Below are positions 1 to 64,000 of a DNA stretch of 64,000 nucleotides, piece by piece. The translations under genes and the position numbers were made by a program. The notes beneath the pieces are model-generated. The model made no database searches. It saw only the letters and a list, made by a program, of their open reading frames with translations, and was not told the DNA's origin. Origin of the DNA: a virus (Duplodnaviria > Caudoviricetes); the IMG/VR virus record IMGVR_UViG_3300028591_000180, positions 10,505 to 74,504 of that record; one strand, written 5' to 3'. Every line of letters begins with the position of its first letter. The stretch's first letter is position 1.

Positions 1-99
1 TGATGACTTCAACAAAAACGATGTCAAAAGAATTTATTATAAGGACATGCCACCATATAATACAACTCAAGCTTTGTTAGAAGATTGGGAGAGAGAAAG

Positions 100-210
100 A
101 TGTTAGACTTGATCGCACAAGGAATAGTCATAGTTCTTGCATTAATATGGGCGGTAATTGCAGTAACAGGAATATTAGAAATATTAGATATGTGGGAGAA
201 AAGAAAATGA
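100..210 (+). CDS. small hydrophobic membrane peptide (36 aa)
   Basis: ATG 100, MLDLIAQGIVIVLALIWAVIAVTGILEILDMWEKRK. Ends at a TGA overlapping the next ATG (ATGA). Below the ORF-track cutoff. Confidence 0.5.
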   Translation: MLDLIAQGIVIVLALIWAVIAVTGILEILDMWEKRK

Positions 211-536
211 GATTGATTAATGCGGATAAATTGAGGAAAGATGTGCTTGACCTGCCGAATTGTTACAACGGGTTTAGCGATACTTATGACAAGGCACTGA
301 TTTTAGACCTTGTTGATGAACAACAGACAGTAGATAGCAAGCCATACGTATCGTTTGAACAGTATGCTGAAGAACGTGATTTTGTCGAGGTAGTACGATG
401 CAAGGACTGCAAGTGGTGGAAGACAAATTATGTATGGGACGGGAATGAGCGTAAGATTTGTGCGAGAGAAGCATATGAACCATTTAGAAAAGCCGAAGAT
501 TTCTGTTCAAGAGGAGAAAGAAAATGCAGAGATTGA
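207..536 (+). CDS. MRLIxAD-family phage hypothetical protein with C-terminal CxxC/C motifs
   Basis: Likely start ATG 207 after GGAGAA (track start 147 is upstream). MRLINADKL...RCKDCKWW...DFCSRGE is a pattern common in Firmicutes phage early cassettes. Confidence 0.7.
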   Translation: MRLINADKLRKDVLDLPNCYNGFSDTYDKALILDLVDEQQTVDSKPYVSFEQYAEERDFVEVVRCKDCKWWKTNYVWDGNERKICAREAYEPFRKAEDFCSRGERKCRD

Positions 537-784
537 TTGACTTAGATAAAATGATGACAATTTATGATGAAGATAACAATGCTGTTATTTTTGGCAACTT
601 AGAAGCCGCAGAAGTTAAAGCAATCCCAGTTGAATGGCTGATGAAAAAAGCAGATGAGTATGCATCTATGGAAGTCACAAAAAATGGTGAACCATATATG
701 TTCACAATGCAAGAAGTAGCGGGGATGATAATTTTATTATCAAGGGAATGGAGAAAAGAAAATGAGGCCAAAGCTAAGCATTAA
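524..784 (+). CDS. MRLI-type hypothetical protein
   Basis: RLIDLD...KAIPVEWL...EWRKENE; paralogous to 1643 and 2202. Confidence 0.65.
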   Translation: MQRLIDLDKMMTIYDEDNNAVIFGNLEAAEVKAIPVEWLMKKADEYASMEVTKNGEPYMFTMQEVAGMIILLSREWRKENEAKAKH

Positions 785-992
785 AGTAATTGATAGTGAT
801 ACTGGTATCGAGCTAGATAAAGTAGATAAATTGATTGAACCAACAAAATTTAATTATGGGTTTATTGGTGATATGATGTATAGAACGTATAGATGGGATT
901 TTGCGTATACAATAACAGATGATTACGCTTTACAATTAGAAGAAAAGATGGAAAAAGAAAAGATAGAGAGAGAAAATGAGACTGATTCTTAA
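762..992 (+). CDS. hypothetical protein
   Basis: ORF track; SD-like GGAGAAAAG upstream; overlaps neighbours. Confidence 0.55.
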   Translation: MRPKLSIKVIDSDTGIELDKVDKLIEPTKFNYGFIGDMMYRTYRWDFAYTITDDYALQLEEKMEKEKIERENETDS

Positions 993-1111
993 ACTGATTA
1001 AGAAAATCAAGCACAAAAGGTTCTGCAAGTTAAATGGGTATAAATGCCCAGACTGTATATATCATGAATGGAAATGGGAAGGTACAACATTTAGAGGAAA
1101 TAGGTGTAGAT

Positions 1112-1477
1112 ATGGAAGTTAATGAATTACTAGAAAAAGGTTATAAAGAATATTCTCCAAATGCAGAATTTGAAGTAGGAGTTAATAGAGTATTTCAGAA
1201 GAGATTCGATGATGACTTTGGTAAAAGGTATTTTATTACTGTACGCACTTTTAAACCTTGGACACACCCATATACCCACGAAGAATTTACTTCAGAACCA
1301 GAATTTGATATTCAGTTATATTCTAGTGATGGACATAAACCTTTAAACTTAAAGTTCTTCTCTGGCTGGTCTATCGATGAAGTAGAAAATTATGTATTAA
1401 AGATCTTTAATTTACACGATTTAGAAGGAAAGCATGCCCGAATGTTTGATTGGTATGAAACTTGGGAGGAAAGATAA
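1112..1477 (+). CDS. hypothetical protein
   Basis: ORF track 1034-1477; more likely start ATG 1112 (MEVNELL). Confidence 0.6.
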   Translation: MEVNELLEKGYKEYSPNAEFEVGVNRVFQKRFDDDFGKRYFITVRTFKPWTHPYTHEEFTSEPEFDIQLYSSDGHKPLNLKFFSGWSIDEVENYVLKIFNLHDLEGKHARMFDWYETWEER

Positions 1478-1665
1478 TGAGATGCGATAAATGTGGAAGA
1501 AGATTTGAAGATGATTGGACACCTCAAGATAACTGGCCAAAATATGATATCGTTCAAAAATGTGGTGTTAATAGTCATATTAGTAAGATATATCTTTGTG
1601 ATGAATGCAGCAAAAAATTAAGAGAATGGTTGGAGAAAGAAAATGAGACTAATAGATGCAGATAA
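1477..1665 (+). CDS. small Zn-finger-like protein (CDKC...LCDEC)
   Basis: TAATG coupling at 1475-1479; two CxxC motifs. Confidence 0.6.
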   Translation: MRCDKCGRRFEDDWTPQDNWPKYDIVQKCGVNSHISKIYLCDECSKKLREWLEKENETNRCR

Positions 1666-1987
1666 GTTAATAACTGAAATTCTTACAATCGATTTAATTG
1701 ACGATGATAAGCCAATTGACAAAGGTATATTAAACGCACCAACAGTAGAAGCAATTCCAATTGATTATATGTTAACAAAAGCACAAGAGTGGCTTATCGA
1801 TCGTTCTATTACAGGAAGTGAAATGAAGTTTCTTAGAGATCTTATTAAAGAGTGGAAAGCAGATGAGACTAAGTATCTTGACTATAAAAATAGCCTGGAT
1901 AATTGGGAGAATGAAAATGGTCCCATTAAGGAGCCATCAATCGTTCCTTATGAGATTCAAGAATTAGATCCCTTTAAGGAGAGATAA
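1643..1987 (+). CDS. MRLIDAD-family hypothetical protein
   Basis: MRLIDADKL...NAPTVEAIP. Confidence 0.7.
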   Translation: MRLIDADKLITEILTIDLIDDDKPIDKGILNAPTVEAIPIDYMLTKAQEWLIDRSITGSEMKFLRDLIKEWKADETKYLDYKNSLDNWENENGPIKEPSIVPYEIQELDPFKER

Positions 1988-1990
1988 GTA

Positions 1991-2215
1991 ATGGATAATT
2001 ATAGACAGTTCTCAAACATTGACTCACACTATTATACTAAATACGACCAGACAGATGCTAAAGACTACTCTGATTATGGCATTCCGCTTCATATTTCACA
2101 AAATGAACCCATAGTAATTACATCAGATGCTGTTTTCATTAAGCCTTTAAAGTTAGTTGTATTGACAGAAGATGTTTATAATAAACTGAAGGAGAAAGAA
2201 AATGAGACTAATTAA
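1991..2215 (+). CDS. hypothetical protein
   Basis: ORF track; tightly packed in the cassette array. Confidence 0.55.
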   Translation: MDNYRQFSNIDSHYYTKYDQTDAKDYSDYGIPLHISQNEPIVITSDAVFIKPLKLVVLTEDVYNKLKEKENETN

Positions 2216-2432
2216 TGTTGATAATTTACATCTTAATTTATGGGTACCTTCAAAGAATAATGAGATTGTAAAAGCGTTTGAAAATAGTGTTATTGATGCT
2301 TTAAATAGACAGCTGACAGTAGAAGCAATACCAATTGAGTGGATTAGGAATTGGGAAGAAAAAAACTGGGAGTTAGAGTGTAATTACGGTATTGATGAAA
2401 TGATTGAAGATTGGAGGGAAGAAAATGAATAG
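2202..2432 (+). CDS. MRLI-type hypothetical protein
   Basis: MRLINVD...TVEAIPIEWI...EDWREENE. Confidence 0.65.
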   Translation: MRLINVDNLHLNLWVPSKNNEIVKAFENSVIDALNRQLTVEAIPIEWIRNWEEKNWELECNYGIDEMIEDWREENE

Positions 2433-2931
2433 AATGTATTTTAGTAAAGAAGATGTTGAAGCCGGTTTAATGACTAAGCTTATCAATTATTTATGTCAGT
2501 ACTCTTATCAGAGTGGCCCTAAAGATTTTGCCCATTATAATGATATTCATATTATGCCTGATGATTGTGAAGCTTTCGTAGTTGAATGGGAGCAGGCACC
2601 TTGGTCACATAACTATGGTGGGCACTTTGAATTTGTAGATGAAGATCAGGTGGTATGTAATGAGGTAGAGTTCCCGGATAAACATTTTGAATATACTCCT
2701 GAAAATCCTAATGAAGCCATTAAAGAATGGCTTGCTGACAATCCAGGTTGGTACAAAGATGAGTGTGGACAATGGCAGTATAGCGATCAAATTGATGACT
2801 TCCTTAAGGATATTTTTGGTCCGCAGTTTAGTCCACAGAAACCTGAAAACAAATTAAACCAATGGCTTGATGAAAATGATGATTGGCATGAAGATTCTGA
2901 AGGGAATTGGGTAAATAAAAATGAGGTATAA
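2425..2931 (+). CDS. acidic hypothetical protein
   Basis: Likely start ATG 2425. Internal repeat (EWLADNPGW / QWLDENDDW). Confidence 0.65.
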   Translation: MNRMYFSKEDVEAGLMTKLINYLCQYSYQSGPKDFAHYNDIHIMPDDCEAFVVEWEQAPWSHNYGGHFEFVDEDQVVCNEVEFPDKHFEYTPENPNEAIKEWLADNPGWYKDECGQWQYSDQIDDFLKDIFGPQFSPQKPENKLNQWLDENDDWHEDSEGNWVNKNEV

Positions 2932-2933
2932 AT

Positions 2934-3227
2934 TTGAAGATGATTGATATTGTAACAGTAGGAAAGAAAGAGTATTATATTAAGAAGGCTTATCCTAATG
3001 GAGATCTGAAGCTTTCACCAGTTAACAGAATAGACGATTTAAGAAGTGAGCTAAAAGATTATACCAGTGAAGAATTAATGTGGGCAGCTGTACAACAGGC
3101 GAAAGAAACGGGATCAGCTACTAAATTTAGAGAAGAGATCCCTGAAGATGAAGATAAATTCAAAGATGTAATTATTGGTAAGCCAATGAATTTTTTTACT
3201 GGGGAAGTTGAAGAAGATGATGATTAA
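2934..3227 (+). CDS. hypothetical protein
   Basis: ORF track; GAGGT upstream. Confidence 0.55.
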   Translation: MKMIDIVTVGKKEYYIKKAYPNGDLKLSPVNRIDDLRSELKDYTSEELMWAAVQQAKETGSATKFREEIPEDEDKFKDVIIGKPMNFFTGEVEEDDD

Positions 3228-3696
3228 GGGTTTAACTGATGAAGATTTCTTACAGTACAAAAAGCCAGCAATGTTTATTATTTCTCCTTATTGTACTTTT
3301 AAATGTGACAAAGAGAATGGATCTCAGTACTGCCAAAACTGGTCATTATCCAAAGTAAAAATATCTAATGTCTCTAATGATCATATTATTAAAAGATATT
3401 TGAATGATGATATAACAAAAGCTATTGTCTTTGGCGGCCTTGAACCAATGGATAGTTTTGAAGAAGTCTTTTCTTTTATTGATAGCTTACGAAATAAGTA
3501 TGAATGCAATGATGATGTGGTTATCTATACCGGGTATACAGAGGAAGAAATAGCAGACAAGATTAACTATCTTAAAAATTTTAAAAATATCATAGTTAAG
3601 TTTGGGAGATATAGGCCTAACCAGCAACCGCATTACGATGAAGTACTGGGTGTTCCATTAGCCTCAGATAATCAGCATGCTGTGAAGATTAGTTAA
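3208..3696 (+). CDS. nrdG: anaerobic ribonucleotide reductase activating protein (NrdG-like, radical SAM)
   Basis: PYCTFKC...CQN Cys cluster, GGLEP, VIYTGY, KFGRY; resembles phage-type NrdG. Confidence 0.8.
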   Translation: MKKMMIKGLTDEDFLQYKKPAMFIISPYCTFKCDKENGSQYCQNWSLSKVKISNVSNDHIIKRYLNDDITKAIVFGGLEPMDSFEEVFSFIDSLRNKYECNDDVVIYTGYTEEEIADKINYLKNFKNIIVKFGRYRPNQQPHYDEVLGVPLASDNQHAVKIS

Positions 3697-3697
3697 G

Positions 3698-3746
3698 TTT
3701 ACAGCTAAAGGCCTATCTTATATAATTATATTGTAAATAAAGGAGG
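3698..3746 (+). promoter_or_regulatory. sigma70-like promoter plus SD
   Basis: TTTACA (3698)-17 bp-TATAAT (3721) followed by TATATTGTAAATAAAGGAGG. Confidence 0.65.
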
Positions 3747-3753
3747 CCCGTAT

Positions 3754-3927
3754 ATGAAACTTAAACCCTGGGTAGAAAAGACTTTAACTGTTATTAATAT
3801 TATTATTGGAATATTTTTAATTTCAATTGATGATTTTTCATTATCTTGGGAAGCCTTAATTTTCTTGGCTGTTTCTATTGGTATTTTCTACTTTAATGGA
3901 AAGGTGTTATTAGAATATGGAAAATAG
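3754..3927 (+). CDS. small membrane protein (57 aa)
   Basis: AAGGAGG SD, two hydrophobic stretches, TAG stop. Confidence 0.55.
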   Translation: MKLKPWVEKTLTVINIIIGIFLISIDDFSLSWEALIFLAVSIGIFYFNGKVLLEYGK

Positions 3928-4084
3928 AATGATTCCTGTTTCCTACATTGAAAAAATCATTACCATTTTGGAGAAATACCAAGAAGATGGACTTCCTTCA
4001 GAAGATGTAATGCCACAAATACGTTGCCTTAAGAGTTTGATTCGTGAGTGGGAACTTGACTGTGAAAGCTATAAGGAAAATTAA
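3917..4084 (+). CDS. hypothetical protein (55 aa)
   Basis: MENRMIPVSYIE...LIREWE; resembles the AIP..W cassette C-termini. Confidence 0.5.
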   Translation: MENRMIPVSYIEKIITILEKYQEDGLPSEDVMPQIRCLKSLIREWELDCESYKEN

Positions 4085-4114
4085 AAAGAATAAGTTAGTG
4101 AAGAGGTTTAGTTA

Positions 4115-4378
4115 GTGAGTACTATGCATTTTATCCAAGATTATTCTAGGTCTAAATTTATTAATTGTGACCAGATTGTTTCTATTCGGAAAATAAACAT
4201 GAAGTCTAATACTGGGTATGAAGATCAGTGGTTCGTTAAAGATATTTCAGGTGATATAACTAGAATTTCTGTTTATTCACTAAAGAAATTACTTGATTGG
4301 CCAGCTGGATATGTTTTCTGGTCTTCTGAGGAAGATAAGGAGCGTGGACTAGATGGAATTGAAATTCCTGAATTCTAA
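4115..4378 (+). CDS. hypothetical protein
   Basis: ORF track; GAGG upstream. Confidence 0.55.
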   Translation: MSTMHFIQDYSRSKFINCDQIVSIRKINMKSNTGYEDQWFVKDISGDITRISVYSLKKLLDWPAGYVFWSSEEDKERGLDGIEIPEF

Positions 4379-4556
4379 TGGTGAAGAAAAGTTGTTAGGA
4401 TCATTTAATTCAAAAGAAGAATGTCTACAAGCTGTTAATAAATTTTTAGAAGATCATAACTATAAATCTTATTATACTAGATCATGGATACAAGATGGAG
4501 TTACCTGGCTGGATGTAGGATCATGGTCTGAATTTTTTCTAATTTATCCAGATTAG
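4353..4556 (+). CDS. conserved Firmicutes-phage hypothetical protein
   Basis: KFL.DHNYKSYYTRSW...LDVGSWSEFF pattern. Confidence 0.65.
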   Translation: MELKFLNSNGEEKLLGSFNSKEECLQAVNKFLEDHNYKSYYTRSWIQDGVTWLDVGSWSEFFLIYPD

Positions 4557-4569
4557 ATGGGAGGTAATT

Positions 4570-5064
4570 ATGGGATTAGATTTTAGTATTTATGCAAAGA
4601 ACCATGAAGGTGAAGATCTTGAATTAGCCTATGGACGTAAGAGTTGGGAATTAGTTTATGAATTAGTTGGTGATGACTATGGCGGATACCTAGACGACAG
4701 TAAAACAGAATGGCGATGGCCTCTGATTACAATTGAAGACTGGGATAGATTAATGGAAAAGCTTAATAAGATTGGCCCTAAGCTTGATGAGATCCATGAG
4801 GCCTATCATGGGTTAAATATTTGGCCAGATAACTGGGTAGATGACAATGGAGATATGACTCCTAAAATGAGAGAGCTCTTCGGTAAATATTGTGACCTTT
4901 GCTTTGAATATGAAATGTGGTATAATCAGAATTTCGACACTGCTCCTACATTGGGGTATGATTTCTCAGTCTTTTATATGAAAACCTTCTATGAAGCTGA
5001 CAAAGAAGTTAGAAAATATCTAAATGACCCCAATTGGGAAGTATATGCTGTAGTAAGCTATTAG
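4570..5064 (+). CDS. hypothetical protein (MGLD-start family)
   Basis: GGAGGT SD; MGLD...VSY. Confidence 0.65.
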   Translation: MGLDFSIYAKNHEGEDLELAYGRKSWELVYELVGDDYGGYLDDSKTEWRWPLITIEDWDRLMEKLNKIGPKLDEIHEAYHGLNIWPDNWVDDNGDMTPKMRELFGKYCDLCFEYEMWYNQNFDTAPTLGYDFSVFYMKTFYEADKEVRKYLNDPNWEVYAVVSY

Positions 5065-5075
5065 GAGGAAGAAAT

Positions 5076-5372
5076 ATGTACATTGAGTATTTAGGCAGAG
5101 AACTTTATGATAAGATAAATAAATTGATTAGTAAGGCATTTTACAAGGTATATACTAAAAGTGATAATAATTGGTTTGACATTGATGCAATTAGAATTGA
5201 TTATAGCACTGTCGAATCAGATACTGATTTACCCTTTGTTGAAGTAGATGTCAAGTGTGGAACGACCTTCGATGGAGATTATAAGGTCACTCTCGAGTTT
5301 GCTCTTGAAGAAACTGACGACTTCAATGTTGGTAGATTTTATTCAACATTTGTAAATTATGAAGCTGAGTAA
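5076..5372 (+). CDS. hypothetical protein
   Basis: AGGAGG SD before ATG 5076 (track start 5034). Confidence 0.6.
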   Translation: MYIEYLGRELYDKINKLISKAFYKVYTKSDNNWFDIDAIRIDYSTVESDTDLPFVEVDVKCGTTFDGDYKVTLEFALEETDDFNVGRFYSTFVNYEAE

Positions 5373-5482
5373 AGAAGAAGCTTATAAGCGCTATTTAGAT
5401 AGTGGATTTGAGAATATAATGCCATTCAAATCAAGGTTTGAATTTGATTATATAAAATTATTAAAAGAAGAAGGTATCATCA

Positions 5483-5743
5483 TTGAAGAAGAGAGTAGTA
5501 TACACGACACTGATAAAAAATAATCCTTGGTACGAATTTGACTCTGAATGGGCTACATATAAAGGTGTTTCTAGGGATGAGATTAAGAGACTGGGAGAAG
5601 CTTGCCTTGATTGCTGGGTAGCAGAGATGGCTGATAGTTATATGATTACATCAAGTGAGCAAAGAGCAGCAAAGCATAGGGTTAAAGATCTTTTAGATAA
5701 GTATAATTTAGAAATAATTGGCTCAGAAATTGTTGAAAAGTAA
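5483..5743 (+). CDS. hypothetical protein
   Basis: ORF track; TTG start after GAAGGT. Confidence 0.5.
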   Translation: MKKRVVYTTLIKNNPWYEFDSEWATYKGVSRDEIKRLGEACLDCWVAEMADSYMITSSEQRAAKHRVKDLLDKYNLEIIGSEIVEK

Positions 5744-5773
5744 TTTACCTGTAAACTAATGATTAAACTGTTC

Positions 5774-5800
5774 AAGAAGTATTTTGGAATACTTCTTTTT
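5774..5800 (+). terminator. rho-independent terminator
   Basis: AAGAAGTATT-TTGG-AATACTTCTT followed by a T tract. Confidence 0.75.
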
Positions 5801-5853
5801 AGTTTATGCTAATATTATTTGTGATATAATTATAGTAGGCAGGAGGTAATAGT

Positions 5854-7767
5854 ATGGCCAAGAAGGATAAGACAAAATATACTGATGACAGTATTATAAC
5901 TTTAAATCCAAGAGATTTTACTCGGTTAAGACCTTCAACTTATTTAGGTTCAAATGAATATAGTACTCAGTTAGTTAGAGAAGTATTCAGTAACTCCTTA
6001 GATGAAGTATTAATTGGTCATGGAAATCAGATTGATGTTAGTATTAATACTCAAGCAAATATTTACCGAATTGATGACTATGGACAGGGTTTTCCAATTA
6101 ATGTAGTAAAGGGTGACCGTACTGTTTTACAGGCTGCTTTTGATACCATAAATACTAGTGGTAAGTATACTGACGATGGTGTATATGGTGGAGTATCACT
6201 TGGAACAAATGGAATTGGTTCTAAGCTTACTAACTTCTTATCTAAGTGGTTAGAAGTAGTTTCTTACAATGAAAAGGGTGAATTTGAACACATCAGATTT
6301 GAAGATGGTATCTTTAAATGGAGACAGACTGGCAAGGCTGACAGAGGCTCAGGTACTATTGTTACCTGGGAACCAGACCCTCAGTTTTTTCAGAATTCAT
6401 CGGCTAACTTATCTGATCTAAAGAAACTATTCAATGACATTTCAGGTTTATGTCCTGGAGTCAGTATAGTTTTAAGTGTTGATGATAAAGCTGAAACATT
6501 CTTATCACAAAATGGATTGAACGACTTGCTTAACTCTAAGGTAAAGGGTAAAGAGTTATTACAGAATAGATTTGTGTGCAGGAAAGAAGAAAACAACCAA
6601 TTATTTGATATAGCTTTAACTTATACAAGTGATTATTCAGATAGTATTGCTGCTTACGTTAACTATGGTTTAACTGAAAGCGGAATCCACATCAATACTC
6701 TGAAATCTTTATTCACTAAACTAATTAATAAGTATGCTACTGATAATGGTATTATAAAGAAAGAAGAAGATGAATTTTCTTCTTCTGAATTATCGGAAGG
6801 CTTTACCGCTATCTTTAATATCAAGACTACAAATGTAAGTTATGATAGCCAGACTAAGACAAGAGTAGTAGATCTGAATCGTAGCCTTCTTACTTCTACC
6901 CTGAGAAGTGAATTACCTGCTTGGTTATTAAATAATCCTAAGGATGCAAAGTTAATCATAGACAGAGCCCTAAATGCCAGGAAAGCAAGAGAAGCAGCTC
7001 AGAATGCTAAAGAAAGAATCAGGAATGCTACAACTAGAGGGAAGAAGTTTATCTCTTTACCTACTAAACTAGTCGATGCTTGGTCAAAAAAGAGAGCCGA
7101 TTGTGAACTTTTCATTACCGAGGGTGATAGTGCAGCTAATGGCTTAATAGCTAAAAGAAACGGTGAGACTCAGGCTGTATTCCCTATCAGAGGTAAGATT
7201 CTTTCTTGCCGCAAAGCTACAATGGATAAGGTATATGCTAACCAGGAAATATCTAATATTGTTAAGGCTCTAGGATTAGACATTGAAAAGTCTACTGGTA
7301 AATTAATCTATGAGGCAAAGAAACTAAGGTATGGAAAAATAATCTTCGCTTGTGATGGAGACCCAGATGGTCATGATATTAGATTACTTCTATTAAACGC
7401 CTTCTGGTGGTTATGCCCTGAGCTCGTAGAGAATGGCCATATCTGGGTAGCAATACCGCCTCTGTACCGTATTACTGACAAGAATAATAATTATATTTAC
7501 CTAACTGGTGATAAAGAATTAGAGGAGTATAAGAAGGATCACAAGACCGGGTATATTTTAAATAGGATGAAGGGATTGGGTGAGAGCTCACCCGATGAGT
7601 TAGCAGGTTATTTACTTAGACCGACAAGTAGAAATATCCACCAGATAGTATCACCTTCATTTAAAGAAACTGATGATTTGCTGGAATGCTTCATGGGATC
7701 TAAGGTTGAAACTAGGCGAGAATATTTATTAGATCATTATAGCGATGTGGAGGTAAGCGTTGAATAG
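5854..7767 (+). CDS. gyrB: type IIA DNA topoisomerase, ATPase/TOPRIM subunit (GyrB/ParE-like)
   Basis: GHKL motifs (EVFSNSLDE, DYGQGFP, GTNGIGSK) and TOPRIM motifs (EGDSA, PIRGK, DGDPDG, RMKGLGE). Gyrase versus topo IV not resolvable by eye. Confidence 0.92.
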   Translation: MAKKDKTKYTDDSIITLNPRDFTRLRPSTYLGSNEYSTQLVREVFSNSLDEVLIGHGNQIDVSINTQANIYRIDDYGQGFPINVVKGDRTVLQAAFDTINTSGKYTDDGVYGGVSLGTNGIGSKLTNFLSKWLEVVSYNEKGEFEHIRFEDGIFKWRQTGKADRGSGTIVTWEPDPQFFQNSSANLSDLKKLFNDISGLCPGVSIVLSVDDKAETFLSQNGLNDLLNSKVKGKELLQNRFVCRKEENNQLFDIALTYTSDYSDSIAAYVNYGLTESGIHINTLKSLFTKLINKYATDNGIIKKEEDEFSSSELSEGFTAIFNIKTTNVSYDSQTKTRVVDLNRSLLTSTLRSELPAWLLNNPKDAKLIIDRALNARKAREAAQNAKERIRNATTRGKKFISLPTKLVDAWSKKRADCELFITEGDSAANGLIAKRNGETQAVFPIRGKILSCRKATMDKVYANQEISNIVKALGLDIEKSTGKLIYEAKKLRYGKIIFACDGDPDGHDIRLLLLNAFWWLCPELVENGHIWVAIPPLYRITDKNNNYIYLTGDKELEEYKKDHKTGYILNRMKGLGESSPDELAGYLLRPTSRNIHQIVSPSFKETDDLLECFMGSKVETRREYLLDHYSDVEVSVE

Positions 7768-7817
7768 TTTACCTCTTTTCTTGAGGATGATATAATTATA
7801 GTGTGGAGGTAAATAAT

Positions 7818-9836
7818 ATGCCAATTAGTAGTTTAGATGAAATGCACAATGATTTCATGGTTTATGCAACTGAAGTAAATAACAACAGAGCTTTCCCTGA
7901 TGCTAGAGATGGACTCAAGCCAGGAATGAGAGCTGCTCTTTATACTATGTTTAGGAAAGGATTTACCTCTAATAAGCCTCACGTGAAGTCAGCTAAGATT
8001 AGTGGCGCAGTTATCGGTGAGCTGTGGCCACATGGGGATGCCTCAGTATATGAATCTATTGTTAGGATGTCACAAGACTGGGTTAATAATATTCCTGAAA
8101 TTGATTGGCATGGGGCCAATGGTTCATTATTAGGTGGACCTGAAGCTGCCTCATCAAGATATACTGAGTGTAGATTATCTACAGCTAGTGAAGATGGATT
8201 CTTCTCTAATATTAAAAAGAATACTGTTGATATGATACCTAACTTCTCAGAAGATGATGAATGGCCAGTAGTATTCCCAGCTATCTTCCCAAGATTATTC
8301 GTTAATGGATCACAGGGTATCGGCTATACAATTGCACAAGAGTGGGAACCGGGAAATTTAAATGAATTTGTTACTAAGGTAAAAGAGTATTTAAAAAATA
8401 AGACTATAACTTATTCTGGAATTTATCCTGATTATCCAACCGGTGGAGTTATTATTAATAAGAGTTCGATCGAAGATATTTATAGAACTGGCCGGGGTAC
8501 TATTATCCTTAGAGGTAAAGCTGAGATTGATGGCAATATCATTAAGATTACTTCTCTACCCTATCAAGTATATGTTGAGCCATTTATCACAGAAATTAAG
8601 GATTTAGTTAATTCAGGAAAGATTACTGGGATTGAAGATATTTGTAATAAATCAGGTGATCAAGGAATGTTAATTGAGATTGAGTGTGGTGATGATCCCA
8701 ATCTAGTTTTAGCTTCACTGTATAAGTTAACTGATCTGCAGGCTACGTTTTCAGCTAACCAGATGGCTCTAGTTAATGGAAAGCCTGAACTATTAAGCCT
8801 TGAAGACTACATTAGAGTTTATGTTAATCATAACTTAGAATGTATCAAAAGAGAATATCAGTTTGAAATCGAAAAAGCTAATTCTAGGCTTGAAATTGTA
8901 AATGGCTTAGTTAAAGCTCTAGTTATTATTGATGATATCATCAGGACTATCAAGGCAGCTAAAAGCTCAGAGGAAGCAAAGAATGATTTAGTAAAATTAG
9001 GTTTTACTAAGAATCAGGCTCAGGCAATCGTTGACATGAAGTTAGGCAAGTTAGCTCACTTAGAAGGAGTAGAGCTAAATAAGGAAAAGGCTGATCTTGA
9101 TAAAAAGGTAGCTACCTTTACTAAAATACTGTCTTCTCCTAAGCTGCAATCAAAAGAATTCCTGAAGAGATTAGATGATTTTACTTCTAAGTATGGATGG
9201 AACCGCAGAACAGAAGTGATAGATGTTGATATTAAAGAAGAGAAGAAAGCTACTAAGAAGGCTAAGGTTTCTACCGAACAGGTTATGGTTTGCCTTACTG
9301 ACCAGCATGAAATTAAGAAAATTTCTTTAGCTGAATATCGTCCACAAAAGGCTTTGAATAACCTGTGTTCTATTAAGGTTGGCTCTAAGGATAAATTTTT
9401 CTTAGTTTCTAATAAGGGTAAACTATACAAGTTACAAGCAAATAAGATCTCATTAAGTACAATGAAGTCATCAGGCACTTCAGTTGGTGAGCTCCTAGAA
9501 TTAGGTGAAAACGAAAGAATTCTGAAGATCTTCTCTGGATCTGAAGAAGAACCTTACCTGTTTATGATTACTGACAATGGTAATGTAAAGAAGATGGATT
9601 GCTCAGAAGTATTTGGAATTAAGAAATCTGGTACACCAATTATCAAATTACATGAAGAGAATCTATTCGATGTATATTTAGTTACAGATAATACAATTGT
9701 TACTGCTACTATTTCTAAACCAAAGACTTGTTCTATTAAGGTATCTGATTTCAAGTCTAAAGGAAAAAAGGCTGCAGGGGTTAGAGGATTTAAACTGAAG
9801 AAATATACCCTGATGTTTATATCTTTGCTAAATTAA
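7818..9836 (+). CDS. gyrA: type IIA DNA topoisomerase, breakage-reunion subunit (GyrA/ParC-like)
   Basis: RAFPDARDGLKP, PHGDASVY, catalytic SRYTE, degenerate C-terminal pinwheel blades. GGAGG SD before ATG 7818. Confidence 0.92.
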   Translation: MPISSLDEMHNDFMVYATEVNNNRAFPDARDGLKPGMRAALYTMFRKGFTSNKPHVKSAKISGAVIGELWPHGDASVYESIVRMSQDWVNNIPEIDWHGANGSLLGGPEAASSRYTECRLSTASEDGFFSNIKKNTVDMIPNFSEDDEWPVVFPAIFPRLFVNGSQGIGYTIAQEWEPGNLNEFVTKVKEYLKNKTITYSGIYPDYPTGGVIINKSSIEDIYRTGRGTIILRGKAEIDGNIIKITSLPYQVYVEPFITEIKDLVNSGKITGIEDICNKSGDQGMLIEIECGDDPNLVLASLYKLTDLQATFSANQMALVNGKPELLSLEDYIRVYVNHNLECIKREYQFEIEKANSRLEIVNGLVKALVIIDDIIRTIKAAKSSEEAKNDLVKLGFTKNQAQAIVDMKLGKLAHLEGVELNKEKADLDKKVATFTKILSSPKLQSKEFLKRLDDFTSKYGWNRRTEVIDVDIKEEKKATKKAKVSTEQVMVCLTDQHEIKKISLAEYRPQKALNNLCSIKVGSKDKFFLVSNKGKLYKLQANKISLSTMKSSGTSVGELLELGENERILKIFSGSEEEPYLFMITDNGNVKKMDCSEVFGIKKSGTPIIKLHEENLFDVYLVTDNTIVTATISKPKTCSIKVSDFKSKGKKAAGVRGFKLKKYTLMFISLLN

Positions 9837-9841
9837 ATATA
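9825..9841 (+). promoter_or_regulatory. putative phage late promoter motif TTGCTAAATTAAATATA
   Basis: Identical 17-mer also at 21028, 33518 and 54671, each just upstream of a gene start. Confidence 0.65.
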
Positions 9842-9865
9842 GTGGAATTATGAGGAGGCTAGTAT

Positions 9866-12800
9866 ATGCCGTTTGTTAAAAGAGCTAATACCCATCAGAC
9901 TCACTTTGAAGACCTAGTATTATTGGGGCCTGATGGATTAGAAGAATTAAATGATAAAATAGAAGGAACTATTGATACCTTAGAAAATAATAGTGAGAGA
10001 TTAAATCTTACTACCAAGATTGATGGTGCTCCTGCTGTTATTTGTTGGAGTAAGTTTGAAGGCTATCCAGATAATTCATGTTGTTTAAAGAGTGCTTTTG
10101 ATGCTAAGAAAAATAAGAAGATTTGTTCTACTCCTCAGGATGTTGACCTTTATTATGGAGATACACCAGAGAGAGCAGAAATGCTAAAAGATTGTTTAGT
10201 AATATGTCCATCCATTCCTGCAGGTGAAGCCTGGCAAGGAGATTGTTTATTTGTATCTAATACTAAAAAAGTAGAAAAGATAAATGGCAAAGAATACCTC
10301 ACCTTCATGCCGAATAAAATTATCTATGCTTTCTCTGAAGATAATCCTGGTTATGATGATGTGAAGAAAGCTTCATTTGGAATTGCTTTTCATACTATTT
10401 ACAAAGGGAACGGTGAGAATAGACAACAGTCATTCAAAGTTGATACCTCTAAGTTAAATACACCAGATGATTTCTATATTATGTCTCCAGCTTTAAATAT
10501 CCCAACAGACAAGAAAGTATTTAACCTTGATAAGGTTAAATCTCAGTTTGATAGGCTTGAAGATTTAGAACAGAAGTTATTATCTGATTATGACTATGAA
10601 GACTTAATTAATAATTCCTTATTTAGAGAGTATTGGGATACCTTTGAAAATAATTCTTTGGCCGACAAGAAGGCTATTACTATTAATGAAAATACTTTTA
10701 TTGAGGAATTAAAAGATTTTATTAAGAACGTAAGAGGTCCAGAGAAATTAGCTTCTAAAGTTAAGAAATTAAAAACTGAAAAGGGTATTGCTAATGCTAC
10801 TGAGAATTATAATCAAGAAATATTAGAACTTGAGGAAGTAATTGATAAGAACAGAGAATTACTTGTTAAATTAGTACAAACCCTTAATTGTGCTGCTACA
10901 ATTAAAATGTTATTATGGCAAGGATTTAAGCAAACTCAGTTTGATTATAATACTTTCTATCGTTCTAGAACTAAAGGTTATCTTCCAGGTGAAATGGAAG
11001 GTGTAGCTATGTCTGACCAGGATGGAAACATTGTTAAGATTGTTGACCGTAGCACTTTCAGTTCTTATAACAGAGACCCCGACATTATGTCTGGATTTGA
11101 ACACCCAGAAAATCTTACTACTGAACAACTATCATTTAAAGAAAGTTATAATGATGAACTAGTTGAATGCGGTATACAGCAACTTTGGGAAAAGTTCAAT
11201 AGATTATTAGAATCTGAACAGAAAACAGCTGTAGTAGCCTTTGGAAGAATGAATCCACCAACAATTGGACACCAGAAGCTAGTTGATACGATGGCCTCAT
11301 TAGCTACAGGTGAAAAGGCTAAATTATTCTTAAGTCATACACAGGATAAGAAGAAAAATCCATTGTCTTATGAGCAGAAGATCAGATATGCTAAAGAAGC
11401 TTTTGAACCGAAGATTGATGTAGTAGAATCACCTGCAAGAACCATCATCGAAGTACTGAGAGACTTATATTCTGACGGATATACAGACATCATTTATGTT
11501 GGTGGTGAAGACCGTATTGGAGGAGTCGATGATACCTCAGGTTTAATCATGAGATACAATGGACAGCCTGATAAGTCTGGAAATATTCCTTATGATTTTA
11601 ACTCAATTAAATTTAAGAGTGCTGGTGGTGGAGATGAAGGCGGGGACCGAAAAAAATTCACCTATGAGTATGTAAAACAAAACCTTGATAAATTAAACCT
11701 TGAAGAAATTGCTTCTGCTAGCTTAGTAAGAGAATGCGTTAAACGTGGTGATTTTGAATTATTTAAAAAACTAGTACCTTTCAATGAAGTTGATGCTGAA
11801 GCTTTATTTAATGAGATTAGAAGCTTCTATAAAGATAATGGACTGTTGGGTGAAAGTTTATTGACTGAGGAAAACAATCCTTCTATTTCAGTATTTCGAA
11901 ACTGGCTTAAACCGTATTTAGATCCAAAGCTTATTCAGATGGAAAATAGTAGACATTCATCAGCTGAGCTTTTTAGATTAAAGACCAATACTGAAAATCT
12001 TTCCTACGAAGATAAAGAAGAAGAGATAAAAAATTTAGTAACTAAAAGTATAAATAATGCTTCTTCAAATTTACCAACCCAATTAAAAAATATTCTATTA
12101 AATAATGTAAATATAATAGGATATAGTAATTATTCAGGTGAAGCAAATACATCTGGGAAGTATAAAGATTTTAAGATAGAGTTTATCTATCAAGATGACC
12201 AGGGAGATAGTAAAAAAGATTATTACTATATTTGCGTCAATCCAGGTGAAGTTAAATCAATGATTCCCAGTAAGGTAATGGAGAAAATAAATAATGTTAA
12301 TTATAAATCAATGTATAAATTTGTTTCTCCTAAAGCTCCTAACCGGGAAATACTAGTAAAGATTTTACAAGAAGCTTCATCATCCTCAAATGTTAGTTAT
12401 AGAGGAACTGTTAAGGATAATTTACTTAACAAAGGTAGCTTTGAAATATTATTCAAAACCAGAGATAGTGATGTATTAGAATTGATTAAATCAAATAGGT
12501 CTTTCACCATAGATTTTGCTGAAGTACTAGGATCAGTAGTGTTGGCTAATGCTGTATCACAAGATATTCATAATGAAGATACATTAATTTCTTTCCCGAC
12601 TGGAAGTAATGCTGAATTATTAGATTATGTTTTACATAATAGTAATTCTATTCTTGGGCCTGAGTTAAAAATATCAGCTAAAACAGGAATGGGTGGAGCA
12701 CCCTCTAGTGGAAGTTTAATCAACAGTATTGTAGAATATTATTCTGATAACAATGTACCTGAAGAATATAAGAGTGGTTATGACTTCTGTGTATGGGCTG

Positions 12801-13378
12801 AGAAGAATATTACTCGAAACTCAGGTGAAGATAGAGTAAATACTCATACAGGTTTTATAAATCTTTCTAAAGAGTTAATTTCTATAATATCAGGTAATAG
12901 AGATAGCTGGTCTAATCTATTAAAAATAGACCAAAATGATATTAATGTTATTAGGTCTATATATAATTTTAAGTTAAATAATTATAATGACATTGTTAAG
13001 TTATATGACTTAACTAATGGCTTGAGAATAAACGATAATTTCGGTAAACTGAGAAAGTCAATCTATGACATGGCTGAAAAAACAGGACATCTTGAAAAAT
13101 ATCTGGAATCAGTTAAGTATAAGATTTTAAGTACTATTATGGTTAATTATATAAATGACTCTGATAAATTAATGGATGATATAAATAATTTATTTAGGAT
13201 AGCTTATGGAACTCTTATTCAAATACATTTAGTAGACGATAATGATATAATAGAAGGAAACTTTAAGTTTTATACTCAAACAACTCAAACAGATAATTAT
13301 AGATTTTTACAAAATACTGGAATATCCTCTAAAGACTTCACCATGAATAATCAACGCTTAGCCATGAGGTTAAAATAA
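9866..13378 (+). CDS. multidomain protein: DUF6267-like N-domain + HxGH nucleotidyltransferase (cytidyltransferase) + possible PD-(D/E)xK-like domain
   Basis: HFEDLVLLG/TKIDGAPAVI/GEMEGVA N-domain; AFGRMNPPTIGHQKL (HxGH) with YVGGEDR; C-terminal DFAEVLG...FPTGSN..LLD...ISAK. Domains joined by xxE-rich linkers. Confidence 0.7.
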   Translation: MPFVKRANTHQTHFEDLVLLGPDGLEELNDKIEGTIDTLENNSERLNLTTKIDGAPAVICWSKFEGYPDNSCCLKSAFDAKKNKKICSTPQDVDLYYGDTPERAEMLKDCLVICPSIPAGEAWQGDCLFVSNTKKVEKINGKEYLTFMPNKIIYAFSEDNPGYDDVKKASFGIAFHTIYKGNGENRQQSFKVDTSKLNTPDDFYIMSPALNIPTDKKVFNLDKVKSQFDRLEDLEQKLLSDYDYEDLINNSLFREYWDTFENNSLADKKAITINENTFIEELKDFIKNVRGPEKLASKVKKLKTEKGIANATENYNQEILELEEVIDKNRELLVKLVQTLNCAATIKMLLWQGFKQTQFDYNTFYRSRTKGYLPGEMEGVAMSDQDGNIVKIVDRSTFSSYNRDPDIMSGFEHPENLTTEQLSFKESYNDELVECGIQQLWEKFNRLLESEQKTAVVAFGRMNPPTIGHQKLVDTMASLATGEKAKLFLSHTQDKKKNPLSYEQKIRYAKEAFEPKIDVVESPARTIIEVLRDLYSDGYTDIIYVGGEDRIGGVDDTSGLIMRYNGQPDKSGNIPYDFNSIKFKSAGGGDEGGDRKKFTYEYVKQNLDKLNLEEIASASLVRECVKRGDFELFKKLVPFNEVDAEALFNEIRSFYKDNGLLGESLLTEENNPSISVFRNWLKPYLDPKLIQMENSRHSSAELFRLKTNTENLSYEDKEEEIKNLVTKSINNASSNLPTQLKNILLNNVNIIGYSNYSGEANTSGKYKDFKIEFIYQDDQGDSKKDYYYICVNPGEVKSMIPSKVMEKINNVNYKSMYKFVSPKAPNREILVKILQEASSSSNVSYRGTVKDNLLNKGSFEILFKTRDSDVLELIKSNRSFTIDFAEVLGSVVLANAVSQDIHNEDTLISFPTGSNAELLDYVLHNSNSILGPELKISAKTGMGGAPSSGSLINSIVEYYSDNNVPEEYKSGYDFCVWAEKNITRNSGEDRVNTHTGFINLSKELISIISGNRDSWSNLLKIDQNDINVIRSIYNFKLNNYNDIVKLYDLTNGLRINDNFGKLRKSIYDMAEKTGHLEKYLESVKYKILSTIMVNYINDSDKLMDDINNLFRIAYGTLIQIHLVDDNDIIEGNFKFYTQTTQTDNYRFLQNTGISSKDFTMNNQRLAMRLK

Positions 13379-13384
13379 TTTAGG

Positions 13385-13411
13385 AAGAGTTAGTTTAATC
13401 TAACTCTTTTT
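13385..13411 (+). terminator. rho-independent terminator overlapping the next -35
   Basis: AAGAGTTAG-TTTAAT-CTAACTCTT-TTT; TATAAT lies 17 bp after the loop hexamer. Confidence 0.7.
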
Positions 13412-13447
13412 ATTGTTATAATATATCTGTAAATGGAGGATCATCAT

Positions 13448-13732
13448 ATGTCAAATAACGTCATTAATACTACTTTATCTGAAACTACAATTTATACTTC
13501 TATCCGCTCTGTTACTGATTTAACAAACATTATCAAAAAATCAATCTCAAATATTAACTCATCTATTAACTTTCACAATTCTGTACCCACCGAACAACGT
13601 GATACCTATTTAATAGAAATTCTTCAAAACAAATTAAATTTATTAACTAATCATCTAAATTATCTTAACACTCTGCCACACAATTATTATATCTGTATGG
13701 CCGACTCTGAACTAAATAACTTATATTATTAA
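13448..13732 (+). CDS. hypothetical protein, G-poor sequence
   Basis: Promoter and GGAGGA SD before ATG 13448. Confidence 0.5.
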   Translation: MSNNVINTTLSETTIYTSIRSVTDLTNIIKKSISNINSSINFHNSVPTEQRDTYLIEILQNKLNLLTNHLNYLNTLPHNYYICMADSELNNLYY

Positions 13733-13836
13733 GGTAACTACCTTAATAATTTATTGTATATTATAATGTGGGTAATACAAGAGAGAATTTGCTAGATAGG
13801 ACTAGCTTATAATTAAATCATTAGGAGGATTTAAGG

Positions 13837-14115
13837 ATGAAAAAATTATTTTATAGTGAAATTTTAAAGAAGTACTACGATACCGAAGAAGAATGCCTGA
13901 AGGCTGAAAATGAATGGAATGAACAGCACAAGGCAGAACTTGCAGCTAAGGCAGAAAAGACGGCTAAGGCCAAGGAGGTAGAAGAAGCTTACAAAAAGTA
14001 CATTGAACTGAGGTCAGAATTCATTAAGAAGTATGGTCAGTTTCACATGACATTAACTGACAAAGATCTCCCTACTAATTCATTATTTGATATTTTCGAT
14101 AGAATCTGGTTTTAA
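13837..14115 (+). CDS. helical/coiled-coil hypothetical protein
   Basis: AGGAGG SD; charged helical sequence. Confidence 0.65.
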   Translation: MKKLFYSEILKKYYDTEEECLKAENEWNEQHKAELAAKAEKTAKAKEVEEAYKKYIELRSEFIKKYGQFHMTLTDKDLPTNSLFDIFDRIWF

Positions 14116-14171
14116 TTTCTAATACCCACTAATAAACAAAATCTTTCTCTCTATATGTTTATGTTATAAAA

Positions 14172-14199
14172 AATAAAAGCTCGAAAGGGCTTTTATTTT
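14172..14199 (+). terminator. rho-independent terminator
   Basis: AATAAAAGCTC-GAAA-GGGCTTTTATTTT. Confidence 0.75.
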
Positions 14200-14224
14200 A
14201 GTTTAAATTATCTATCATATTTAT

Positions 14225-14250
14225 TATAATAATAATGTAAATAAAGGAGG
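14225..14250 (+). promoter_or_regulatory. -10/SD leader cassette TATAATAATAATGTAAATAAAGGAGG
   Basis: Near-identical copies at 32623, 32844 (partial) and 33015; variant at 3721. Confidence 0.65.
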
Positions 14251-14257
14251 CTCACTC

Positions 14258-14830
14258 ATGGAATACAATTTCTTCGAACTGATCTCAAAAGCTTATCCCA
14301 TCATTAAATCTGAGGGATATACCAAAGGTGAAACTTCTCAGTATATTAAGAGTAATTATTCTAATCTACCATCAGAAGCCTCAATGGAAGATGTAAGTGA
14401 TTTCATCCAGTGGGTAGAAGAAAGATCTGCTAACTCCAAAAGTGACTACATGAAGTCTGTTTTAGCTCTTAGGAATAAGAAGGATATTAAAGAAAACGAA
14501 TTAAATCTTATCTTATCCTCCCTTGGATTTTATTTTAAAGATAAGAAAGCTCAGGAAGAAAGAGATAATAATCCATCAAAATTCATTGGTCAAGTAGGTG
14601 ATAAGGTTACCTTTACCATTAAAGAAAAGAAAGCAATTTCCTACGGTGATTTTGGAAATACTTTCTATAGGTTAGTAGGAACTGATAATAATATTTACAT
14701 GTGGTCTACTTCTTTATACCCGGAAGTTGGTGATACTATTACTGCTAAGGTAAAAGCCCATCGTGATTACAGAGGAGAAAAACAAACTATTATAACCAGA
14801 GGAAAGGTTATCCACCCTGAGGAGGATTAA
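14258..14830 (+). CDS. hypothetical protein with C-terminal OB-fold-like segment
   Basis: SKFIGQVGDKVTFT...KAHRDYRGEKQTIITR resembles a widespread phage family. Confidence 0.6.
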   Translation: MEYNFFELISKAYPIIKSEGYTKGETSQYIKSNYSNLPSEASMEDVSDFIQWVEERSANSKSDYMKSVLALRNKKDIKENELNLILSSLGFYFKDKKAQEERDNNPSKFIGQVGDKVTFTIKEKKAISYGDFGNTFYRLVGTDNNIYMWSTSLYPEVGDTITAKVKAHRDYRGEKQTIITRGKVIHPEED

Positions 14831-15310
14831 ATGAATAGAACTAAAGAAGAATACCGTAAAGAATTTGAAGAAATTGAAAATAAATGGTTTGATGAATGGA
14901 ATGCTCTGGGTGGACCTGAAAGTGGTAAAAGGCCTGACTGGTATTATGTAGATAAGCAGTTAGAACTTAGAAAAGACTGGTATAGGTCTTTAGAAGTAGG
15001 CGACAAGGTTCATATTAGACATTACACAGATATTACTCCAGCAACGGTAATTAAGAGAACACCGAGGATGGTCATTGTTAGAAATGAAAAGGCCGATCTC
15101 GATGGTAAATGGAAGCCTGAATTTATTCCCGGCGGCTTCTCTGCCCACTGCACTAATGATAATGATCAGATCAGTCATTGGATAATTGAAGAAGATCTTG
15201 AGGGCTCAACAGAAAGATTTAACTGGTCAGAGAAGTACGGTATTTGGAAGAATAGTTCAGACGAAACCTTGGGTGCTGGCTGGATGAAATACTATGATTA
15301 TAATTTCTAG
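14831..15310 (+). CDS. Trp-rich hypothetical protein
   Basis: ORF track; all Trp codons are TGG. Confidence 0.65.
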   Translation: MNRTKEEYRKEFEEIENKWFDEWNALGGPESGKRPDWYYVDKQLELRKDWYRSLEVGDKVHIRHYTDITPATVIKRTPRMVIVRNEKADLDGKWKPEFIPGGFSAHCTNDNDQISHWIIEEDLEGSTERFNWSEKYGIWKNSSDETLGAGWMKYYDYNF

Positions 15311-15319
15311 GAGGTATAT

Positions 15320-15499
15320 ATGGAAAGAGTAAAAAGAATTTGCCCACGATGCAAAAGAACTTATTTAGATTACCCAGCAATAAGCAGAAGAGATAATAAG
15401 ACTCCTATCTGCCCAGATTGTGGAACAGCTGAAGCTTTTGAAGATTATTTTGGAGATACTTATACAGGAGAAAAATATTGGGAAGAAGATGAAAGCTAA
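15320..15499 (+). CDS. Zn-ribbon protein (59 aa)
   Basis: GGAGGT SD; ICPRC...YPAISRRDN...ICPDCG. Below the track cutoff. Confidence 0.7.
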   Translation: MERVKRICPRCKRTYLDYPAISRRDNKTPICPDCGTAEAFEDYFGDTYTGEKYWEEDES

Positions 15500-15746
15500 G
15501 TTAGAAAATTACACTGGAAAAGTTTTTGAAAAACCCCTTGATGCTATTTACGAAAAGTGTTTAGATTGCTCTGGCAATGATGATAAAGAATTAAAATTAT
15601 GTGCTTGTACTTCTTGTTCTTTATGGCCCTTTAGATTTGGTAATACGCCATATAAGAGGTCACGGAATATAACTGAAGAACAGCGTAGAGAAGTAGGAGA
15701 AAGGCTGAAGAAAGCCCGGCAACTAAATGGCAAGCAAGAGAGATAA
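15489..15746 (+). CDS. Cys-containing conserved phage protein
   Basis: KCLDC...C..CSLWPFRFG; likely start ATG 15489. Confidence 0.65.
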   Translation: MKAKLENYTGKVFEKPLDAIYEKCLDCSGNDDKELKLCACTSCSLWPFRFGNTPYKRSRNITEEQRREVGERLKKARQLNGKQER

Positions 15747-16083
15747 AGTAAAAGATATTGATAGGTTTAGTATTATTTGTCCATTAAATAGATGTTATGT
15801 TTGTGGTACCACTCAAAATATTCATATACACGAAGTATTTGGAGGTCAAAATAGATCTAAATCTAAATCGGATGGGATGTGCATAGGTTTATGTGGACCA
15901 CATCATAATTTATCAAGCAACGGAATACATTATAATAAAATACTTGACGAAAGAGTAAAGAAACAAGCAGAAAAGATTTGGATTAAGAACTATTGTGATA
16001 AAGATCTTTCACCTTCTGATAAGATTAATTTATTTATCAAGAGATATGGAATTAATTATCTTGATGAAGGAGAAGTTATTTAA
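15727..16083 (+). CDS. Zn-binding HNH-like protein
   Basis: CYVCG...HIHEVFGG.NR..S...G.CI.LC..HH. Confidence 0.6.
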   Translation: MASKRDKVKDIDRFSIICPLNRCYVCGTTQNIHIHEVFGGQNRSKSKSDGMCIGLCGPHHNLSSNGIHYNKILDERVKKQAEKIWIKNYCDKDLSPSDKINLFIKRYGINYLDEGEVI

Positions 16084-16124
16084 AACAATACTGTATAATA
16101 TAATATTGAAGGAGAAATAGTGCT

Positions 16125-16775
16125 ATGAAAGTTTATTTAGCTGGCTCTATTTTTTATTATGGTGATGAGTTACGTAATAGAGAATGGGCAAAGAAAATTA
16201 GAGACCAATTCCCCGGTATTGATCTTTACTCACCAATTGAAAACACAGACATCAACGGTACTGAAGGCAAGAAGAAGTTTGCCGGTTCTAAGTTAATTGC
16301 TAATGGAGATAATCAGAGGTTAGATAATACTGATGTTCTATTGGCTTGTATTGATGGAGATGTTATTCCAAGTGGCACTAGTGCAGAAATTGGTGTAATG
16401 AGAGAAAAGATTCGTAGAGGAGATCATAAATACGTCATTGGTATTTGCACTGATAACAGAGAGTGCTCAAGGACACATAGTTTAGAGAAAGATCAGGGTG
16501 CGGCTGCAGACATTTGTGAGCAACAGTACTGCTATCAAAATCTCTATACGGTGGGTTTGATAAAGGAATCTGGCATCCTTGTAAATAACATTGATGATGC
16601 TATTGAGTTTATGAAAAAGATTGCCCCTGAATTTTTACAGGAGTTTGTAGACTCAGAACCCTGAGATAATGAAAAGATTTTTAATTTTCTAAAAGATGAT
16701 AAATCCTTTTGAGGTGAAGATGAAGAAGTTAAACAATACTCAGAAGGAATGCGGAGGGAAATATTAAATGGATAA
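16125..16775 (+). CDS. nucleoside 2-deoxyribosyltransferase family protein (TGA=Trp extended)
   Basis: MKVYLAG, YSP, D.LLA.IDG...SGT.AEIG. Reading TGA 16662 and 16710 as Trp extends it to TAA 16773-16775, overlapping the next ATG. Confidence 0.8.
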
Positions 16776-18012
16776 TTTAATTTATAAAATTGATGAATCT
16801 CCAAAGACATTAAAAGAATATCTATTATATGGTGCTCAGCAATGTCTTTCTATTCTTACTGCCACAATTCTTATTTCTACCATTTGTGGTACTAATGTGG
16901 CGGCTGGTTTTGTAGGAGCTGGTGTTGCAACAATTGTATTCTTAGTATTAACAGGATTTAAAGCTCCATTATTCTTTAGTAATAGTGGTTCTACCTGTGC
17001 TGCTGTTATTACTGCTTTGGCTTTAGGGCATGATTACACCGGTGTTATTCTTGGTGGTGTCACTATTTGTGTTATGAATACTTGTGCAGCTTTGATTACA
17101 AAGAAAGCTGGTTCAGGCTGAGTCAATAAACTATTACCACCTGTTGTTTCTGGTACGATCGTAACGATCATTGGTCTTAACCTCGCTGGTTTCTGTGCTA
17201 CCTATGTTGGCATGGGAGTTGAAGGTGAACTTAAGAGAGTAATTGTAGCATTCTGTACAATGCTCATTACAGTTTGTACAATGCACTACTCTAAAGGAAT
17301 GTTAAAGACCTTACCATTCTTAGTTGGAGCTTTAGGTGGTTACTTGATTTCTATCATCTTTGGACTAGTTGACTTCTCAGTTTTCAAAGACATTTCATTA
17401 ATTACACTTCCGGACTTTGCGTTTAAGCATATTGACTTTAAATTATTTGATTGGGCAACATTACCAACAATCATTGTGACATTTGGTGCTGTAAACCTTG
17501 CTAACTTAGGTGAGCATATTTCAGACATCTTAGCTGTAAGTACAGTAGTTAGAGAAGATCTTACTGAGAAAGTTGGCTTACATAAAACATTCTTAGGTGA
17601 TGGTATCGCTGACTTAATTGGTACATTTATTGGTGGCCAGCCTACTACTACTTATTCAGAATCATTATCTACCATTGCTGTTTCTAGAGTAGCATCAACC
17701 AAGGTTATTTTAGTGTCTGCCGTTATGACTGTCTTATTAGGTTTCTTTGGTCCATTACAGACATTAATTATTAGTATTCCTGATTGTGTCTTTGGTGGTA
17801 TTGCTCTAGTAGCTTATGGTATGATTGCTGCAAGTGGTGTTAGAATTCTGACGACAGTAGATTTCAATAAACAAAGAAATGTTATTATTACAGCTACGAT
17901 GTTAACAATCGGTGTTTCTGGTGTAGCTTTTAATATTGGCCAGTTTACTCTGGGAGCTATAGCCTTAGCTATGGTATCTGGGCTGGTGATCAATTTATTA
18001 TTAAAAGAATAG
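16768..18012 (+). CDS. uraA: NCS2 uracil/xanthine permease (UraA/PyrP-like)
   Basis: Track fragments 16768-17121 and 17212-18012 are in frame and joined by TGA 17119 (GSG-W-VNKLLPPVVSG). EHISD, GDGIA, PTTTYSE and GGI motifs. Confidence 0.88.
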
Positions 18013-18046
18013 TGTATATTATTTTTTAGAAAGAAAGAGGTTAATT

Positions 18047-19270
18047 ATGAGGAAAATTATTTCTAAAATCTTAGTAGTTCTGTTAGTAACTGCATCATTG
18101 TGGGGTTGCTCTGGTAGTAATGAAAATAAACCTGAGCCAGAAAAGAAAGTAAAAATCGGTGTCATTTTAGTTGGAGATGAAAATGAAGGTTATACTTATG
18201 CTCACATCGAGGGTATTAAAGATGCTGCTAAGGCAAATAATATGACTGACGATCAAATTATTTGGAAGTATTCAGTTGGAGAATCTCAGGATTGCTATGA
18301 TGCTGCTATTGACTTAGTAGAACAGGGTTGTACTGCTATCTTCTCTAACAGTTATGGCCACCAGGCTTATATGCAGAAGGCTGCTGCTGAACATCCTGAA
18401 GTTAAGTTTGTTTCTGCTACAGGTGATACTGCTGCTATTTCTGGTTTGGATAACTTCTCTAATGCGTTTACCAATGTTTATGAATCACGTTATGTTTCTG
18501 GTATCGTAGCTGGTATGAAGTTGGCTGAGCTTGAAAAAGAAGGTAAGATTGATCCTGAAAGTTATGTTGATGGTAAGGTATTAATTGGTTATATTGGTGC
18601 TTTCCCTTATGCAGAAGTTGTTTCTGGTTATACTGCATTCTTCCTTGGAGTTAAATCAGTATTTGAAAATGTTACGATGGAAGTAATTTATACTAACTCA
18701 TGGTTTAATATTATTGCTGAAGCTGAGACCGCTAGAAAAATGATGGAAGATCATTGTGTAATTATCAGCCAGCATGCTGACTCCACCGGTGCTCCGTCTG
18801 CAATTGAATCCGCTGGAAGGGAAGTTTATTCTGTTGGTTATAATGTTGATATGTTAGGCGTTGCACCTACTAAGGCTTTAACAAGTGCAACTAATACTTG
18901 GGGTGTCTACTATACTTATGCATTTGGCCAGGTATTAAAAGGTGAAAAGATCGCTACCGACTGGGCTGAAGGATATGAGACCGGTGCTGTTGCCATCACC
19001 AAGTTAGGCCCAAGCTGCGCTGCCGGAACTCAGGAAGCCGTTGACAAGGCCATCGCCAGCATCAAGGCCGGAACTCTGCATGTATTTGATACAAGTACCT
19101 GGACAGTTAATGGTGAACATTTAACAGAATCGGTAGTCGACTTAGACGGTGACTTCAAGACTGATTCTGCTGCCGATAAGAATGCTATTTGGGACGGTTA
19201 CTTCCATGAATCTGAATTAAGAAGTGCTCCTTCATTTAGTGTTCGAATTGATGGAATTATCGAAAAATAG
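18047..19270 (+). CDS. BMP-family nucleoside-binding lipoprotein
   Basis: Signal peptide with lipobox LWGC; NSYG, YESRYVSGIVAG, IGYIGAFPYAEV, QHAD motifs. Confidence 0.88.
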   Translation: MRKIISKILVVLLVTASLWGCSGSNENKPEPEKKVKIGVILVGDENEGYTYAHIEGIKDAAKANNMTDDQIIWKYSVGESQDCYDAAIDLVEQGCTAIFSNSYGHQAYMQKAAAEHPEVKFVSATGDTAAISGLDNFSNAFTNVYESRYVSGIVAGMKLAELEKEGKIDPESYVDGKVLIGYIGAFPYAEVVSGYTAFFLGVKSVFENVTMEVIYTNSWFNIIAEAETARKMMEDHCVIISQHADSTGAPSAIESAGREVYSVGYNVDMLGVAPTKALTSATNTWGVYYTYAFGQVLKGEKIATDWAEGYETGAVAITKLGPSCAAGTQEAVDKAIASIKAGTLHVFDTSTWTVNGEHLTESVVDLDGDFKTDSAADKNAIWDGYFHESELRSAPSFSVRIDGIIEK

Positions 19271-19293
19271 AAACTATAAATATTAATTAATTT

Positions 19294-19325
19294 AAAGAGG
19301 GCTAGTTTACAGGCTAGCCCTCTTT
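19294..19325 (+). terminator. terminator hairpin whose loop contains the TTTACA -35
   Basis: AAAGAGGGCTAG-TTTACAGG-CTAGCCCTCTTT; TATAAT at 19330. Confidence 0.75.
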
Positions 19326-19359
19326 ATTGTATAATTTAATTACCTAAGGAGGATTACTA

Positions 19360-19557
19360 ATGTCAAAAGATGAATTATTAGATTTTGGAATAGCGTTATT
19401 AATGACAGTCATTCATATTGGTTTATGTGTATTTGTTTGGTGGATTATTGCTAAGCTCTTACATGAAGATTTTCCACACCTCTTAACATCAGCTGGTCTT
19501 GGCCTGTGGGGATTCTCGGTATTCAGATCATATTGGAGAAAGGATAATAAGATTTAA
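19360..19557 (+). CDS. small membrane protein
   Basis: Two hydrophobic helices; AGGAGG SD. Confidence 0.6.
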   Translation: MSKDELLDFGIALLMTVIHIGLCVFVWWIIAKLLHEDFPHLLTSAGLGLWGFSVFRSYWRKDNKI

Positions 19558-20579
19558 TGGGGAATTTAGATAAAGCTTTAGCTGAGATCAATAAAAAGTT
19601 CGGCCGAAACTCAGTGATTGTTCTCGGAGATGAGGAACCTAACAAGGTAAACTGTATTTCTACCGGTTCATTACAGTTAGATAAGGCCTTGGGTGGTGGA
19701 TTCGCCCGTGGTCGTATCTCTGAGGTGTTTGGTGTTGAAGGTGCTGGTAAAACAACTTTATGCTTACAGGTTGTTTCACAAGCTCAGCAGGAGGGCGACA
19801 ACGTAGCGTATATAGATGTTGAACAGGCTGTTGATTTGAATTATGCTAAACATATTGGTGTTGATGTAGGACATTTAATTTTCTCCCAGCCATCATCAGC
19901 TGAACAGGCATTAGATATTGTAGATGCATTAGTTAAATCAAATGAAATTGGTATGATTGTTATTGATTCAGTTGCATCACTTGCTCCACAAGCAGAACTT
20001 GATGGTGAAATGGGAGATGCTACAATTGGATTAGCCGCAAGACTTATGGGTAAGGCCTTGAGAAAAATTACTGCTTCAGTTAATCAGACAAATTGTGCAG
20101 TCGTTTTCATCAATCAGTTAAGATCAAACATTGGTGGCTATGGCAATCCAGATACTACTCCAGGTGGTAGAGCTCTTAAGTATGCAGCTTCTCAAAGAAT
20201 TGAAATGAGGAAGACAACAGCCATTAAAGAGGGATCTGATGTCGTTGGAAACCTGGTTAAAATTAAAATTGTAAAAAATAAAATAGCTCCTCCGATGCAG
20301 GTTGTTGAATTGCCGTTGATTTTTGGTGAAGGGTTCAAGCCAGAAGAGGAAGTCATTGATCTCGCTATTGATTATGGTTTTGTTAACAAAGCAGGTGCAT
20401 GGTTTACTACTCATGATGGCCAAAGACTTCAGGGGAAGGCTAATGTTAAAACCTATTATGAAGAACACCCTGAGTTATTAGAAGTACTTACCCAGATGGT
20501 AAAGGATACACTAGCAGGAAGAGAAATTAAACAGGATTATGAAATTGATCCTAATACTGGAGAAGTTTTAAATATATAA
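19557..20579 (+). CDS. recA: recombinase RecA
   Basis: ISTGSLQLD, Walker A GVEGAGKTT, IDVEQA, VIDSVA, FINQLR, TTPGGRALKYAASQR. Confidence 0.95.
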   Translation: MGNLDKALAEINKKFGRNSVIVLGDEEPNKVNCISTGSLQLDKALGGGFARGRISEVFGVEGAGKTTLCLQVVSQAQQEGDNVAYIDVEQAVDLNYAKHIGVDVGHLIFSQPSSAEQALDIVDALVKSNEIGMIVIDSVASLAPQAELDGEMGDATIGLAARLMGKALRKITASVNQTNCAVVFINQLRSNIGGYGNPDTTPGGRALKYAASQRIEMRKTTAIKEGSDVVGNLVKIKIVKNKIAPPMQVVELPLIFGEGFKPEEEVIDLAIDYGFVNKAGAWFTTHDGQRLQGKANVKTYYEEHPELLEVLTQMVKDTLAGREIKQDYEIDPNTGEVLNI

Positions 20580-20683
20580 TAAATAAATTTTACTAAATAG
20601 GTGGTTAGTCTGATTAGATTATCACCTTATTTAGTTTTACCTAGTAAAATAATATAAGGTATAATTAAAATGGAGGCTTAAAA

Positions 20684-20908
20684 GTGAAATTAACTGAGGT
20701 CGTTAGCTCAAATATTAATAAAATTGGATATGAAAATAATAACTTATTAGTAGAATATAAATCAGGGGTTAAGTATCAGTACAAGGAAGTACCACAAGAA
20801 TTATATGAGAAATTAATTTCCGCGGAATCTAATGGTAGATTTATGAATTCTGAGATTAAAGGTAAGTTCGAATACATTAGAATTGAAGATACCCCGAAGA
20901 ATCTTTAG
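20684..20908 (+). CDS. KTSC domain protein
   Basis: VVSSNINKIGY...YQYKEVP..LY..L..AES.GRFMN..IKGKF. Confidence 0.85.
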   Translation: MKLTEVVSSNINKIGYENNNLLVEYKSGVKYQYKEVPQELYEKLISAESNGRFMNSEIKGKFEYIRIEDTPKNL

Positions 20909-21000
20909 CCCTGTAGATTCTTCGATATACCCTGTAGATTCTTCGAGTTACCCTGTAGAATCTACAGCCAATAATATAATTATAATATAGATATAATTAA
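20891..21000. repeat. three 21-bp-period direct repeats followed by an AT-rich tract
   Basis: CCCTGTAGA at 20909, 20930 and 20951 (first two continue TTCTTCGA); an inverted part-copy CGAAGAATCT near 20895; near-pure A/T tract 20970-21000. Confidence 0.7.
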
Positions 21001-21027
21001 GAAGACTAGGGAGAGATTAAAGTTACT

Positions 21028-21044
21028 TTGCTAAATTAAATATA
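21028..21044 (+). promoter_or_regulatory. putative late promoter TTGCTAAATTAAATATA
   Basis: Identical 17-mer upstream of 21069. Confidence 0.65.
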
Positions 21045-21068
21045 ATAAAAATCATTGGAGCTTTTAAT

Positions 21069-24000
21069 ATGAAAATATTAGTAGAAAATATAGACGGCGG
21101 AATTACCTATAAAGAAATATACGAGAATCTAAAGGAAGTAACTTCTAATTTTTCAGTTGAAGAAGGTATCTTTAAATGTGATTCTCTTTTTGAGGCTAAT
21201 ATCGCTAAAGAAATTTTAAATCGGGTGTATTCTGATGTATATACAAAACCATTAGACATGAATGATGATTTTGATTTGTATTATTCAGTAGTTTTTTCTA
21301 ATAAGATTTCTGAAGAATATAAGGATTTGGAAATCCAACCAGATAAGGATCCATCTGGTACTCCAATCGGTAATGGTACAGGCTTAGGAGAACAGTTAAT
21401 AGAAAAGATAGTTAAAAAATCAGACGGATACTATGTTCAATCTGAGAAGGGTAAAAACTTAGGTGGACCTTATTCAAGGGAAGATGCTGAAAAGAGGTTA
21501 AAGCAAGTGGAATATTTTAAACATAAAGATGAATCATTAAATGAAGCTGATGATGAAGAAGTAGAAGATTATGAAGAAGATCTTCTTGAATTCTTTGACG
21601 AAGAATTATATAATACTTATGAAAATGATTTATCAGCGGCTACTAAAAAGGAATTACTCGCTGATGCTAGAGAAGCTTTTAGTGATATACCTGAAACTAT
21701 ACTTAAAAAGGTCTTTAAAAAATGGTTAAAGAGTGCTGCTAAAGGAGTTGAAGAATACTCCTCAGAGCAGAAAAAATGGGCTCGTGATGGTCACAATTGG
21801 GTATTAGGTATTTTAAATGACACACAGAAGTGGATTAATGCCTTAAAAGAAAAAGCTGAAAAATTAGTTGGTCAAAGAGAAACCATGTATACAGGAGGAA
21901 CAATAAAGGGTATTAAAGATTCAAAAAATATTTTATACAAAGGCGTTCCTATCTATGCAGTTACTTATGAAATTCCTGACTCTCCTAGGCCAGAGCGTAG
22001 AGAAATAACCTATTTCTATTTTCCTTATATTAATAATTATATTGATGGGCCAGTAGTAAAAACCAGATATTCATTGGGAAGTGCGCATGAAGAGATTGAT
22101 GATCTTCTTGAAACAAATAAAGTTACAGCTAAAGATGAATCATTAGATGAAGCAGCTACTCCACTTAAGTATCAAGTTGAAGTCACAGTAGATGGTGAAT
22201 ACGATGCTGACATAGATGAATACTGGATCCCAGATAATCTTCCTGATTTATTACAAGGTTATTATGGTCAGGAGCCTGTAGATCGTTCTCAAAAGCAATG
22301 GCATTTATATTATGCTTTTGCTACTAAAGAAGCTTGCGATAAGTTTGTCAACGCGGTGACTAATATGGGCTATGTAGTTTCAGATATTAATGATGATGAA
22401 GTTGGATATGATTTTGAAGAATCATTAAATGAAGCGAAGAATAAAAACTATAGAGTTGAGCTATATTACTATGACAATAATAAACCTGACGATGTAATTT
22501 ATTTTGAAAACCTGAAAGTAGCATATAATTTCTGTAATAATAAAATTTCAGACAATATTGCCTATGATGATGGCCTTACTGGTATTTTAGTGTTTAATGA
22601 AGCTAAAGATAAATTATTAAACACCTGGCAAAATGGTGGTAGAGGCTGGGAAAATAAATCCAAGGAGTTAATTAAGATGAATGAGTCATTAAATGAAGCT
22701 AAATATGGGGCTTATGATAATACACCTGAAGATGTTATTATGACTGACTTAGGAATTGGCCCAAAGAAGAGATTTAGAGTTAGATACTATAGTAGAGGCA
22801 GTTCAATATTATCTTCTATTGTAGTAGAAGCTAACACAAAAGAAAACGCTTATAAAGAAGCTATTAAATTAGGTATTAGTGAGTTCGCCATTAAGAGTAT
22901 AAACGAAATTAAACCAAAGGCTCAATCTACCAATGAATCTTTAAATGAAGAAGTAAATTTAAAACCTGGAGATGTTAAGTGGTCTTGGTGGCTTCATAGC
23001 TATTTAATTTATCAGGGTTATAATAAGATAACAAATAAGTATAAATTTGAAGATTTTGGAGATAGATTAATTTATCTTACCGCAGAAGAAGTTTCAGACC
23101 TAGAAGACAAACCTAATAAGAATGAATCATTAAATGAAGAATATGAGGCAGGCGTAAAGATACCTAAAAAATATTTATTAGCTAATGGTTATACAGAAGA
23201 AGAAATTAATGATTTACCTAATACATTATATTCTAAGTATACTGTAGATGTTAAAATTGCACCTAATGATATTATAATTACTGATAACCACCACGGTTAT
23301 AACGTTTCATATTTTATGCATTATTCTGACTTAGCTAGATTCGCTAGAGAAATTAATGAATCAATAAATGAAGGTGTATCTCCAGAACAGGCAGCACAAC
23401 TTAATAAAGAATGTGATGAAATTTATAAATATCTTTCTGAAAACGGCATACATGAGGACGTTTGATGGGATGATTCAGGTAGAATAAATATTGAAATTGA
23501 ATGGGGTGACTGGAAACACGAACACCTTAGATGTAATAGACTTATGACGATGCTTGGTTATGAGTGTGTTGATGAAGTTGTAACAGATGAAGATGGTAGT
23601 GATACTTATTCTGCTCGCCATATTTATAAAAAGATAATGGATGAATCATTAAATGAAAGTGATAAACCATCATTCCTTAATTATATGTATGATATTTTTG
23701 GTGATGACGACCGTTGGGAAGAAAACCCTGATGTAGAAGATTATTACCGCCAAGAATATAACACAAAATATGATAGTGATAGTGATTCTGATAACTTTAT
23801 TATAGACCAAACTTGGAGTGATGTGCACCCATCAAATAATCTTAATGATTATTCAGAACCAAAAGAAGAAGAACCTGAAGAGTACGAAATGACCGAAGAA
23901 GATTATGCTAATATGTTAGATTCTTATAATCTTACTTTAGAAATGTCTGATGAAGAAGCTAAAACCCAGATTGAAAAAGAATTTGCCGGAATGTTAAGTT

Positions 24001-24290
24001 GGGGTGGTATTTCTAAAGAAGACTATATCGAAGGTCAGAAAGAAATTTTTGACACCTGGAAGATGTTAAAAGAAAGAGATCAGAAACCAGCTCCAACTAC
24101 TGAAGCTCTTAATGAAGAAGATGAAGAGCCTGAAGCCAGGTGCCCTAATTGTGGCGAGGAAATGAATTTCATTGGTTATCAAGGCCATGACGAAGAATTT
24201 AAGTGCCCAATTTGTGATGTGTATTTCTATTATGACCCAAATAAAGAAAAACTTATGACTGCTGTCGAATATGAAGACATGCATCATTAA
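21069..24290 (+). CDS. 1073-aa acidic modular protein with nine ES(L/I)(N/D)E-type linkers; putative virion internal polyprotein
   Basis: Track ORFs 21069-23465 and 23544-24290 are in frame and joined via TGA 23463 (EDV-W-WDD). Linkers at 21531, 22137, 22419, 22683, 22935, 23124, 23358, 23643 and 24102. Confidence 0.75.
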
Positions 24291-24305
24291 TTAGGGAGGT
24301 AGGGT

Positions 24306-25529
24306 ATGATAAAAGATTTTGATAAATTAAAATATTTATTAAGTGAATTACTTACAAAATACCGAAACGAAATAAGAAACGGTGATTTTGATAAGGTAGT
24401 TTATTCTTTATGGTGAAACTCAGATAGATACAATGGGAAAGATTTTAAGGGTAAAACTTTCCTTGGATATTGTAAAAGTTTGGGGATGCTTAGCCCACAT
24501 CAAGTTATAGTAGAAATAAATAATACTTGCGGTACTAATTTTAAAGATAGGTTATTAGATAAAGATAATAAAGACTATTATTATTTAAAGTTTATTTATA
24601 CTTGATATGATAGCTTACATCCTGAGTGGGGCCCCATTTCTAGAGAATATTGGTTACAGGCCTATTCAATTAATGGTAAATTACAAGCTCAATTTTGAGA
24701 TATAACTACTATTGAAAATAGGCTGTGTTTTGATTCTGAAAGTGAAGCTAATAATTTAATTAATAGGATAGAGTCATTAGGCCATTTACCACAGGATCCA
24801 AAGAAGAGACTAGACCTTTCAAAAATGAAGTGGAAAACGGTTAAAGTAAATAAAAATTCTAAAGTTTATGAAAAACTTGGACCTATGGTAAAGAAGTTAG
24901 TATATATGAATTTAAGTACTCTTCATGAACCAGTATCTGAAACTTTACCAGAATTTTATGGATATATTTACTCAAGTAGAAATAATGGTGAGATACCATT
25001 TAGTGATGATGATTTTGTAGCCGAGAGTTTAAGTGAAGCTGTTTCAAACAGTTTATATAACGGCGGTTTGAAAGATAAGAAAGCCAAATTGGATAATGAG
25101 AAAATGAGTATTAAGTCATTAACAGAGAAAACGGATTTAACTTATGAGCCTGAATTGGTCCAGAAGTTAGTTAATAAATATGCAACTCCTGAGTTACGTA
25201 AAAGTGATTTAGATGATATCTGAGAAGAAGTTATGGAAAAATATGATAATGTTGATTTAGCCGAAGAAGTTTATGATTCTCTCCATGCTTGGCTTGGTGA
25301 TATGTGGAATGAATCTTTTAAAGCTGACAATATTAAAGATGAAGAACCTGAAGATTGGCTTACAGAAAAGAGAAATTCTTGTATACGTGATTATAGGATG
25401 TGGGCTGGTCTTGGTGATGACGAGTTAATCACTGAAGATAAAATTGATGAGTGGGCTTTAAATAGAGTAAGCTGTAACAGTAATTACGACTATGATGATT
25501 TAAAAGAAGTATTACTGTCAAATAAATAA
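24306..25529 (+). CDS. hypothetical protein (407 aa, four TGA=Trp)
   Basis: ATG 24306 open through TGA 24414, 24603, 24696 and 25221; absorbs track ORFs 24825 and 25233 and fills an otherwise empty 530-bp gap. Confidence 0.75.
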
Positions 25530-25543
25530 TGGAAGGGTAGAAC

Positions 25544-26620
25544 ATGAAAATAAAAGTTAAAAAGAAGATTACTGAATCTAAAAAGCTTAATGAGGCCTCT
25601 TTAGAAGATGAGGTTAAATCAGCTGAGAGTCAGATTGATAACGATAAGGTAGTCAACGGTAATAATCCTGGTCAGATTGAAACAGCTCTTGATAGAGCTT
25701 TACGTACAGCTGAGAGACAAAAGAGAACCGGCGGAAAGAATTATACTAATATTATTTTAATTGGTGGAGCTGGTACTGGTAAGACTTCAGCTGTTCTTGA
25801 TTGAGCTCAAGAAAATGGAGTTAACGTTGTTTTACAAAATACTTCTACAATGGATGAGACTGACTTAACTGGTGTTGTTGCTAGAAGTGCTGAGGGTAAT
25901 TCAACCGTTAAATTACGTTCTGATGTATTAAAGGGATTAAATGAACCCAGATCGATCTTATTCCTTGATGAGTATAACCGTGGCCGTAAATCAGTTCGTG
26001 GTACATTATTAACATTAATTAATGACCACCTTATTGATACAGGTACTGACCAGGAATCAAATGTTCCAGGCTTACAAGGTAAGTATGAATTAAAGAATAT
26101 GTTATTCACTGTTGCGGCTATTAACCCGGCCTCAGGTGAATATACTACTGATGAGCTTGACCCAGCGGAAATTTCTCGTTTCAGAAGAATTGAGGTAAAG
26201 GCTGATAAGAAACACTTATTAGATATTATGACTCAGAAGTTTATTAAGCAGGCAGAGTCTGAAGGTGCTACTGATGAAGATAGAGAAATTATTGCTGGCC
26301 AACTTGGTTTATTAACTAAATTATTATCAGATAAACAATTCCAATTTGATGATGAGGAAGACGAGAGGGCTGGCTATCGTAAATATGGAAGAGATTATAC
26401 TCCATTATCACCAAGATCTCTCGTTAATTTAATTTCAGCTACTGATGGAACTAAAGAAGATTTACTCGATTTATACAATGATTTCTGTAACCCATTAAAG
26501 AAGAATACTATTGAAATGATTCTCCAGGATTACAGTGATGTTGATGATAAGGCTAATTCAGTATTTAAAAAGAGAGAAAAATCAGACGAAGAAAAATTAG
26601 ATGATTTCTTAAATATGTAA
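25544..26620 (+). CDS. MoxR-like AAA+ ATPase
   Basis: Walker A GGAGTGKT, then TGA 25802 (VLD-W-AQE); Walker B ILFLDEYNR; VAAINP; ELDPAEISRF. Confidence 0.85.
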
Positions 26621-26633
26621 GAGGTGATAACTT

Positions 26634-27230
26634 ATGGCAATGACTGAACGTGAAAAGTTAGGCCGCGAAATTATCATAAAATCTCTAAGGAAAGAAGGAT
26701 ATGTTACTTACAGTAATTTACTTTCTGATTTCCATTTAAATTTTACCAAAGATCCCGATGTTTTAGGATATATGGAACCTGATAGAGGTACCATCACCGT
26801 TAATTCAAGTTTAGATATGGACCAGATAAAGGTTATAATTAGACATGAAATTCTCCATTTCTATTTAAAACATCATATTCGTAGTATTAAAAAGATGGCT
26901 CAGCTAAAAGGAGTAGATCCAGATAGTTTAGATGATATGACTTTTAGAGAGATGGAAGAACTTGTTTATGGTGACCCAGAGAGGCTTGATAACATTGCTA
27001 AGGACTTTGAGATTTCTAATAGAGGCTATACCGATAAAGATAAAGCGATCGTTAGGTCCATGCATGCTCTAGTTACAGAAGATCATCATGAAGACTGAGT
27101 TGATCTGACAATGGAAGAGATGTATGAAAAACTTTTACAAGAAAGAGAAAATAGAGAACCTATTATGTATGGGGCATTACTTGACCCTACAACCTTTGTG
27201 GGAGCAGATGGAGTAGTTTATGGCAATTAA
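26634..27230 (+). CDS. HExxH metallopeptidase-like protein (vWA-associated N-domain type)
   Basis: IIRHEILHFYLKH; DFEISN. TGA 27096 readthrough reaches TAA 27228-27230, overlapping the next ATG. Confidence 0.7.
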
Positions 27231-28071
27231 GTTAGTTGAGGAAAGAATACATGGCCATTTTAGAGGCGGTGTGTTCTGTGATGAAAACGGAAACCCAATT
27301 CCACTGAAGATGTCAAACATTGGATCTCAAAAGGGTAATGGTAATGATCAGGGACAAGATTCAGGTAGTGATGATGGATTATCTGGGTCTAATTATAGTA
27401 TCGATACTTCAAATCTCTCAGAAGACGTTAAAAAATTAATTGAAAGAGCTAATGATATTCAAAGAAGACTTAGTGAGGGAGAATCAGTAGATCCACAAGA
27501 ATTAAAAGATTTATTGAATGACATTAAAGCTAAGGCAAAAGAAATAGCTGACCAAAAAGGAAGAGAAGCTGATAAAGAAGGATTAGATAAAGCTGGTAAA
27601 TCTATTCAGGGTGCTCTAGATGAGTTAGATGGAGAAGAATCTCAACCTGACCAAAGTAGTAATAACTCTAATCCTCAAAATAAAAAATCTCCTGTCCGTG
27701 GAAAACCGGGTTCTGGCAATAGTTCTAGTAAACAAGATTCAAATGACCAGGAGCAAGTCCCGGCTGGTGGTTCTGGCAATAGTTCTAGTAAACAAGATTC
27801 AAATGACCAGGAGCAAGGCCCGGCTGATGGCTCAGGGAATAGCTCAGGTAACCAGAAGTCTAATAACAAATCTCCTAACCAAAACTCAGATAGTCCAAAC
27901 TCCGGATCTGGTGGTGATTTTGATGATTCAGGCGATGACCAGGATAATAACCAGGATGAAAAGAAATCTCAAGACAAAAAAACTCCAGATCCTAATATGA
28001 TTTACGTAGATATTAGGAATCATTACCGTTATAGGTGGAATGGAAAGGAGTTTGAGAAAATAGATGGCTAA
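27220..28071 (+). CDS. low-complexity S/N/D/Q/G-rich protein with a central helical bundle
   Basis: ORF track; contains a 60-bp tandem duplication. Confidence 0.7.
   Translation: MAIKLVEERIHGHFRGGVFCDENGNPIPLKMSNIGSQKGNGNDQGQDSGSDDGLSGSNYSIDTSNLSEDVKKLIERANDIQRRLSEGESVDPQELKDLLNDIKAKAKEIADQKGREADKEGLDKAGKSIQGALDELDGEESQPDQSSNNSNPQNKKSPVRGKPGSGNSSSKQDSNDQEQVPAGGSGNSSSKQDSNDQEQGPADGSGNSSGNQKSNNKSPNQNSDSPNSGSGGDFDDSGDDQDNNQDEKKSQDKKTPDPNMIYVDIRNHYRYRWNGKEFEKIDG
27709..27828 (+). repeat. 60-bp tandem duplication (GSGNSSSKQDSNDQEQ x2)
   Basis: GGTTCTGGCAATAGTTCTAGTAAACAAGATTCAAATGACCAGGAGCAAG at 27709 and 27769. Confidence 0.9.
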
Positions 28072-28972
28072 ACAATTAATAGAAGAATTAAATGTATACA
28101 TCGATGATGATACTGGTGATGAATACGTTTTTGATGGATCTACCTTAGTTAAAATAAAAGTTGGAAATAAACAAATAGGTGATAAAGGAAGCGAAGAGAT
28201 AAGGGCTAAGGAAGAAGCTGAAAGAAATGAAGAAGCTAAGAAAGGCGGAGTCATTGAAGATGCTGAAGAAACTGAGGCCCGAATTAAAAGATTACAAGCT
28301 GCTCTTGATGACCCTGAAGTCGCTAAAGAAATTACTCGAGAATCAGATGACCATATAGCTCAACAGAAAGCAAAAAAGGAATTAAAGGAACAAGAGAAGA
28401 AGTTAAGAGAATTTCGTAATGATCCAATTATTCAATTTGAGGGTTCTTTAAACCATTTTATCCGTAAAGAATTAAAAATGGTAGAAGAACAAACCTATAG
28501 TCGATTGAATAAAAAGTATGATGGCACTGGATTAATCCGTAAGGGTATTAAACGATATGAGAGTGAAGAAGTACCTGTTATCAATGTTTACTTCGATAGA
28601 TCTGGATCTTGGGGTGAAGATAAAACAAAAATTGGTAGACAGGCTTTAGCTACTTTAGATAAATACGTCAGGATGAAAAAAATTAAAGTTAATATCAAAT
28701 ACTTTAATGATAAAGTATTTACTGAATTTATTCCAGATGGCCGGGGTGGAACTTACGGGTCTCCAATCTTAGCTGATGTGTTGGCTGAAAAACCAGATAA
28801 TGTTATTGTAATGACTGACTCTGATATTTCTGACTGTAAAGAATACGTTCAGGTACCTGGTGTTGTTTGGTATTTATTTAAAGGTGGAAGATCTAGTAAT
28901 ATTGAAAGTCATCTAACCGGAAAAATAGCTACTGAAGCTTTTGAGCTAAATGTCTCAAAGAATGAAGAATAG
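28064..28972 (+). CDS. vWA (MIDAS) domain protein
   Basis: VYFDRSGS (DxSxS), GGT, VIVMTD; N-terminal coiled coil. Confidence 0.8.
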   Translation: MAKQLIEELNVYIDDDTGDEYVFDGSTLVKIKVGNKQIGDKGSEEIRAKEEAERNEEAKKGGVIEDAEETEARIKRLQAALDDPEVAKEITRESDDHIAQQKAKKELKEQEKKLREFRNDPIIQFEGSLNHFIRKELKMVEEQTYSRLNKKYDGTGLIRKGIKRYESEEVPVINVYFDRSGSWGEDKTKIGRQALATLDKYVRMKKIKVNIKYFNDKVFTEFIPDGRGGTYGSPILADVLAEKPDNVIVMTDSDISDCKEYVQVPGVVWYLFKGGRSSNIESHLTGKIATEAFELNVSKNEE

Positions 28973-28983
28973 AGGTACTAAAA

Positions 28984-29532
28984 ATGGAAGTAGATAAAGA
29001 GTTTATTAAAAATGAAGTATTATCAATTCCGGGATTAAGACAGGCCATGAGGGAAAATAACTATGACGAAGTTTTTAGACTTTGTAAGTCTACAAAGAAA
29101 ATAAACCAGCTAGCTGCTGCCCTTTATATTTCTAAAGTTGATTTTTTAAGGCACATGACTCATATTCCTGAGAGTATGTTCAGGGGAGTTGATTTAATCA
29201 CAGAGATTACCATCCCTGGAAATATTAAGACTATCGGTGATTTGGCTTTCTTGCAAACAGGCCTTGAGAAATTAACTCTTGAAGAGGGTGTAGAGGAAAT
29301 TGGCGATGGTGCTTTTGCTCAAACTAAAATTAAAGAAGTTTATTTACCGAGATCAGTTAAGAAAATTGGTAGAGCGGCTTTAGGCAGAGCTGAAGTTTAC
29401 TGTTATTTTTCAAAAGAAGATCTAGTCGGAGATAATCCTACAGTAAATCCTGAAGGAAACACCTTTACTTATGGTAATGTAATTAACCAGGAGACTGGTG
29501 AAGTTTTAAAAGATAAAGGGGCAACATATTAA
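28984..29532 (+). CDS. BspA-type leucine-rich repeat protein
   Basis: ITIPGNIKTIGDLAF, LEEGVEEIGDGAF, YLPRSVKKIG. Confidence 0.8.
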   Translation: MEVDKEFIKNEVLSIPGLRQAMRENNYDEVFRLCKSTKKINQLAAALYISKVDFLRHMTHIPESMFRGVDLITEITIPGNIKTIGDLAFLQTGLEKLTLEEGVEEIGDGAFAQTKIKEVYLPRSVKKIGRAALGRAEVYCYFSKEDLVGDNPTVNPEGNTFTYGNVINQETGEVLKDKGATY

Positions 29533-29544
29533 AGAGGTAAAACA

Positions 29545-31464
29545 ATGAATAAAAATGTTTTTAAAATGTTCTTAAATGAGGACTTGGCTGATAAAGAATT
29601 AGATGAAGCTTTACCTAAGGATTTAGCTAAAGCCTATGATAATTCTAGTGTAGGACCTGATAAAAGAAAATATATTGGAAAGAATGGCCAAAAAATAGAC
29701 TGGCAGAATGTTAATTATGAGCCGCTTACTGTTGACCAGGGTAAAGAGCTTTGGAAAACTGATCCTTCTAAGTTGATTTTAATTATTCAGGACCGTAGCG
29801 GTAATGATAGAGTAGTTAAGTTTAGAGAAGATGGCAAGGTAGATATTGATCCTGCTTATGGTAATTACAGATTTGATTTACCATTATCCAATGCTTATGT
29901 AAAAAGAGATGGAACTAAGGTTGTTGATGTTTTCAAGGCAAAGATTAATCACCTATTAAGTATCGCCAAGAAGATTTATAAAGGTGATGAAAATGTTTAT
30001 AGAGATCAAGCATCTTTAGATGCTAGGGCTGCAAATCCAGAATCTCCACATTATGCTGGATTAGATAAATCTGAGATTATTTCTAAATTCCAGGCTGTTA
30101 ATTCTAATGATTTACTACGTAAATTAAAAGCTAGAGGAGGCCAGTGGGCTGAAAATATAGCTAGATCAGTAATCCCAACCAGTGCTACTGGGTATGATAT
30201 AATTAAATGGGATCCAGTTAATCATGTCGCTATAGTGTCCGGTTCTTATGGTGGAGCAGGTAATGCTGATTACTGGCTAGAAAAATTCTTGGAATATTAT
30301 AAACGTTGGAGCTCAAGTGATGGTGATACTTGGCGTGCCTGGTGTGCCTATTTATTAGCTAAACAAGATGGTGATACAACTTATCGTAATCCAACCGAAG
30401 CAGAAATTAGAAGATGGTATAATATTTCCACTAACCCTGAGAAAGATTTAAATGCTAGAATTAGGTATCTTGATGTTGAAAAAGTTTTATCAGAACCTAA
30501 AGAAAGAGTAAAGCAATCTATTGAAGATGCTAAAAGGTTAGAGAGAAATTTAGAAAATGCTCAAAGTAAAAAATCTAATTTTACTTCACCTGAAGCTAGA
30601 CAAAGCCGCGAATCTGATATTACTTATTATATTAATAGATATAAAGATAGGCTAATGACCATCCTTGCTGAGCTTGAAAAATATGAAGGTAAAATGGATG
30701 AACTAGATGCATCTGATGCTAGAAGAATTAGTGAATATGATAAGGAGATCTCAGATATCTCTCAGAAGCTTTCTGATGCTAAGGCAGAATATGGAAAACT
30801 CATGAGTGGTGGTGCATACAAGAATTCACCATTCGGAAAACCAGTACCTGAAAGTTTAACTGAAGAAAAATCACTTGATGAATTAGTAGATCAGATTATT
30901 GGACATCGTGATAATCAATTAGAAAATTTAAATGAAGATCTTGATGGAGACAGAGTTTCTGCTTTGGCTGAATTTTTAGATATTAATCCAGATGATATTT
31001 CTGAGGTTTCTGAGAATGATTTTAATACTCCCGAGGGTGAATATTTAGTTTTAACTGAAGAAGAAGCCCATGACAGAGCTGTTGATGAAATTAAAATGTT
31101 ATTTGATGATATGGGTTTAAATGCTTTCACCCCTGAATTCCAGGAGAGAATTACTAATGAGTTCTTATCAGAAGATGAGATCGATAATTTTATCGAAGGC
31201 GAAATTGAATATTATTCAACAGAAGAAGATGACCAGGAAGCTTTAGAAAGATTACGTAATTTATCAACAAAGGCTGATAAAATTAATTATATTAAAGAAG
31301 TATTTGGTGATTTAGCTGATTTTGTCAGAGATCCTGATTATATTGATATTGATGCCGTAGCAGATGAAGCTATTAACCAGGATGGTGTTGCTCATTTCAT
31401 CGCTTATTACGATGGTGAAGAAAACGAGCTAGGAAATGGGTTCTTAGCTTATAGAGTTAATTAA
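29545..31464 (+). CDS. multidomain hypothetical protein with LxE linkers and a coiled coil
   Basis: MFLNE..ELDEA N-terminus, ESLTEE and NLNED linkers, acidic C-terminal module. Confidence 0.7.
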   Translation: MNKNVFKMFLNEDLADKELDEALPKDLAKAYDNSSVGPDKRKYIGKNGQKIDWQNVNYEPLTVDQGKELWKTDPSKLILIIQDRSGNDRVVKFREDGKVDIDPAYGNYRFDLPLSNAYVKRDGTKVVDVFKAKINHLLSIAKKIYKGDENVYRDQASLDARAANPESPHYAGLDKSEIISKFQAVNSNDLLRKLKARGGQWAENIARSVIPTSATGYDIIKWDPVNHVAIVSGSYGGAGNADYWLEKFLEYYKRWSSSDGDTWRAWCAYLLAKQDGDTTYRNPTEAEIRRWYNISTNPEKDLNARIRYLDVEKVLSEPKERVKQSIEDAKRLERNLENAQSKKSNFTSPEARQSRESDITYYINRYKDRLMTILAELEKYEGKMDELDASDARRISEYDKEISDISQKLSDAKAEYGKLMSGGAYKNSPFGKPVPESLTEEKSLDELVDQIIGHRDNQLENLNEDLDGDRVSALAEFLDINPDDISEVSENDFNTPEGEYLVLTEEEAHDRAVDEIKMLFDDMGLNAFTPEFQERITNEFLSEDEIDNFIEGEIEYYSTEEDDQEALERLRNLSTKADKINYIKEVFGDLADFVRDPDYIDIDAVADEAINQDGVAHFIAYYDGEENELGNGFLAYRVN

Positions 31465-31475
31465 GGAGAATAATT

Positions 31476-31811
31476 ATGACTATTAATGGAATCGATGTTA
31501 CACCTATTATTAAAGCAGTAATTGAAGTGTTAGCCAGTGTTTTAGTAACTTTGATTGCTACTAAGATTATCCCATGGCTTAATTCAAAATTTGAAAAAGA
31601 TCAACTTGAATTTATTAAGTCAGTTGTTAAGGTTGCTGTTAGTGCAGCTGAGCAATTATATGACAAGGCCCAGGGTGCTGAAAAACTAGAATATGCCATT
31701 AATTTTGTTGTCACTGCTTTAGAAGAAAAGGACATTATTATTGATAAAGAGCTTTTGAGGACTTATATTGAGGCTGCAGTATTAGAGTTACATAAAGCCT
31801 TAGAGGTTTAA
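31476..31811 (+). CDS. LL-H-like phage holin
   Basis: N-terminal TM helix, VKVAVSAAEQ, GAEKLEYA, IEAAVLEL. Confidence 0.75.
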   Translation: MTINGIDVTPIIKAVIEVLASVLVTLIATKIIPWLNSKFEKDQLEFIKSVVKVAVSAAEQLYDKAQGAEKLEYAINFVVTALEEKDIIIDKELLRTYIEAAVLELHKALEV

Positions 31812-31812
31812 T

Positions 31813-32562
31813 ATGGAGTTGAATGAATTTAAATTAAATCAGGATCCTGAGTATTTAGCTGACTTCGAGATGGAACTAGAAGACCTCAAAGACATTATTG
31901 ATACTTGGGGACCTGATAGCTTATATGCAGTACCTTATAGCAGATTTAAAAGAGATTATCCTTTATTTGCTAAAGCCATTGTTGAATCATTCTTAGTTGA
32001 TATGGGAATTTTAACTCAGAATGAAATTTCTGATATTGATAACTTAGGTGATGAAGATGGTAATTATTGGAAGACCGGAAGATTAATTAGACCAGAAGAA
32101 GATTGGCCGACTTTAATTGATGGTGCTGAGAGGTTATTGACTTTCCGTAAGGATAAAGGAATTCAATGGGAAAAGATATACCCTAAACATGTCGGTGTTG
32201 ATAAACCAAGTGGTGATAATTCTATAAACGAGGATATGGAAACTCTTGATGATGAAGTTTATCCTATTATTAAAGAATATTTTGACTGGTTTTTAGATCC
32301 AACTGAAAATGAGTGGCTGGCTGATCAAGCTGCTGAAAAAGGCGTAGATTTCTTTGATGAGGCTAGATCCTATTTATTCGAAGAAGACCCTGAAGAGGTA
32401 TGGAGAGATCCTGAGGTTGGTATTATTGATACTGGCTTATTAGAAAATGAAGAACTAGCTGATATTTGAAATAGTATCCCAGATGAAGATCTTGATGAGT
32501 TCTATAATAAGTTAATTACTATGTCAAAGGATTATGCTAAACAAGTCTTAGACTCAAAATAA
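31813..32562 (+). CDS. acidic hypothetical protein (TGA=Trp extended)
   Basis: TGA 32467 readthrough (ADI-W-NSIP) reaches TAA 32560-32562, followed by a terminator. Confidence 0.7.
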
Positions 32563-32589
32563 ATTTTATAAAATTTATAATAAATAATT

Positions 32590-32617
32590 GGACTGTAGTT
32601 TACAGTCCTTTTATTTT
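32590..32617 (+). terminator. terminator hairpin with TTTACA overlapping loop and stem
   Basis: GGACTGTA-GTT-TACAGTCC followed by a T tract. Confidence 0.75.
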
Positions 32618-32657
32618 TGACCTATAATAATAATGTAAATAAAGGAAGGTACTGAAG

Positions 32658-32819
32658 ATGTTTGAATTAAGACACACTGATGAAAAGAGAAGCTATGATG
32701 ATCTAGTTCTTTCAACTAAAACGATGCCGTGGTTACATTATCGTGATTTAGTTAAGGCAGCTGAGTCTTTATCAAAAGACAATAAAGGTATTTTCTATAT
32801 TAAAAGAATTAAAGAATAG
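32658..32819 (+). CDS. small hypothetical protein (53 aa)
   Basis: Own promoter/SD cassette at 32623; ATG 32658 to TAG. Confidence 0.55.
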   Translation: MFELRHTDEKRSYDDLVLSTKTMPWLHYRDLVKAAESLSKDNKGIFYIKRIKE

Positions 32820-32860
32820 TTTACTAAACTATGTATAATTTATTATAATAATAATGTAAA

Positions 32861-33010
32861 AGGAGCCCTCCGGTAATCTTAGGATTGACGGTGAAAGACG
32901 GAATATCTTCGGATATTGTTGAAAGTAAGGATGCGTCCAGAAATCATTAACGCGAAAGGCAACAAAATATATTAAATTAAAAGAAAGTTAGTTTCGAAAC
33001 TTTCTTTTTT
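32861..33010 (+). ncRNA. candidate structured non-coding RNA of unknown family
   Basis: Promoter at 32844, no ORF, three stems including AATATC-TTCG-GATATT, terminator at about 32980-33010. Confidence 0.5.
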
Positions 33011-33048
33011 ATTATATAATAATAATGTAAATAAAGGAGGTAACTCAG

Positions 33049-33258
33049 ATGTACAAGACCACCTGGACAGTAAAAGACTTAACCACAAATATCACTAATG
33101 AAGTGGTATTATATCATCTGGGTAAAGAACCAAAATTCCCAGTTCAGTACTTAAAAGAAAATAGAGTCTATGAGGTTGAAATGATCTGGAATTTTAAGAT
33201 TAACTTTACACTAAATTCACTCATTAAGTGCTTAATCCCTCAGTGTGAAATAAGATAA
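33049..33258 (+). CDS. hypothetical protein
   Basis: Promoter/SD cassette at 33015-33040. Confidence 0.55.
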   Translation: MYKTTWTVKDLTTNITNEVVLYHLGKEPKFPVQYLKENRVYEVEMIWNFKINFTLNSLIKCLIPQCEIR

Positions 33259-33517
33259 TATGAAAAAATCAAAGGTTCGAGATCTGTGGATACCACAATC
33301 CTGGCGTTATAATGGCAGCGGGTTTCATAAGAATAAAAAGAAAATAATTTTTAGAAAAAGAAAATACAAGGAGAAAGAAAATGAAAATTAGTGAAAGAGT
33401 TTTAAAAAAGGCTATCTGGTGTGAAATCTTATCTGGGTTATTATTAATCTCTGTAGTTTCATTGGCCCTTACAATTTTCTAAGAAAACTAATTAGTTTTC
33501 TTTTTTAATGTTATTTA

Positions 33518-33534
33518 TTGCTAAATTAAATATA
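33518..33534 (+). promoter_or_regulatory. putative late promoter TTGCTAAATTAAATATA
   Basis: Identical 17-mer after the terminator at 33481-33506. Confidence 0.65.
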
Positions 33535-33566
33535 AAATTATAGAAAAAATTATTTGGGAGGCATAT

Positions 33567-34424
33567 ATGAAAAGATTGTCTGAAGAGATGGACGTCGATA
33601 AGGTATATTTTAACAAATTATCTGAGGAAGAAGTAGAAAAGTCTTCTGATGAGATAAAGAAGGAAGCTGAAAAAGATCTTAAAGATGGTGTGGAAGTTGC
33701 TGCAGAAGTTAACAACCCCAAGGGAGTTGAAACACCTAAAGAGGTAGAAGTTAAGGTTTTAAAGGAGCAGTTAATTCTTAGTGAAGAATTAGATGAAGAT
33801 GAATATTTTGATTTAGTTTCTGAATTATTCCAGGCCATGCAAAAGGTTTGTAAGAATTGGGCTAAGTATTCCGCTGTAGATTATGAAGATTTCGAGAGAG
33901 CTATTTCTGAGGCCTCAGAACGTTTAATTGAAATTGAGCCTGAATTGTGGGAATCATTAAAAAATAATAGTGTAGAAGAAGCTTATTATTCAGACCGTCC
34001 AATTAAAGAAATTGCTAGTGAAGTTAGAGGTTCTCTAAAATCATTCATTGATAGTTTAGTTAAAAAGTATGGTGCTAAAGTAATGAGGTCAGGCACAATT
34101 CAAGGTATCTTCAGAGATGAACCTTCAAAAATCTTATATAAATTACAGGATGTTAAAGTTGATGAATCATGTGACGATGAAACACCTTTAGAAGAAGATT
34201 TTAAGGTGATTAGTACTTTAAATAATTTTAAACCTTGGTCAGGTGCAGTCGATACCTGGAATACCATTAAGGATGCCGGAATGTTAGATTCTCTTGATTC
34301 ATTATTAGAAGAAATTTATCCTGAGGGATTAGATGAAACTGAGTTAAATGATTTACTGTGGTTCGAACCTGAATGGATTTTAGATTCTCTTGGCTTAGGA
34401 GATGGTACTGAGGATGAGGAATAA
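33567..34424 (+). CDS. acidic modular protein with LxE linkers
   Basis: MKRLSEE start; LSEELDE, SVEEA, VDES and PLEED linkers; C-terminal FKPWSGA...ELNDLLWFE module. Confidence 0.7.
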   Translation: MKRLSEEMDVDKVYFNKLSEEEVEKSSDEIKKEAEKDLKDGVEVAAEVNNPKGVETPKEVEVKVLKEQLILSEELDEDEYFDLVSELFQAMQKVCKNWAKYSAVDYEDFERAISEASERLIEIEPELWESLKNNSVEEAYYSDRPIKEIASEVRGSLKSFIDSLVKKYGAKVMRSGTIQGIFRDEPSKILYKLQDVKVDESCDDETPLEEDFKVISTLNNFKPWSGAVDTWNTIKDAGMLDSLDSLLEEIYPEGLDETELNDLLWFEPEWILDSLGLGDGTEDEE

Positions 34425-34728
34425 ATTATTATTAGAAGAGGCTGAAGATTTCGAAGCAGAAGTTTCTACAGAGGAAGCTCAGCCTATTTCTGATGAAGTC
34501 ATTGATGAATTTAATATTCAGGCTATGATTTCATCACTCATTAAGGATACATGGGGATTAGTAGATACCATTAATGGTATCCAGATGACTCTTGAAGATA
34601 AGAGTGAAGAAATTAATGCTACTTTAAAGGAAATTGTTTCAGACGAGTATATGCATATTGGGCAGTTAGAAAAAATTATCCAAGCGATTAAACCTGAAGC
34701 TATTAACTTGGAGGTAGAAGTTAAATAA
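34414..34728 (+). CDS. possible ferritin-like helical protein
   Basis: MRNKLLLEE leader; DEYMHIGQL (ExxH). Confidence 0.5.
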   Translation: MRNKLLLEEAEDFEAEVSTEEAQPISDEVIDEFNIQAMISSLIKDTWGLVDTINGIQMTLEDKSEEINATLKEIVSDEYMHIGQLEKIIQAIKPEAINLEVEVK

Positions 34729-34746
34729 TGATTAGGGGAAACGACT

Positions 34747-35229
34747 ATGGATTTCAAAGAAATTACTTTGGGCGACATTGCTGTATTATTAGGGTTGATT
34801 GCTGCTTTCTGGGCTTTTTTAAAAATGGTAAAAGAGATAAAGAAACCACGGGAAGATAAAGATAAGAAAATTGAAGCTGACTTAAAAGATCACAAAGATA
34901 CATTAAATAAACATGAAAATATCTTAAATGACCACACAGTTAAATTAGAGAAAATTGATTCTTCATTGGATCTTATATCTAGTGATATTAAAGAATCTTC
35001 TGAGTATACTAAAGAAAGCGATGACCTTATTAAAGCGGCATTGTGTTCAATGCAAAGACAATCTTTATTAAATGAATGTGAGAAATGCATTAAAAATGGA
35101 TTTGCTACTTTAGAACAAAAGGAAACCATAACTTCTCAGTATGATTCATATCATGCTTTGGGCGGCAATAGTTTTATAACTAAGTTATATGAACAGATGA
35201 TGGACCTCCCTCTTAGTAAAGGAGAATAG
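34747..35229 (+). CDS. membrane-anchored, lysis-module-associated protein (often annotated as holin-like)
   Basis: N-terminal TM helix, coiled coil, YDSYHALGGNS..TKLY..MM.LP. Confidence 0.6.
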   Translation: MDFKEITLGDIAVLLGLIAAFWAFLKMVKEIKKPREDKDKKIEADLKDHKDTLNKHENILNDHTVKLEKIDSSLDLISSDIKESSEYTKESDDLIKAALCSMQRQSLLNECEKCIKNGFATLEQKETITSQYDSYHALGGNSFITKLYEQMMDLPLSKGE

Positions 35230-35577
35230 ATGGCTAATTATATAGTTTGAAAGAATCATGTGGTCTCTATGGTCAGAGGAGATTATTTTAATATGAAAGT
35301 TGATCTTCCCGAAGACTTAATTAAAACCGGAAGTAAGCTTTATTTTGCTTTGATGTACCCCAATAAATCTTTTGAAGACGCAATCTTAATTAGAAGTTAT
35401 GATATCGACCTATCCAATACAGAAGATTCTGATGTCTTAGTACCCGAAATTATTTTACTGCCTGATGATACTGTTGATTTAGCTCCTGGAACTTATTATT
35501 ATACGGTTAAGATAGAATTACCGGATGAGAAAGTTTATACAATTATCCCAAATACAATATTTAATATAATTAATTAA
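35230..35577 (+). CDS. BppU-like/baseplate-associated structural protein
   Basis: ATG 35230 directly after the upstream TAG; TGA 35248=Trp; SMVRGD, PGTYYYTVK. Confidence 0.55.
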
Positions 35578-35591
35578 AGGAGGTTTTCTGT

Positions 35592-36071
35592 ATGGTAACA
35601 ATAAAGAATAATAAAATTGTGATGACCAGAGGAGATTCTCTTAATGCAAAAATTGGCATAGTTAGAAATAAATTTACTAAAAGCAAATCGATTGATACTA
35701 ACCCAACTCCTGATGGTAGAGAATTTTTAACACCTGAAGACCTAGAGGGCTGCAGACTAAGATTTGCTATGAGTGAATTTTATCCAGGTGATTTAAATTA
35801 TAAATTACTTTTAGCTAAGGAATTACCCACTCAAACTATGGCTTTAATATTAAACCCAGAAGATACAAAAACAATTCCACTGGGAATTTATAACTATGAT
35901 GTTAAATTAATTTCTCCGCCTGAATCTCCAGCTGATAGAGAAAAGGTTGATACTTTTATTTCAGGTACAATCCAGCTCTTAGGTGATTGTGAAGGAGAAG
36001 AAAGTTTATTGGATAGCAATTCATTTTCTTTTGATTATGATTATGATTATGATGATTATGACGGTGACTAG
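35592..36071 (+). CDS. BppU-like structural protein (paralogue of upstream gene)
   Basis: IVMTRGDS, GIYNYDVKL, DTFISG. Confidence 0.55.
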   Translation: MVTIKNNKIVMTRGDSLNAKIGIVRNKFTKSKSIDTNPTPDGREFLTPEDLEGCRLRFAMSEFYPGDLNYKLLLAKELPTQTMALILNPEDTKTIPLGIYNYDVKLISPPESPADREKVDTFISGTIQLLGDCEGEESLLDSNSFSFDYDYDYDDYDGD

Positions 36072-36083
36072 TGAGGTGAGATT

Positions 36084-36962
36084 ATGGGAATCTCAAATAG
36101 AATTAATAAGGCTGAATTATCTGGCTTTTTAATTAATGAAAACTTAACTGCCTCAGGAGAACTAGTCAGCGATAACTTAGGTACTGGTGGATTAATAACT
36201 ATAGGTGAAAAAGGAATTGATGGCTATTCACCTATTGTAACAATAGAAGAAGTTGAGACAAGCGAAGGCCTTATCGGACATTCTATTAATATAACTGATA
36301 TTGAAAACCCTTTAGTTGGAAAAACATTTTTTGTTTGAAACGGGGTTGGAATATCTGGAGTTACTTTAAACCCAGATTATACATTAACTATTTCCTTTAA
36401 TGACGGAACTAGTTATACTACTATTCCTATTCGTGGTGAAACTGGTAATGGTATTGACCAAATCGTAAAAACTTCAACCTCCGGTTTAGTCGATACCTAT
36501 ACCATTTATTTTACGGATGGAACTACAACTACTTATCAGGTAACTAACGGTCTAGGTACTCTAGATTATAATGAGTTAGAAAATAAACCATCCATTAATG
36601 GAGTTACTCTTACTGGAAACAAATCAGCTACTGATTTAGGTATTCAAGATAGATTAACTTCAGAAAATGCAGGTGAAGGGATTGATATTACCACAGATCA
36701 ATCCGGTAAAGTAATTATTTCAAATACTAATGTTTCTGCTGAATGAGGAAATATTCAAGGAAACATTACAGATCAAGAAGATTTAATAGATTATATAAAT
36801 CAGCACTCAGGAAGTTATACTGCTGGCAATGGAATTCAAATTGTAAATAAAGTTATTTCTATTAAGGATTTAATTCTTGATTGTGGTACTAGTACTGGCT
36901 GGCCAGGATCTAATGTAGCGATTGTTGGTTCAGCTATAGTTGGAATTAATGTTACAGGGTAA
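36084..36962 (+). CDS. tail fibre-related protein (TGA=Trp x2)
   Basis: Readthrough at 36336 and 36744 gives DYNELENKPSINGV.L.GNK and W-GNIQGNITDQEDL fibre motifs; TAA 36960-36962. Confidence 0.75.
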
Positions 36963-36966
36963 AAAT

Positions 36967-37278
36967 ATGGATACTGTCAATGTTAGAATAAAATTAAAAA
37001 GAGATACTACTGAAAATTGGGCAAAAGTCCAATCTACTTTTATCCCCCTTGAAGGTGAGATGATCATCTACACTGACTTTCGTCATGAAGAATATATTGA
37101 CGGAAATGGTGAATTAAAAACCAGAAATATTCCAGCTTTTAAAGTAGGAACAGGGAATGCTTATTTAGGCGATTTAGCTTTTTCAGTAGTTACTCCAGAA
37201 GAAATTGCTTTTTGGAATAACAAATTAAATCTCATTGATGATATTGAAGATGAGAAATTAATATTCACTAGAAATTAA
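36967..37278 (+). CDS. Mtd-N/hyaluronidase-N-like fibre adaptor
   Basis: RIKLKRDT.ENW....PLEGE...FKVG.G. Confidence 0.65.
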   Translation: MDTVNVRIKLKRDTTENWAKVQSTFIPLEGEMIIYTDFRHEEYIDGNGELKTRNIPAFKVGTGNAYLGDLAFSVVTPEEIAFWNNKLNLIDDIEDEKLIFTRN

Positions 37279-37296
37279 AGGAGAGAATGATAAAAT

Positions 37297-38625
37297 ATGC
37301 CAGAAATTAGTAAAGTGCAATTACCTTCGGGTGGTATATATGATATTAAAGACGCGACAGCCAGAGAAATGATTTCTGGTGGTGTTTCGTTTATCATCGC
37401 TTGGAATGGCACTTCAACTCCTGTTCCAGGTAATATCCCGGCTGGAGTAAAGGTTGTTTATAATGGTACTACCTATACCGGCACTATGTCAGCTGCTTCT
37501 GCTGAGGTTGGTGCATTTTATTTAGTTAGGTCTTCTACAAGTACTTCAGAAGGTCCTTTAGATGTTTATGACGAATATGTCCCCATTGGCCCTTCAGGAA
37601 GTAAATCATGGGAAAAGATTGGTGATACTCAATTAGATTTATCTGATGTAGTTACTAATGTTTCTTTAAATAAACAAACAGATGTTGTATTAGGAGAATC
37701 TACTACATTTACAAATTCTACTTCAGCTGTTACTTTTTCAGGCGGTACAAATGATGTAGCTCTAGGTGAAAATACAACATTTGCTTTAACAAGTGGGGCT
37801 GTAACTCACGGTAGCTTATCTGGCCATACTGATACCGTTTTAGGAACAGGAACAACTTTTTCAGTTACAGATCCTACAATTACTGTCACTCCAGCTCAGA
37901 CTTATTTAGGTGCTAGTGCTAGTGGAACTGCTGTTGGAGCTGATGGTACTGCTACTGTCGTAACTGGATATGCTTCCCCCACAACTGATACCTTTGTTAA
38001 ATCTGTAAGTGCTGAAACAAATAAAAACTTAGTTACAACAACTGTTCCTAATGTTACTGATCCTGGAAGTGCTTCAACCTGGACTTTCACCATGGGAACT
38101 GGAGATGCAGCAGAAACTTTAATTATTGGTGGAGCTAATAGTGTTGCTCCTCAGATGGGAACTGCCATTACTGTTGCTACAGGTTCTACTTCAACAACAG
38201 GTACAGGAGATGCTGTTGTAACTGGTGTAACAATTGGATCAAGTGCTGCAGCTATCACTGGTCTTGGTACTGCAAGCACAGAAACTGTCTTGACTGGTGT
38301 AAAAGTTACTGCACAGCCTACCATTTCATTATCTTCAAATGCTTCTACGGCTACTGGAAGAGTTCAGGTAGCTACTGGTATTTCAAGTGCTTCTGCTTCC
38401 GGTGGAGCTGTTTCCGCTAGTGGTGATAATGTTACGGCCATTGTAAGTATGCCTACAAGTACAGTTGGTACAGACATTACTGTTGGTACAAATGATAAAG
38501 TAACTGCAATTACAAATATTGGAACAGGTACTGCAGCTGCTCAAACAATTACTGTTGGTACAAATGATAAGGTTACTTCATTAACTAATGATACTTCATT
38601 GATTGTTACAAAGGGTAATAATTAG
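37297..38625 (+). CDS. Thr/Ser/Gly-rich fibre or decoration protein
   Basis: ISKVQLPSG.IYDIKD N-terminus; low-complexity beta-rich repeats. Confidence 0.7.
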   Translation: MPEISKVQLPSGGIYDIKDATAREMISGGVSFIIAWNGTSTPVPGNIPAGVKVVYNGTTYTGTMSAASAEVGAFYLVRSSTSTSEGPLDVYDEYVPIGPSGSKSWEKIGDTQLDLSDVVTNVSLNKQTDVVLGESTTFTNSTSAVTFSGGTNDVALGENTTFALTSGAVTHGSLSGHTDTVLGTGTTFSVTDPTITVTPAQTYLGASASGTAVGADGTATVVTGYASPTTDTFVKSVSAETNKNLVTTTVPNVTDPGSASTWTFTMGTGDAAETLIIGGANSVAPQMGTAITVATGSTSTTGTGDAVVTGVTIGSSAAAITGLGTASTETVLTGVKVTAQPTISLSSNASTATGRVQVATGISSASASGGAVSASGDNVTAIVSMPTSTVGTDITVGTNDKVTAITNIGTGTAAAQTITVGTNDKVTSLTNDTSLIVTKGNN

Positions 38626-38637
38626 GAGGAATAGAAT

Positions 38638-39021
38638 ATGAGCTATGTAAAAAATACTTGGGCTACGGGTGATGTAGTTACCGCCGACAAACTTAATCAT
38701 ATCGAGGACGGCATTGCTAGTGCAGGAGGTATTCTGCCAATCGGTGTAACCATTGATACAGATCCTATCACATCATCAACCGTACAAACATTAGACCATA
38801 CCTGGCAGGAGATTTATAATGCGGCACAAAATAAAGTGTATCCAGTAGTGTTTAAATTAGTTGGTGGTGACATAAAATTGCTTCCGGTGGCAGCTACTTA
38901 TGGTAACGATAGAGATGGGTATACCGTAGTCGTTACTGATCCTTTAGATAATGACTTTATTATAAGTTACCAGTGTACGGAGGCTGATGAATATCCGCGC
39001 TACATCGCAGGCGGTAAATAG
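38638..39021 (+). CDS. structural protein, MSYVKNTW..GDVVTADKLN type
   Basis: Typical phage fibre N-terminal motif KLNHIEDGI. Confidence 0.65.
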   Translation: MSYVKNTWATGDVVTADKLNHIEDGIASAGGILPIGVTIDTDPITSSTVQTLDHTWQEIYNAAQNKVYPVVFKLVGGDIKLLPVAATYGNDRDGYTVVVTDPLDNDFIISYQCTEADEYPRYIAGGK

Positions 39022-39113
39022 AAAGTACCCTAGTTAAGTCGAGAGTGTAGAATACCGTTATAAATATATCAAAAAATGAATTTAATTAATAAAAGAAAGA
39101 GGAGTGAGTTATT

Positions 39114-40289
39114 ATGGTACCAAATCCATCAAGTTTAGTTGGTATTGGAACAGTAGGATCTATGCTAGCTGGTGGTAATATATCAAAAGTACAATTACCA
39201 GATGGAATTACCTATGCCATCAAAGATAGCGTTACTCCTTCTTTAACTCAAAGTGAAATAGACGCAGGAACTGATACCAGTAATAAGTTTATTTCTGCAA
39301 AAGTATTGAGTGAAGTAATAGCTGCAGCTGGAGCCAATGACGGAGCTTTAAAATTACAAAAAGATTCTGACAGTGCTACTTCTATTTTTACAGCTAACCA
39401 AAGTACTGATACAACTTTAACTTATACTACTTCAACTGTTGGAAGTGCTAGTAATTGAAATCCTGGAACAACACCTACTTTAGGAAGTTCAATCTCCGCT
39501 GATGATATTACTTCATGGAGTACAAATACTCCAACTTCAATTGATACCACAAAGTTCAACGGGGGATCATTTACTAGAGGTACATTCAATGGTGGGTCAT
39601 TTACCCAGGGAACTGATACTTTTACTACAAATAAACCTACTGTTATTGATGTTACTAAATTTAATGGTGGAAGCTATATTTCGGCTACGTATTCTTGGTC
39701 GACTAATACTCCAACTTCAATTGATACAACTAAATTTAATGGTGGATCATTTACCCGTGGTACATTTAGTGGAGGAAGTTTTACTCAGGGTACCGATAAT
39801 TTTACTGCTGCAACCTTAGTACCTAGCTTGGCTAGTACGGCAGCAACAGCTTCAACTCCTACTACTTTGACACTTACTTTTACTGGTGGAAGTTTTACTC
39901 AGGGATCTGATTCATTTACTGCAGCTACTCATGCTAATGATACTTTTACAGCTGCTTCATTATCAAATGGTTTCTACACTGCTGGATCTGCAGCAAGCTG
40001 GGCTGTTGCAACTAACCCATCATTTACTCCAGCTTCATTATCAAATGGTTTCTATTCCGCTGGGTCATCAGCAAGCTTTACCCAGGGTACTGATAGTTTT
40101 ACTGCTGCAACTCACGCCAATGATACCTTTACAGCTGCAAGCTTGTTAAGTGGATTCTATACAGCAGGAAGTGCTGCTTCATTAAGTTATACTTCAAGAA
40201 GTATTCCAAATGTTACTAGTACAGGAACAGCTCCATCATTAACAATTACAAGTAATGTCACTGTTCTTACAGGACTTAGTGCTTCATAG
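39114..40289 (+). CDS. Thr/Ser-rich repeat fibre protein (TGA=Trp)
   Basis: TGA 39456 readthrough is open in frame to track ORF 39828; (F)NGGSFT(R/Q)GT repeats. Confidence 0.75.
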
Positions 40290-40302
40290 GGGAGTTGATT
40301 AA

Positions 40303-40842
40303 ATGGCTAATACAAATACTTATATTAATAAAATAGTAGTACCAAATGGGTCTGACACGATTACAGCAAATTTAGTTGACACTGTTAGTGGGTATACTAA
40401 AAATACAGGTACTGTAACTAGTGTTCAAGTTCAGGGCACAAATCCAATTGTCTCTAGTCAATCTACGGCACAAACTGGGACATTAAGTACTACAATCTCA
40501 CATGCTGACTCTGGAGTAACTGCTGGTACTTATGGTAGTTCATCATTAATTCCCGTAATAACGGTAGACTCTAAAGGACATTTAACAAGTGTAACAACTA
40601 GTTCAGCTTCTGGCGGAGTAAATGATGTACAAGTAAATGGAACGTCTGTTGTATCATCTGGAACTGCAAATATTGTTACTAATACTGCATATAATGCTAG
40701 TACAAATAAGATCGCAACAATGGCAGATGTAGATGTAGTAACAATTACATATACGGTAATTTCAGGTACTGACTATGAAATGACTATTTCAACAGTCTTA
40801 GCCCCGAACTACGCTCAAACTATTTTAGAGGAGGCCTATTAA
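40303..40842 (+). CDS. fibre protein
   Basis: GTVTSV, SGVTAGTYG...ITVD.KGH, DVQVNGTSVV motifs. Confidence 0.7.
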   Translation: MANTNTYINKIVVPNGSDTITANLVDTVSGYTKNTGTVTSVQVQGTNPIVSSQSTAQTGTLSTTISHADSGVTAGTYGSSSLIPVITVDSKGHLTSVTTSSASGGVNDVQVNGTSVVSSGTANIVTNTAYNASTNKIATMADVDVVTITYTVISGTDYEMTISTVLAPNYAQTILEEAY

Positions 40843-40845
40843 AAT

Positions 40846-41472
40846 ATGCCCTTAAAACATGAGACAATAACTGATTTATTCACTGATATTGCTGATGCCA
40901 TTAGAGAAAAAACTGATAGCAACGAGCCAATTGTAGCAGATGATTTTCCTGATTCTATATTGAGTATTGAACAACCTTTACCTTTATATCTTACTAAAGT
41001 AAAAGATTTAATAAATACTACAGTTACTATTGATACAGAATTATCTGCTAATGCGACAATAGCAACTTATAACTTAGATCCTGTTCTTCAAAAGTCTTAT
41101 TCTGCAACAGAAAATTTTGTAGTTATTTCTTATGTTATTTGGGTTGGGGATTATTCAGGGACCAAAACTTCTGGGCAATGTGTGTCTTCTGTTTCTTTTA
41201 TTCCTGTTATAAGAGCTTATGGATCAACTTATTATGCTACTCCGGGATCAGGCACTGGTTGCACAGCTTGGATGTCTAACTGGTCATATTGTTCAACAGG
41301 ATCACAAGTAACGGGACTTAGAATAGTTCATGGTAGTAGTGATGCTACTAATTTACAGCTAAAGTTAACTTTTTATAAAGTTAATCCTTGTAACTTTGTA
41401 GTTGCTGGTGATTATCTTGTAAAGGCAGTTTTGTATAAGTATGATATTTTATCATTAGGAGGTAGTTTATAA
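40846..41472 (+). CDS. fibre/decoration protein with IADAIR anchor
   Basis: LFTDIADAIREK...ADDFPD.I.SI. Confidence 0.7.
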   Translation: MPLKHETITDLFTDIADAIREKTDSNEPIVADDFPDSILSIEQPLPLYLTKVKDLINTTVTIDTELSANATIATYNLDPVLQKSYSATENFVVISYVIWVGDYSGTKTSGQCVSSVSFIPVIRAYGSTYYATPGSGTGCTAWMSNWSYCSTGSQVTGLRIVHGSSDATNLQLKLTFYKVNPCNFVVAGDYLVKAVLYKYDILSLGGSL

Positions 41473-41648
41473 TGGTTTATTATTATAAATTAGATACTAG
41501 TGGGTATGTAAAATCAATTTTTAAATTGAAAGGTAATTGTACAGAAATAACCGAAGAAGAATATTATTCTCATGTAAATGAAGAAAGTGATGATGAGCCT
41601 ACTCCTGAAGAATTAATTGAAGCTGGTAAAATAATGCTAGGTTTATAA
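41472..41648 (+). CDS. small fibre-assembly-like protein (58 aa)
   Basis: TAATG coupling; ITEEEY...EAGKIMLG; paralogous to the next gene. Confidence 0.55.
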   Translation: MVYYYKLDTSGYVKSIFKLKGNCTEITEEEYYSHVNEESDDEPTPEELIEAGKIMLGL

Positions 41649-41690
41649 GTAATGTATAATATATCATAAGTTTTGTAAAGGAGATTTTCT

Positions 41691-41933
41691 ATGCCAGTTG
41701 TAATAGAATACCAAGGTGATTTAGTTCATCATTATTCAAGCACAGGGTTTAAGATCAGAAATACTACTACAGGTGGTATTTATGATGATGCCTGGGATTT
41801 AATTTCTAATGGTTATGATTATGAAGAAACCGAAGAGAAGATAGATCAAGATGAAGAAGAGCAGCAACAGAGTGAGTTAGAAGAATATGCTGAGGCCGGA
41901 AGGATTTTATTAGGAGAAGAGAATAATGAGTAA
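41691..41933 (+). CDS. small fibre-assembly-like protein
   Basis: YSSTGFKIRN..TG..YDDA.D...YEET...EAGRILLG. Confidence 0.65.
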   Translation: MPVVIEYQGDLVHHYSSTGFKIRNTTTGGIYDDAWDLISNGYDYEETEEKIDQDEEEQQQSELEEYAEAGRILLGEENNE

Positions 41934-42321
41934 GATTATTGATAAAGCAAAATACTTAAGGGCTAAGATTGAAGAATTAGCCGAAACATTAACTGATGAA
42001 GTAGCCTTACAATACGTCTCCTTATTTAAAGATTGAGCAACTGATACCAGTTATTTAGTTGACGATAGAGTAAAATATAATGATGTTCTTTACAAATGTG
42101 TTCAGGCTCATACTTCTCAAGATAGCTGGACACCAGATCTAACTCCAGCCTTATGGGTAGTAGTTTCTATTGAAGAGTGGCCTGAGTGGGTACAGCCAAT
42201 AGGTGCTCAAGATGCTTATATGACTGGAGATAAAGTTACTCACAATGAAAAGCATTGGATCTCTACGGCAGATAATAATGTCTGAGAGCCTGGAGTATAC
42301 GGGTGGGAAGAAGTAGACTAA
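41926..42321 (+). CDS. tandem CBM5/12 (ChiC-type) carbohydrate-binding protein
   Basis: Absent from the track. With TGA 42034 and 42283 as Trp it reads FKD-W-ATDTSY.VDDRVKY..LYKCVQAHTSQ..WTPD...EWPEWVQP.GAQDAY..GDKVTHN.K.WIST.DNNV-W-EPGVYGW. Confidence 0.85.
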
Positions 42322-42447
42322 TGAGTAAATATAATATAACAAAAAAAGAATTAGCTGAATACATTATGGCTAATAGAACTGAAGATTTTCCTTTAGACCA
42401 GAAGTTGGAAGATTTTTATAAAAAAGTAAGAGAATGGTGTGATTTAA

Positions 42448-42819
42448 ATGCCGACTATAAGCAAGATTAATGGTTATGATCTTAAAGACAGAGTAAGTGG
42501 CTATACTACCAATGAGGGTACAATAACTGGAGTATCTGTTGCTGGTACTTCAGTAGCTACTAGTGGTGTAGCTAATATACCTGCGGCTACAACTAATTCT
42601 GCAGGAGTTATGTCTTCTTCTGATAAAACCAAATTAGAGGGTATTGCAGCTGGAGCTGAAGTAAATGTTCAATCGGATTGAAATATTACAGATAGTACAT
42701 CCGATGCCTTTATCAAAAATAAACCTCAGATTTCTAATACCTCTATTACAGCTAATGCTACTAATAAAACTTTATTTATTGATACAGATATTGTTGATGG
42801 AGATGCGGTGAGTTACTAA
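42448..42819 (+). CDS. fibre protein (TGA=Trp)
   Basis: AGVMSSSDKTKLEGIAAGAEVNVQSD-W-NITD..SDAFIKNKP. Confidence 0.8.
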
Positions 42820-44348
42820 TGTCAATTGTTATTACAGATCCTATAAATTATACGCATATAGCTAATTCCATTCGTAATAAGAATGGGTTATCAACTGTTT
42901 ACAAGCCATCAGAAATGTCTTTGGCGATTGATGCCCTTAATGTAGGTGGAGTAATTAGTCTGCAGGATAAGTCAGTAACTCCTACTACTTCAACTCAATT
43001 AATTTCTAAGGACAGTGGGTATGATGGCCTGGGAATAGTTACAGTTAATGCTATTCCAAGTGCTTATATTATTCCATCAGGTACTTTTAACATTACTGCA
43101 AATAACACTTATGACATTACAAGTTATGCCAGTGTTTTTGTAAATGTGTCTGGTGGAGGTGGATCTCCAACAATATCTTCACTGTCAGTTACTCCTACAG
43201 AATCTGCTCAGACTTTTAACGCTTCAGGTGTTGATGGTTATAAACCAGTTACTGTTGCGGGAATTAGCTCAACTTATGTAGGTACTGGAATTCCCAGGAA
43301 ATCAAGTGCAGATCTTACGGCTAGTGGTTCAACCATTACAGTTGTTTCTGGTTATTATTCAGCTCAAGCTACAAAGAATGTTAGTGCAGGAACTGCTGGT
43401 ACACCGACTGCCACAAAAGGGACTGTTTCAAATCACAGTATTTCTATAACTCCAAAGGTTACAAATACAGCAGGTTATATTTCAGGTAGTACCATTACCG
43501 GTACAGCCGTTACTGTAAGTGCAAGTGAGTTAGTAAGTGGGACATTATCTATTACTGCTAATGGTACTGGAATCAATGTTACTAATTATGCAAGTGTTGA
43601 TGTAGCTATCCCAGGTGATAATCCAACGATATCATCATTGGCTATTACCCCAACGGAAAGTGAACAAACATTTAATAGCTCTTCTGTTGATGGCTATAAA
43701 CCAGTTACGGTGTCAGCCATTAGCTCTACTTACGTAGGCACTGGAATTACTCGTAGAAGTTCATCTGATTTAACAGCTTCAGGTGCTACTGTAACTGTAC
43801 CATCTGGATATTATTCTAGCCAGGCTACTAAAGCAGTATCAAACGGAACTGCTACAGCTCCAGCTTCTATTTCAGGAACTAGCGCTACGGTGAGTACAGG
43901 AACAAATACTTTAACTTTAACAAAAACTGTAAGCGTAACTCCATCAGTAACTGCTGGTTACATAAGTAGTGGTACAGCTGGAAATGCTTCAGTATCTCTT
44001 ACTGCTAGTGTTACAACGCAGGGAACTAGGACTATAACTCCAACTACTAGTAATCAAACTATTTCTTCAGGTACCTATATTACGGGTACTCAAACAATAT
44101 CAGGCGATGCCAATCTTGTTGCTGGAAATATTAAATCAGGTACAAGTATCTTTGGGGTGACTGGTTCTTATTCAGGGCTTGATACCTCAGATGCTACTGC
44201 AGCAGCTACTGATATTGTTAGTGGTAAAACTGCCTATGTAGATGGGAGAAAGGTAGAAGGTTCATTAGTTATTCAGAAATACTATACCGGTTCTTCTGCC
44301 CCATCAAGTTCTTTAGGTACCAATGGAGACATATATTTCCAGAGCTAG
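42819..44348 (+). CDS. Thr/Ser-rich repeat fibre protein
   Basis: HIANSIR anchor; LQDKSVTP; duplicated DGYKPVTV...SGYYS modules; DATAAATDIVSGKTAYV. Confidence 0.75.
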   Translation: MSIVITDPINYTHIANSIRNKNGLSTVYKPSEMSLAIDALNVGGVISLQDKSVTPTTSTQLISKDSGYDGLGIVTVNAIPSAYIIPSGTFNITANNTYDITSYASVFVNVSGGGGSPTISSLSVTPTESAQTFNASGVDGYKPVTVAGISSTYVGTGIPRKSSADLTASGSTITVVSGYYSAQATKNVSAGTAGTPTATKGTVSNHSISITPKVTNTAGYISGSTITGTAVTVSASELVSGTLSITANGTGINVTNYASVDVAIPGDNPTISSLAITPTESEQTFNSSSVDGYKPVTVSAISSTYVGTGITRRSSSDLTASGATVTVPSGYYSSQATKAVSNGTATAPASISGTSATVSTGTNTLTLTKTVSVTPSVTAGYISSGTAGNASVSLTASVTTQGTRTITPTTSNQTISSGTYITGTQTISGDANLVAGNIKSGTSIFGVTGSYSGLDTSDATAAATDIVSGKTAYVDGRKVEGSLVIQKYYTGSSAPSSSLGTNGDIYFQS

Positions 44349-44359
44349 GAGGTTAATTA

Positions 44360-46765
44360 ATGGCAAATATTAGATTAATTCCTAGTGCTTATACCTCAAG
44401 CCATTCTAGCTACGCCTCTGTATATAGTGGTGAAGCTAATATGTATAATAACACCGACCATACTGCTAATTATGCTTCTTTAAGAGGTAGAAATAGTAAT
44501 ACTACTACTGCTTATTATATTTTCCTTAGAGGGTTTAACTTTGATGATGTTCCTGCTAATGCATCAGTAACAAGCTTTGAAGTAAAAATAAGATGTTATA
44601 GAAACTCTTATCAAAGAACGGGCGATAACTATAGGCTAAGATTGTCTAGTAGTACAAGTATTAATGATGTTATTTCTGACTCAATAACAAGTACAGAAAT
44701 TGGTACTACATCTAGTGTTATTACTATTCCTACTGGCAACTTAACTTGGAGTACTTTAAAGAGTTATGGCGATGACTTCTCTATTGTAATTCCATTATCA
44801 TCGACTGCAAGTAACAGGCCTTATATTTATGTATATGGTGCTGAAATAAATGTTACTTATTCAACTTTACCTACTTATGAAGTTACGGCTACCTCTAATG
44901 TTACTGGAGTTGAAGTAAGCCCATCAACACAGACTATTACTCAGGGTGATTCTGCTACCATTTACATTGATACCTCTGATATTAGTGAATATATTTTAAA
45001 AGATAATGGTACAGATGTTACTTCTAGTGTTGTATACCATCATGAGGAAGGTGGATCAACTACAGAAGATACTGTATTAGGTACTTATACTTTAGTTAGT
45101 GGTTCATTTAATGGCTCTGGCGCTTCCCATTTTAGTGGATTAGTTGGTAAAGGACATACATCTTCAACTACTACTTCTAACTATTATTCAGGTGGTTCTG
45201 GTACCATCGCAGTATTTACTTATGATGTATCATTTAACAACATCCCTGAAAATGCTACTATTGAAAGTTGTTATGCCCTAGTAAATGGACATGCAGAATC
45301 TACTTCACAATCTGCTGAATATATGTGTGCCCAGATTAGATCAGGAAGCACAGAATTATCAGAAGAATTAAATTTTAAATCGGTTGGTACTTCTAATAGT
45401 ACACAAACAATTACTTGTACCACACCACCAACTATCGAACAGCTAGGAAATCTTCAGTTATATTGTAGATTAGGTTACTATGGCGGTGCTCTTAATGGTG
45501 CTACTGTATATGTAGAATATAGTACACCTTCAGGGTATTATTACACTTATACGATAACTAATGTAGTAGCTGCTCATACTGTTGTATTGGATGAATCTAC
45601 TGGCCCTTACGTACCTGATCCAGAAGACCCTACTAAAACTTATTATTCATTAACTATCTCAAGTATTAATGCTGGTACTAGTATTAATGGAGAATTAGTA
45701 AATGGAACTGTTAGAGTAGAAGCTGGATCAAATGAAACTATAGTAATTTCTCCATCAGATCCTATATTAACATTGGCTTTAGATAATGGCGTTGACATCA
45801 CAAGCCAATTAATTGGAAGCGTTCCTGTAAATACTTATACAGTTACTACTCAAGTTAGTGGAGCTTCCTATGGATTTACTTTAAATTCTTCTACTGGATA
45901 TTATGTGTCTACAAATAATGGTGTTTCCAAATCAGCTTCAGTAGCGAGATTGAATCTTGATTTTGAATCTGATTGTTTAGTAACAATTCAATACATTAAT
46001 TATGCAGAAGAAAATTATGACTATGGATTATTCGGTAAATTAGATACTACTGTGGCTACTGATGGTTTGACTGCTGGATCAGGCGGCAGCTCTCCCAGTG
46101 ACAGTACTAGTAATTATCAACTGGCTAAATGCTCAAATAGTACTTCACCTCAGACTATCACTTATAATGTCCCAGCTGGTACTCATTATATTGATATTAA
46201 GTACGGCAAAGATGATGCCTCAAACTCTGGAGATGATAGCCTCCAGTGGAAAGTATTAAGCATTGAGCCTACTAGTGCTGGTGGAGATTATACCTATATT
46301 TTAAATAATATTTCACAGAAACATAGTTTAATTTTTGTTTTTGGTAATGTTTCATATTATTTTGTAACTTCTACAATAGGTAGTACAGGTAGAGCATTCC
46401 CTGATGGTCAACAGGTAGTTTTGGCTGGAGACCCATACACTATAAATATAGTTCCTAACAATTATCAAGATACAGTTACTTTAACTGATAATGGGGTCAA
46501 TGTTACTTCACAGATGGAAGTAGCTACAGGACAAGATAAACAAGGGAATCCTATTACTAGTTATAGATATAAACTATTAAATGTACAAGCATCTCATACT
46601 TTAGTTATTTCTATTGGTGGTGTTACTGCTAAATTATATATAAAGGTAAATAACTCCTGGGTTCAATATTCTAAAGTTTTTAAAAAGATAAATAACTCTT
46701 GAGTTGAACAGTCAGATCCATCTTCAGTTTTAGATGTAACTGTTAATTACGTGAAAGCTAATTAG
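44360..46765 (+). CDS. large beta-rich adhesin/fibre protein
   Basis: Repeated DNG.DVTS...YTYT..NV...H modules. TGA 46700 readthrough reaches TAG 46763-46765. Confidence 0.75.
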
Positions 46766-46779
46766 GGAGGAATTAAAAG

Positions 46780-46968
46780 ATGCCAGATCCTAATGTATTA
46801 GAAAAAATAAATTTAGATAACACTGAATATTTAATTAAAGATGGCGCTACAGAAACATTAACCGTAGCTGAAATTACAACCGGAACAGATACTGAGAGTA
46901 AATTTGTTACTGCTAAAGTTATTCATGATTATATTGATTCTTTAGATGCTACTAATACCTTATATTAG
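46780..46968 (+). CDS. small fibre-adaptor-like protein
   Basis: LEKINLDNTEYLIKD; LT.AEI..GTDT.SKFV.AKV shared with 39114. Confidence 0.6.
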   Translation: MPDPNVLEKINLDNTEYLIKDGATETLTVAEITTGTDTESKFVTAKVIHDYIDSLDATNTLY

Positions 46969-46978
46969 GGAGTAAAGT

Positions 46979-48112
46979 ATGGGATTAAAATTATATCCAG
47001 AAACTGCAGTTATTAATCTTGCCAATGCAATTAGGTCAGCTTATGGTGGTATTAGTACTTCATATAGAGTATCTGACATGGCTTCGGCTATTTTAAATAT
47101 CCCCGCAGGTGAGGATAACTTTAGCGTTCTAGCCTCAGTAGTAGATGGCACAATCACTGAATTTTCATATAGTAATCAAGCAATTTCAGTGATTACTTCT
47201 TGAACTTTTTATGACTGCAGACTTCTTGAAAGAGTAGACTGTCCATCAATTACTGAAATACAAGATCAAGCTTTTCAGAGTTGTTATTCATTATCATCAA
47301 TTAGTTTTCCTCTTTGTTCTTATATTGGAAGCTATGCTTTTGCCTTTTGTAGTAATTTAACTGCAGCCTGTTTTCCTTCATGTGTTTCAATATCTACGGC
47401 TGCATTTACTAATTGCAATAAAATATCATCACTAAGTTTTCCTCTGTGTACTATTATTGGATCTAATGCTTTTTATGCTATTGGTTCAGGAGTTAAGTCT
47501 ATAACTAGTGAGGTATTCCCTATTTGTACTACTATTGGATCTGCGGCTTTTTACCTATGCCATGGTCTATCCTATGTTTATTTTCCTGAAGTTACTCAAA
47601 TGCTAGGTAATACTTTTGGTGGTTGTAGTAGTTTGTCTACTGCCGTATTTCCTTTATGCACTAAGATTGATGACTCCTTTAGAGGCTGCAGCCATTTAAC
47701 TTCTGTTAGTCTTCCTCTCTGTGAAATAGTTGGCTATCAAGCTTTTTATTATTGTTCTTATAGACTATCATCTATTAGTTTACCAGCTTGTTATTCAATT
47801 GGGTCTAATGCCTTTGCTGAAGCTTATAGGTTAAGTATAATTGATTTAGGGAGTAATAATCTATCAGTAAATAGTGGAGTAATCGGCGCTAGCGCTTTTA
47901 GGTCTTGTCGTAGTTTATTATCACTTTATCTTAGATATTCCTTTACTATTTCTTTGTCAAACATTAACGCTTTTACATCAACTCCAATTTCAAATTATAC
48001 AGCTTCAACTAGTGGAGTATATGGATCAATATATGTACCCTCTTCACTCTATGACACTTATATAACTGCTACTAATTGAGCTACATATTCCTCAAGATTT
48101 GTAAGTATTTAG
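46979..48112 (+). CDS. Cys-rich BspA-type LRR protein (TGA=Trp x2)
   Basis: Continuous frame through TGA 47201 and 48077; FP.C..IG..AF..C repeats. Confidence 0.85.
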
Positions 48113-48130
48113 TTTAGGAGATAATTATTT

Positions 48131-49612
48131 ATGGGATTAAAATTATATTCAGAAGAAGATATACAAGAGATTGCTAATGCCATAAGATTAAAAAGGGGTA
48201 GTACATCTGCTTATTCAATTTCTGAGATGGCTAGCCAATTGAGTGATTTACACGGTACAGATTATATTTATTCTTATTTTACTAAAACTTTACAAACTTT
48301 AAATTTTAGTGATATTAGTTATATTAAGCATTATTTCTTTTTTAATCAAACATCACTACTAAAGTTAAGTGCTCCAAATTGTTTAAGTATTGGAAGCAGT
48401 GCTTTTTATTCTTGTACAGCTTTATCTGAGATTTATTCTCCCAGCGTCTCATCAATAGGCTCTTACGCCTTTTATTCTTGCTCAAATTTAGTTTCAGCTA
48501 ATTTTCCTCTTTGCACTTCAATAGGTTGATATACCTTTCAGGGATGTTATAACCTGGTCTCGGCTAACATGCCTTCTTTATCAGTTTCTCTTCCACAATA
48601 CGCTTTTGCCTATTGCAGTTCTTTGGCTGCGGCAGATTTCCCTCTTTGCAGTATTGTTGAACGTGGGGCTTTCATGTATTGTACAGCTTTATCTAGTATT
48701 AATTTTCCTATTTGCTCTAGTGTTGGTAGTTCCACTTTTTTAAGGTGTAGCTCTTTAACTACAGCAGATTTCTCCTCCTGTATTAATATTGGGGGAAATG
48801 CGTTTCAATATTGTATTGGTTTAGTTTCAATTAGTTTCCCTATTTGCACTACAATAGGTCCTTATGCTTTTTTGGGGTGTAGCTCTTTAACTACAGCAAA
48901 TTTCCCTTCTTGTACTTCAATGAGCATGTCTGCTTTTATGAGTTGTTACAACTTAAGAGAAGCTAATTTTCCTGTATGTACTACTATTAAAGAGTCAACC
49001 TTTTGCAGGTGTTCTTCACTATCATCAATTAGTTTTCCTCTTTGTTCTTATATTGGAAGCTATGCTTTTGCTTATTGCAGTGCCTTGACTGAGGTAGATT
49101 TCTCACTTTGTACTATCTTATATAATGGAGCATTTGAATATTGTTATAGTTTAATTCAAGTTAGTTTCCCTATTTGTACTACTCTTCGGCAAAATACTTT
49201 TATGGCCTGTTCTAAATTATCTGAGGCTAATTTCCCGTCTTGTACCTCTATATATGGTGGAGCTTTTAGCGGTTGTTGAAGCCTAGACTCAGTAAGTTTT
49301 CCGATCTGTATTTATGTGGGTAGTTCAGCCTTCCAATACTGTTCAAGCCTATCTATTATTAGTTTTCCTTCTTGTAGTATTATCTATTCTAGTGCTTTTT
49401 ATAGATGTTTTAATTTATTATCTTTATATTTAATGGGTAGTAGTGTTTGTACATTATCAAATGTGAATGCTTTTACGTCAACTCCGATTTCAAACTACAC
49501 AACTTCAACTGGCGGAGTACATGGTTCAATCTATGTACCAGCTTCGCTTTACGATACTTATATAGCTTCTACTAATTGGGCTACTTATTCTGCAAGATTT
49601 GTAAGTGTTTAA
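48131..49612 (+). CDS. Cys-rich BspA-type LRR protein (TGA=Trp x2)
   Basis: Three track ORFs joined via TGA 48527 and 49277; paralogue of the upstream gene. Confidence 0.85.
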
Positions 49613-49648
49613 TGTATAATATTTCATAAACTTTATTAAGGAGAAGAT

Positions 49649-50626
49649 ATGAAATTACAAATTTTAATTCCACAATATAAAGAAACTGATGATGTAGTTA
49701 AGCCTCTCTTAGACAGTATTGCGATACAACAAAGTGTGGATTTAAACGAAGTAGGAGTTATTATTACAAACGATGGAAGTGACGTTAAGTTAACAGAAGA
49801 TTTTTTAAATAGTTATCCTTTCAAAGTAGAATATTATCAAAATAAACATGAAGGTGTTTCGGCTACAAGAAATTATTGTTTAGATAAATCAACAGCAGAT
49901 TATGTAATGTTCTGTGATGCTGATGATATGTTCTATCATGTGTGCGGATTATATATTATTTTTAGGGAAATGAACGTAGGCTTCGATGCTTTAATCTCAG
50001 CTTTTTTAGAAGAAACAAGGAATCCGGAAAATAAAGAAGAGATCCTATATATCACAAGGGAGATGGACAGTACTTTCGTTCATGGAAAGGTTTATAGAAG
50101 ACAATATCTTTTAGATAATAATATAAGATTTAATCCTAAGCTTACAATTCATGAAGATAGTTATTTTAATTGTCTAGCCCAGAAAATGACTTTAAACGCT
50201 AAATATTCTCAGCTTCCCTTCTATCTTTGGAAATGGAGAGATGAGAGTGTTTGTAGACATGATCCAAAATATATTTTAAAAACTTATAATAATATGCTTG
50301 ACAGCAATACTGCTTTGGTACAAGAATTTATTAAGAGAAGAAGAATCACTGATGCTCAATTCTATGCTACTGCAATGATCTATGATGCCTATTTTACTAT
50401 GAATAAGGATGAGTGGATAAACCAGGAAAACATTGAATATAGAAGAGCTACTGAAAAGAGATTCAAACAATATTATATTACCTTTAAAGAATATTATGAA
50501 ACTGTTGATAAACAGGTAAAGGCTCAAATAGTGATGGGTATTAAAAACAGAATGTTCCAAGAAGGACTTTTAATGGAAACAATTACTTTTGATAATTGGA
50601 TTCAACATGTAATAACTGAGTATTAA
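49649..50626 (+). CDS. GT2 family glycosyltransferase
   Basis: ILIPQY, ITNDGS, GVSATRN, YVMFCDADD (DxD), HEDSYF. Confidence 0.88.
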   Translation: MKLQILIPQYKETDDVVKPLLDSIAIQQSVDLNEVGVIITNDGSDVKLTEDFLNSYPFKVEYYQNKHEGVSATRNYCLDKSTADYVMFCDADDMFYHVCGLYIIFREMNVGFDALISAFLEETRNPENKEEILYITREMDSTFVHGKVYRRQYLLDNNIRFNPKLTIHEDSYFNCLAQKMTLNAKYSQLPFYLWKWRDESVCRHDPKYILKTYNNMLDSNTALVQEFIKRRRITDAQFYATAMIYDAYFTMNKDEWINQENIEYRRATEKRFKQYYITFKEYYETVDKQVKAQIVMGIKNRMFQEGLLMETITFDNWIQHVITEY

Positions 50627-50655
50627 TTCTCAGTATTTAGGGAAGGAGACATATA

Positions 50656-51780
50656 ATGTCAGCTAAAAAAATTATTTATTTTAGAATGCCATTAGTTAAT
50701 ACTGGCATCACGACTTATTACTCCACCAAGCATAGAGCTATTGATATGGGATGGAATAAGAATTATGGTGGGAAGACAGCTCCTGTTTATTCAATTAGCC
50801 GTGCTGTAGTATCAAGAATTTATAAGACTACTACAGGTGGAAATATTCTGGAATTAAGACATAATGAAGGCGAGACTACCTGGATTCAGCAGTTTAAACA
50901 CCTTTCCAAGGTTGGTGTTAAGGTAAATCAGAAAGTTAATATGGGTGAGCATATTGCTAATATGGGTTCTACTGGTACTGCTGCTACTGGACCACATTTA
51001 CATTATGCCTTATATAAATGTCCATTAGGTACTATGGTACCACAGACTAAGTGGGCAGTAAATCCTCTTGAATATACTTACGCCTATGATGATCAGGTAG
51101 TACAGGCAAAGAGTGCTAGTAAGGTAAAGAGAGTTTATGGTGTTCCTTATTGCTTTGCTGGAAATGTCCCGTTTGAGAATGATTCAACTGTTGATTCAGT
51201 AGAAGTTCTGGGTGACATGAATTGCCGTGACGCTGCTAAGGGAAAGGTTTTAGGAGAGTGTGTAAATGGCTTCTTTAAGTTTACTGATAAAGCTAAGAAA
51301 GGTGATTATACCTGGTATAAGATTGGCGACAACCGTTGGGTAGCCAATGTAAATGGAAAGGTAGAAGTAATTCCTGCTGGTTCAGCCAAGCTTGCTGCTC
51401 AGTCTGTATACGATGATGGCGATAATTCCCTAATCATTCCGGATGATCAGATTGGTATCGACTACGATGTTGAAGAAATTGATAATGCTGATCCAAACGA
51501 AGAGATTGAAGATTTTGAAGTTGATAATGGTGAAGTAGAAATTGTTGGATTCCACTTCTCAGATCATGCCTACGAAGTAGCAAAATACATTGCTATGATC
51601 GTGTTACCAGCTGTTGCTACTTTATATTCAACTTTATCTTCAATTTGGAATTTCCCATTCCAGGATGAGATCCCAGCTACTGTAATGGCCATCGATTTAT
51701 TCATGGGTGCCTTACTTAAGATTTCAAGTGATAATTATTACAAGAGTCTAGAAAAGGCTTCTATGGCTAAGAAAGGCTAG
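50656..51780 (+). CDS. M23 peptidase fused to a C-terminal Dp-1-type holin
   Basis: HRAIDMG (HxxxD), TGPHLHY (HxH); SH3-like YTWYKIG..RWVA; acidic linker; FSDHAYEVAKYIAMIVLPAVATLY...IW.FP...EI..T.MAIDLFMGALL.ISS. Confidence 0.8.
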   Translation: MSAKKIIYFRMPLVNTGITTYYSTKHRAIDMGWNKNYGGKTAPVYSISRAVVSRIYKTTTGGNILELRHNEGETTWIQQFKHLSKVGVKVNQKVNMGEHIANMGSTGTAATGPHLHYALYKCPLGTMVPQTKWAVNPLEYTYAYDDQVVQAKSASKVKRVYGVPYCFAGNVPFENDSTVDSVEVLGDMNCRDAAKGKVLGECVNGFFKFTDKAKKGDYTWYKIGDNRWVANVNGKVEVIPAGSAKLAAQSVYDDGDNSLIIPDDQIGIDYDVEEIDNADPNEEIEDFEVDNGEVEIVGFHFSDHAYEVAKYIAMIVLPAVATLYSTLSSIWNFPFQDEIPATVMAIDLFMGALLKISSDNYYKSLEKASMAKKG

Positions 51781-51804
51781 TTAAAATTTTAATTATAATA
51801 AAAT

Positions 51805-51830
51805 AGGTACCTTAGGGTACCTTTTTTCTT
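51805..51830 (+). terminator. rho-independent terminator
   Basis: AGGTACC-TTAG-GGTACCT followed by a T tract. Confidence 0.75.
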
Positions 51831-51846
51831 TGCTAAATTTATATAT
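51830..51846 (+). promoter_or_regulatory. variant late promoter TTGCTAAATTTATATAT
   Basis: First 10 nt identical to the 17-mer; upstream of 51862. Confidence 0.55.
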
Positions 51847-51861
51847 AATAGGAGGTTTTGT

Positions 51862-52698
51862 ATGTCTGAAGAAAATAATGAATTCGGATTTGGTTGTTTA
51901 CCTGGAAAGATAGACTTAAGAGATTATAAAATTAAACGAGAGGTAGCTATGGCTTATAATTACCCTGAGACTTTTTCTTTAGAGCATCCTCCAGTAAAAA
52001 ACCAAGGAGCTGTAGGATCTTGTGTAGCTCATGCTACATCTGAGATTCTTGAGTCTCATTTAAAAGAATATAAGAAATTATCTACAAATTTTTTGTATGG
52101 CATTCATTATAAATTATTTGGTAGCAAGGGCCCTGGGATGTATTTACGAGAGGCCTGTAAGATAGCTAAAGATTATGGTGACCCAGAAGAAATTTTTTGT
52201 AAAGGAAATACTGAAGTTCCACATGTTTATTCAATGGCTGAGAATTCTTTTAAGGATCCATCCGTTTTAGAAAATGCTAATAAGTATAAAATTAATAGCT
52301 ATGTTAAACTTAGGACAGAAAATGATATTAAATATTCATTAATGTATCATGGGCCAGTATTAATCAGTGTTGAATGATTTTCTGATTATGAGTTTAAATA
52401 CTCAACTGGGATTTTATCTCCTGGTGTAAAAAGTGCTGGGCTGCATTGTATTATGATTTATGGGTGAAATGAAGATGGTTGGTTATGCCAGAATTCATGG
52501 GGAGAGCTCTGAGGTAAAAACGGTTGTTTTGTTCTTCCTTATACTTATGAAATCAATGAGGCTTATGCCTTAATTTCTGATCCTTCTAGAGACGATATAA
52601 ATAAAGTTAAAAGGTGTAAGCTTTTAGATTTTATGTATAAAATATTAAATAATTTAATAAATTGGTTTGTTGATGTATTTAGGTGACTTAAGAAATAA
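51862..52698 (+). CDS. papain-like C1A cysteine protease (TGA=Trp x4)
   Basis: NQGAVGSCVAHA (Gln/Cys), HCIMIYG-W, GWLCQNSWGEL-W-GKNG. The catalytic His and Asn lie beyond the first TGA. Confidence 0.88.
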
Positions 52699-53354
52699 TG
52701 AAAATTTGTGTTGGGATAATAAGCTACTTACCTGATGGTGAGAGTATCAGGTTTCAGAGGTTTAAAAAATTAATTAATTTACTCTCAAGAATAGATAAGG
52801 TTTTTAAGTTGCCTATTTTAATAATAGCTCAAAACTGAAAAGATTGTGAAATACCAGTGCTACAGAATTCTTTATTAATTATTTATAGCTACGACGAAGG
52901 TCTAGGAATTACTGGGGCAAGAAGAGCCCTTCGAGATAAATTTATTAATTCTGAGTTTGATTATTTAATAATGTTAGATGACGACTCTGAATTGATTGGT
53001 GATGAAAGAGATGGGATGGAATACTTATCTCAGATCTATTCTCACCCAAACATGTATGGTGTTTTTAAAAGTATGTTGCTGAAGCTTTTTGCTATCTCAA
53101 AAGAAATGTATAAGAAAATAGATTTTCCAAAGGGAGAAGCTGCCAATGGTGATTTTTTCGAAGACATGTATTTAATTATGGCTTTAGAAAAATTATACCC
53201 ATCAAAGAAATTTACTTTTAAAAGAAATGGAATAAATGAGTATTCTAATTCAGCTAATGATTCGTTATCTACCTGATATCATAAGCAGTTTGTTAAAAGG
53301 AAGATAGGCGATAATACTAGAGAAATGATAAGGAAATTAAAGCATGTCAACTAA
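52698..53354 (+). CDS. GT-A-like glycosyltransferase (TGA=Trp x2)
   Basis: IIAQN-W, GITGARRAL, YLIMLDDD, FEDMYL. Confidence 0.65.
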
Positions 53355-53988
53355 ATGTATCGGAATAATAAGTTATCTACCAGATGATCCAGAATTAAGA
53401 GAAATTAGGAAATCTAGATTATTATCACTATTAAAACAATGTGATGATTGATTTAAGATTCCTATTATTATTGTAGCTCAGAATTGAGGCCAGGATATCG
53501 ATCTAAAAGTAAATAATTCTAAATTGATTGTTTATAGGTATAAAAATAGATTAGGCATTACTGGAGCCAGACTAGCTCTAGTAGATAAATTTCTTTCTTC
53601 TTCGTATGACAGGATTATTTTCATGGATGATGATATGGTCCTCAATAACCCCGAAGAAGTACATAAATATTTAACTCTTCTCGGAGACAAAGACTTCTAT
53701 TATATTCCTGGCTGGCTATGTAATTTTTGTTCAATAAGTAGACATGGTCTATCAATTGTAAATTTTGATCCTAATACTAGTGCTGAGAATCTTACTGGAT
53801 TTGAAGATTGATTATTTCTCCAGACCTGTATAAAGAAATTATCTAATGGAAAAATAAATTGTAAGCTTGGCCGTGGAGTCCGTCGAAATTATTTAGATGA
53901 TAAATATTCTACCTGGAATCCAAGTGGTATTTATAATTCTTCGAGAAATAGCAGTGTTACCAGTTTAAAAATAAGGAAGATAAAATAA
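53344..53988 (+). CDS. GT-A-like glycosyltransferase paralogue (TGA=Trp x3)
   Basis: GIISYLPD, IVAQN-W, GITGARLAL, IIFMDDD, FED-W-LFL. Confidence 0.65.
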
Positions 53989-54653
53989 TGAAATATATAA
54001 TAATGTGTGGTGGTAATTATGAAAAATTTAAGGAACCACGTTGGCTTACTAAGGTTCATGGAGAAGTCTTATTAGAAAGAACTATTAGGCTATTACGTGA
54101 ATTAGGAGTCGAAGAAATTTATATAAGTAGTAATTTTCCTGACCGCTTTAAGTATTTAGGATTACCAATTTTGATTCATCAAAATAGTTATAAAGCTGAT
54201 AAAGAAAGTCATCTTGATGGGTACTGAGTAGATGCATTTGTACCTCTGTCTATGCCTGTTTGTTATTTATGTGGAGATGTTTGATATTCAAAAGAAGCTC
54301 TAGAGAAAATAGTTAATACTGAAGCTAAAGATATTTTATTCTTTGGTACTCAGGAACCTTTTGCTAGAGGATATAATAAATCTTTTGAAGAGCCCTTAGC
54401 TTTTAAGGTAGTTGATCAAAAAAAGTTCAGAGAGTGCATTGATAAAGTAAAATATTTACAAGATAATCATTTAACTAACCGGCTACCAATTTCCTGGGAG
54501 CTTTATAGAGTTATAGATGGAATAGATCCCAATGAGCACCGTTTAGGTAAACGGTTTATAGGTATTCATGATTTCGCATTGGATATTGATTCTCCTAGAG
54601 AGGTTAAAAACTTAGAGGAAGCAATAGATAGGAACTTGGAGATTTTAGAGTAA
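53988..54653 (+). CDS. NTP transferase, LicC/sugar-phosphate nucleotidyltransferase-like (TGA=Trp x2)
   Basis: MKYIIMCGG...EPRWL.KV.GE.LLERTIRLL, YLCGDV-W-YS, DIDSP. Confidence 0.75.
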
Positions 54654-54670
54654 TTATTTAAAACCTTGAG

Positions 54671-54687
54671 TTGCTAAATTAAATATA
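54671..54687 (+). promoter_or_regulatory. putative late promoter TTGCTAAATTAAATATA
   Basis: Identical 17-mer upstream of 54706. Confidence 0.65.
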
Positions 54688-54705
54688 GTAAGGGGTGTAT
54701 TAGTT

Positions 54706-56124
54706 ATGTCATCAATTACACAAGAAGTTATAAATGGACCTGGTAGTGGTGGTGGACCAACCATCTCTTTTACAGTTTCTGATAATGATTCTTTAATTGG
54801 TTGTTTTAATTTTGTTTATGATAATTTGAATAAGGTTAAAGCAAAGGCTGGCAGTGACAAGGGTACACTTCTTGGTCCTAACATTATAAAGAATCCAATA
54901 AAAAAAGTTACTTTTAAAGATGTAGCTGATTCTAGCTTAAAGAGAAAAGTAAGGAAGGATATAGGAGAAGATAGTATTAGAACTACTATTATTTCAAACT
55001 ATAATCCTTATTATTGAAATTATAAACAGAAAAATAGTGTCGGAATTACAGGTATTAATAAAGGATGTAGAGTTAATACTTTAGATGAAATTACTGGAAA
55101 ATCAGTGTGGTGATTCCCTTGGCCAAAATCAGGTACTAATGGAATAAAATATAAAGAAAAAGATACTAAGATAGTATCACAATTAGTACCTAAGCCATCA
55201 ATTCCTAACTGTGTAGGATGATGCTATGGGAGAATTAAAGAAATTTGGTGTGTAGCCTATGATTGCGGATTCATCAGAAACAAGGCTGGATCAACTACTG
55301 TATATCAAGTAAGGTTACCTAACGGTGAATATAAAGATATTACTGGGCAGATTAAAATGTCAGCGGCTGGTGATATTCCTTCAGGAAATGCTGGTAATTG
55401 GTATACTGCTAAGTTATGGAGTAATCAGGCAGGTTTCTTTAAAACTAAACCTGAAGGGTCAGATAGTTACCGTCCTTTACCTGGAGCTGTTATCTGCTGG
55501 AAGAATAAAAGTTGTGGTCATGTAGCCTTTGTAGAAGCAGTTGTTAATTATGGCCGAGATGATGAGTATATTATAATATCAGAATCTTCATACCCTAATA
55601 CTAAATCTGGGTATAATTATGGAATTAAAGAATTAGTAAGATACCGCAAGGTTGATAGGTGAAATGCTTATTCTCCAAAAAGGAAGGGTGTTCCTTATAA
55701 TTATAGTGGTAATACTTTTAGAGGATTTTTATATTCACCTGTTTGTCAATTATCAACTGTTAAATTTCCCTGTGAACAGGAAGTACATGAAGATCCTGAT
55801 ACAGGTAGTATAATTCCAGGGTACCCCGGTTCTGGAGCTGTAATAGGTGATGATATGACTCCTGAAGAAAAGGGTACAGTTGGTGAGCTCATCGGTTCTC
55901 TGTCAGGAACTACTATTTATAAAGATATTGAATTAAATTCTTTAGTAAGAATTGAGTGAGTTGGAAATGAAAGAGACGACGGCTCAGGGAAACGAGTTAA
56001 CTATTTATGGTTAACCGGTGAAGTATTATCTATTGATTTAACAAAGCCATACCCATACGGCGTCAGTGTCGATGAGGAAAAAATAAATGGCTATTATAAG
56101 CGAGAAGATTTGAAAGTAGTATAG
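54706..56124 (+). CDS. CHAP-domain peptidoglycan hydrolase (TGA=Trp x5)
   Basis: PNCVG-W-CYGR (Cys), GNAGNWY, PGAVICW, GHVAFVE (His), ISES. TGA at 55015, 55111, 55219, 55660 and 55957; TAG 56122-56124. Confidence 0.82.
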
Positions 56125-56132
56125 GTTAAAAT

Positions 56133-59100
56133 ATGGCAATCAAAAATTTAGATATTCAATTAAAAGATAAAGACTCTAATAACTTATTCCCCTTAGCTCA
56201 TAAGGATGCTTTAGGTCGAGTTATTTCAGATACGTATCTTACTTCAGTAGACTTTTCTGATATGGAAGGAAGAGTAGAAAACGTTGAAAATTTAGTTGAG
56301 AATGCGGTATCTGGTATTGGTTATACTTATGCTAAAACTACTTCTGCAGCTCTACCTCCATCACCTAGTGATTTTATCTATACAGAAATGCCCGACGTTG
56401 AAAGAGGATATTATATCTGGCGTAAGTCTGACGTATCTAAGGTTAGTGGAGACTCTAGCGATACAATTGAAATGATCCAGGGCTTAGATGGTCTTTCTTC
56501 AAATATAACTTCAATTGAGATTAGATATGCCTATTCCGACCAGGGTACTGATCCTACTAGAATTAGTAGCAGCAGCTGGCAGTCATCTATTCCAAGTGTA
56601 GCCAGTGGATCATATCTCTGGACAAGAGTTATTACTAACTACTCAGTTGGCTCTCCAAGTACTTCATATTCTGTTGCTTATCAGGGACTAAATGGTGATC
56701 CAGGCGTATCAATTTCAAGCGTTGAAAATCATTATTTGGCTACATCTTATTCTAGTGGTGTTGGTAAGTCTGATGGTGCTTGGGGTCAATGGTCTCCAAA
56801 TGTTCAAACTATGGATTCTACTAACCAGTATCTTTGGAATTATGAATCTGTTTATGACTCAGATGGTAATAAAATAAGTGAAACTGAACCAACTATTATT
56901 GGTAGATATGGTAAAGATGGACGAGGAATTACTTCAGTTGTTGAATTTTATCAGATATCTGATAGCTCAACAGACCCACCTAAGACATGGGTTAACCCGT
57001 CTGTATCTCCTATGCCAATTACTACTTCATCAAATCCTTATCTTTGGAATTATGAAGTAATTTATTATACAGAAGGTAACCCTGTAGCTACAACTCCTCA
57101 CGTTGTTGGTGTTCATGGTGTATCAGCAGTAGCTTATAGCTTATTGGCTAATAATTATGTTTTAATAAGAAATCAGGATAGTTCGATTTCTCCTACTTCA
57201 GTTACTTTCAGCTTAACTTCTAAGACAGGAACAGGTACTCCTTCTCCTTATTCAGGAAGATTTAAGATTTATGCTTCAACTGATAATTCTACTTGAACTT
57301 TAGCCTATGATTCTAATAGTGATGAAAGTTCACATACCTTTTCATTATCTACAGATTTACCATCAGGAATAACTACTTCTAATCTAACTGGAATAAGGGG
57401 CGAAGCCTATATGGCAGGCGGATTCTCTTATTTAGTTGATAATCAGGATATTGTTGTTATTCAAGAAGGATGGAATGGTTTAAACGTAGCTACGGCTTAC
57501 TTATATAAGAGAGTACCTGAAAGCTCAGAAGGTATTACAGGTCCTACTGGTACCTTAAGATATACTTTTAATACTGGTATACTTTCAGCCGATAATTCTT
57601 CTTATTTTAATGGCTGGACACAGACTATTCCAGATGATAATGGTGATAGCTGTTATGTTATTTTGGCTACTGCTAGTTCTGCAGATTCTTATGATGATAT
57701 TACAACTACCGAGTGGAGTACTCCAGTTAGCTTTGTTAAAAGCGGCAATGACGGTGAAAACGGAACAAATGGATACAACACCGCAACTATTAGTTTTTAT
57801 AAGAGAAGCTCATCTTCATTAGCTTCAGAGAGACCATATTCAAGTACTGTAACTTATACATTCTCTACTGGACAACTGAGTACATCATCTGACCAGGGGT
57901 GGTTTAGAAATATCCCTGTTTCTGATGGAAACCCTTGTTATATTAGTAGTGCTACTGCAGTAAGCAATCAAAATACTGATGAAATTACTGTTTCTAATTG
58001 GTCTGCTCCAGTTTTAATTTTAGAAGATGGCAAAGATGGTATGGATGGTGCCCATATTTGGACTACAAATTCAGCACCTTCTACTCCTGATTATACTTTT
58101 ATTATTTCTAATTTAACTGGAGATACTAGTGCTGATGTTCAAGTAGGAGATATTATTTTCTATTCTACTTATAAATATACAGTTACTTCAGTTTCATCAG
58201 CTACCTGCTTGGCCGGGAATAGAGTTAATCTTAAAGGAGCTACTGGATCTGCTGGTTTAAATAATGCTACAGTCTATCTATATAAACGAGCGGAATCTTC
58301 TGAGACTCCAGCTGCTCCTACCGGAAATACTACTTATTACTTTGAAACAGGAGTACTGTCGGGTAACTTAGATGGCTGGTCACAAGAAATTCCTGAAAAC
58401 ACTGGTGATCCATGCTGGGTAATTTTGGCTACTGCTTCTTCAACAGAAGATCATGACGTTATTAACGGTACTGCTAGCGGTGATAGCCAGTGGAGTGTTC
58501 CTGTTGAATTTATTGTTAACGGAGCTGATGGCTTAGACGGACTTGATGGCTACAACACTGCTACTTTATATTTATATCAAAGAAGCGCAACTGAGCCAGT
58601 TATTAATAGTACTACAATGCCTACTATTACCTATACTTTTGCAACGGGAACTTGAAGTGTAGTCCCAGACGGCTGGTATAGGAATGTACCTGATAGTAAT
58701 GGAAATCCTTGCTGGATGACTACTGCCAGTGCTATTAGTAGAAATTCTTCTGTTGAGATTACCCATAACATGTGGAGTGAGGCTACTAAGCTAGCTACTG
58801 ATGGATATAATAATGCTTCTATCTTCTTGTATAAGAGAATAAATCCTTCTACAATTGATTCTAGCGGAATAGCTGGCCCCTCTGGTACTTTAACTTACAC
58901 TTTCTCAACTGGAGAATTATTGCCAGATTCTTCAAGGAATGGTTGGTCACGTGAAGTACCTCCAGAAGGAGTAAATAAATATCCTTGTTATTTCATTGTA
59001 GCTACGGCCAGTACTTCTTCTGATAGTGATAATATTACTACTGATGAATGGACTGAGGCGGTTGAATTCTCTTCAAGTGGAATTAATACTGCTACCATAA

Positions 59101-62100
59101 ATTTATATAAGAGATCATCAACTAATTTAGTAGGACAGAGACCCTTCAGTGGATCTTCTTCTACTTATGATTTCTCTGATAATTTATTAACTAGATCTGG
59201 TGGATTAAATAGCTGGAATACATCAGTACCTACTGCAGATGGAAATCCTTGTTATGTAACTAGCGCTACCGCTGTTTCAAGAGGAGATACTGCTACTATT
59301 GATGATACTAAATGGTCTGATGTTACAAAGTTGGTAGAAGATGCTTGCTCTGTAATGTTAACCAATGATAATCATACTTTTGCTGGCACTTCTACTTCTG
59401 CTATAGCTTCTAGTGTTAATACTTCTGTATTAGCCTATAAGGGATCCATTCAGGTAAAAACAATTATCAATAATATTACAACAGATAGTGCTACTGCTAC
59501 TGATATTAGTACTGCAGTTGGTGCCCCTACTGGGATGACAGTTACTGTTGTACATTCAAATTCAACACAATCATTAATAACTGTCTCTGTTAGTACTAGC
59601 ATGAATACTAGACAGGGTGTTTTAACTATACCTGTCAAGGTAGATAATACTACTTATAATCTAAATTTCTCATACTCAGTAGCTTTAGCTGGTAATGATT
59701 CAACTTCTTATAATTTAAGTTGTAGTAGTTATATTATCGTTAGAGATAAAAATAATAATCTTTCTCCTGGAGCTATTACTTTTACAGGATATTACCAGAG
59801 GGGAATTAACAGTAAAGCTAGATACAGCGGAAGATTTAAGATTTATACTTCTACTGATGGTGGATCTACTTGGAATAATGTTTCTTCTGCTACTTCAACT
59901 TCTGATGAAGAGACCAAGACATATACCATACCAGCTAACTTGAAATCCAGTTTAACTGATCTCAAGTGTGAGTTATATCAAAGTGGTGGAACATCTGTTT
60001 TATTAGATACTCAGAATGTATCCGTAGTAAATGATGGAGAAGATGGTGAGCCATCCTATAATGTTGTCTTAACTAATAGTAACCATACCTTCCCAGCTGG
60101 TACTTCTTCTGCTATTGGTGGAAATACTTCTATTGGAGTACTGGGATATAAAGGAGCTACCCAGATAGATACTAATATAGGTACTATTACTGGTAGTAAT
60201 TCTGATTACCCAAGTAAGATTTCTGCTCAAATTAGTAATAATGATACTACTTCAACAACTATTACTGTTACCGCAAGTTCTACTCTAAGTCAGGATGGAA
60301 CCTTAACTATTCCGGTAACCTTAGACGGAAGCCATACCTTCAACATGACATTCTCTTATTCTTTAGCTTTCCAGGGGACTCCTGGTAGAGATGGAGAATC
60401 AGGTAAAAATGTTGCTACTGTTTATCTATATAAAAGAGCTGACTCTGCTTCTGATGCAGGTCTCCCTCTTGGTACATTAACTTACCATTTTGATGACGGT
60501 ACTCTAACCGGTAGTACTTCAAACTTTAATGGATGAAGTCAATCAATTCCTGCAGATAATGGTAAAATTTGTTGATTAATAGTTGCTACCGCATCATCTA
60601 CGGCTCCAATTTTAATTGATGGTATTGAAAGGACGGAATGGACTCAAACACCAATTAAATTAGTCCAGAGCGGATCTAATGGCGTTTCAATTACTGATGT
60701 AGTAGAATTCTATTTAGCTAGTGCTGATTCTAGTGGTGTTACCATTAATACCCCAGGATGAGTTACTGACCCTACTCGTTCAGAAGCTACTATTTCTCCT
60801 ACACAGCCTTATCTTTGGAACTATGAAGAAGTCTGGGGAAGTGATGGTAACCTTAAAAATACTAGGAGTCCTGCAATTATCGGTAGGTATGGATTGAATG
60901 GTAATGAAGGCGTAGGAATACGTAGTATTGAAGAATATTATGGAGTTTGATCAAGTAATACTAGTTGGACAGGAATTAGTTGGATTCCTGGATCTGAAAT
61001 TTCTGATTTGCCGCCTACTTCTCGTGAATTCCCTTACCTTTGGAATTATGAGGCAATTACTTATACTAATGATAATATAGTTACTACAGCTCCAGTAGTA
61101 ATTGGTACCCATGGCGTAGATGGAATTAACGGATTAGATGGTTTTAATACAGCTACAGTTACTTTATATACTAGATCACTTACAGCTCCTGAAAAACCTT
61201 ATACTCCAGAGTCTTCTGAAGATACAGGTATTTTTAGTTATGATTTTTCAGCTGGTACTTTCACTCCAGCTTATTCAAATATTTGGAGTACTGATATCCC
61301 AGAAGATAATAGCAGTACACCTTGCTGGTCAACCAATATTACTATTATTAGTAGAAATAGTGTTGCTTCAAATCTTTCATATACTCAATGAAGTACTCCA
61401 GTAATTGTGTACATGAATGGAACTAGCGGTATTAACTATTGGGGAAATAGTAAACCTTATCTGGCTTTAGCTGATTATAGCTCTCCTACTAGATATTTAT
61501 TTAAAGAACAGGGATATACTTTTTCTAGGCCATCATCTTCTTATTCTGACTCTTTAAAAGTTTTTGAAAACGAATATTATCAATTAACTTTCAAGGCTAG
61601 TAGAACTCAGGCGGAGGGCAGCTCTGTTCAACTTCAGAAGCCTCAGAGATACCCGAACACTCTTTATGATTACATGCCTGTCCTCGAGTCATTAAAAGCT
61701 GGAGATATAATTACCATTTCGTATGAAGTAAATACTACTCAGCCAATTCAGGCTGATGCTTATATTCTTGCTCAATTAGTTGGTTCAACGGCTATATCGA
61801 ACACGACTGAGAGAAAAACTATAAGTAGAACTAATGAATGAGTAAGATATTCTGGCTCGCTAACTGTATCTCAAGAATTAATTGATATTAGAGATGGAAC
61901 TGACAGTACTCCAGCTGACAGATTAATAGCCGGCCTTAGACTATTTGATGTAGTAGGACTTACTCCAGCTTCAACTGAAGTTATAATGAAATTACGTAAC
62001 ATCAAATTTGAGTTCGGTCCAGTTGCAACTCCTTGGTCTGCTATGCCAAATGACTTAGTAGCCTCAGAAGTTGTATTGAGTTCAAATGGTTACACCTTCC

Positions 62101-64000
62101 CAGCTGGATCTGATGGAGCTGCTATTGTAGATGGATCTACTAATATTACAACTTTAGATTTAGATGGCTATAAAGGTAATGAACTACGACCAATTATAGT
62201 TGATACTGACAATATCTCTGGCTTACCTACTGGGTTAACTTATACTATTGTCAACAATACTACTATTAATACCGCTATTACTTTTACTGCAGATGCTACT
62301 CTTACTTCAAGGGCTGGGGCTATTTCAATCCCAATTACTATTGATGGAAAGACGGTAACTAAGTATTTTGCTTACTCATTGGCTGTTACAGGTGCTACCG
62401 GCGCTTCGCCTACTGCTTATAGTTTAACTCCTAGTGACTATGCTGTTATTAGAGACACCAATAATAATAACCTGAGCCCGGATTTAATTACCTTTAGCGC
62501 TCGATCACAGACAGGTGATGCCAACTGGTCTAATTATAGTGGTAGATTAAAGCTTTATTCTACTAAAAATAATTCAACTTGGGATTTGGTTTATACCTCA
62601 CAGACTGATGAATCAAGCCATCAATTTGATTTTACTGCGGATTTACCTTCTGGGACTACAATCGCAAATGTTGTAGGAATTAAATGTGAATTATATTTAG
62701 CCGGTGGCACTACTACTTTATTAGATACCCAGACTGTACCAGTCATTGATACTGGTCTGAATGGACAACCTGGATCTCCTGGTGCTGATGCTTATACATT
62801 AATATTAACTAATGAATCTCACTCTTTCCCAGCTGACAGTAGTGCTCATGCTATTTCTGATAATACAACTAAGGCTAAATTGATCGCCTATAAGGGTGGA
62901 ACTCAGGTAACTTGTTACGCTGGATCATCACCTCAAGCTACTTCTATTTCAACTGGAGTTGATGGATTAACTTGTTCTATTGCCAATAATAATTCTACAA
63001 ATGTAGAATTAACCTTTACAGTATCTTCTGCTTTAGAAGGCAGCGGCGTGGTAAATATCCCTGTTGTGGTTGATGGTAAATCATTTACCAAGGGATTTAG
63101 TTATTCACTATCAGTAGCTGGTGAGTCTGGTGAAATTGGTGTTGGCGTCGAGAATGTTGAGCCGCTGTATTACCTGCAAAATGATGGAATGAACATCGAG
63201 CTCAACGGTAATACCAAGCAGACCGGGAAGAACTTATTTGATATTGGACAGTCGTTTAATAATAGTACAACAAGCCAGACAACAACAGTTTCTGGTAATG
63301 TATTAACTATTACAGCAACAGGCACAACTGGAGCACAATTCGCAATAGCTTATGTTAGGAATTGTGATAAATCAAAATCATATATTCTTTCTCTTAAGGC
63401 TAAAAAGGTAGTAAAAGGCACTGACGGTGGACCTAGAATAAATATTTATATTTATGGTTCAACAGATGGAGGATCTACTTGGAGTAGTCGGATAGATCAA
63501 GTTGGTAATATTCCAACGCAGGGGACTGTATACTCATTGAGTGGTACCGCTGTAACTGGGTATGACACGTATAGGTTTTATTTTTATAACAACACAAGTA
63601 CCCCAGTAACAGTAGGTGAACAGACTCAATATTGGGATATTCAATTTGAAAATAATACATCGGCTACAGATTATGAGCCTTACTTTGGTGGTATACCGTC
63701 ACCAGATTATCCTATGCCTATTCATAGTGTTAGCGGCAATAATACTGTTACTGTTTGCGGAAAGAACGTTCTGAGTAGTGAATATTTAGCTACGGGAACA
63801 ACTTTGATCCCGTCGGGAACAACCGATGAATGTATACTTGCTGGGTGGGCATCAACACTGATAACTCATGAAAATCTTGTGAAGTTCCTTGAACCTAATA
63901 CTACATACACAATCTCTTATGATGCAGTTGTTACGGCGGTAACAGATATTCCAACACTGTATTCATCACAGGCAGGGTTCTTGTTCTTTAGCCAATCTAA
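56133..64000 (+). CDS. giant repeat-rich tail/host-specificity protein, partial (>2600 aa, at least 8 TGA=Trp)
   Basis: One frame open to the window end when TGA=Trp. Collagen-like G-x-x-G linkers, YLWNYE/YLWTR modules and repeated NTATxYLYKR...TYTF.TG...W...P..PC(Y/W)..ATAS units. Confidence 0.8.

Follow-up and report, generated by a model that had tools for sequence, protein, structure and literature searches.

Gene organization of the window

The DNA analyzed here, referred to as the window, is a stretch of 64,000 nucleotides that forms the right-hand part of a 74.5-kb phage contig from sheep gut with a G+C content of 34%. The contig is about half of the genome of a virulent tailed phage of about 135-140 kb; its completeness was 49% by CheckV, its end falls inside an open reading frame, and it is collinear with positions 58.7-127.7 kb of the closest relative, G001. 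When TGA is read as a sense codon, the window resolves into tightly packed plus-strand genes whose starts overlap or adjoin the preceding gene. A crude measure of ORF coverage with codes 4, 11 and 15 was uninformative in such AT-rich DNA, and codon-level homology was used instead.

The genes fall into two groups, which are called early and late on the basis of upstream motifs and gene content rather than timed expression. The early genes, which are preceded by sigma70-type promoters, include an array of small genes, gyrase, nrdG and recA. The late-motif genes that carry TGA encode virion, LRR, CBM, papain, CHAP and tail-fibre proteins, together with a nucleoside-salvage cassette; the phage also encodes a PnrA/Bmp-type nucleoside-binding lipoprotein in addition to nucleoside-salvage genes. 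No terminase was recognized by Pfam or PHROGs, the capsid-like protein had no relative among cultured phages, and a search of other assemblies for exact copies of the nrdD protein gave no match. A promoter-fronted region without an ORF (32820-33048) matched no Rfam family and does not encode a tRNA.

In-frame TGA codons in the window

A total of 47 in-frame TGA codons was counted in 21 genes between positions 16125 and 63998, in line with the figure of about 45 given in the first-pass annotation of this DNA. The genes are listed below with their TGA positions, together with one unrecoded lysis gene.

16125..16775, + strand: nucleoside 2-deoxyribosyltransferase (Pfam PF05014); TGA 16662 and 16710, both TGG in G001
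16768..18012, + strand: xanthine/uracil-family permease (Pfam PF00860, E 7e-66); TGA 17119, TGG in two relatives
21069..24290, + strand: 1073-aa protein; TGA 23463
24306..25529, + strand: 407-aa protein; TGA 24414, 24603, 24696 and 25221, the last TGG in G001
25544..26620, + strand: AAA+ (MoxR-like) ATPase (Pfam AAA_5); TGA 25802, TGG or TGA in relatives
26634..27230, + strand: 198-aa protein; TGA 27096, TGG in two relatives
31813..32562, + strand: 249-aa protein; TGA 32467, TAC (Tyr) in G001
35230..35577, + strand: 115-aa protein; TGA 35248, also TGA in G001
36084..36962, + strand: 292-aa protein; TGA 36336 (TGA in two relatives) and 36744
39114..40289, + strand: 391-aa protein; TGA 39456, also TGA in G001
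41926..42321, + strand: CBM5/12 protein (Pfam PF02839); TGA 42034 and 42283, each TGG in 6 relatives
42448..42819, + strand: 123-aa protein; TGA 42679, TGG in 3 relatives
44360..46765, + strand: 801-aa protein; TGA 46700, TGG in 10 alignments and TGA in 2
46979..48112, + strand: BspA-type LRR protein (Pfam LRR_5); TGA 47201 and 48077, the latter TGG in 8 alignments
48131..49612, + strand: BspA-type LRR protein (Pfam LRR_5); TGA 48527 and 49277, both at variable repeat positions
50656..51780, + strand: M23 peptidase fused to a Dp-1-type holin (Pfam PF01551, PF16938); lysis gene, unrecoded, 6 TGG and 0 TGA
51862..52698, + strand: papain-family (C1) peptidase (Pfam PF00112); TGA 52375, 52465, 52510 and 52684, three of them also TGA in G001
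52698..53354, + strand: 218-aa protein; TGA 52836 and 53274, the latter TGG in two alignments
53344..53988, + strand: 214-aa protein; TGA 53449, 53485 and 53809
53988..54653, + strand: MobA-like nucleotidyltransferase (Pfam NTP_transf_3); TGA 54225 and 54282
54706..56124, + strand: CHAP-domain protein (Pfam CHAP); TGA 55015, 55111, 55219, 55660 and 55957
56133..63998, + strand: tail-fibre-like giant protein (tail and tail-fibre PHROGs), >2621 aa, cut by the contig end
57294, 58653, 60534, 60573, 60759, 60948, 61389 and 61839: the eight TGAs of the tail-fibre-like gene, three of them TGG in G001

Each of the 20 recoded genes that are complete terminates in TAA or TAG, and their reading frames run on without a shift and without interruption by TAA or TAG. 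The earlier observation that readthrough joins fragments with no frameshift thus holds across this packed plus-strand map. Under code 11 the permease would stop at residue 117 of 414. Two further TGA-rich genes lie upstream of the window (contig positions 2632-5160 and 5181-6329), with 11 TGAs in total.

TGA occupies tryptophan positions

To assign a residue to TGA, the window was compared by tblastn with five whole relatives and about 45 loci, and the codons that aligned with the TGA sites were counted. TGG was found opposite window TGAs 50 times, TGA 14 times, TAT or TAC 11 times and GGN not once, while serine codons made up 10 of 113, mostly at variable LRR positions. This profile is the same as that found opposite the TGG codons of the window. 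A homologue was available at 36 TGA sites, and 26 of these stand opposite TGG or TGA, including conserved tryptophans of the papain and CBM domains. The first-pass annotation had proposed that TGA is recoded to tryptophan, a claim that the codon counts uphold.

The internal controls that it had named gave the same result. The LRR paralogues share a C-terminal TN-W-ATYS motif in which the tryptophan is encoded by TGA at 48077 and by TGG at 49577, and in the tail repeats the C-W pair is written with TGG three times and with TGA once (60573). Conserved tryptophans had also been claimed for the papain, CBM5/12 and CHAP genes, and each case was confirmed. In the papain-family peptidase, 52465 corresponds to W202 and 52510 to W217, where tryptophan is present in one of the two and in both, respectively, of the solved papain-family relatives shown. 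The CBM5/12 sites are 42034 and 42283, and sites 55111, 55219 and 55957 of the CHAP protein are all TGG in G001. Judged from these alignments, TGA sits at tryptophan positions in the late genes.

TGA is common to the window and G001 at 10 alignment positions. Contigs from the library of another study are identical to the window across TGA sites 46700, 47201, 48077 and 49277, so the TGAs at these four sites are not assembly errors. At site 46700 the identical contig is from an independent RNA library; contigs of four runs were placed on the window, and they bear on presence in RNA libraries and not on timing or level of expression.

Recoding follows the division between early and late genes

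The upstream motifs that define the two groups, and two early genes that end in TGA, are as follows.

100..210, + strand: 36-aa hydrophobic early ORF that ends in TGA, with an ATGA overlap with the next start
207..545, + strand: early gene whose sole TGA (534-536) lies 3 codons from the end, with TAG (543-545) two codons on
3721..3746, + strand: early promoter/leader motif
9825..9842, + strand: late-type motif, 41 nt ahead of the DUF6267 fusion gene (9866-13378), which has 0 TGA
14225..14250, + strand: early promoter/leader motif
21028..21045, + strand: late-type motif, exact copy, 41 nt ahead of gene 21069
32623..32648, + strand: early promoter/leader motif in the late region, ahead of a 53-aa ORF
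33015..33040, + strand: early promoter/leader motif, ahead of a 69-aa ORF
33518..33535, + strand: late-type motif, exact copy, ahead of gene 33567
51830..51847, + strand: late-type motif variant, ahead of the papain gene
54671..54688, + strand: late-type motif, 35 nt ahead of the CHAP gene

The early motif, which combines TATAAT, a conserved leader and a Shine-Dalgarno site, is present in 7 copies in the contig. Most copies have a TTTACA-like -35 hexamer, an 18-nt spacer and TATAAT, and the hexamer lies inside a terminator hairpin. The late motif is found 35-49 nt ahead of the first gene in five units, and a variant precedes the papain unit. One of the five consists of the two TGA-rich genes that lie ahead of the window.

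The late-motif units contain 52 internal TGAs and 160 TGG codons, compared to 4 counted internal TGAs and 132 TGG codons in the early or sigma70-type units (Fisher p = 9.5e-9). Three of these four are real, and the other was discounted because it lies upstream of the true start. In late genes, about 25% of the tryptophan codons are TGA. With starts set by the Shine-Dalgarno site, no gene in positions 1-16100 of the window has an internal TGA. Both parts of the earlier claim, that recoding is concentrated in the later genes and that no gene in 1-16.6 kb needs readthrough, are therefore supported, and the bias tracks a conserved upstream motif.

The link between motif and recoding is imperfect in both directions. 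The DUF6267 unit lies behind a late motif and has no TGA, while the TGAs of the deoxyribosyltransferase and permease genes lie behind a sigma70-type promoter, a TGnTATAAT-type element immediately upstream of the deoxyribosyltransferase gene. The recoding of lysis genes is also incomplete, as the M23-holin gene demonstrates.

Four early genes have TGA only at the 3′ end, where it is used as the terminator, and in three of the four a TAA or TAG follows 2-5 codons on. In the ORF at 100..210, the two tryptophans of the protein are encoded by TGG, and reading its terminal TGA as tryptophan would add 31 codons that run out of frame into the next gene.

Suppressor tRNA and release factor searches

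Neither the window nor the remainder of the 74.5-kb contig yielded a tRNA of any kind, and when ARAGORN was run on the contig with very relaxed settings, all of its hits were noise within coding regions. The statement in the first-pass annotation that no suppressor tRNA is visible is thus accurate, and it extends to the whole contig, which is about half a genome. G001 and G011 each have a tRNA(UCA) about 10 kb upstream of where the contig begins, and the lack of a suppressor on the contig is probably due to the location of its gene in the missing half. G011 (IMGVR_UViG_3300028591_000247) is a candidate for that half; since it has no sequence that overlaps the contig, the identity of the two as one phage cannot be shown.

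In G001 the tRNA(UCA) gene adjoins a tRNA-Trp(CCA) gene. Its best Rfam match is tRNA-Sec (39 bits, below the cut-off), and it has a long variable arm. The G011 tRNA(UCA) is 99 nt long and scores 46.4 bits on the Rfam tRNA model; when the insert is removed, its body is closest to tRNA-Trp, and G73 is kept. The tRNA(UCA) of G009 is 72 nt long with a G73 discriminator. In the tRNA(UCA) genes of G001 and G011, and in about 30 further distinct ones from phages, the variable arm forms a hairpin whose 7-nt loop is a copy of the tRNA-Trp anticodon loop (CCA). This extra arm was missed by RNAalifold on the full tRNA alignment, in which the stems were misaligned, and was counted instead on a loop-anchored alignment. 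No published description of natural tRNAs with a duplicated Trp CCA anticodon hairpin was found. In the search for RF1 and TrpRS, RF-1 and class Ib synthetase domains were absent from G000, G001, G006, G008 and G009.

Host of the phage

A walled, probably code-11 Firmicute host had been suggested in the first-pass annotation. A standard-code bacterial host is likely on indirect evidence, as the sister phages use TGA stops (8-27% of the genes of relatives G002-G005) and the early promoters are bacterial; the four TGA-terminated early genes and the M23/Dp-1-holin gene are on the same side. This evidence does not extend to the Firmicutes in particular, and RecA is too conserved to name the host.

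A scan of prokaryote genomes gave a single match, a phage contig that had been assigned to the bin of a goat Methanobrevibacter MAG. This contig (JAFRFD010000012.1, 151 kb) has a permease that is 82% identical and shows 66-76% nucleotide identity over about 12 kb. It is a phage genome with a tRNA array, and the bin is oversized (3.1 Mb) and holds a second phage contig. Across 103 Methanobrevibacter genomes, the matches beyond that contig were chance-level and AT-rich, with no spacer-like hit in the other 102. The match was therefore treated as mis-binning, and Methanobrevibacter is a very unlikely host.

Discussion

Our data make it likely that this is a phage with two codes, in which the early genes follow the standard code, TGA encodes tryptophan in the late genes, and a phage tRNA-Trp(UCA), whose gene would lie in the missing half, acts as the switch. 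Three parts of this reading are inferred: when the genes are expressed, which code the host uses, and that this phage itself has the tRNA. The host would read TGA as a stop, so that TGA-containing genes would not be completed initially; as the phage-encoded tRNA-Trp(UCA) accumulates, these genes would be completed. The result would be a translation-level delay of the tail, lysis-accessory and transporter proteins. A more elaborate joint reading is offered tentatively, as one that may well not hold in all its parts: early TGA stops have back-ups placed for later suppression, the late-motif units are gated by TGA, and the missing half carries a tRNA-Trp(UCA) with the duplicated CCA hairpin. The TAA and TAG back-ups would then keep the early genes correctly terminated after suppression begins, and the duplicated hairpin may let the host TrpRS still charge a tRNA that lacks the Trp anticodon.

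One alternative for the host is that it uses code 4 itself, as in Mycoplasmatales, and that the phage shares this code without any switch. The low G+C content would fit such a host, as would the lack of a suppressor tRNA on the contig and the genes for nucleoside salvage and the PnrA/Bmp-type lipoprotein, which are often found in Mollicutes. However, internal TGA is absent from about 45 early genes, which hold about 130 TGG codons, and TGA terminates four of them; sister phages stop genes with TGA, relatives bring their own tRNA(UCA), and the M23, CHAP and Dp-1-holin genes imply a peptidoglycan wall. Moreover, TGA is the main tryptophan codon of AT-rich code-4 bacteria, whereas it makes up just a quarter or so of the tryptophan codons in the late genes here. 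A code-4 host is very unlikely on these grounds. An archaeal host, Methanobrevibacter, is more improbable still, as the MAG contig with the similar permease is itself a phage in a suspect bin, the other genomes of the genus gave chance-level matches, the early promoters have bacterial -35/-10 geometry, and RecA, M23 and CHAP are of bacterial type.

Other explanations concern the codon and how it is read. It is highly improbable that TGA encodes another residue, whether glycine (code 25, as in Absconditabacteria/Gracilibacteria), serine through an allo-tRNA-like tRNA, or selenocysteine. The match of the G001 tRNA(UCA) to the tRNA-Sec model and its long variable arm, which is a SerRS handle, would suit serine, as would the serine codons opposite some TGA sites, and rumen bacteria and phages do have Ser-inserting allo-tRNAs with a long arm (Mukai et al., PMC5389517). 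Against this stand the TGG or TGA codons at most homologue-bearing sites, conserved papain and CBM tryptophans included, and the Trp-like body of the G011 tRNA(UCA) with its G73; glycine is further opposed by the complete lack of GGN opposite TGA and by early genes without TGA, and selenocysteine by 47 sites, far above selenoprotein usage. The phage could also do without a dedicated suppressor if the host tRNA-Trp(CCA) read TGA as a near-cognate codon while a phage factor disabled release factor 2. The contig has no tRNA, and a suppressor was detected in just 35% of code-4 phages (Borges et al., bioRxiv 10.1101/2021.08.26.457843), but the closest relatives have tRNA(UCA) in the syntenic part that the contig lacks, no release-factor-related gene was found, and the tail fibre, with eight TGAs in over 2600 aa, could be made only if readthrough were nearly complete at each of them, which leaves this explanation unlikely. 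The idea that the TGAs are sequencing or assembly errors or mark decaying pseudogenes has nothing in its favor beyond the apparent fragmentation under code 11, and it is refuted for practical purposes by the identical contigs from another study, the unshifted frames, the TGAs in common with G001 and the lack of TAA or TAG inside genes.

A two-code phage of the proposed kind can be compared with known systems. In phages of Mycoplasma and Spiroplasma, the host uses code 4 and TGA is tryptophan throughout, unlike the present phage, whose early genes avoid TGA internally and use it as a stop. The study by Borges et al. was published in 2022 in Nature Microbiology. Its mention in the first-pass annotation is apt, as the paper covers recoding biased to late and lysis genes and includes ruminant phages. 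The present pattern matches that of its TGA-recoded Agate-type ruminant phages, a likeness of pattern in a phage whose terminase was unrecognized. The Agate phages have genomes of about 127-154 kb and come from the guts of cattle and other animals; several of their structural and lysis modules have accumulated TGA, the replication genes and the close relatives keep to the standard code, and only part of the genomes yield a detectable suppressor tRNA (Borges et al., bioRxiv 10.1101/2021.08.26.457843). As in Agate, a TGA-rich ORF lies inside an early gene, here nrdD of G001, which is split by a 1.1-kb insert whose ORF has 7 TGA and 0 TGG; the insert matched neither the group I intron model nor a homing-endonuclease domain. 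An index of deep in-frame TGAs is descriptive only, since many of the loci neighboring nrdD are themselves recoded and give no clean control. Unlike in Agate, the holin-peptidase gene is unrecoded and the nucleoside-salvage cassette is recoded, and for this phage we document early genes that end in TGA with a back-up stop close by.

The Jade phages carry a code-change operon of TrpRS, RF1 and tRNA-UCA, with a predicted Firmicute host and a recoded lysis cassette (Borges et al.). They likewise read TGA as tryptophan, but the RF-1 and class Ib synthetase domains of such an operon are lacking in the five genomes searched here. TAG- or TGA-recoded crAss-like and Lak phages combine late-gene stop reassignment with standard-code hosts and phage suppressor tRNAs (Yutin et al. 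2021, PMC7886860); these lineages and their Bacteroidota hosts are unrelated to the present phage, and in most of them it is TAG that is reassigned, to Gln. Work on engineered tRNAs whose variable arm bears a pseudo-anticodon demonstrates that the arm can recruit the anticodon-binding domain of a synthetase (Mukai 2020, PMC7590224). The anticodon-loop copy predicted in the variable arm of the G001, G011 and about 30 other phage tRNA(UCA) genes resembles these constructs, although the phage tRNAs are natural, carry CCA (Trp) rather than GUG (His), and lie off this contig.

Phage code switching of this kind is already published, and the match to the Agate-type pattern makes this a further phage of a known code-switching type and not a new system. 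What it offers is a codon-by-codon example of one phage genome that keeps two genetic codes. The boundaries between promoter classes can be seen in it, as can early genes that stop at TGA and have back-up stops, and an auxiliary transporter cassette in which TGG has changed to TGA after divergence from a sister phage. An annotation that assumed code 11 would fragment 21 genes, among them the tail fibre and three genes for candidate enzymes that act on the wall or on proteins. The case also ties a phage family to a tRNA(UCA) with a spare anticodon arm, which bears on the question raised by Borges et al. of how the host TrpRS could charge phage opal suppressors and why few suppressors are detected.

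In-frame TGA codons and the residue they encode

Under the standard bacterial code (code 11), the region past 16.1 kb falls into fragments; reading TGA as sense turns the same region into a compact plus-strand gene array whose starts are adjacent or overlapping. The first-pass annotation had put the in-frame TGAs at about 45, and 47 were counted in 21 genes, each complete recoded gene being ended by TAA or TAG. Its two internal controls held: LRR paralogues share a terminal motif in which one has TGA (48077) and the other TGG (49577), and in the tail-fibre repeats the W of C-W is TGG in three copies and TGA in one (60573). Assembly error as the source of the TGAs was ruled out because library contigs from another study are identical to the window sequence across four TGA sites.

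All code-4 ORFs (TGA as Trp) were compared by tblastn with five whole relatives plus some 45 additional loci, and the subject codon facing each window TGA was read. These codons were TGG (50), TGA (14), TAT/TAC (11) and Ser codons (10, most of them at LRR positions that vary). Window TGG codons in the same alignments gave the same profile (TGG 430, TAT 50, TTT 32, TGA 14). Homologues were available for 36 of the TGA sites, and 26 of these faced TGG or TGA. In the papain-family peptidase, W202 and W217 are encoded by TGA; W217 is Trp in both solved relatives shown, and W202 in one. This profile and the papain sites indicate that the window TGAs occupy Trp positions, as had been proposed. Code 25 (TGA as Gly) was excluded, since no Gly codon lay opposite a window TGA.

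Promoter classes and the distribution of TGA

Two conserved upstream elements, putatively early and late by motif and gene content, partition the genome. The early element (seven copies) consists of TATAAT, a conserved leader and the ribosome-binding site AAAGGAGG; most copies have a TTTACA-like hexamer 18 nt upstream of TATAAT, within the preceding terminator hairpin, a classical sigma70 geometry. The late element, TTGCTAAATTAAATATAA (at most one mismatch), lies 35-49 nt ahead of the first gene in the units starting at window 9866, 21069, 33567 and 54706. Two further sites were found:

Ahead of window 51862: late-element variant
Ahead of contig 2632 (74.5-kb record coordinates, outside the window): late element

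In the unit at contig 2632, two ORFs (842 and 382 aa) together have 11 TGAs, and recoding therefore extends beyond the coordinates in which the first-pass annotation had placed it. These ORFs (L001:2590-6329, upstream of the window; 11 TGA versus 14 TGG) lie between nrdD and the array of early genes, behind the late-type motif, with no match in Pfam or PHROG and no counterpart in G001, the closest whole relative.

Units that follow an early or another sigma70-type promoter had 4 counted internal TGAs versus 132 TGG, and late-motif units 52 versus 160 (Fisher p = 9.5e-9), which bears out the claim that recoding is concentrated in later genes. One of the four early-class TGAs lies upstream of the true gene start; the remaining three fall within two genes under a TGnTATAAT promoter of their own, those for nucleoside 2-deoxyribosyltransferase and xanthine/uracil permease. 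Because G001 has TGG at each of these sites, the TGAs are changes that postdate the split of this phage and G001. Further exceptions are the DUF6267 fusion gene, which has a late motif upstream and no TGA, and the M23-peptidase/Dp-1-holin gene (6 TGG, 0 TGA). The latter (window 50656-51780) is a single ORF with an M23 peptidase domain and a C-terminal Dp-1-type holin domain by Pfam, and its papain and CHAP neighbours are recoded.

The deoxyribosyltransferase and the xanthine/uracil-family permease belong to a nucleoside-salvage cassette (window 16125-19270), which also encodes a PnrA/Bmp-type substrate-binding lipoprotein and has its own terminator. It is conserved in G001 and in a 151-kb contig binned in a goat Methanobrevibacter MAG; membrane permeases are unusual among phage auxiliary genes. 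Within window 32820-33048, about 190 nt without an ORF follow an early-type promoter and an RBS-like sequence and end in a terminator; the stretch is not a tRNA and has no Rfam match even at E <= 10.

TGA as a terminator of early genes

When early-gene starts were assigned by Shine-Dalgarno sites, TGAs remained only at the 3' ends:

Contig 7314-7598: early gene ended by TGA
Contig 8795-9157: early gene ended by TGA
Contig 10604-10714 (window 100-210): early gene ended by TGA
Contig 10711-11040 (window 207-536): early gene ended by TGA

Three of the four have a back-up TAA or TAG 2-5 codons past the TGA, and the fourth, a hydrophobic ORF of 36 aa, overlaps the start that follows it in an ATGA. 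For gene lengths near 100 codons, four Trp codons placed at random would all land among the final five with a probability on the order of 1e-5, and early genes of G001 have the same near-terminal TGAs.

Suppressor tRNA in related phages

The window spans bases 10505-74504 of one viral contig (74,504 bp, 34% G+C) found in sheep-gut metagenomes of several studies, RNA libraries included. The contig has no terminal repeat, it ends within an open reading frame, and CheckV completeness is 49%. Related loci retrieved from IMG/VR with a capsid-like protein numbered 52, and many of them are on 135-168 kb contigs. Since the contig is collinear with G001 (IMGVR_UViG_3300026549_000043, 139,874 bp) over 58.7-127.7 kb at 50-87% protein identity, it makes up approximately the right-hand half of a phage genome of 135-140 kb.

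No suppressor tRNA had been seen in the window, and no tRNA of any kind was found on the 49%-complete contig, an absence that the missing sequence probably explains. The syntenic region of relatives holds a tRNA(UCA). In G001 it is 98 nt long, three bases upstream of tRNA-Trp(CCA) and about 11 kb before nrdD. A second record, G011 (IMGVR_UViG_3300028591_000247, 59.7 kb), is collinear with G001 1-57 kb and has a heavily TGA-recoded structural block, a TGA-free replication block, the same promoter motifs as the contig and a 99-nt tRNA(UCA) (Rfam tRNA model, 46.4 bits). This record may represent the other half of the window phage; it and the contig share no overlapping sequence. The more distant G009 (168 kb, complete) has a 72-nt tRNA(UCA) with a G73 discriminator; it also encodes a tRNA whose anticodon is the ochre-type UUA (L119:393-467). 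Five related records were searched for RF1 and TrpRS genes, and neither was found.

Once the insert in its variable region is taken out, the tRNA(UCA) of G011 is nearest to tRNA-Trp. IMG/VR was scanned for tRNA-Trp-like genes with patterns that fixed the anticodon loop, T loop and GCCA end.

Variable region of tRNA-Trp-like genes by anticodon (loci)
UCA: long, 73; short, 10
CCA: long, 13; short, at least 118

The long arm is thus tied to UCA and not CCA (odds ratio 66, p = 3e-32, with short CCA loci at least 118). The genes are:

L264:11829-11927, minus strand: long-arm tRNA(UCA) of G011
L209:4650-4747: long-arm tRNA(UCA) of G001
Loci L224-L296 and the above two: long-arm tRNA(UCA) genes, 91-100 nt, variable-arm hairpin with a CCA-type loop mostly of 7 nt

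The insert folds as a hairpin in 32 of 41 distinct long-arm tRNA(UCA) sequences, and in most the loop is N-U-C-C-A-A-N, that of the tRNA-Trp anticodon (UCCA invariance in the stem alignment is a product of loop anchoring). Stem cells were paired in 86% versus 52% when shuffled, the covariation score was 0.86 versus 0.24 (reached by 0 of 500 shuffles), and all five stem pairs had compensatory changes. No CCA loop was found in the long arms of tRNA-Trp(CCA) genes. The extra arm is most likely a duplicated anticodon arm that would keep TrpRS recognition after the anticodon became UCA. A pseudo-anticodon arm in tRNA has an engineered precedent (Mukai 2020), and no published case of a natural tRNA with a duplicated anticodon arm was found in the literature.

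A few phages from other environments (L297-L308) have a 92-nt tRNA-Trp with a CCA anticodon and a long variable arm lacking the CCA loop. In another relative, the variable region of an 88-nt tRNA(CUA) (L043:15412-15499) is extended and includes CUCUGAA, which might mimic a Gln (CUG) anticodon loop; this is a single case with only a 2-bp stem.

Host

The first-pass annotation had proposed a walled, probably standard-code Firmicute host. Promoters of sigma70 type point to a bacterium, and the M23, CHAP and Dp-1-holin domains to a peptidoglycan wall. By the homology test, four related genomes (G002-G005) show no recoding, and TGA ends 8-27% of their genes, so hosts of the phage's family would read TGA as stop. 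These parts of the proposal are indirectly supported, and Firmicute is a reasonable guess for the phylum. The only match in a prokaryote genome search was the 151-kb contig in the 3.1-Mb goat Methanobrevibacter MAG. This link is regarded as mis-binning, as the contig is itself phage and the other 102 Methanobrevibacter genomes gave chance-level matches only. The MAG, a GTDB 'Methanobrevibacter sp.' representative from goat ileum, holds two or more contigs from phages of this family, probably mis-binned (L216, JAFRFD010000012.1; C119 and C171 of G013).

Relation to known recoded phages

Borges et al. described TGA-to-Trp phages in animal guts, among them ruminant 'Agate' phages of about 127-154 kb. 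In their account, structural and lysis modules are recoded, replication genes keep the standard code, as do close relatives, and suppressors are detectable in only 35% of code-4 genomes. They also described a TGA-rich ORF within an early gene. Similarly, nrdD of G001 is split (residues 1-528 and 524-665) by a 1.1-kb insert (L107:663-1775, G001 60663-61775) with a 282-aa ORF of 7 TGA and 0 TGG; the insert matches no Rfam intron model or Pfam domain, endonuclease included, and nrdD on the window phage's contig is uninterrupted. By these described features, the window phage fits the published kind. Overall, the recoding first noticed in the window is confirmed and its interpretation supported. 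To the published picture our analysis adds a promoter-class map, TGA-terminated early genes with back-up stops, a recently recoded transporter cassette and a link to a suppressor tRNA with a spare anticodon arm.

Follow-up and report, generated by a model that had tools for sequence, protein, structure and literature searches.

In the window, a stretch of 64,000 nucleotides of phage DNA, one long gene encodes a chain of small proteins that are joined in frame by short and nearly invariant linkers. The alignments with related arrays indicate that its segments are whole small autonomous proteins and that these cassettes are swapped between phages at the linkers. The product may be a cargo polyprotein that is expressed late, loaded into the capsid and cut at the linkers, in a large gut-type phage of ~140 kb that has a T4-type head and reads TGA as tryptophan (Trp); we regard the chances of this role as evenly balanced.

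The contig of the window is 74.5 kb long and 49% complete. It was compared with the related genomes G001 to G004, which have a completeness of at least 60% and of which G001 and G003 are complete; G001 is syntenic with it. The original prediction had translated the TGA at 23463 as Trp, and the resulting ORF of 1073 residues with nine E[SA][LI][ND]E linkers was confirmed. The translation is justified because several alignments need the read-through: a permease (Xan_ur_permease) is full length under code 4 only (profile 3-385/389), the phrog_38044 match to a giant tail-like protein spans 8 TGAs, and segment 8 was aligned end-to-end with about 100 stand-alone homologues, unbroken across the TGA. 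The papain and LRR proteins were likewise restored to full length by code 4. Under table 11 the region is read as ORFs 21069-23465 and 23544-24290, so that TGA 23463 would be a stop and the region a pair of normal genes of 798 aa and 248 aa, or else a pseudogene. This reading is hardly credible and was rejected on the full-length code-4 proteins and the continuity of cassette 8, whose invariant core WGDWKH is encoded downstream of the TGA and upstream of the ATG that follows, in what would be an untranslated gap; in addition, P0053 (98% identical) is read through at the same position. According to Borges et al. (preprint 10.1101/2021.08.26.457843), recoded gut phages with TGA as Trp (Agate-like) have genomes of ~127-154 kb and carry in-frame TGAs at Trp positions, mainly in their structural and lysis genes. 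The genome of G001 has 138.7 kb, inside this range, and the in-frame TGAs of the window contig agree with this pattern. As judged from these comparisons, TGA is read as Trp in this phage. The features are listed in the table.

Table. Features of the cassette array and its surroundings (positions in the window)
Feature	Position	Strand	Remark
Promoter-like 15-mer GCTAAATTAAATATA, 25 nt 5' of the ATG, no -35 element	21030..21044	+	
Array polyprotein ORF, 1073 aa with TGA as Trp	21069..24290	+	translation
Leader domain, aa 1-83, conserved array head; LVE at aa 4-6	21069..21317	+	shared with relatives
Second conserved junction motif YKDLEIQPDKDPSGTPIGNGTGLGE, aa 84-112	21318..21404	+	predicted disordered, pLDDT 39-67
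KGKNLG...RLKQVEYFKH mini-domain, aa 113-154	21405..21530	+	beta-hairpin and helix, pLDDT 80-90
Linker 1, ESLNE, exact 15-mer	21531..21545	+	
Cassette 2, 197 aa	21546..22136	+	no homologue among fetched arrays
Linker 2, ESLDE	22137..22151	+	
Cassette 3, 89 aa	22152..22418	+	match to L029 module 6
Linker 3, ESLNE, exact 15-mer	22419..22433	+	
Cassette 4, 83 aa	22434..22682	+	modules in relatives
Linker 4, ESLNE	22683..22697	+	
Cassette 5, 79 aa	22698..22934	+	missing between cassettes 4 and 6 in L006
Linker 5, ESLNE	22935..22949	+	
Cassette 6, 58 aa	22950..23123	+	76% identity to modules in L006, L030, P0060
Linker 6, ESLNE, exact 15-mer	23124..23138	+	
Cassette 7, 73 aa	23139..23357	+	matches P0058 (136 aa, 70% identity), P0061
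Linker 7, ESINE, with INE just before it (tandem INE-S-INE-G)	23358..23372	+	
Cassette 8, 90 aa, WGDWKHEH...EEDGSDxYSA family	23373..23642	+	ferredoxin-like alpha-beta-beta-alpha-beta-beta fold, pLDDT 86-98
In-frame TGA read as Trp (aa 799), within cassette 8	23463..23465	+	translation and homologues
Linker 8, ESLNE, exact 15-mer	23643..23657	+	
Cassette 9, 148 aa, acidic stretch then helical bundle	23658..24101	+	pLDDT 76-96 for aa 941-1008
Linker 9, EALNE, divergent codons GAA GCT CTT AAT GAA; LxE site	24102..24116	+	
Cassette 10, 57 aa, CPNC/CPIC zinc ribbon	24117..24287	+	weak Zn-ribbon Pfam matches, pLDDT 83-94
Next ORF, 407 aa, 4 TGA, one ESLSE linker at 25023-25037	24306..25529	+	
Papain-family C1 peptidase, 4 TGA, rival candidate protease	51862..52698	+	

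The linkers are located at residues 155, 357, 451, 539, 623, 686, 764, 859 and 1012. Six read ESLNE and the others ESLDE, ESINE and EALNE, with a wider consensus of [D/N]-E-S-L-[N/D]-E-[A/E/S/G]. Among the plus-strand ORFs of the contig (22.6k aa), ES[LI].E was found eight times in the array, once in the next ORF and once in a 639-aa protein; about 0.06 per 1073 aa would be expected, as estimated from the residue frequencies. The linker peptide was not found in the other frames of the window. The exact 15-mer GAATCATTAAATGAA was verified at 21531, 22419, 23124 and 23643, and serine is indeed encoded by TCA in 7 of 8 ES linkers (background 0.31, p ~1.5e-3). The claim that the linker is conserved as a 15-bp DNA repeat was overstated, as the codons vary when 31 linkers of six arrays are compared. 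Serine is then encoded by TCA (19), TCT (11) or TCC (1) and never by AGY, which has a background of 26%, and leucine by TTA (25), CTT (4) or CTC (1). Inside each array the choices are homogeneous, and this pattern with TCN codons only points to a common descent of the linkers. The signal in the linker DNA mostly reflects constraint on the amino acids, together with an AT-rich codon usage and shared ancestry; strong selection at the DNA level became unsupported when the five other arrays were added.

The linkers were predicted to separate ten unrelated segments. No module matched another one by BLAST at E < 1e-5, which ruled out hidden internal repeats, but segment 1 consists of three units (the leader, a GTP[LI]G motif and the KGKNLG mini-domain) and cassettes 9 and 10 stay together in every relative seen. 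At linker 9 between them no exchange boundary was seen, and relatives carry EALYE or SLKED at this position. Linkers inside single folded domains would have spoken against a cassette array; in the AlphaFold predictions the confident domains lie only between linkers and every linker has a pLDDT below 55. The model of the whole array is mostly of low confidence, and BFVD matches to this long model are meaningless. A fold search with cassette 8 gave generic ferredoxin-like matches only, with Z of 8 or less, and the stand-alone members of its family are 75-160 aa long. Pfam and PHROGs searches with the whole protein and with each module yielded nothing beyond the weak matches of cassette 10, searches of GenBank phages gave two marginal single-module matches, and IMG/VR protein searches retrieved only the widespread KGKNLG unit or G001 again. 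A search of a protein atlas with the homologue P0073 gave only a 'hypothetical' cluster.

The module content was predicted to vary at the linker boundaries, and this was borne out at the position after RecA-KTSC, where the orthologues of related phages contain different cassettes in different orders. Modules matched those of relatives end-to-end with 85-98% identity while their neighbours differ. Cassette 3 shows 98% identity over 89/89 aa to module 6 of L029, which has other neighbours there, and its DNA homology block extends from linker to linker (ORF 1068-1371). Cassette 4 matched modules of L008, L031, L006, P0002 and P0013 end-to-end with 85-92% identity, and cassette 9 is 87% identical to module 9 of L029. 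The DNA homology ends not more than 6 nt from the linkers, and the protein blocks also begin and end there, give or take a few nucleotides. Of 98 internal breakpoints, 43 were within 6 aa of a linker, compared with 14% expected. The first module of L029 is exactly filled by a complete PemK/MazF domain (profile 3-102/109), the arrays of L008 and L031 have nucleotidyltransferase (NTP_transf_2) modules, and stand-alone versions are known for cassette 8, the KGKNLG unit and the leader. The end-to-end matches and the breakpoints at the linkers strongly support the cassette array.

The leader is common to L006, L030, L031, the upstream ORF of L008, P0002/5/7/9/14/15 and the stand-alone proteins P0112 and P0064. 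It is predicted to have an alpha/beta fold (pLDDT 78-92), for which a fold search gave only generic Alba/IF3-C-like matches with Z of 6 or less. The YKDLEIQPDKDPSGTPIGNGTGLGE-type motif occurs 21 times in the data set and is confined to arrays and leader proteins. The KGKNLG mini-domain has 60-76% identity to a unit of ~45 aa that is fused to many unrelated proteins and stands alone in P0143, P0186 and P0194. When a T4-like capsid-targeting sequence (~10 aa, as in IPIII) was looked for, no homology was found, nor was any similarity to the T4 internal proteins. Stretches of the LxE type near the N-terminus are suggestive only: the window has LVE at aa 4-6, L006 has ILTE|A, L008 has TLNE|L and G003 has MSYLTE|AF. 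L-x-E is a short motif, and sequence rich in E, L and N is common in this AT-rich phage.

The T4 prohead protease gp21 cuts after L/I-X-E, and relatives of gp21 also cleave after Glu (PMC9026906, PMC5694885). All nine linkers have the form of S77 cleavage sites, (L/I)-x-E followed by a small residue, and even the degenerate joints of L006 are still (L/I)-x-E (EVLKE|A, ALTE|E, YLTE|S, HINE|G). The invariant E-S ahead of L-x-E is outside the known gp21 logo, and the scissile bond is uncertain because the counterpart of linker 7 in P0053 is ESLNK and lacks the second Glu. The S77 family of T4 gp21-type (PF03420) was detected above cut-off in G001, G002, G003 and G004, and phrog_207 was matched with 4.8e-29. 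Neither the S77 protease nor head genes were found in the window's own contig at its 49% completeness, so the link to the protease rests on relatives with 40-60% protein identity. In the three genomes checked (G001-G003), a gp23-like capsid protein has the conserved propeptide site (L/I/M)-N-E|A-F, which occurs at aa 46-50 as FINE|AF, YLNE|AF or FMNE|AF; a conserved AAG motif comes two residues later. Right behind its catalytic domain, the G001 protease carries VESLDK, TESLNK, EESLND and DLNES, and this tail holds 3 of the 7 ES[LI][ND] of the whole genome.

Exact copies of the promoter-like 15-mer GCTAAATTAAATATA were found at 9827, 21030, 33520 and 54673. In G001 it is located 5' of the operon with the S77 protease and the capsid protein, of the terminase-portal operon and of the array orthologue. 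The motif also precedes non-structural-looking genes, for example a DUF6267 fusion, and a sigma-70 scan upstream of the array did not call a promoter. The shared 15-mer suggests that the array is co-expressed with the head genes and late. The earlier proposal of a prohead-protease substrate has gained circumstantial support from the S77 protease in relatives, the matching sites and the shared motif.

The capsid-loaded polyprotein is favoured because of the S77 protease of the relatives, their capsid propeptide site and the shared 15-mer. The leader, the GTP[LI]G motif and the KGKNLG mini-domain would form an N-terminal address, behind which lie about nine small proteins that are unrelated and fold independently. 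The polyprotein would enter the prohead core, where, as the head matures, the S77 protease may cleave every L-x-E linker behind its Glu. When the phage infects its next cell, the freed proteins would exit together with the DNA and act as effectors of host takeover or counter-defence. For this effector role, the MazF-like RNase and nucleotidyltransferase modules in the arrays of relatives are proposed as examples. Recombination could also use the short conserved linker as an in-frame joint where cassettes are added, lost or swapped. A translated 'protein integron' is a serious possibility to which we give slightly less than an even chance. In this reading one linker would serve the head protease as cut site and recombination as joint, and a single address domain would bring freely shuffled effectors (including toxin-antitoxin-type RNases and nucleotidyltransferases) into the capsid for delivery to the next host.

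We hold it to be rather unlikely that the array is an uncleaved multidomain 'polyvalent' protein that works intact, its linkers being uniform spacers or leftover recombination joints of a copy-and-paste descent. The TCN-only serines and the codons that are homogeneous per array would agree with this; moreover, phages are known to have polyvalent proteins of 2-15 unrelated domains and the N4 virion RNA polymerase is packaged unprocessed (PMC5512222). However, an invariant E-S-L-N/D-E is not needed for a spacer, the degenerate joints of relatives retain (L/I)-x-E, and a hallmark polyvalent domain (MuF, zincin-like peptidase) was not found with Pfam and PHROGs. Cassette proteins also exist free-standing, and MazF normally acts as a free dimer. 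Less probable still is a polyprotein that is not virion cargo and is cut in the cytoplasm by the C1 peptidase, an unrecognised phage enzyme or a host enzyme, which would make the array a device for equal amounts of small proteins from one late message. Papain-type enzymes favour a hydrophobic P2 residue, which suits S-L-N|E, and the cassettes look like ordinary small cytoplasmic phage proteins. The C1 peptidase gene is late and TGA-bearing and is also present in the array-bearing G001, but the complete G003 has an array with 7 linkers and the S77 protease and no Peptidase_C1, and G004 has none either. The absence from G003 weakened the C1 peptidase as a dedicated processing enzyme. The capsid propeptide and the protease's own tail bear the same kind of site, and the late synthesis of toxin- or takeover-like modules is best explained by delivery to the next cell.

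The capsid-loaded polyprotein resembles the internal proteins of the T-even phages (IPI, IPII, IPIII, other Ips and Alt), which belong to a T4-type head with an S77 protease and a gp23-like capsid protein, both of which are also encoded by relatives of this phage. Both are diverse small non-structural proteins that adjoin a short conserved (L/I)-x-E peptide, with late expression (here suggested by the 15-mer) and a variable repertoire. The T4 internal proteins are injected into the host, where they block its restriction systems (PMC9026906, PMC12373910). They are encoded by separate genes, each with its own N-terminal targeting peptide of 10 residues that is processed by gp21, whereas the array joins about ten proteins in frame behind one leader and its ESLNE linker is longer and near-invariant. 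For the polyvalent proteins of phages and conjugative elements, which are mosaics of effector-type domains, delivery with the DNA and proteolytic release have been proposed (Iyer et al. 2017, PMC5512222). The array too has many unrelated domains in one mosaic polypeptide, within the range of 2-15. Unlike the array, with its cassettes of 58-197 aa and no embedded peptidase, polyvalent proteins contain zincin-like or papain-like peptidases and no uniform linker; the same motif at every joint of the array matches an external head protease. Their hallmark domains (zincin-like MPTase, MuF, DarB-type helicase/methylase) were absent from the window modules by Pfam and PHROGs, and the relatives showed only PemK and NTP_transf_2. 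In giant phages (phiKZ, 201phi2-1, SPN3US), an S77/S80-related prohead protease cleaves its substrates at several positions each, behind the Glu of a three-residue motif, and cargo is ejected into the host (PMC5694885, PMC10052503). These cuts mostly trim propeptides off single proteins, and a chain of unrelated, free-standing proteins with identical linkers is not described among the substrates. Polyproteins of RNA viruses, pp220 and pp62 of ASFV and the nematode polyprotein allergens are single products cut at repeated short consensus sites. They stem from eukaryotes and their viruses and have a fixed unit order, whereas order and content of the array vary freely among close relatives. In the PeSL cassettes of T4-type phages, conserved boundary sequences mediate module shuffling. 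As in these and in the attC arrays of integrons, a short repeat at each cassette boundary falls together with recombination breakpoints. The PeSL and attC boundaries are intergenic DNA or regulatory elements, whereas the boundary in the array is translated, keeps the frame and is mainly constrained at the protein level; unlike in integrons, no integrase or attC-like structure is involved.

If the proposed role is true, the array would be a compact and evolvable way to pack many pre-made effectors into a phage head and would carry the idea of the T4 internal proteins over from single genes to trains of cassettes in one reading frame. It supplies a list of candidate injected host-takeover or counter-defence proteins in dozens of cassette families, mostly with no known function, and [D/N]-ESL[N/D]E is a sequence rule with which they can be found in metagenomes. 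The head protease of this clade would gain a natural and unusually explicit substrate consensus. The T4 targeting sequence has already been used to load foreign proteins into capsids, and the uniform linker and the leader might become parts for the same purpose. Recombination at translated joints is a clean case for studying mosaic protein evolution.

The array is the first gene of a TGA-bearing operon, whose counterpart in L006 and L031 contains a holin-family gene, which also speaks for late expression. In L031, the homologue of the next ORF is fused in frame to the array.

Read with TGA as tryptophan, positions 21069-24290 form a single ORF of 1073 aa, and its nine E[SA][LI][ND]E motifs were found where the original prediction had placed them. 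Among the contig ORFs (22.6k residues), ES[LI].E was counted eight times in the array; of the two remaining copies, one is in the next ORF and the other outside both. The only TGA of the array falls within segment 8 (WGDWKHEH...EEDGSDxYSA), which aligned over its whole length with about 100 free-standing proteins (75-160 aa). The invariant core of these homologues maps downstream of the TGA and upstream of the next ATG, so that translation has to continue through the TGA. Because a homologue of the next ORF is fused in-frame to the array in the relative L031, two ORFs may in effect make up the array.

The window is part (bases 10505-74504) of one IMG/VR virus contig of 74.5 kb, which is about 49% complete, has a G+C content of about 33% and carries every gene on the + strand. 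The contig encodes NrdD, gyrase B/A, a DUF6267 fusion, a nucleoside salvage set, RecA and lysis genes, as well as BspA-type LRR proteins, a papain-family peptidase, a CHAP protein and a giant tail-like protein. TGA is a sense codon in this phage. The Xan_ur_permease was full length (profile 3-385/389) under code 4 only, the giant protein (>2622 aa) matched phrog_38044 in nine stretches spanning eight TGAs, and the late region was tiled by code-4 ORFs. No tRNA genes, and no suppressor tRNA, were found in the 74.5-kb contig. Borges et al. (10.1101/2021.08.26.457843) have described gut phages with TGA recoding, and this phage agrees with them. The recoding was seen genome-wide; TGA was absent from gyrase, RecA and NrdD, being sparse in replication genes and dense in late genes.

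The array segments are autonomous proteins. Free-standing small-protein versions exist for segment 8, the KGKNLG...RLKQVEYFKH unit (aa 113-154) and the N-terminal leader. In the L029 array, a full PemK/MazF toxin domain (profile 3-102/109, scoring above the cut-off) makes up the first module and ends at the first linker, and NTP_transf_2 modules occur in the arrays of L008 and L031. No similarity was detected among the window segments, as had been proposed, and fold searches gave generic matches only. The AlphaFold model of the whole chain was poor overall (mean pLDDT 52.8) and confident at segment 8, the end of segment 9 and segment 10; in a separate run the leader (aa 12-80) and the KGKNLG unit were confident. 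All linkers were at domain edges in stretches with pLDDT <55 and are therefore not placed inside single folds, a placement that would have refuted the original prediction.

The array is the gene following RecA-KTSC in the window (1073 aa), L006/G001 (1039 aa), L030 (1325 aa) and L031 (1390 aa), and L008 and L029 also carry arrays. Module content and order vary among them, and the homology between arrays comprises whole modules: cassette 3 was 98% identical to L029 module 6 over 89/89 residues and cassette 4 was 92% identical to L008 module 4 over 83/83. At the DNA level, the homology blocks span linker to linker with ends <=6 nt from a linker. Internal breakpoints lay <=6 residues from a linker in 43 of 98 cases versus 14% expected; the p value of ~1e-12 is indicative only, because the breakpoints are not independent. 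Segments 9 and 10 were together in every case, so no exchange was observed at EALNE, the linker between them. The existence of the array, its modular build and the exchange of modules at linkers are solid, with high confidence. In L008, the array ORF and the ORF with the leader share 17 nt but are in different frames; a frameshift, an error of assembly or the presence of two distinct genes could account for this.

The original prediction also took the linkers to be conserved as a DNA repeat, which is overstated. In the window, serine is TCA in seven of eight linkers and the 15-mer is exact in four of the six ESLNE linkers, its four copies there (TCA/15-mer bias p ~1e-3). Over 31 linkers from six arrays, codon choice is not fixed (TCA 19, TCT 11, TCC 1; TTA 25, CTT 4, CTC 1), with no AGY serine against a background of 26% and a tendency to uniformity within each array. 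We read this pattern as protein-level constraint with common descent or local homogenisation, and not as strong selection on a DNA element. Over 76 distinct contexts, the consensus was [D/N/G/E]-E-S-L-[N/D]-E, followed most often by A. Shifted by one base, the linker GAATCATTAAATGAA (e.g. window 21531-21545) reads CAT TAA ATG, a stop-start look-alike that is probably a by-product of the Leu-Asn-Glu codons.

No head genes were found in the window's own contig, which is about 49% complete. The syntenic relative G001, a complete genome of about 138.7 kb by its 1,147-bp terminal overlap, encodes a terminase, a portal, a 603-aa S77 protease-scaffold fusion and a gp23-like capsid gene; S77 was also above the cut-off in the relatives G002, G003 and G004. 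T4 gp21 cleaves after L/I-X-E, and its giant-phage relatives likewise after Glu (PMC9026906, PMC5694885). A hydrophobic-x-Glu rule fits every case that follows, a slash marking the putative scissile bond. At aa 46-50, the capsid proteins have FINE/AF (G001), YLNE/AF (G002) and FMNE/AF (G003), just preceding a conserved AAG motif that aligns, weakly, close to the N-terminus of mature T4 gp23. Immediately after its catalytic domain, the G001 protease carries VESLDK, TESLNK, EESLND and DLNES, and thereby three of only seven ES[LI][ND] in the entire genome. The degenerate L006 joints HINE/G, EVLKE/A, ALTE/E and YLTE/S retain (L/I)-x-E, and the near-identical homologue P0053 has ESLNK at linker 7 with the preceding INE retained. 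A rival linker-cutting enzyme would be the papain-family C1 peptidase of the contig. This rival is weakened because the complete genome G003 has S77 and a 7-linker array (ES[LIF][NK]E) beginning MSYLTE/AF, but lacks the C1 peptidase. This peptidase contains YEINE/AYA, a site of the capsid propeptide type, and may itself be a protease substrate. The G001 capsid gene is split by two homing-endonuclease ORFs, so intron-type insertions are probable.

Processing of the array polyprotein at its linkers is likely. The best single explanation, with the scales about evenly balanced, is that the polyprotein would be loaded into the prohead and cleaved by the S77 protease, and that its products would be delivered to the next host. 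The closest known systems are T-even internal proteins and polyvalent proteins. In the literature searched, no in-frame series of stand-alone proteins joined by a single uniform linker of the head-protease type was described.

Coordinates of features in the window and in related phages
Feature	Coordinates	Strand	Remarks
Junction peptide YKD[LF][DE]FQ.[DN]KNP.GTP[LI]G.GTG[LF]GE	21318-21404 (aa 84-112)		arrays and leader proteins only
KGKNLGGPY...AEKRLKQVEYFKH mini-domain	21405-21530		45 aa
ORF after array	24306-25529		407 aa; 4 TGA; one ESLSE linker
TGA=Trp recoding	16768-18012, 51862-52698, 54706-56124, 56133-64000 and others
YEINE/AYA, C1 peptidase	52540-52560 (aa ~228-234)
DUF6267/cytidylyltransferase fusion	9866-13378		GESLLTEE between domains, aa ~660
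G001 capsid gene	L026 16014-19874 = G001 136014-139874		N-terminal exon 136045-136257; remainder from ~138805
L008 leader-bearing ORF; array ORF	9226-10017; 10001-11767
GCTAAATTAAATATA, window	9827, 21030, 33520, 54673; 46628	+	46628 with one mismatch
GCTAAATTAAATATA, G001	2578, 5521, 75149, 78028, 91178, 126471, 134149	+
CCCTGTAGATTCT	20892-20963		four copies

The second conserved junction peptide, after the leader, is predicted to be disordered and is present in two copies in some proteins; it may be a targeting peptide. The mini-domain that follows it was 60-76% identical across very many unrelated proteins, including fusions with DNA ligase, DUF2213 and 2H phosphoesterase, and stands alone in phage proteins of 52-68 aa. 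It looks like a mobile mini-domain.

The 15-mer GCTAAATTAAATATA was found 16-40 nt upstream of start codons, without a -35 element and invariably on the + strand. It precedes the array gene in both the window and G001, and in G001 also the protease/capsid operon, the terminase-portal operon and genes adjoining the capsid gene. Since the DUF6267 gene is likewise preceded by it, the motif, a candidate for a phage-specific (late) class of promoter, would mark a transcript class that is not restricted to structural transcripts. The array is the first gene in a run of TGA-bearing genes; in L006 and L031, a holin-family gene belongs to the equivalent run. The copies of CCCTGTAGATTCT lie downstream of the KTSC gene and upstream of the array promoter motif; the last three are spaced at 21 bp, two extend to 21-nt units, and an inverted repeat overlaps them.
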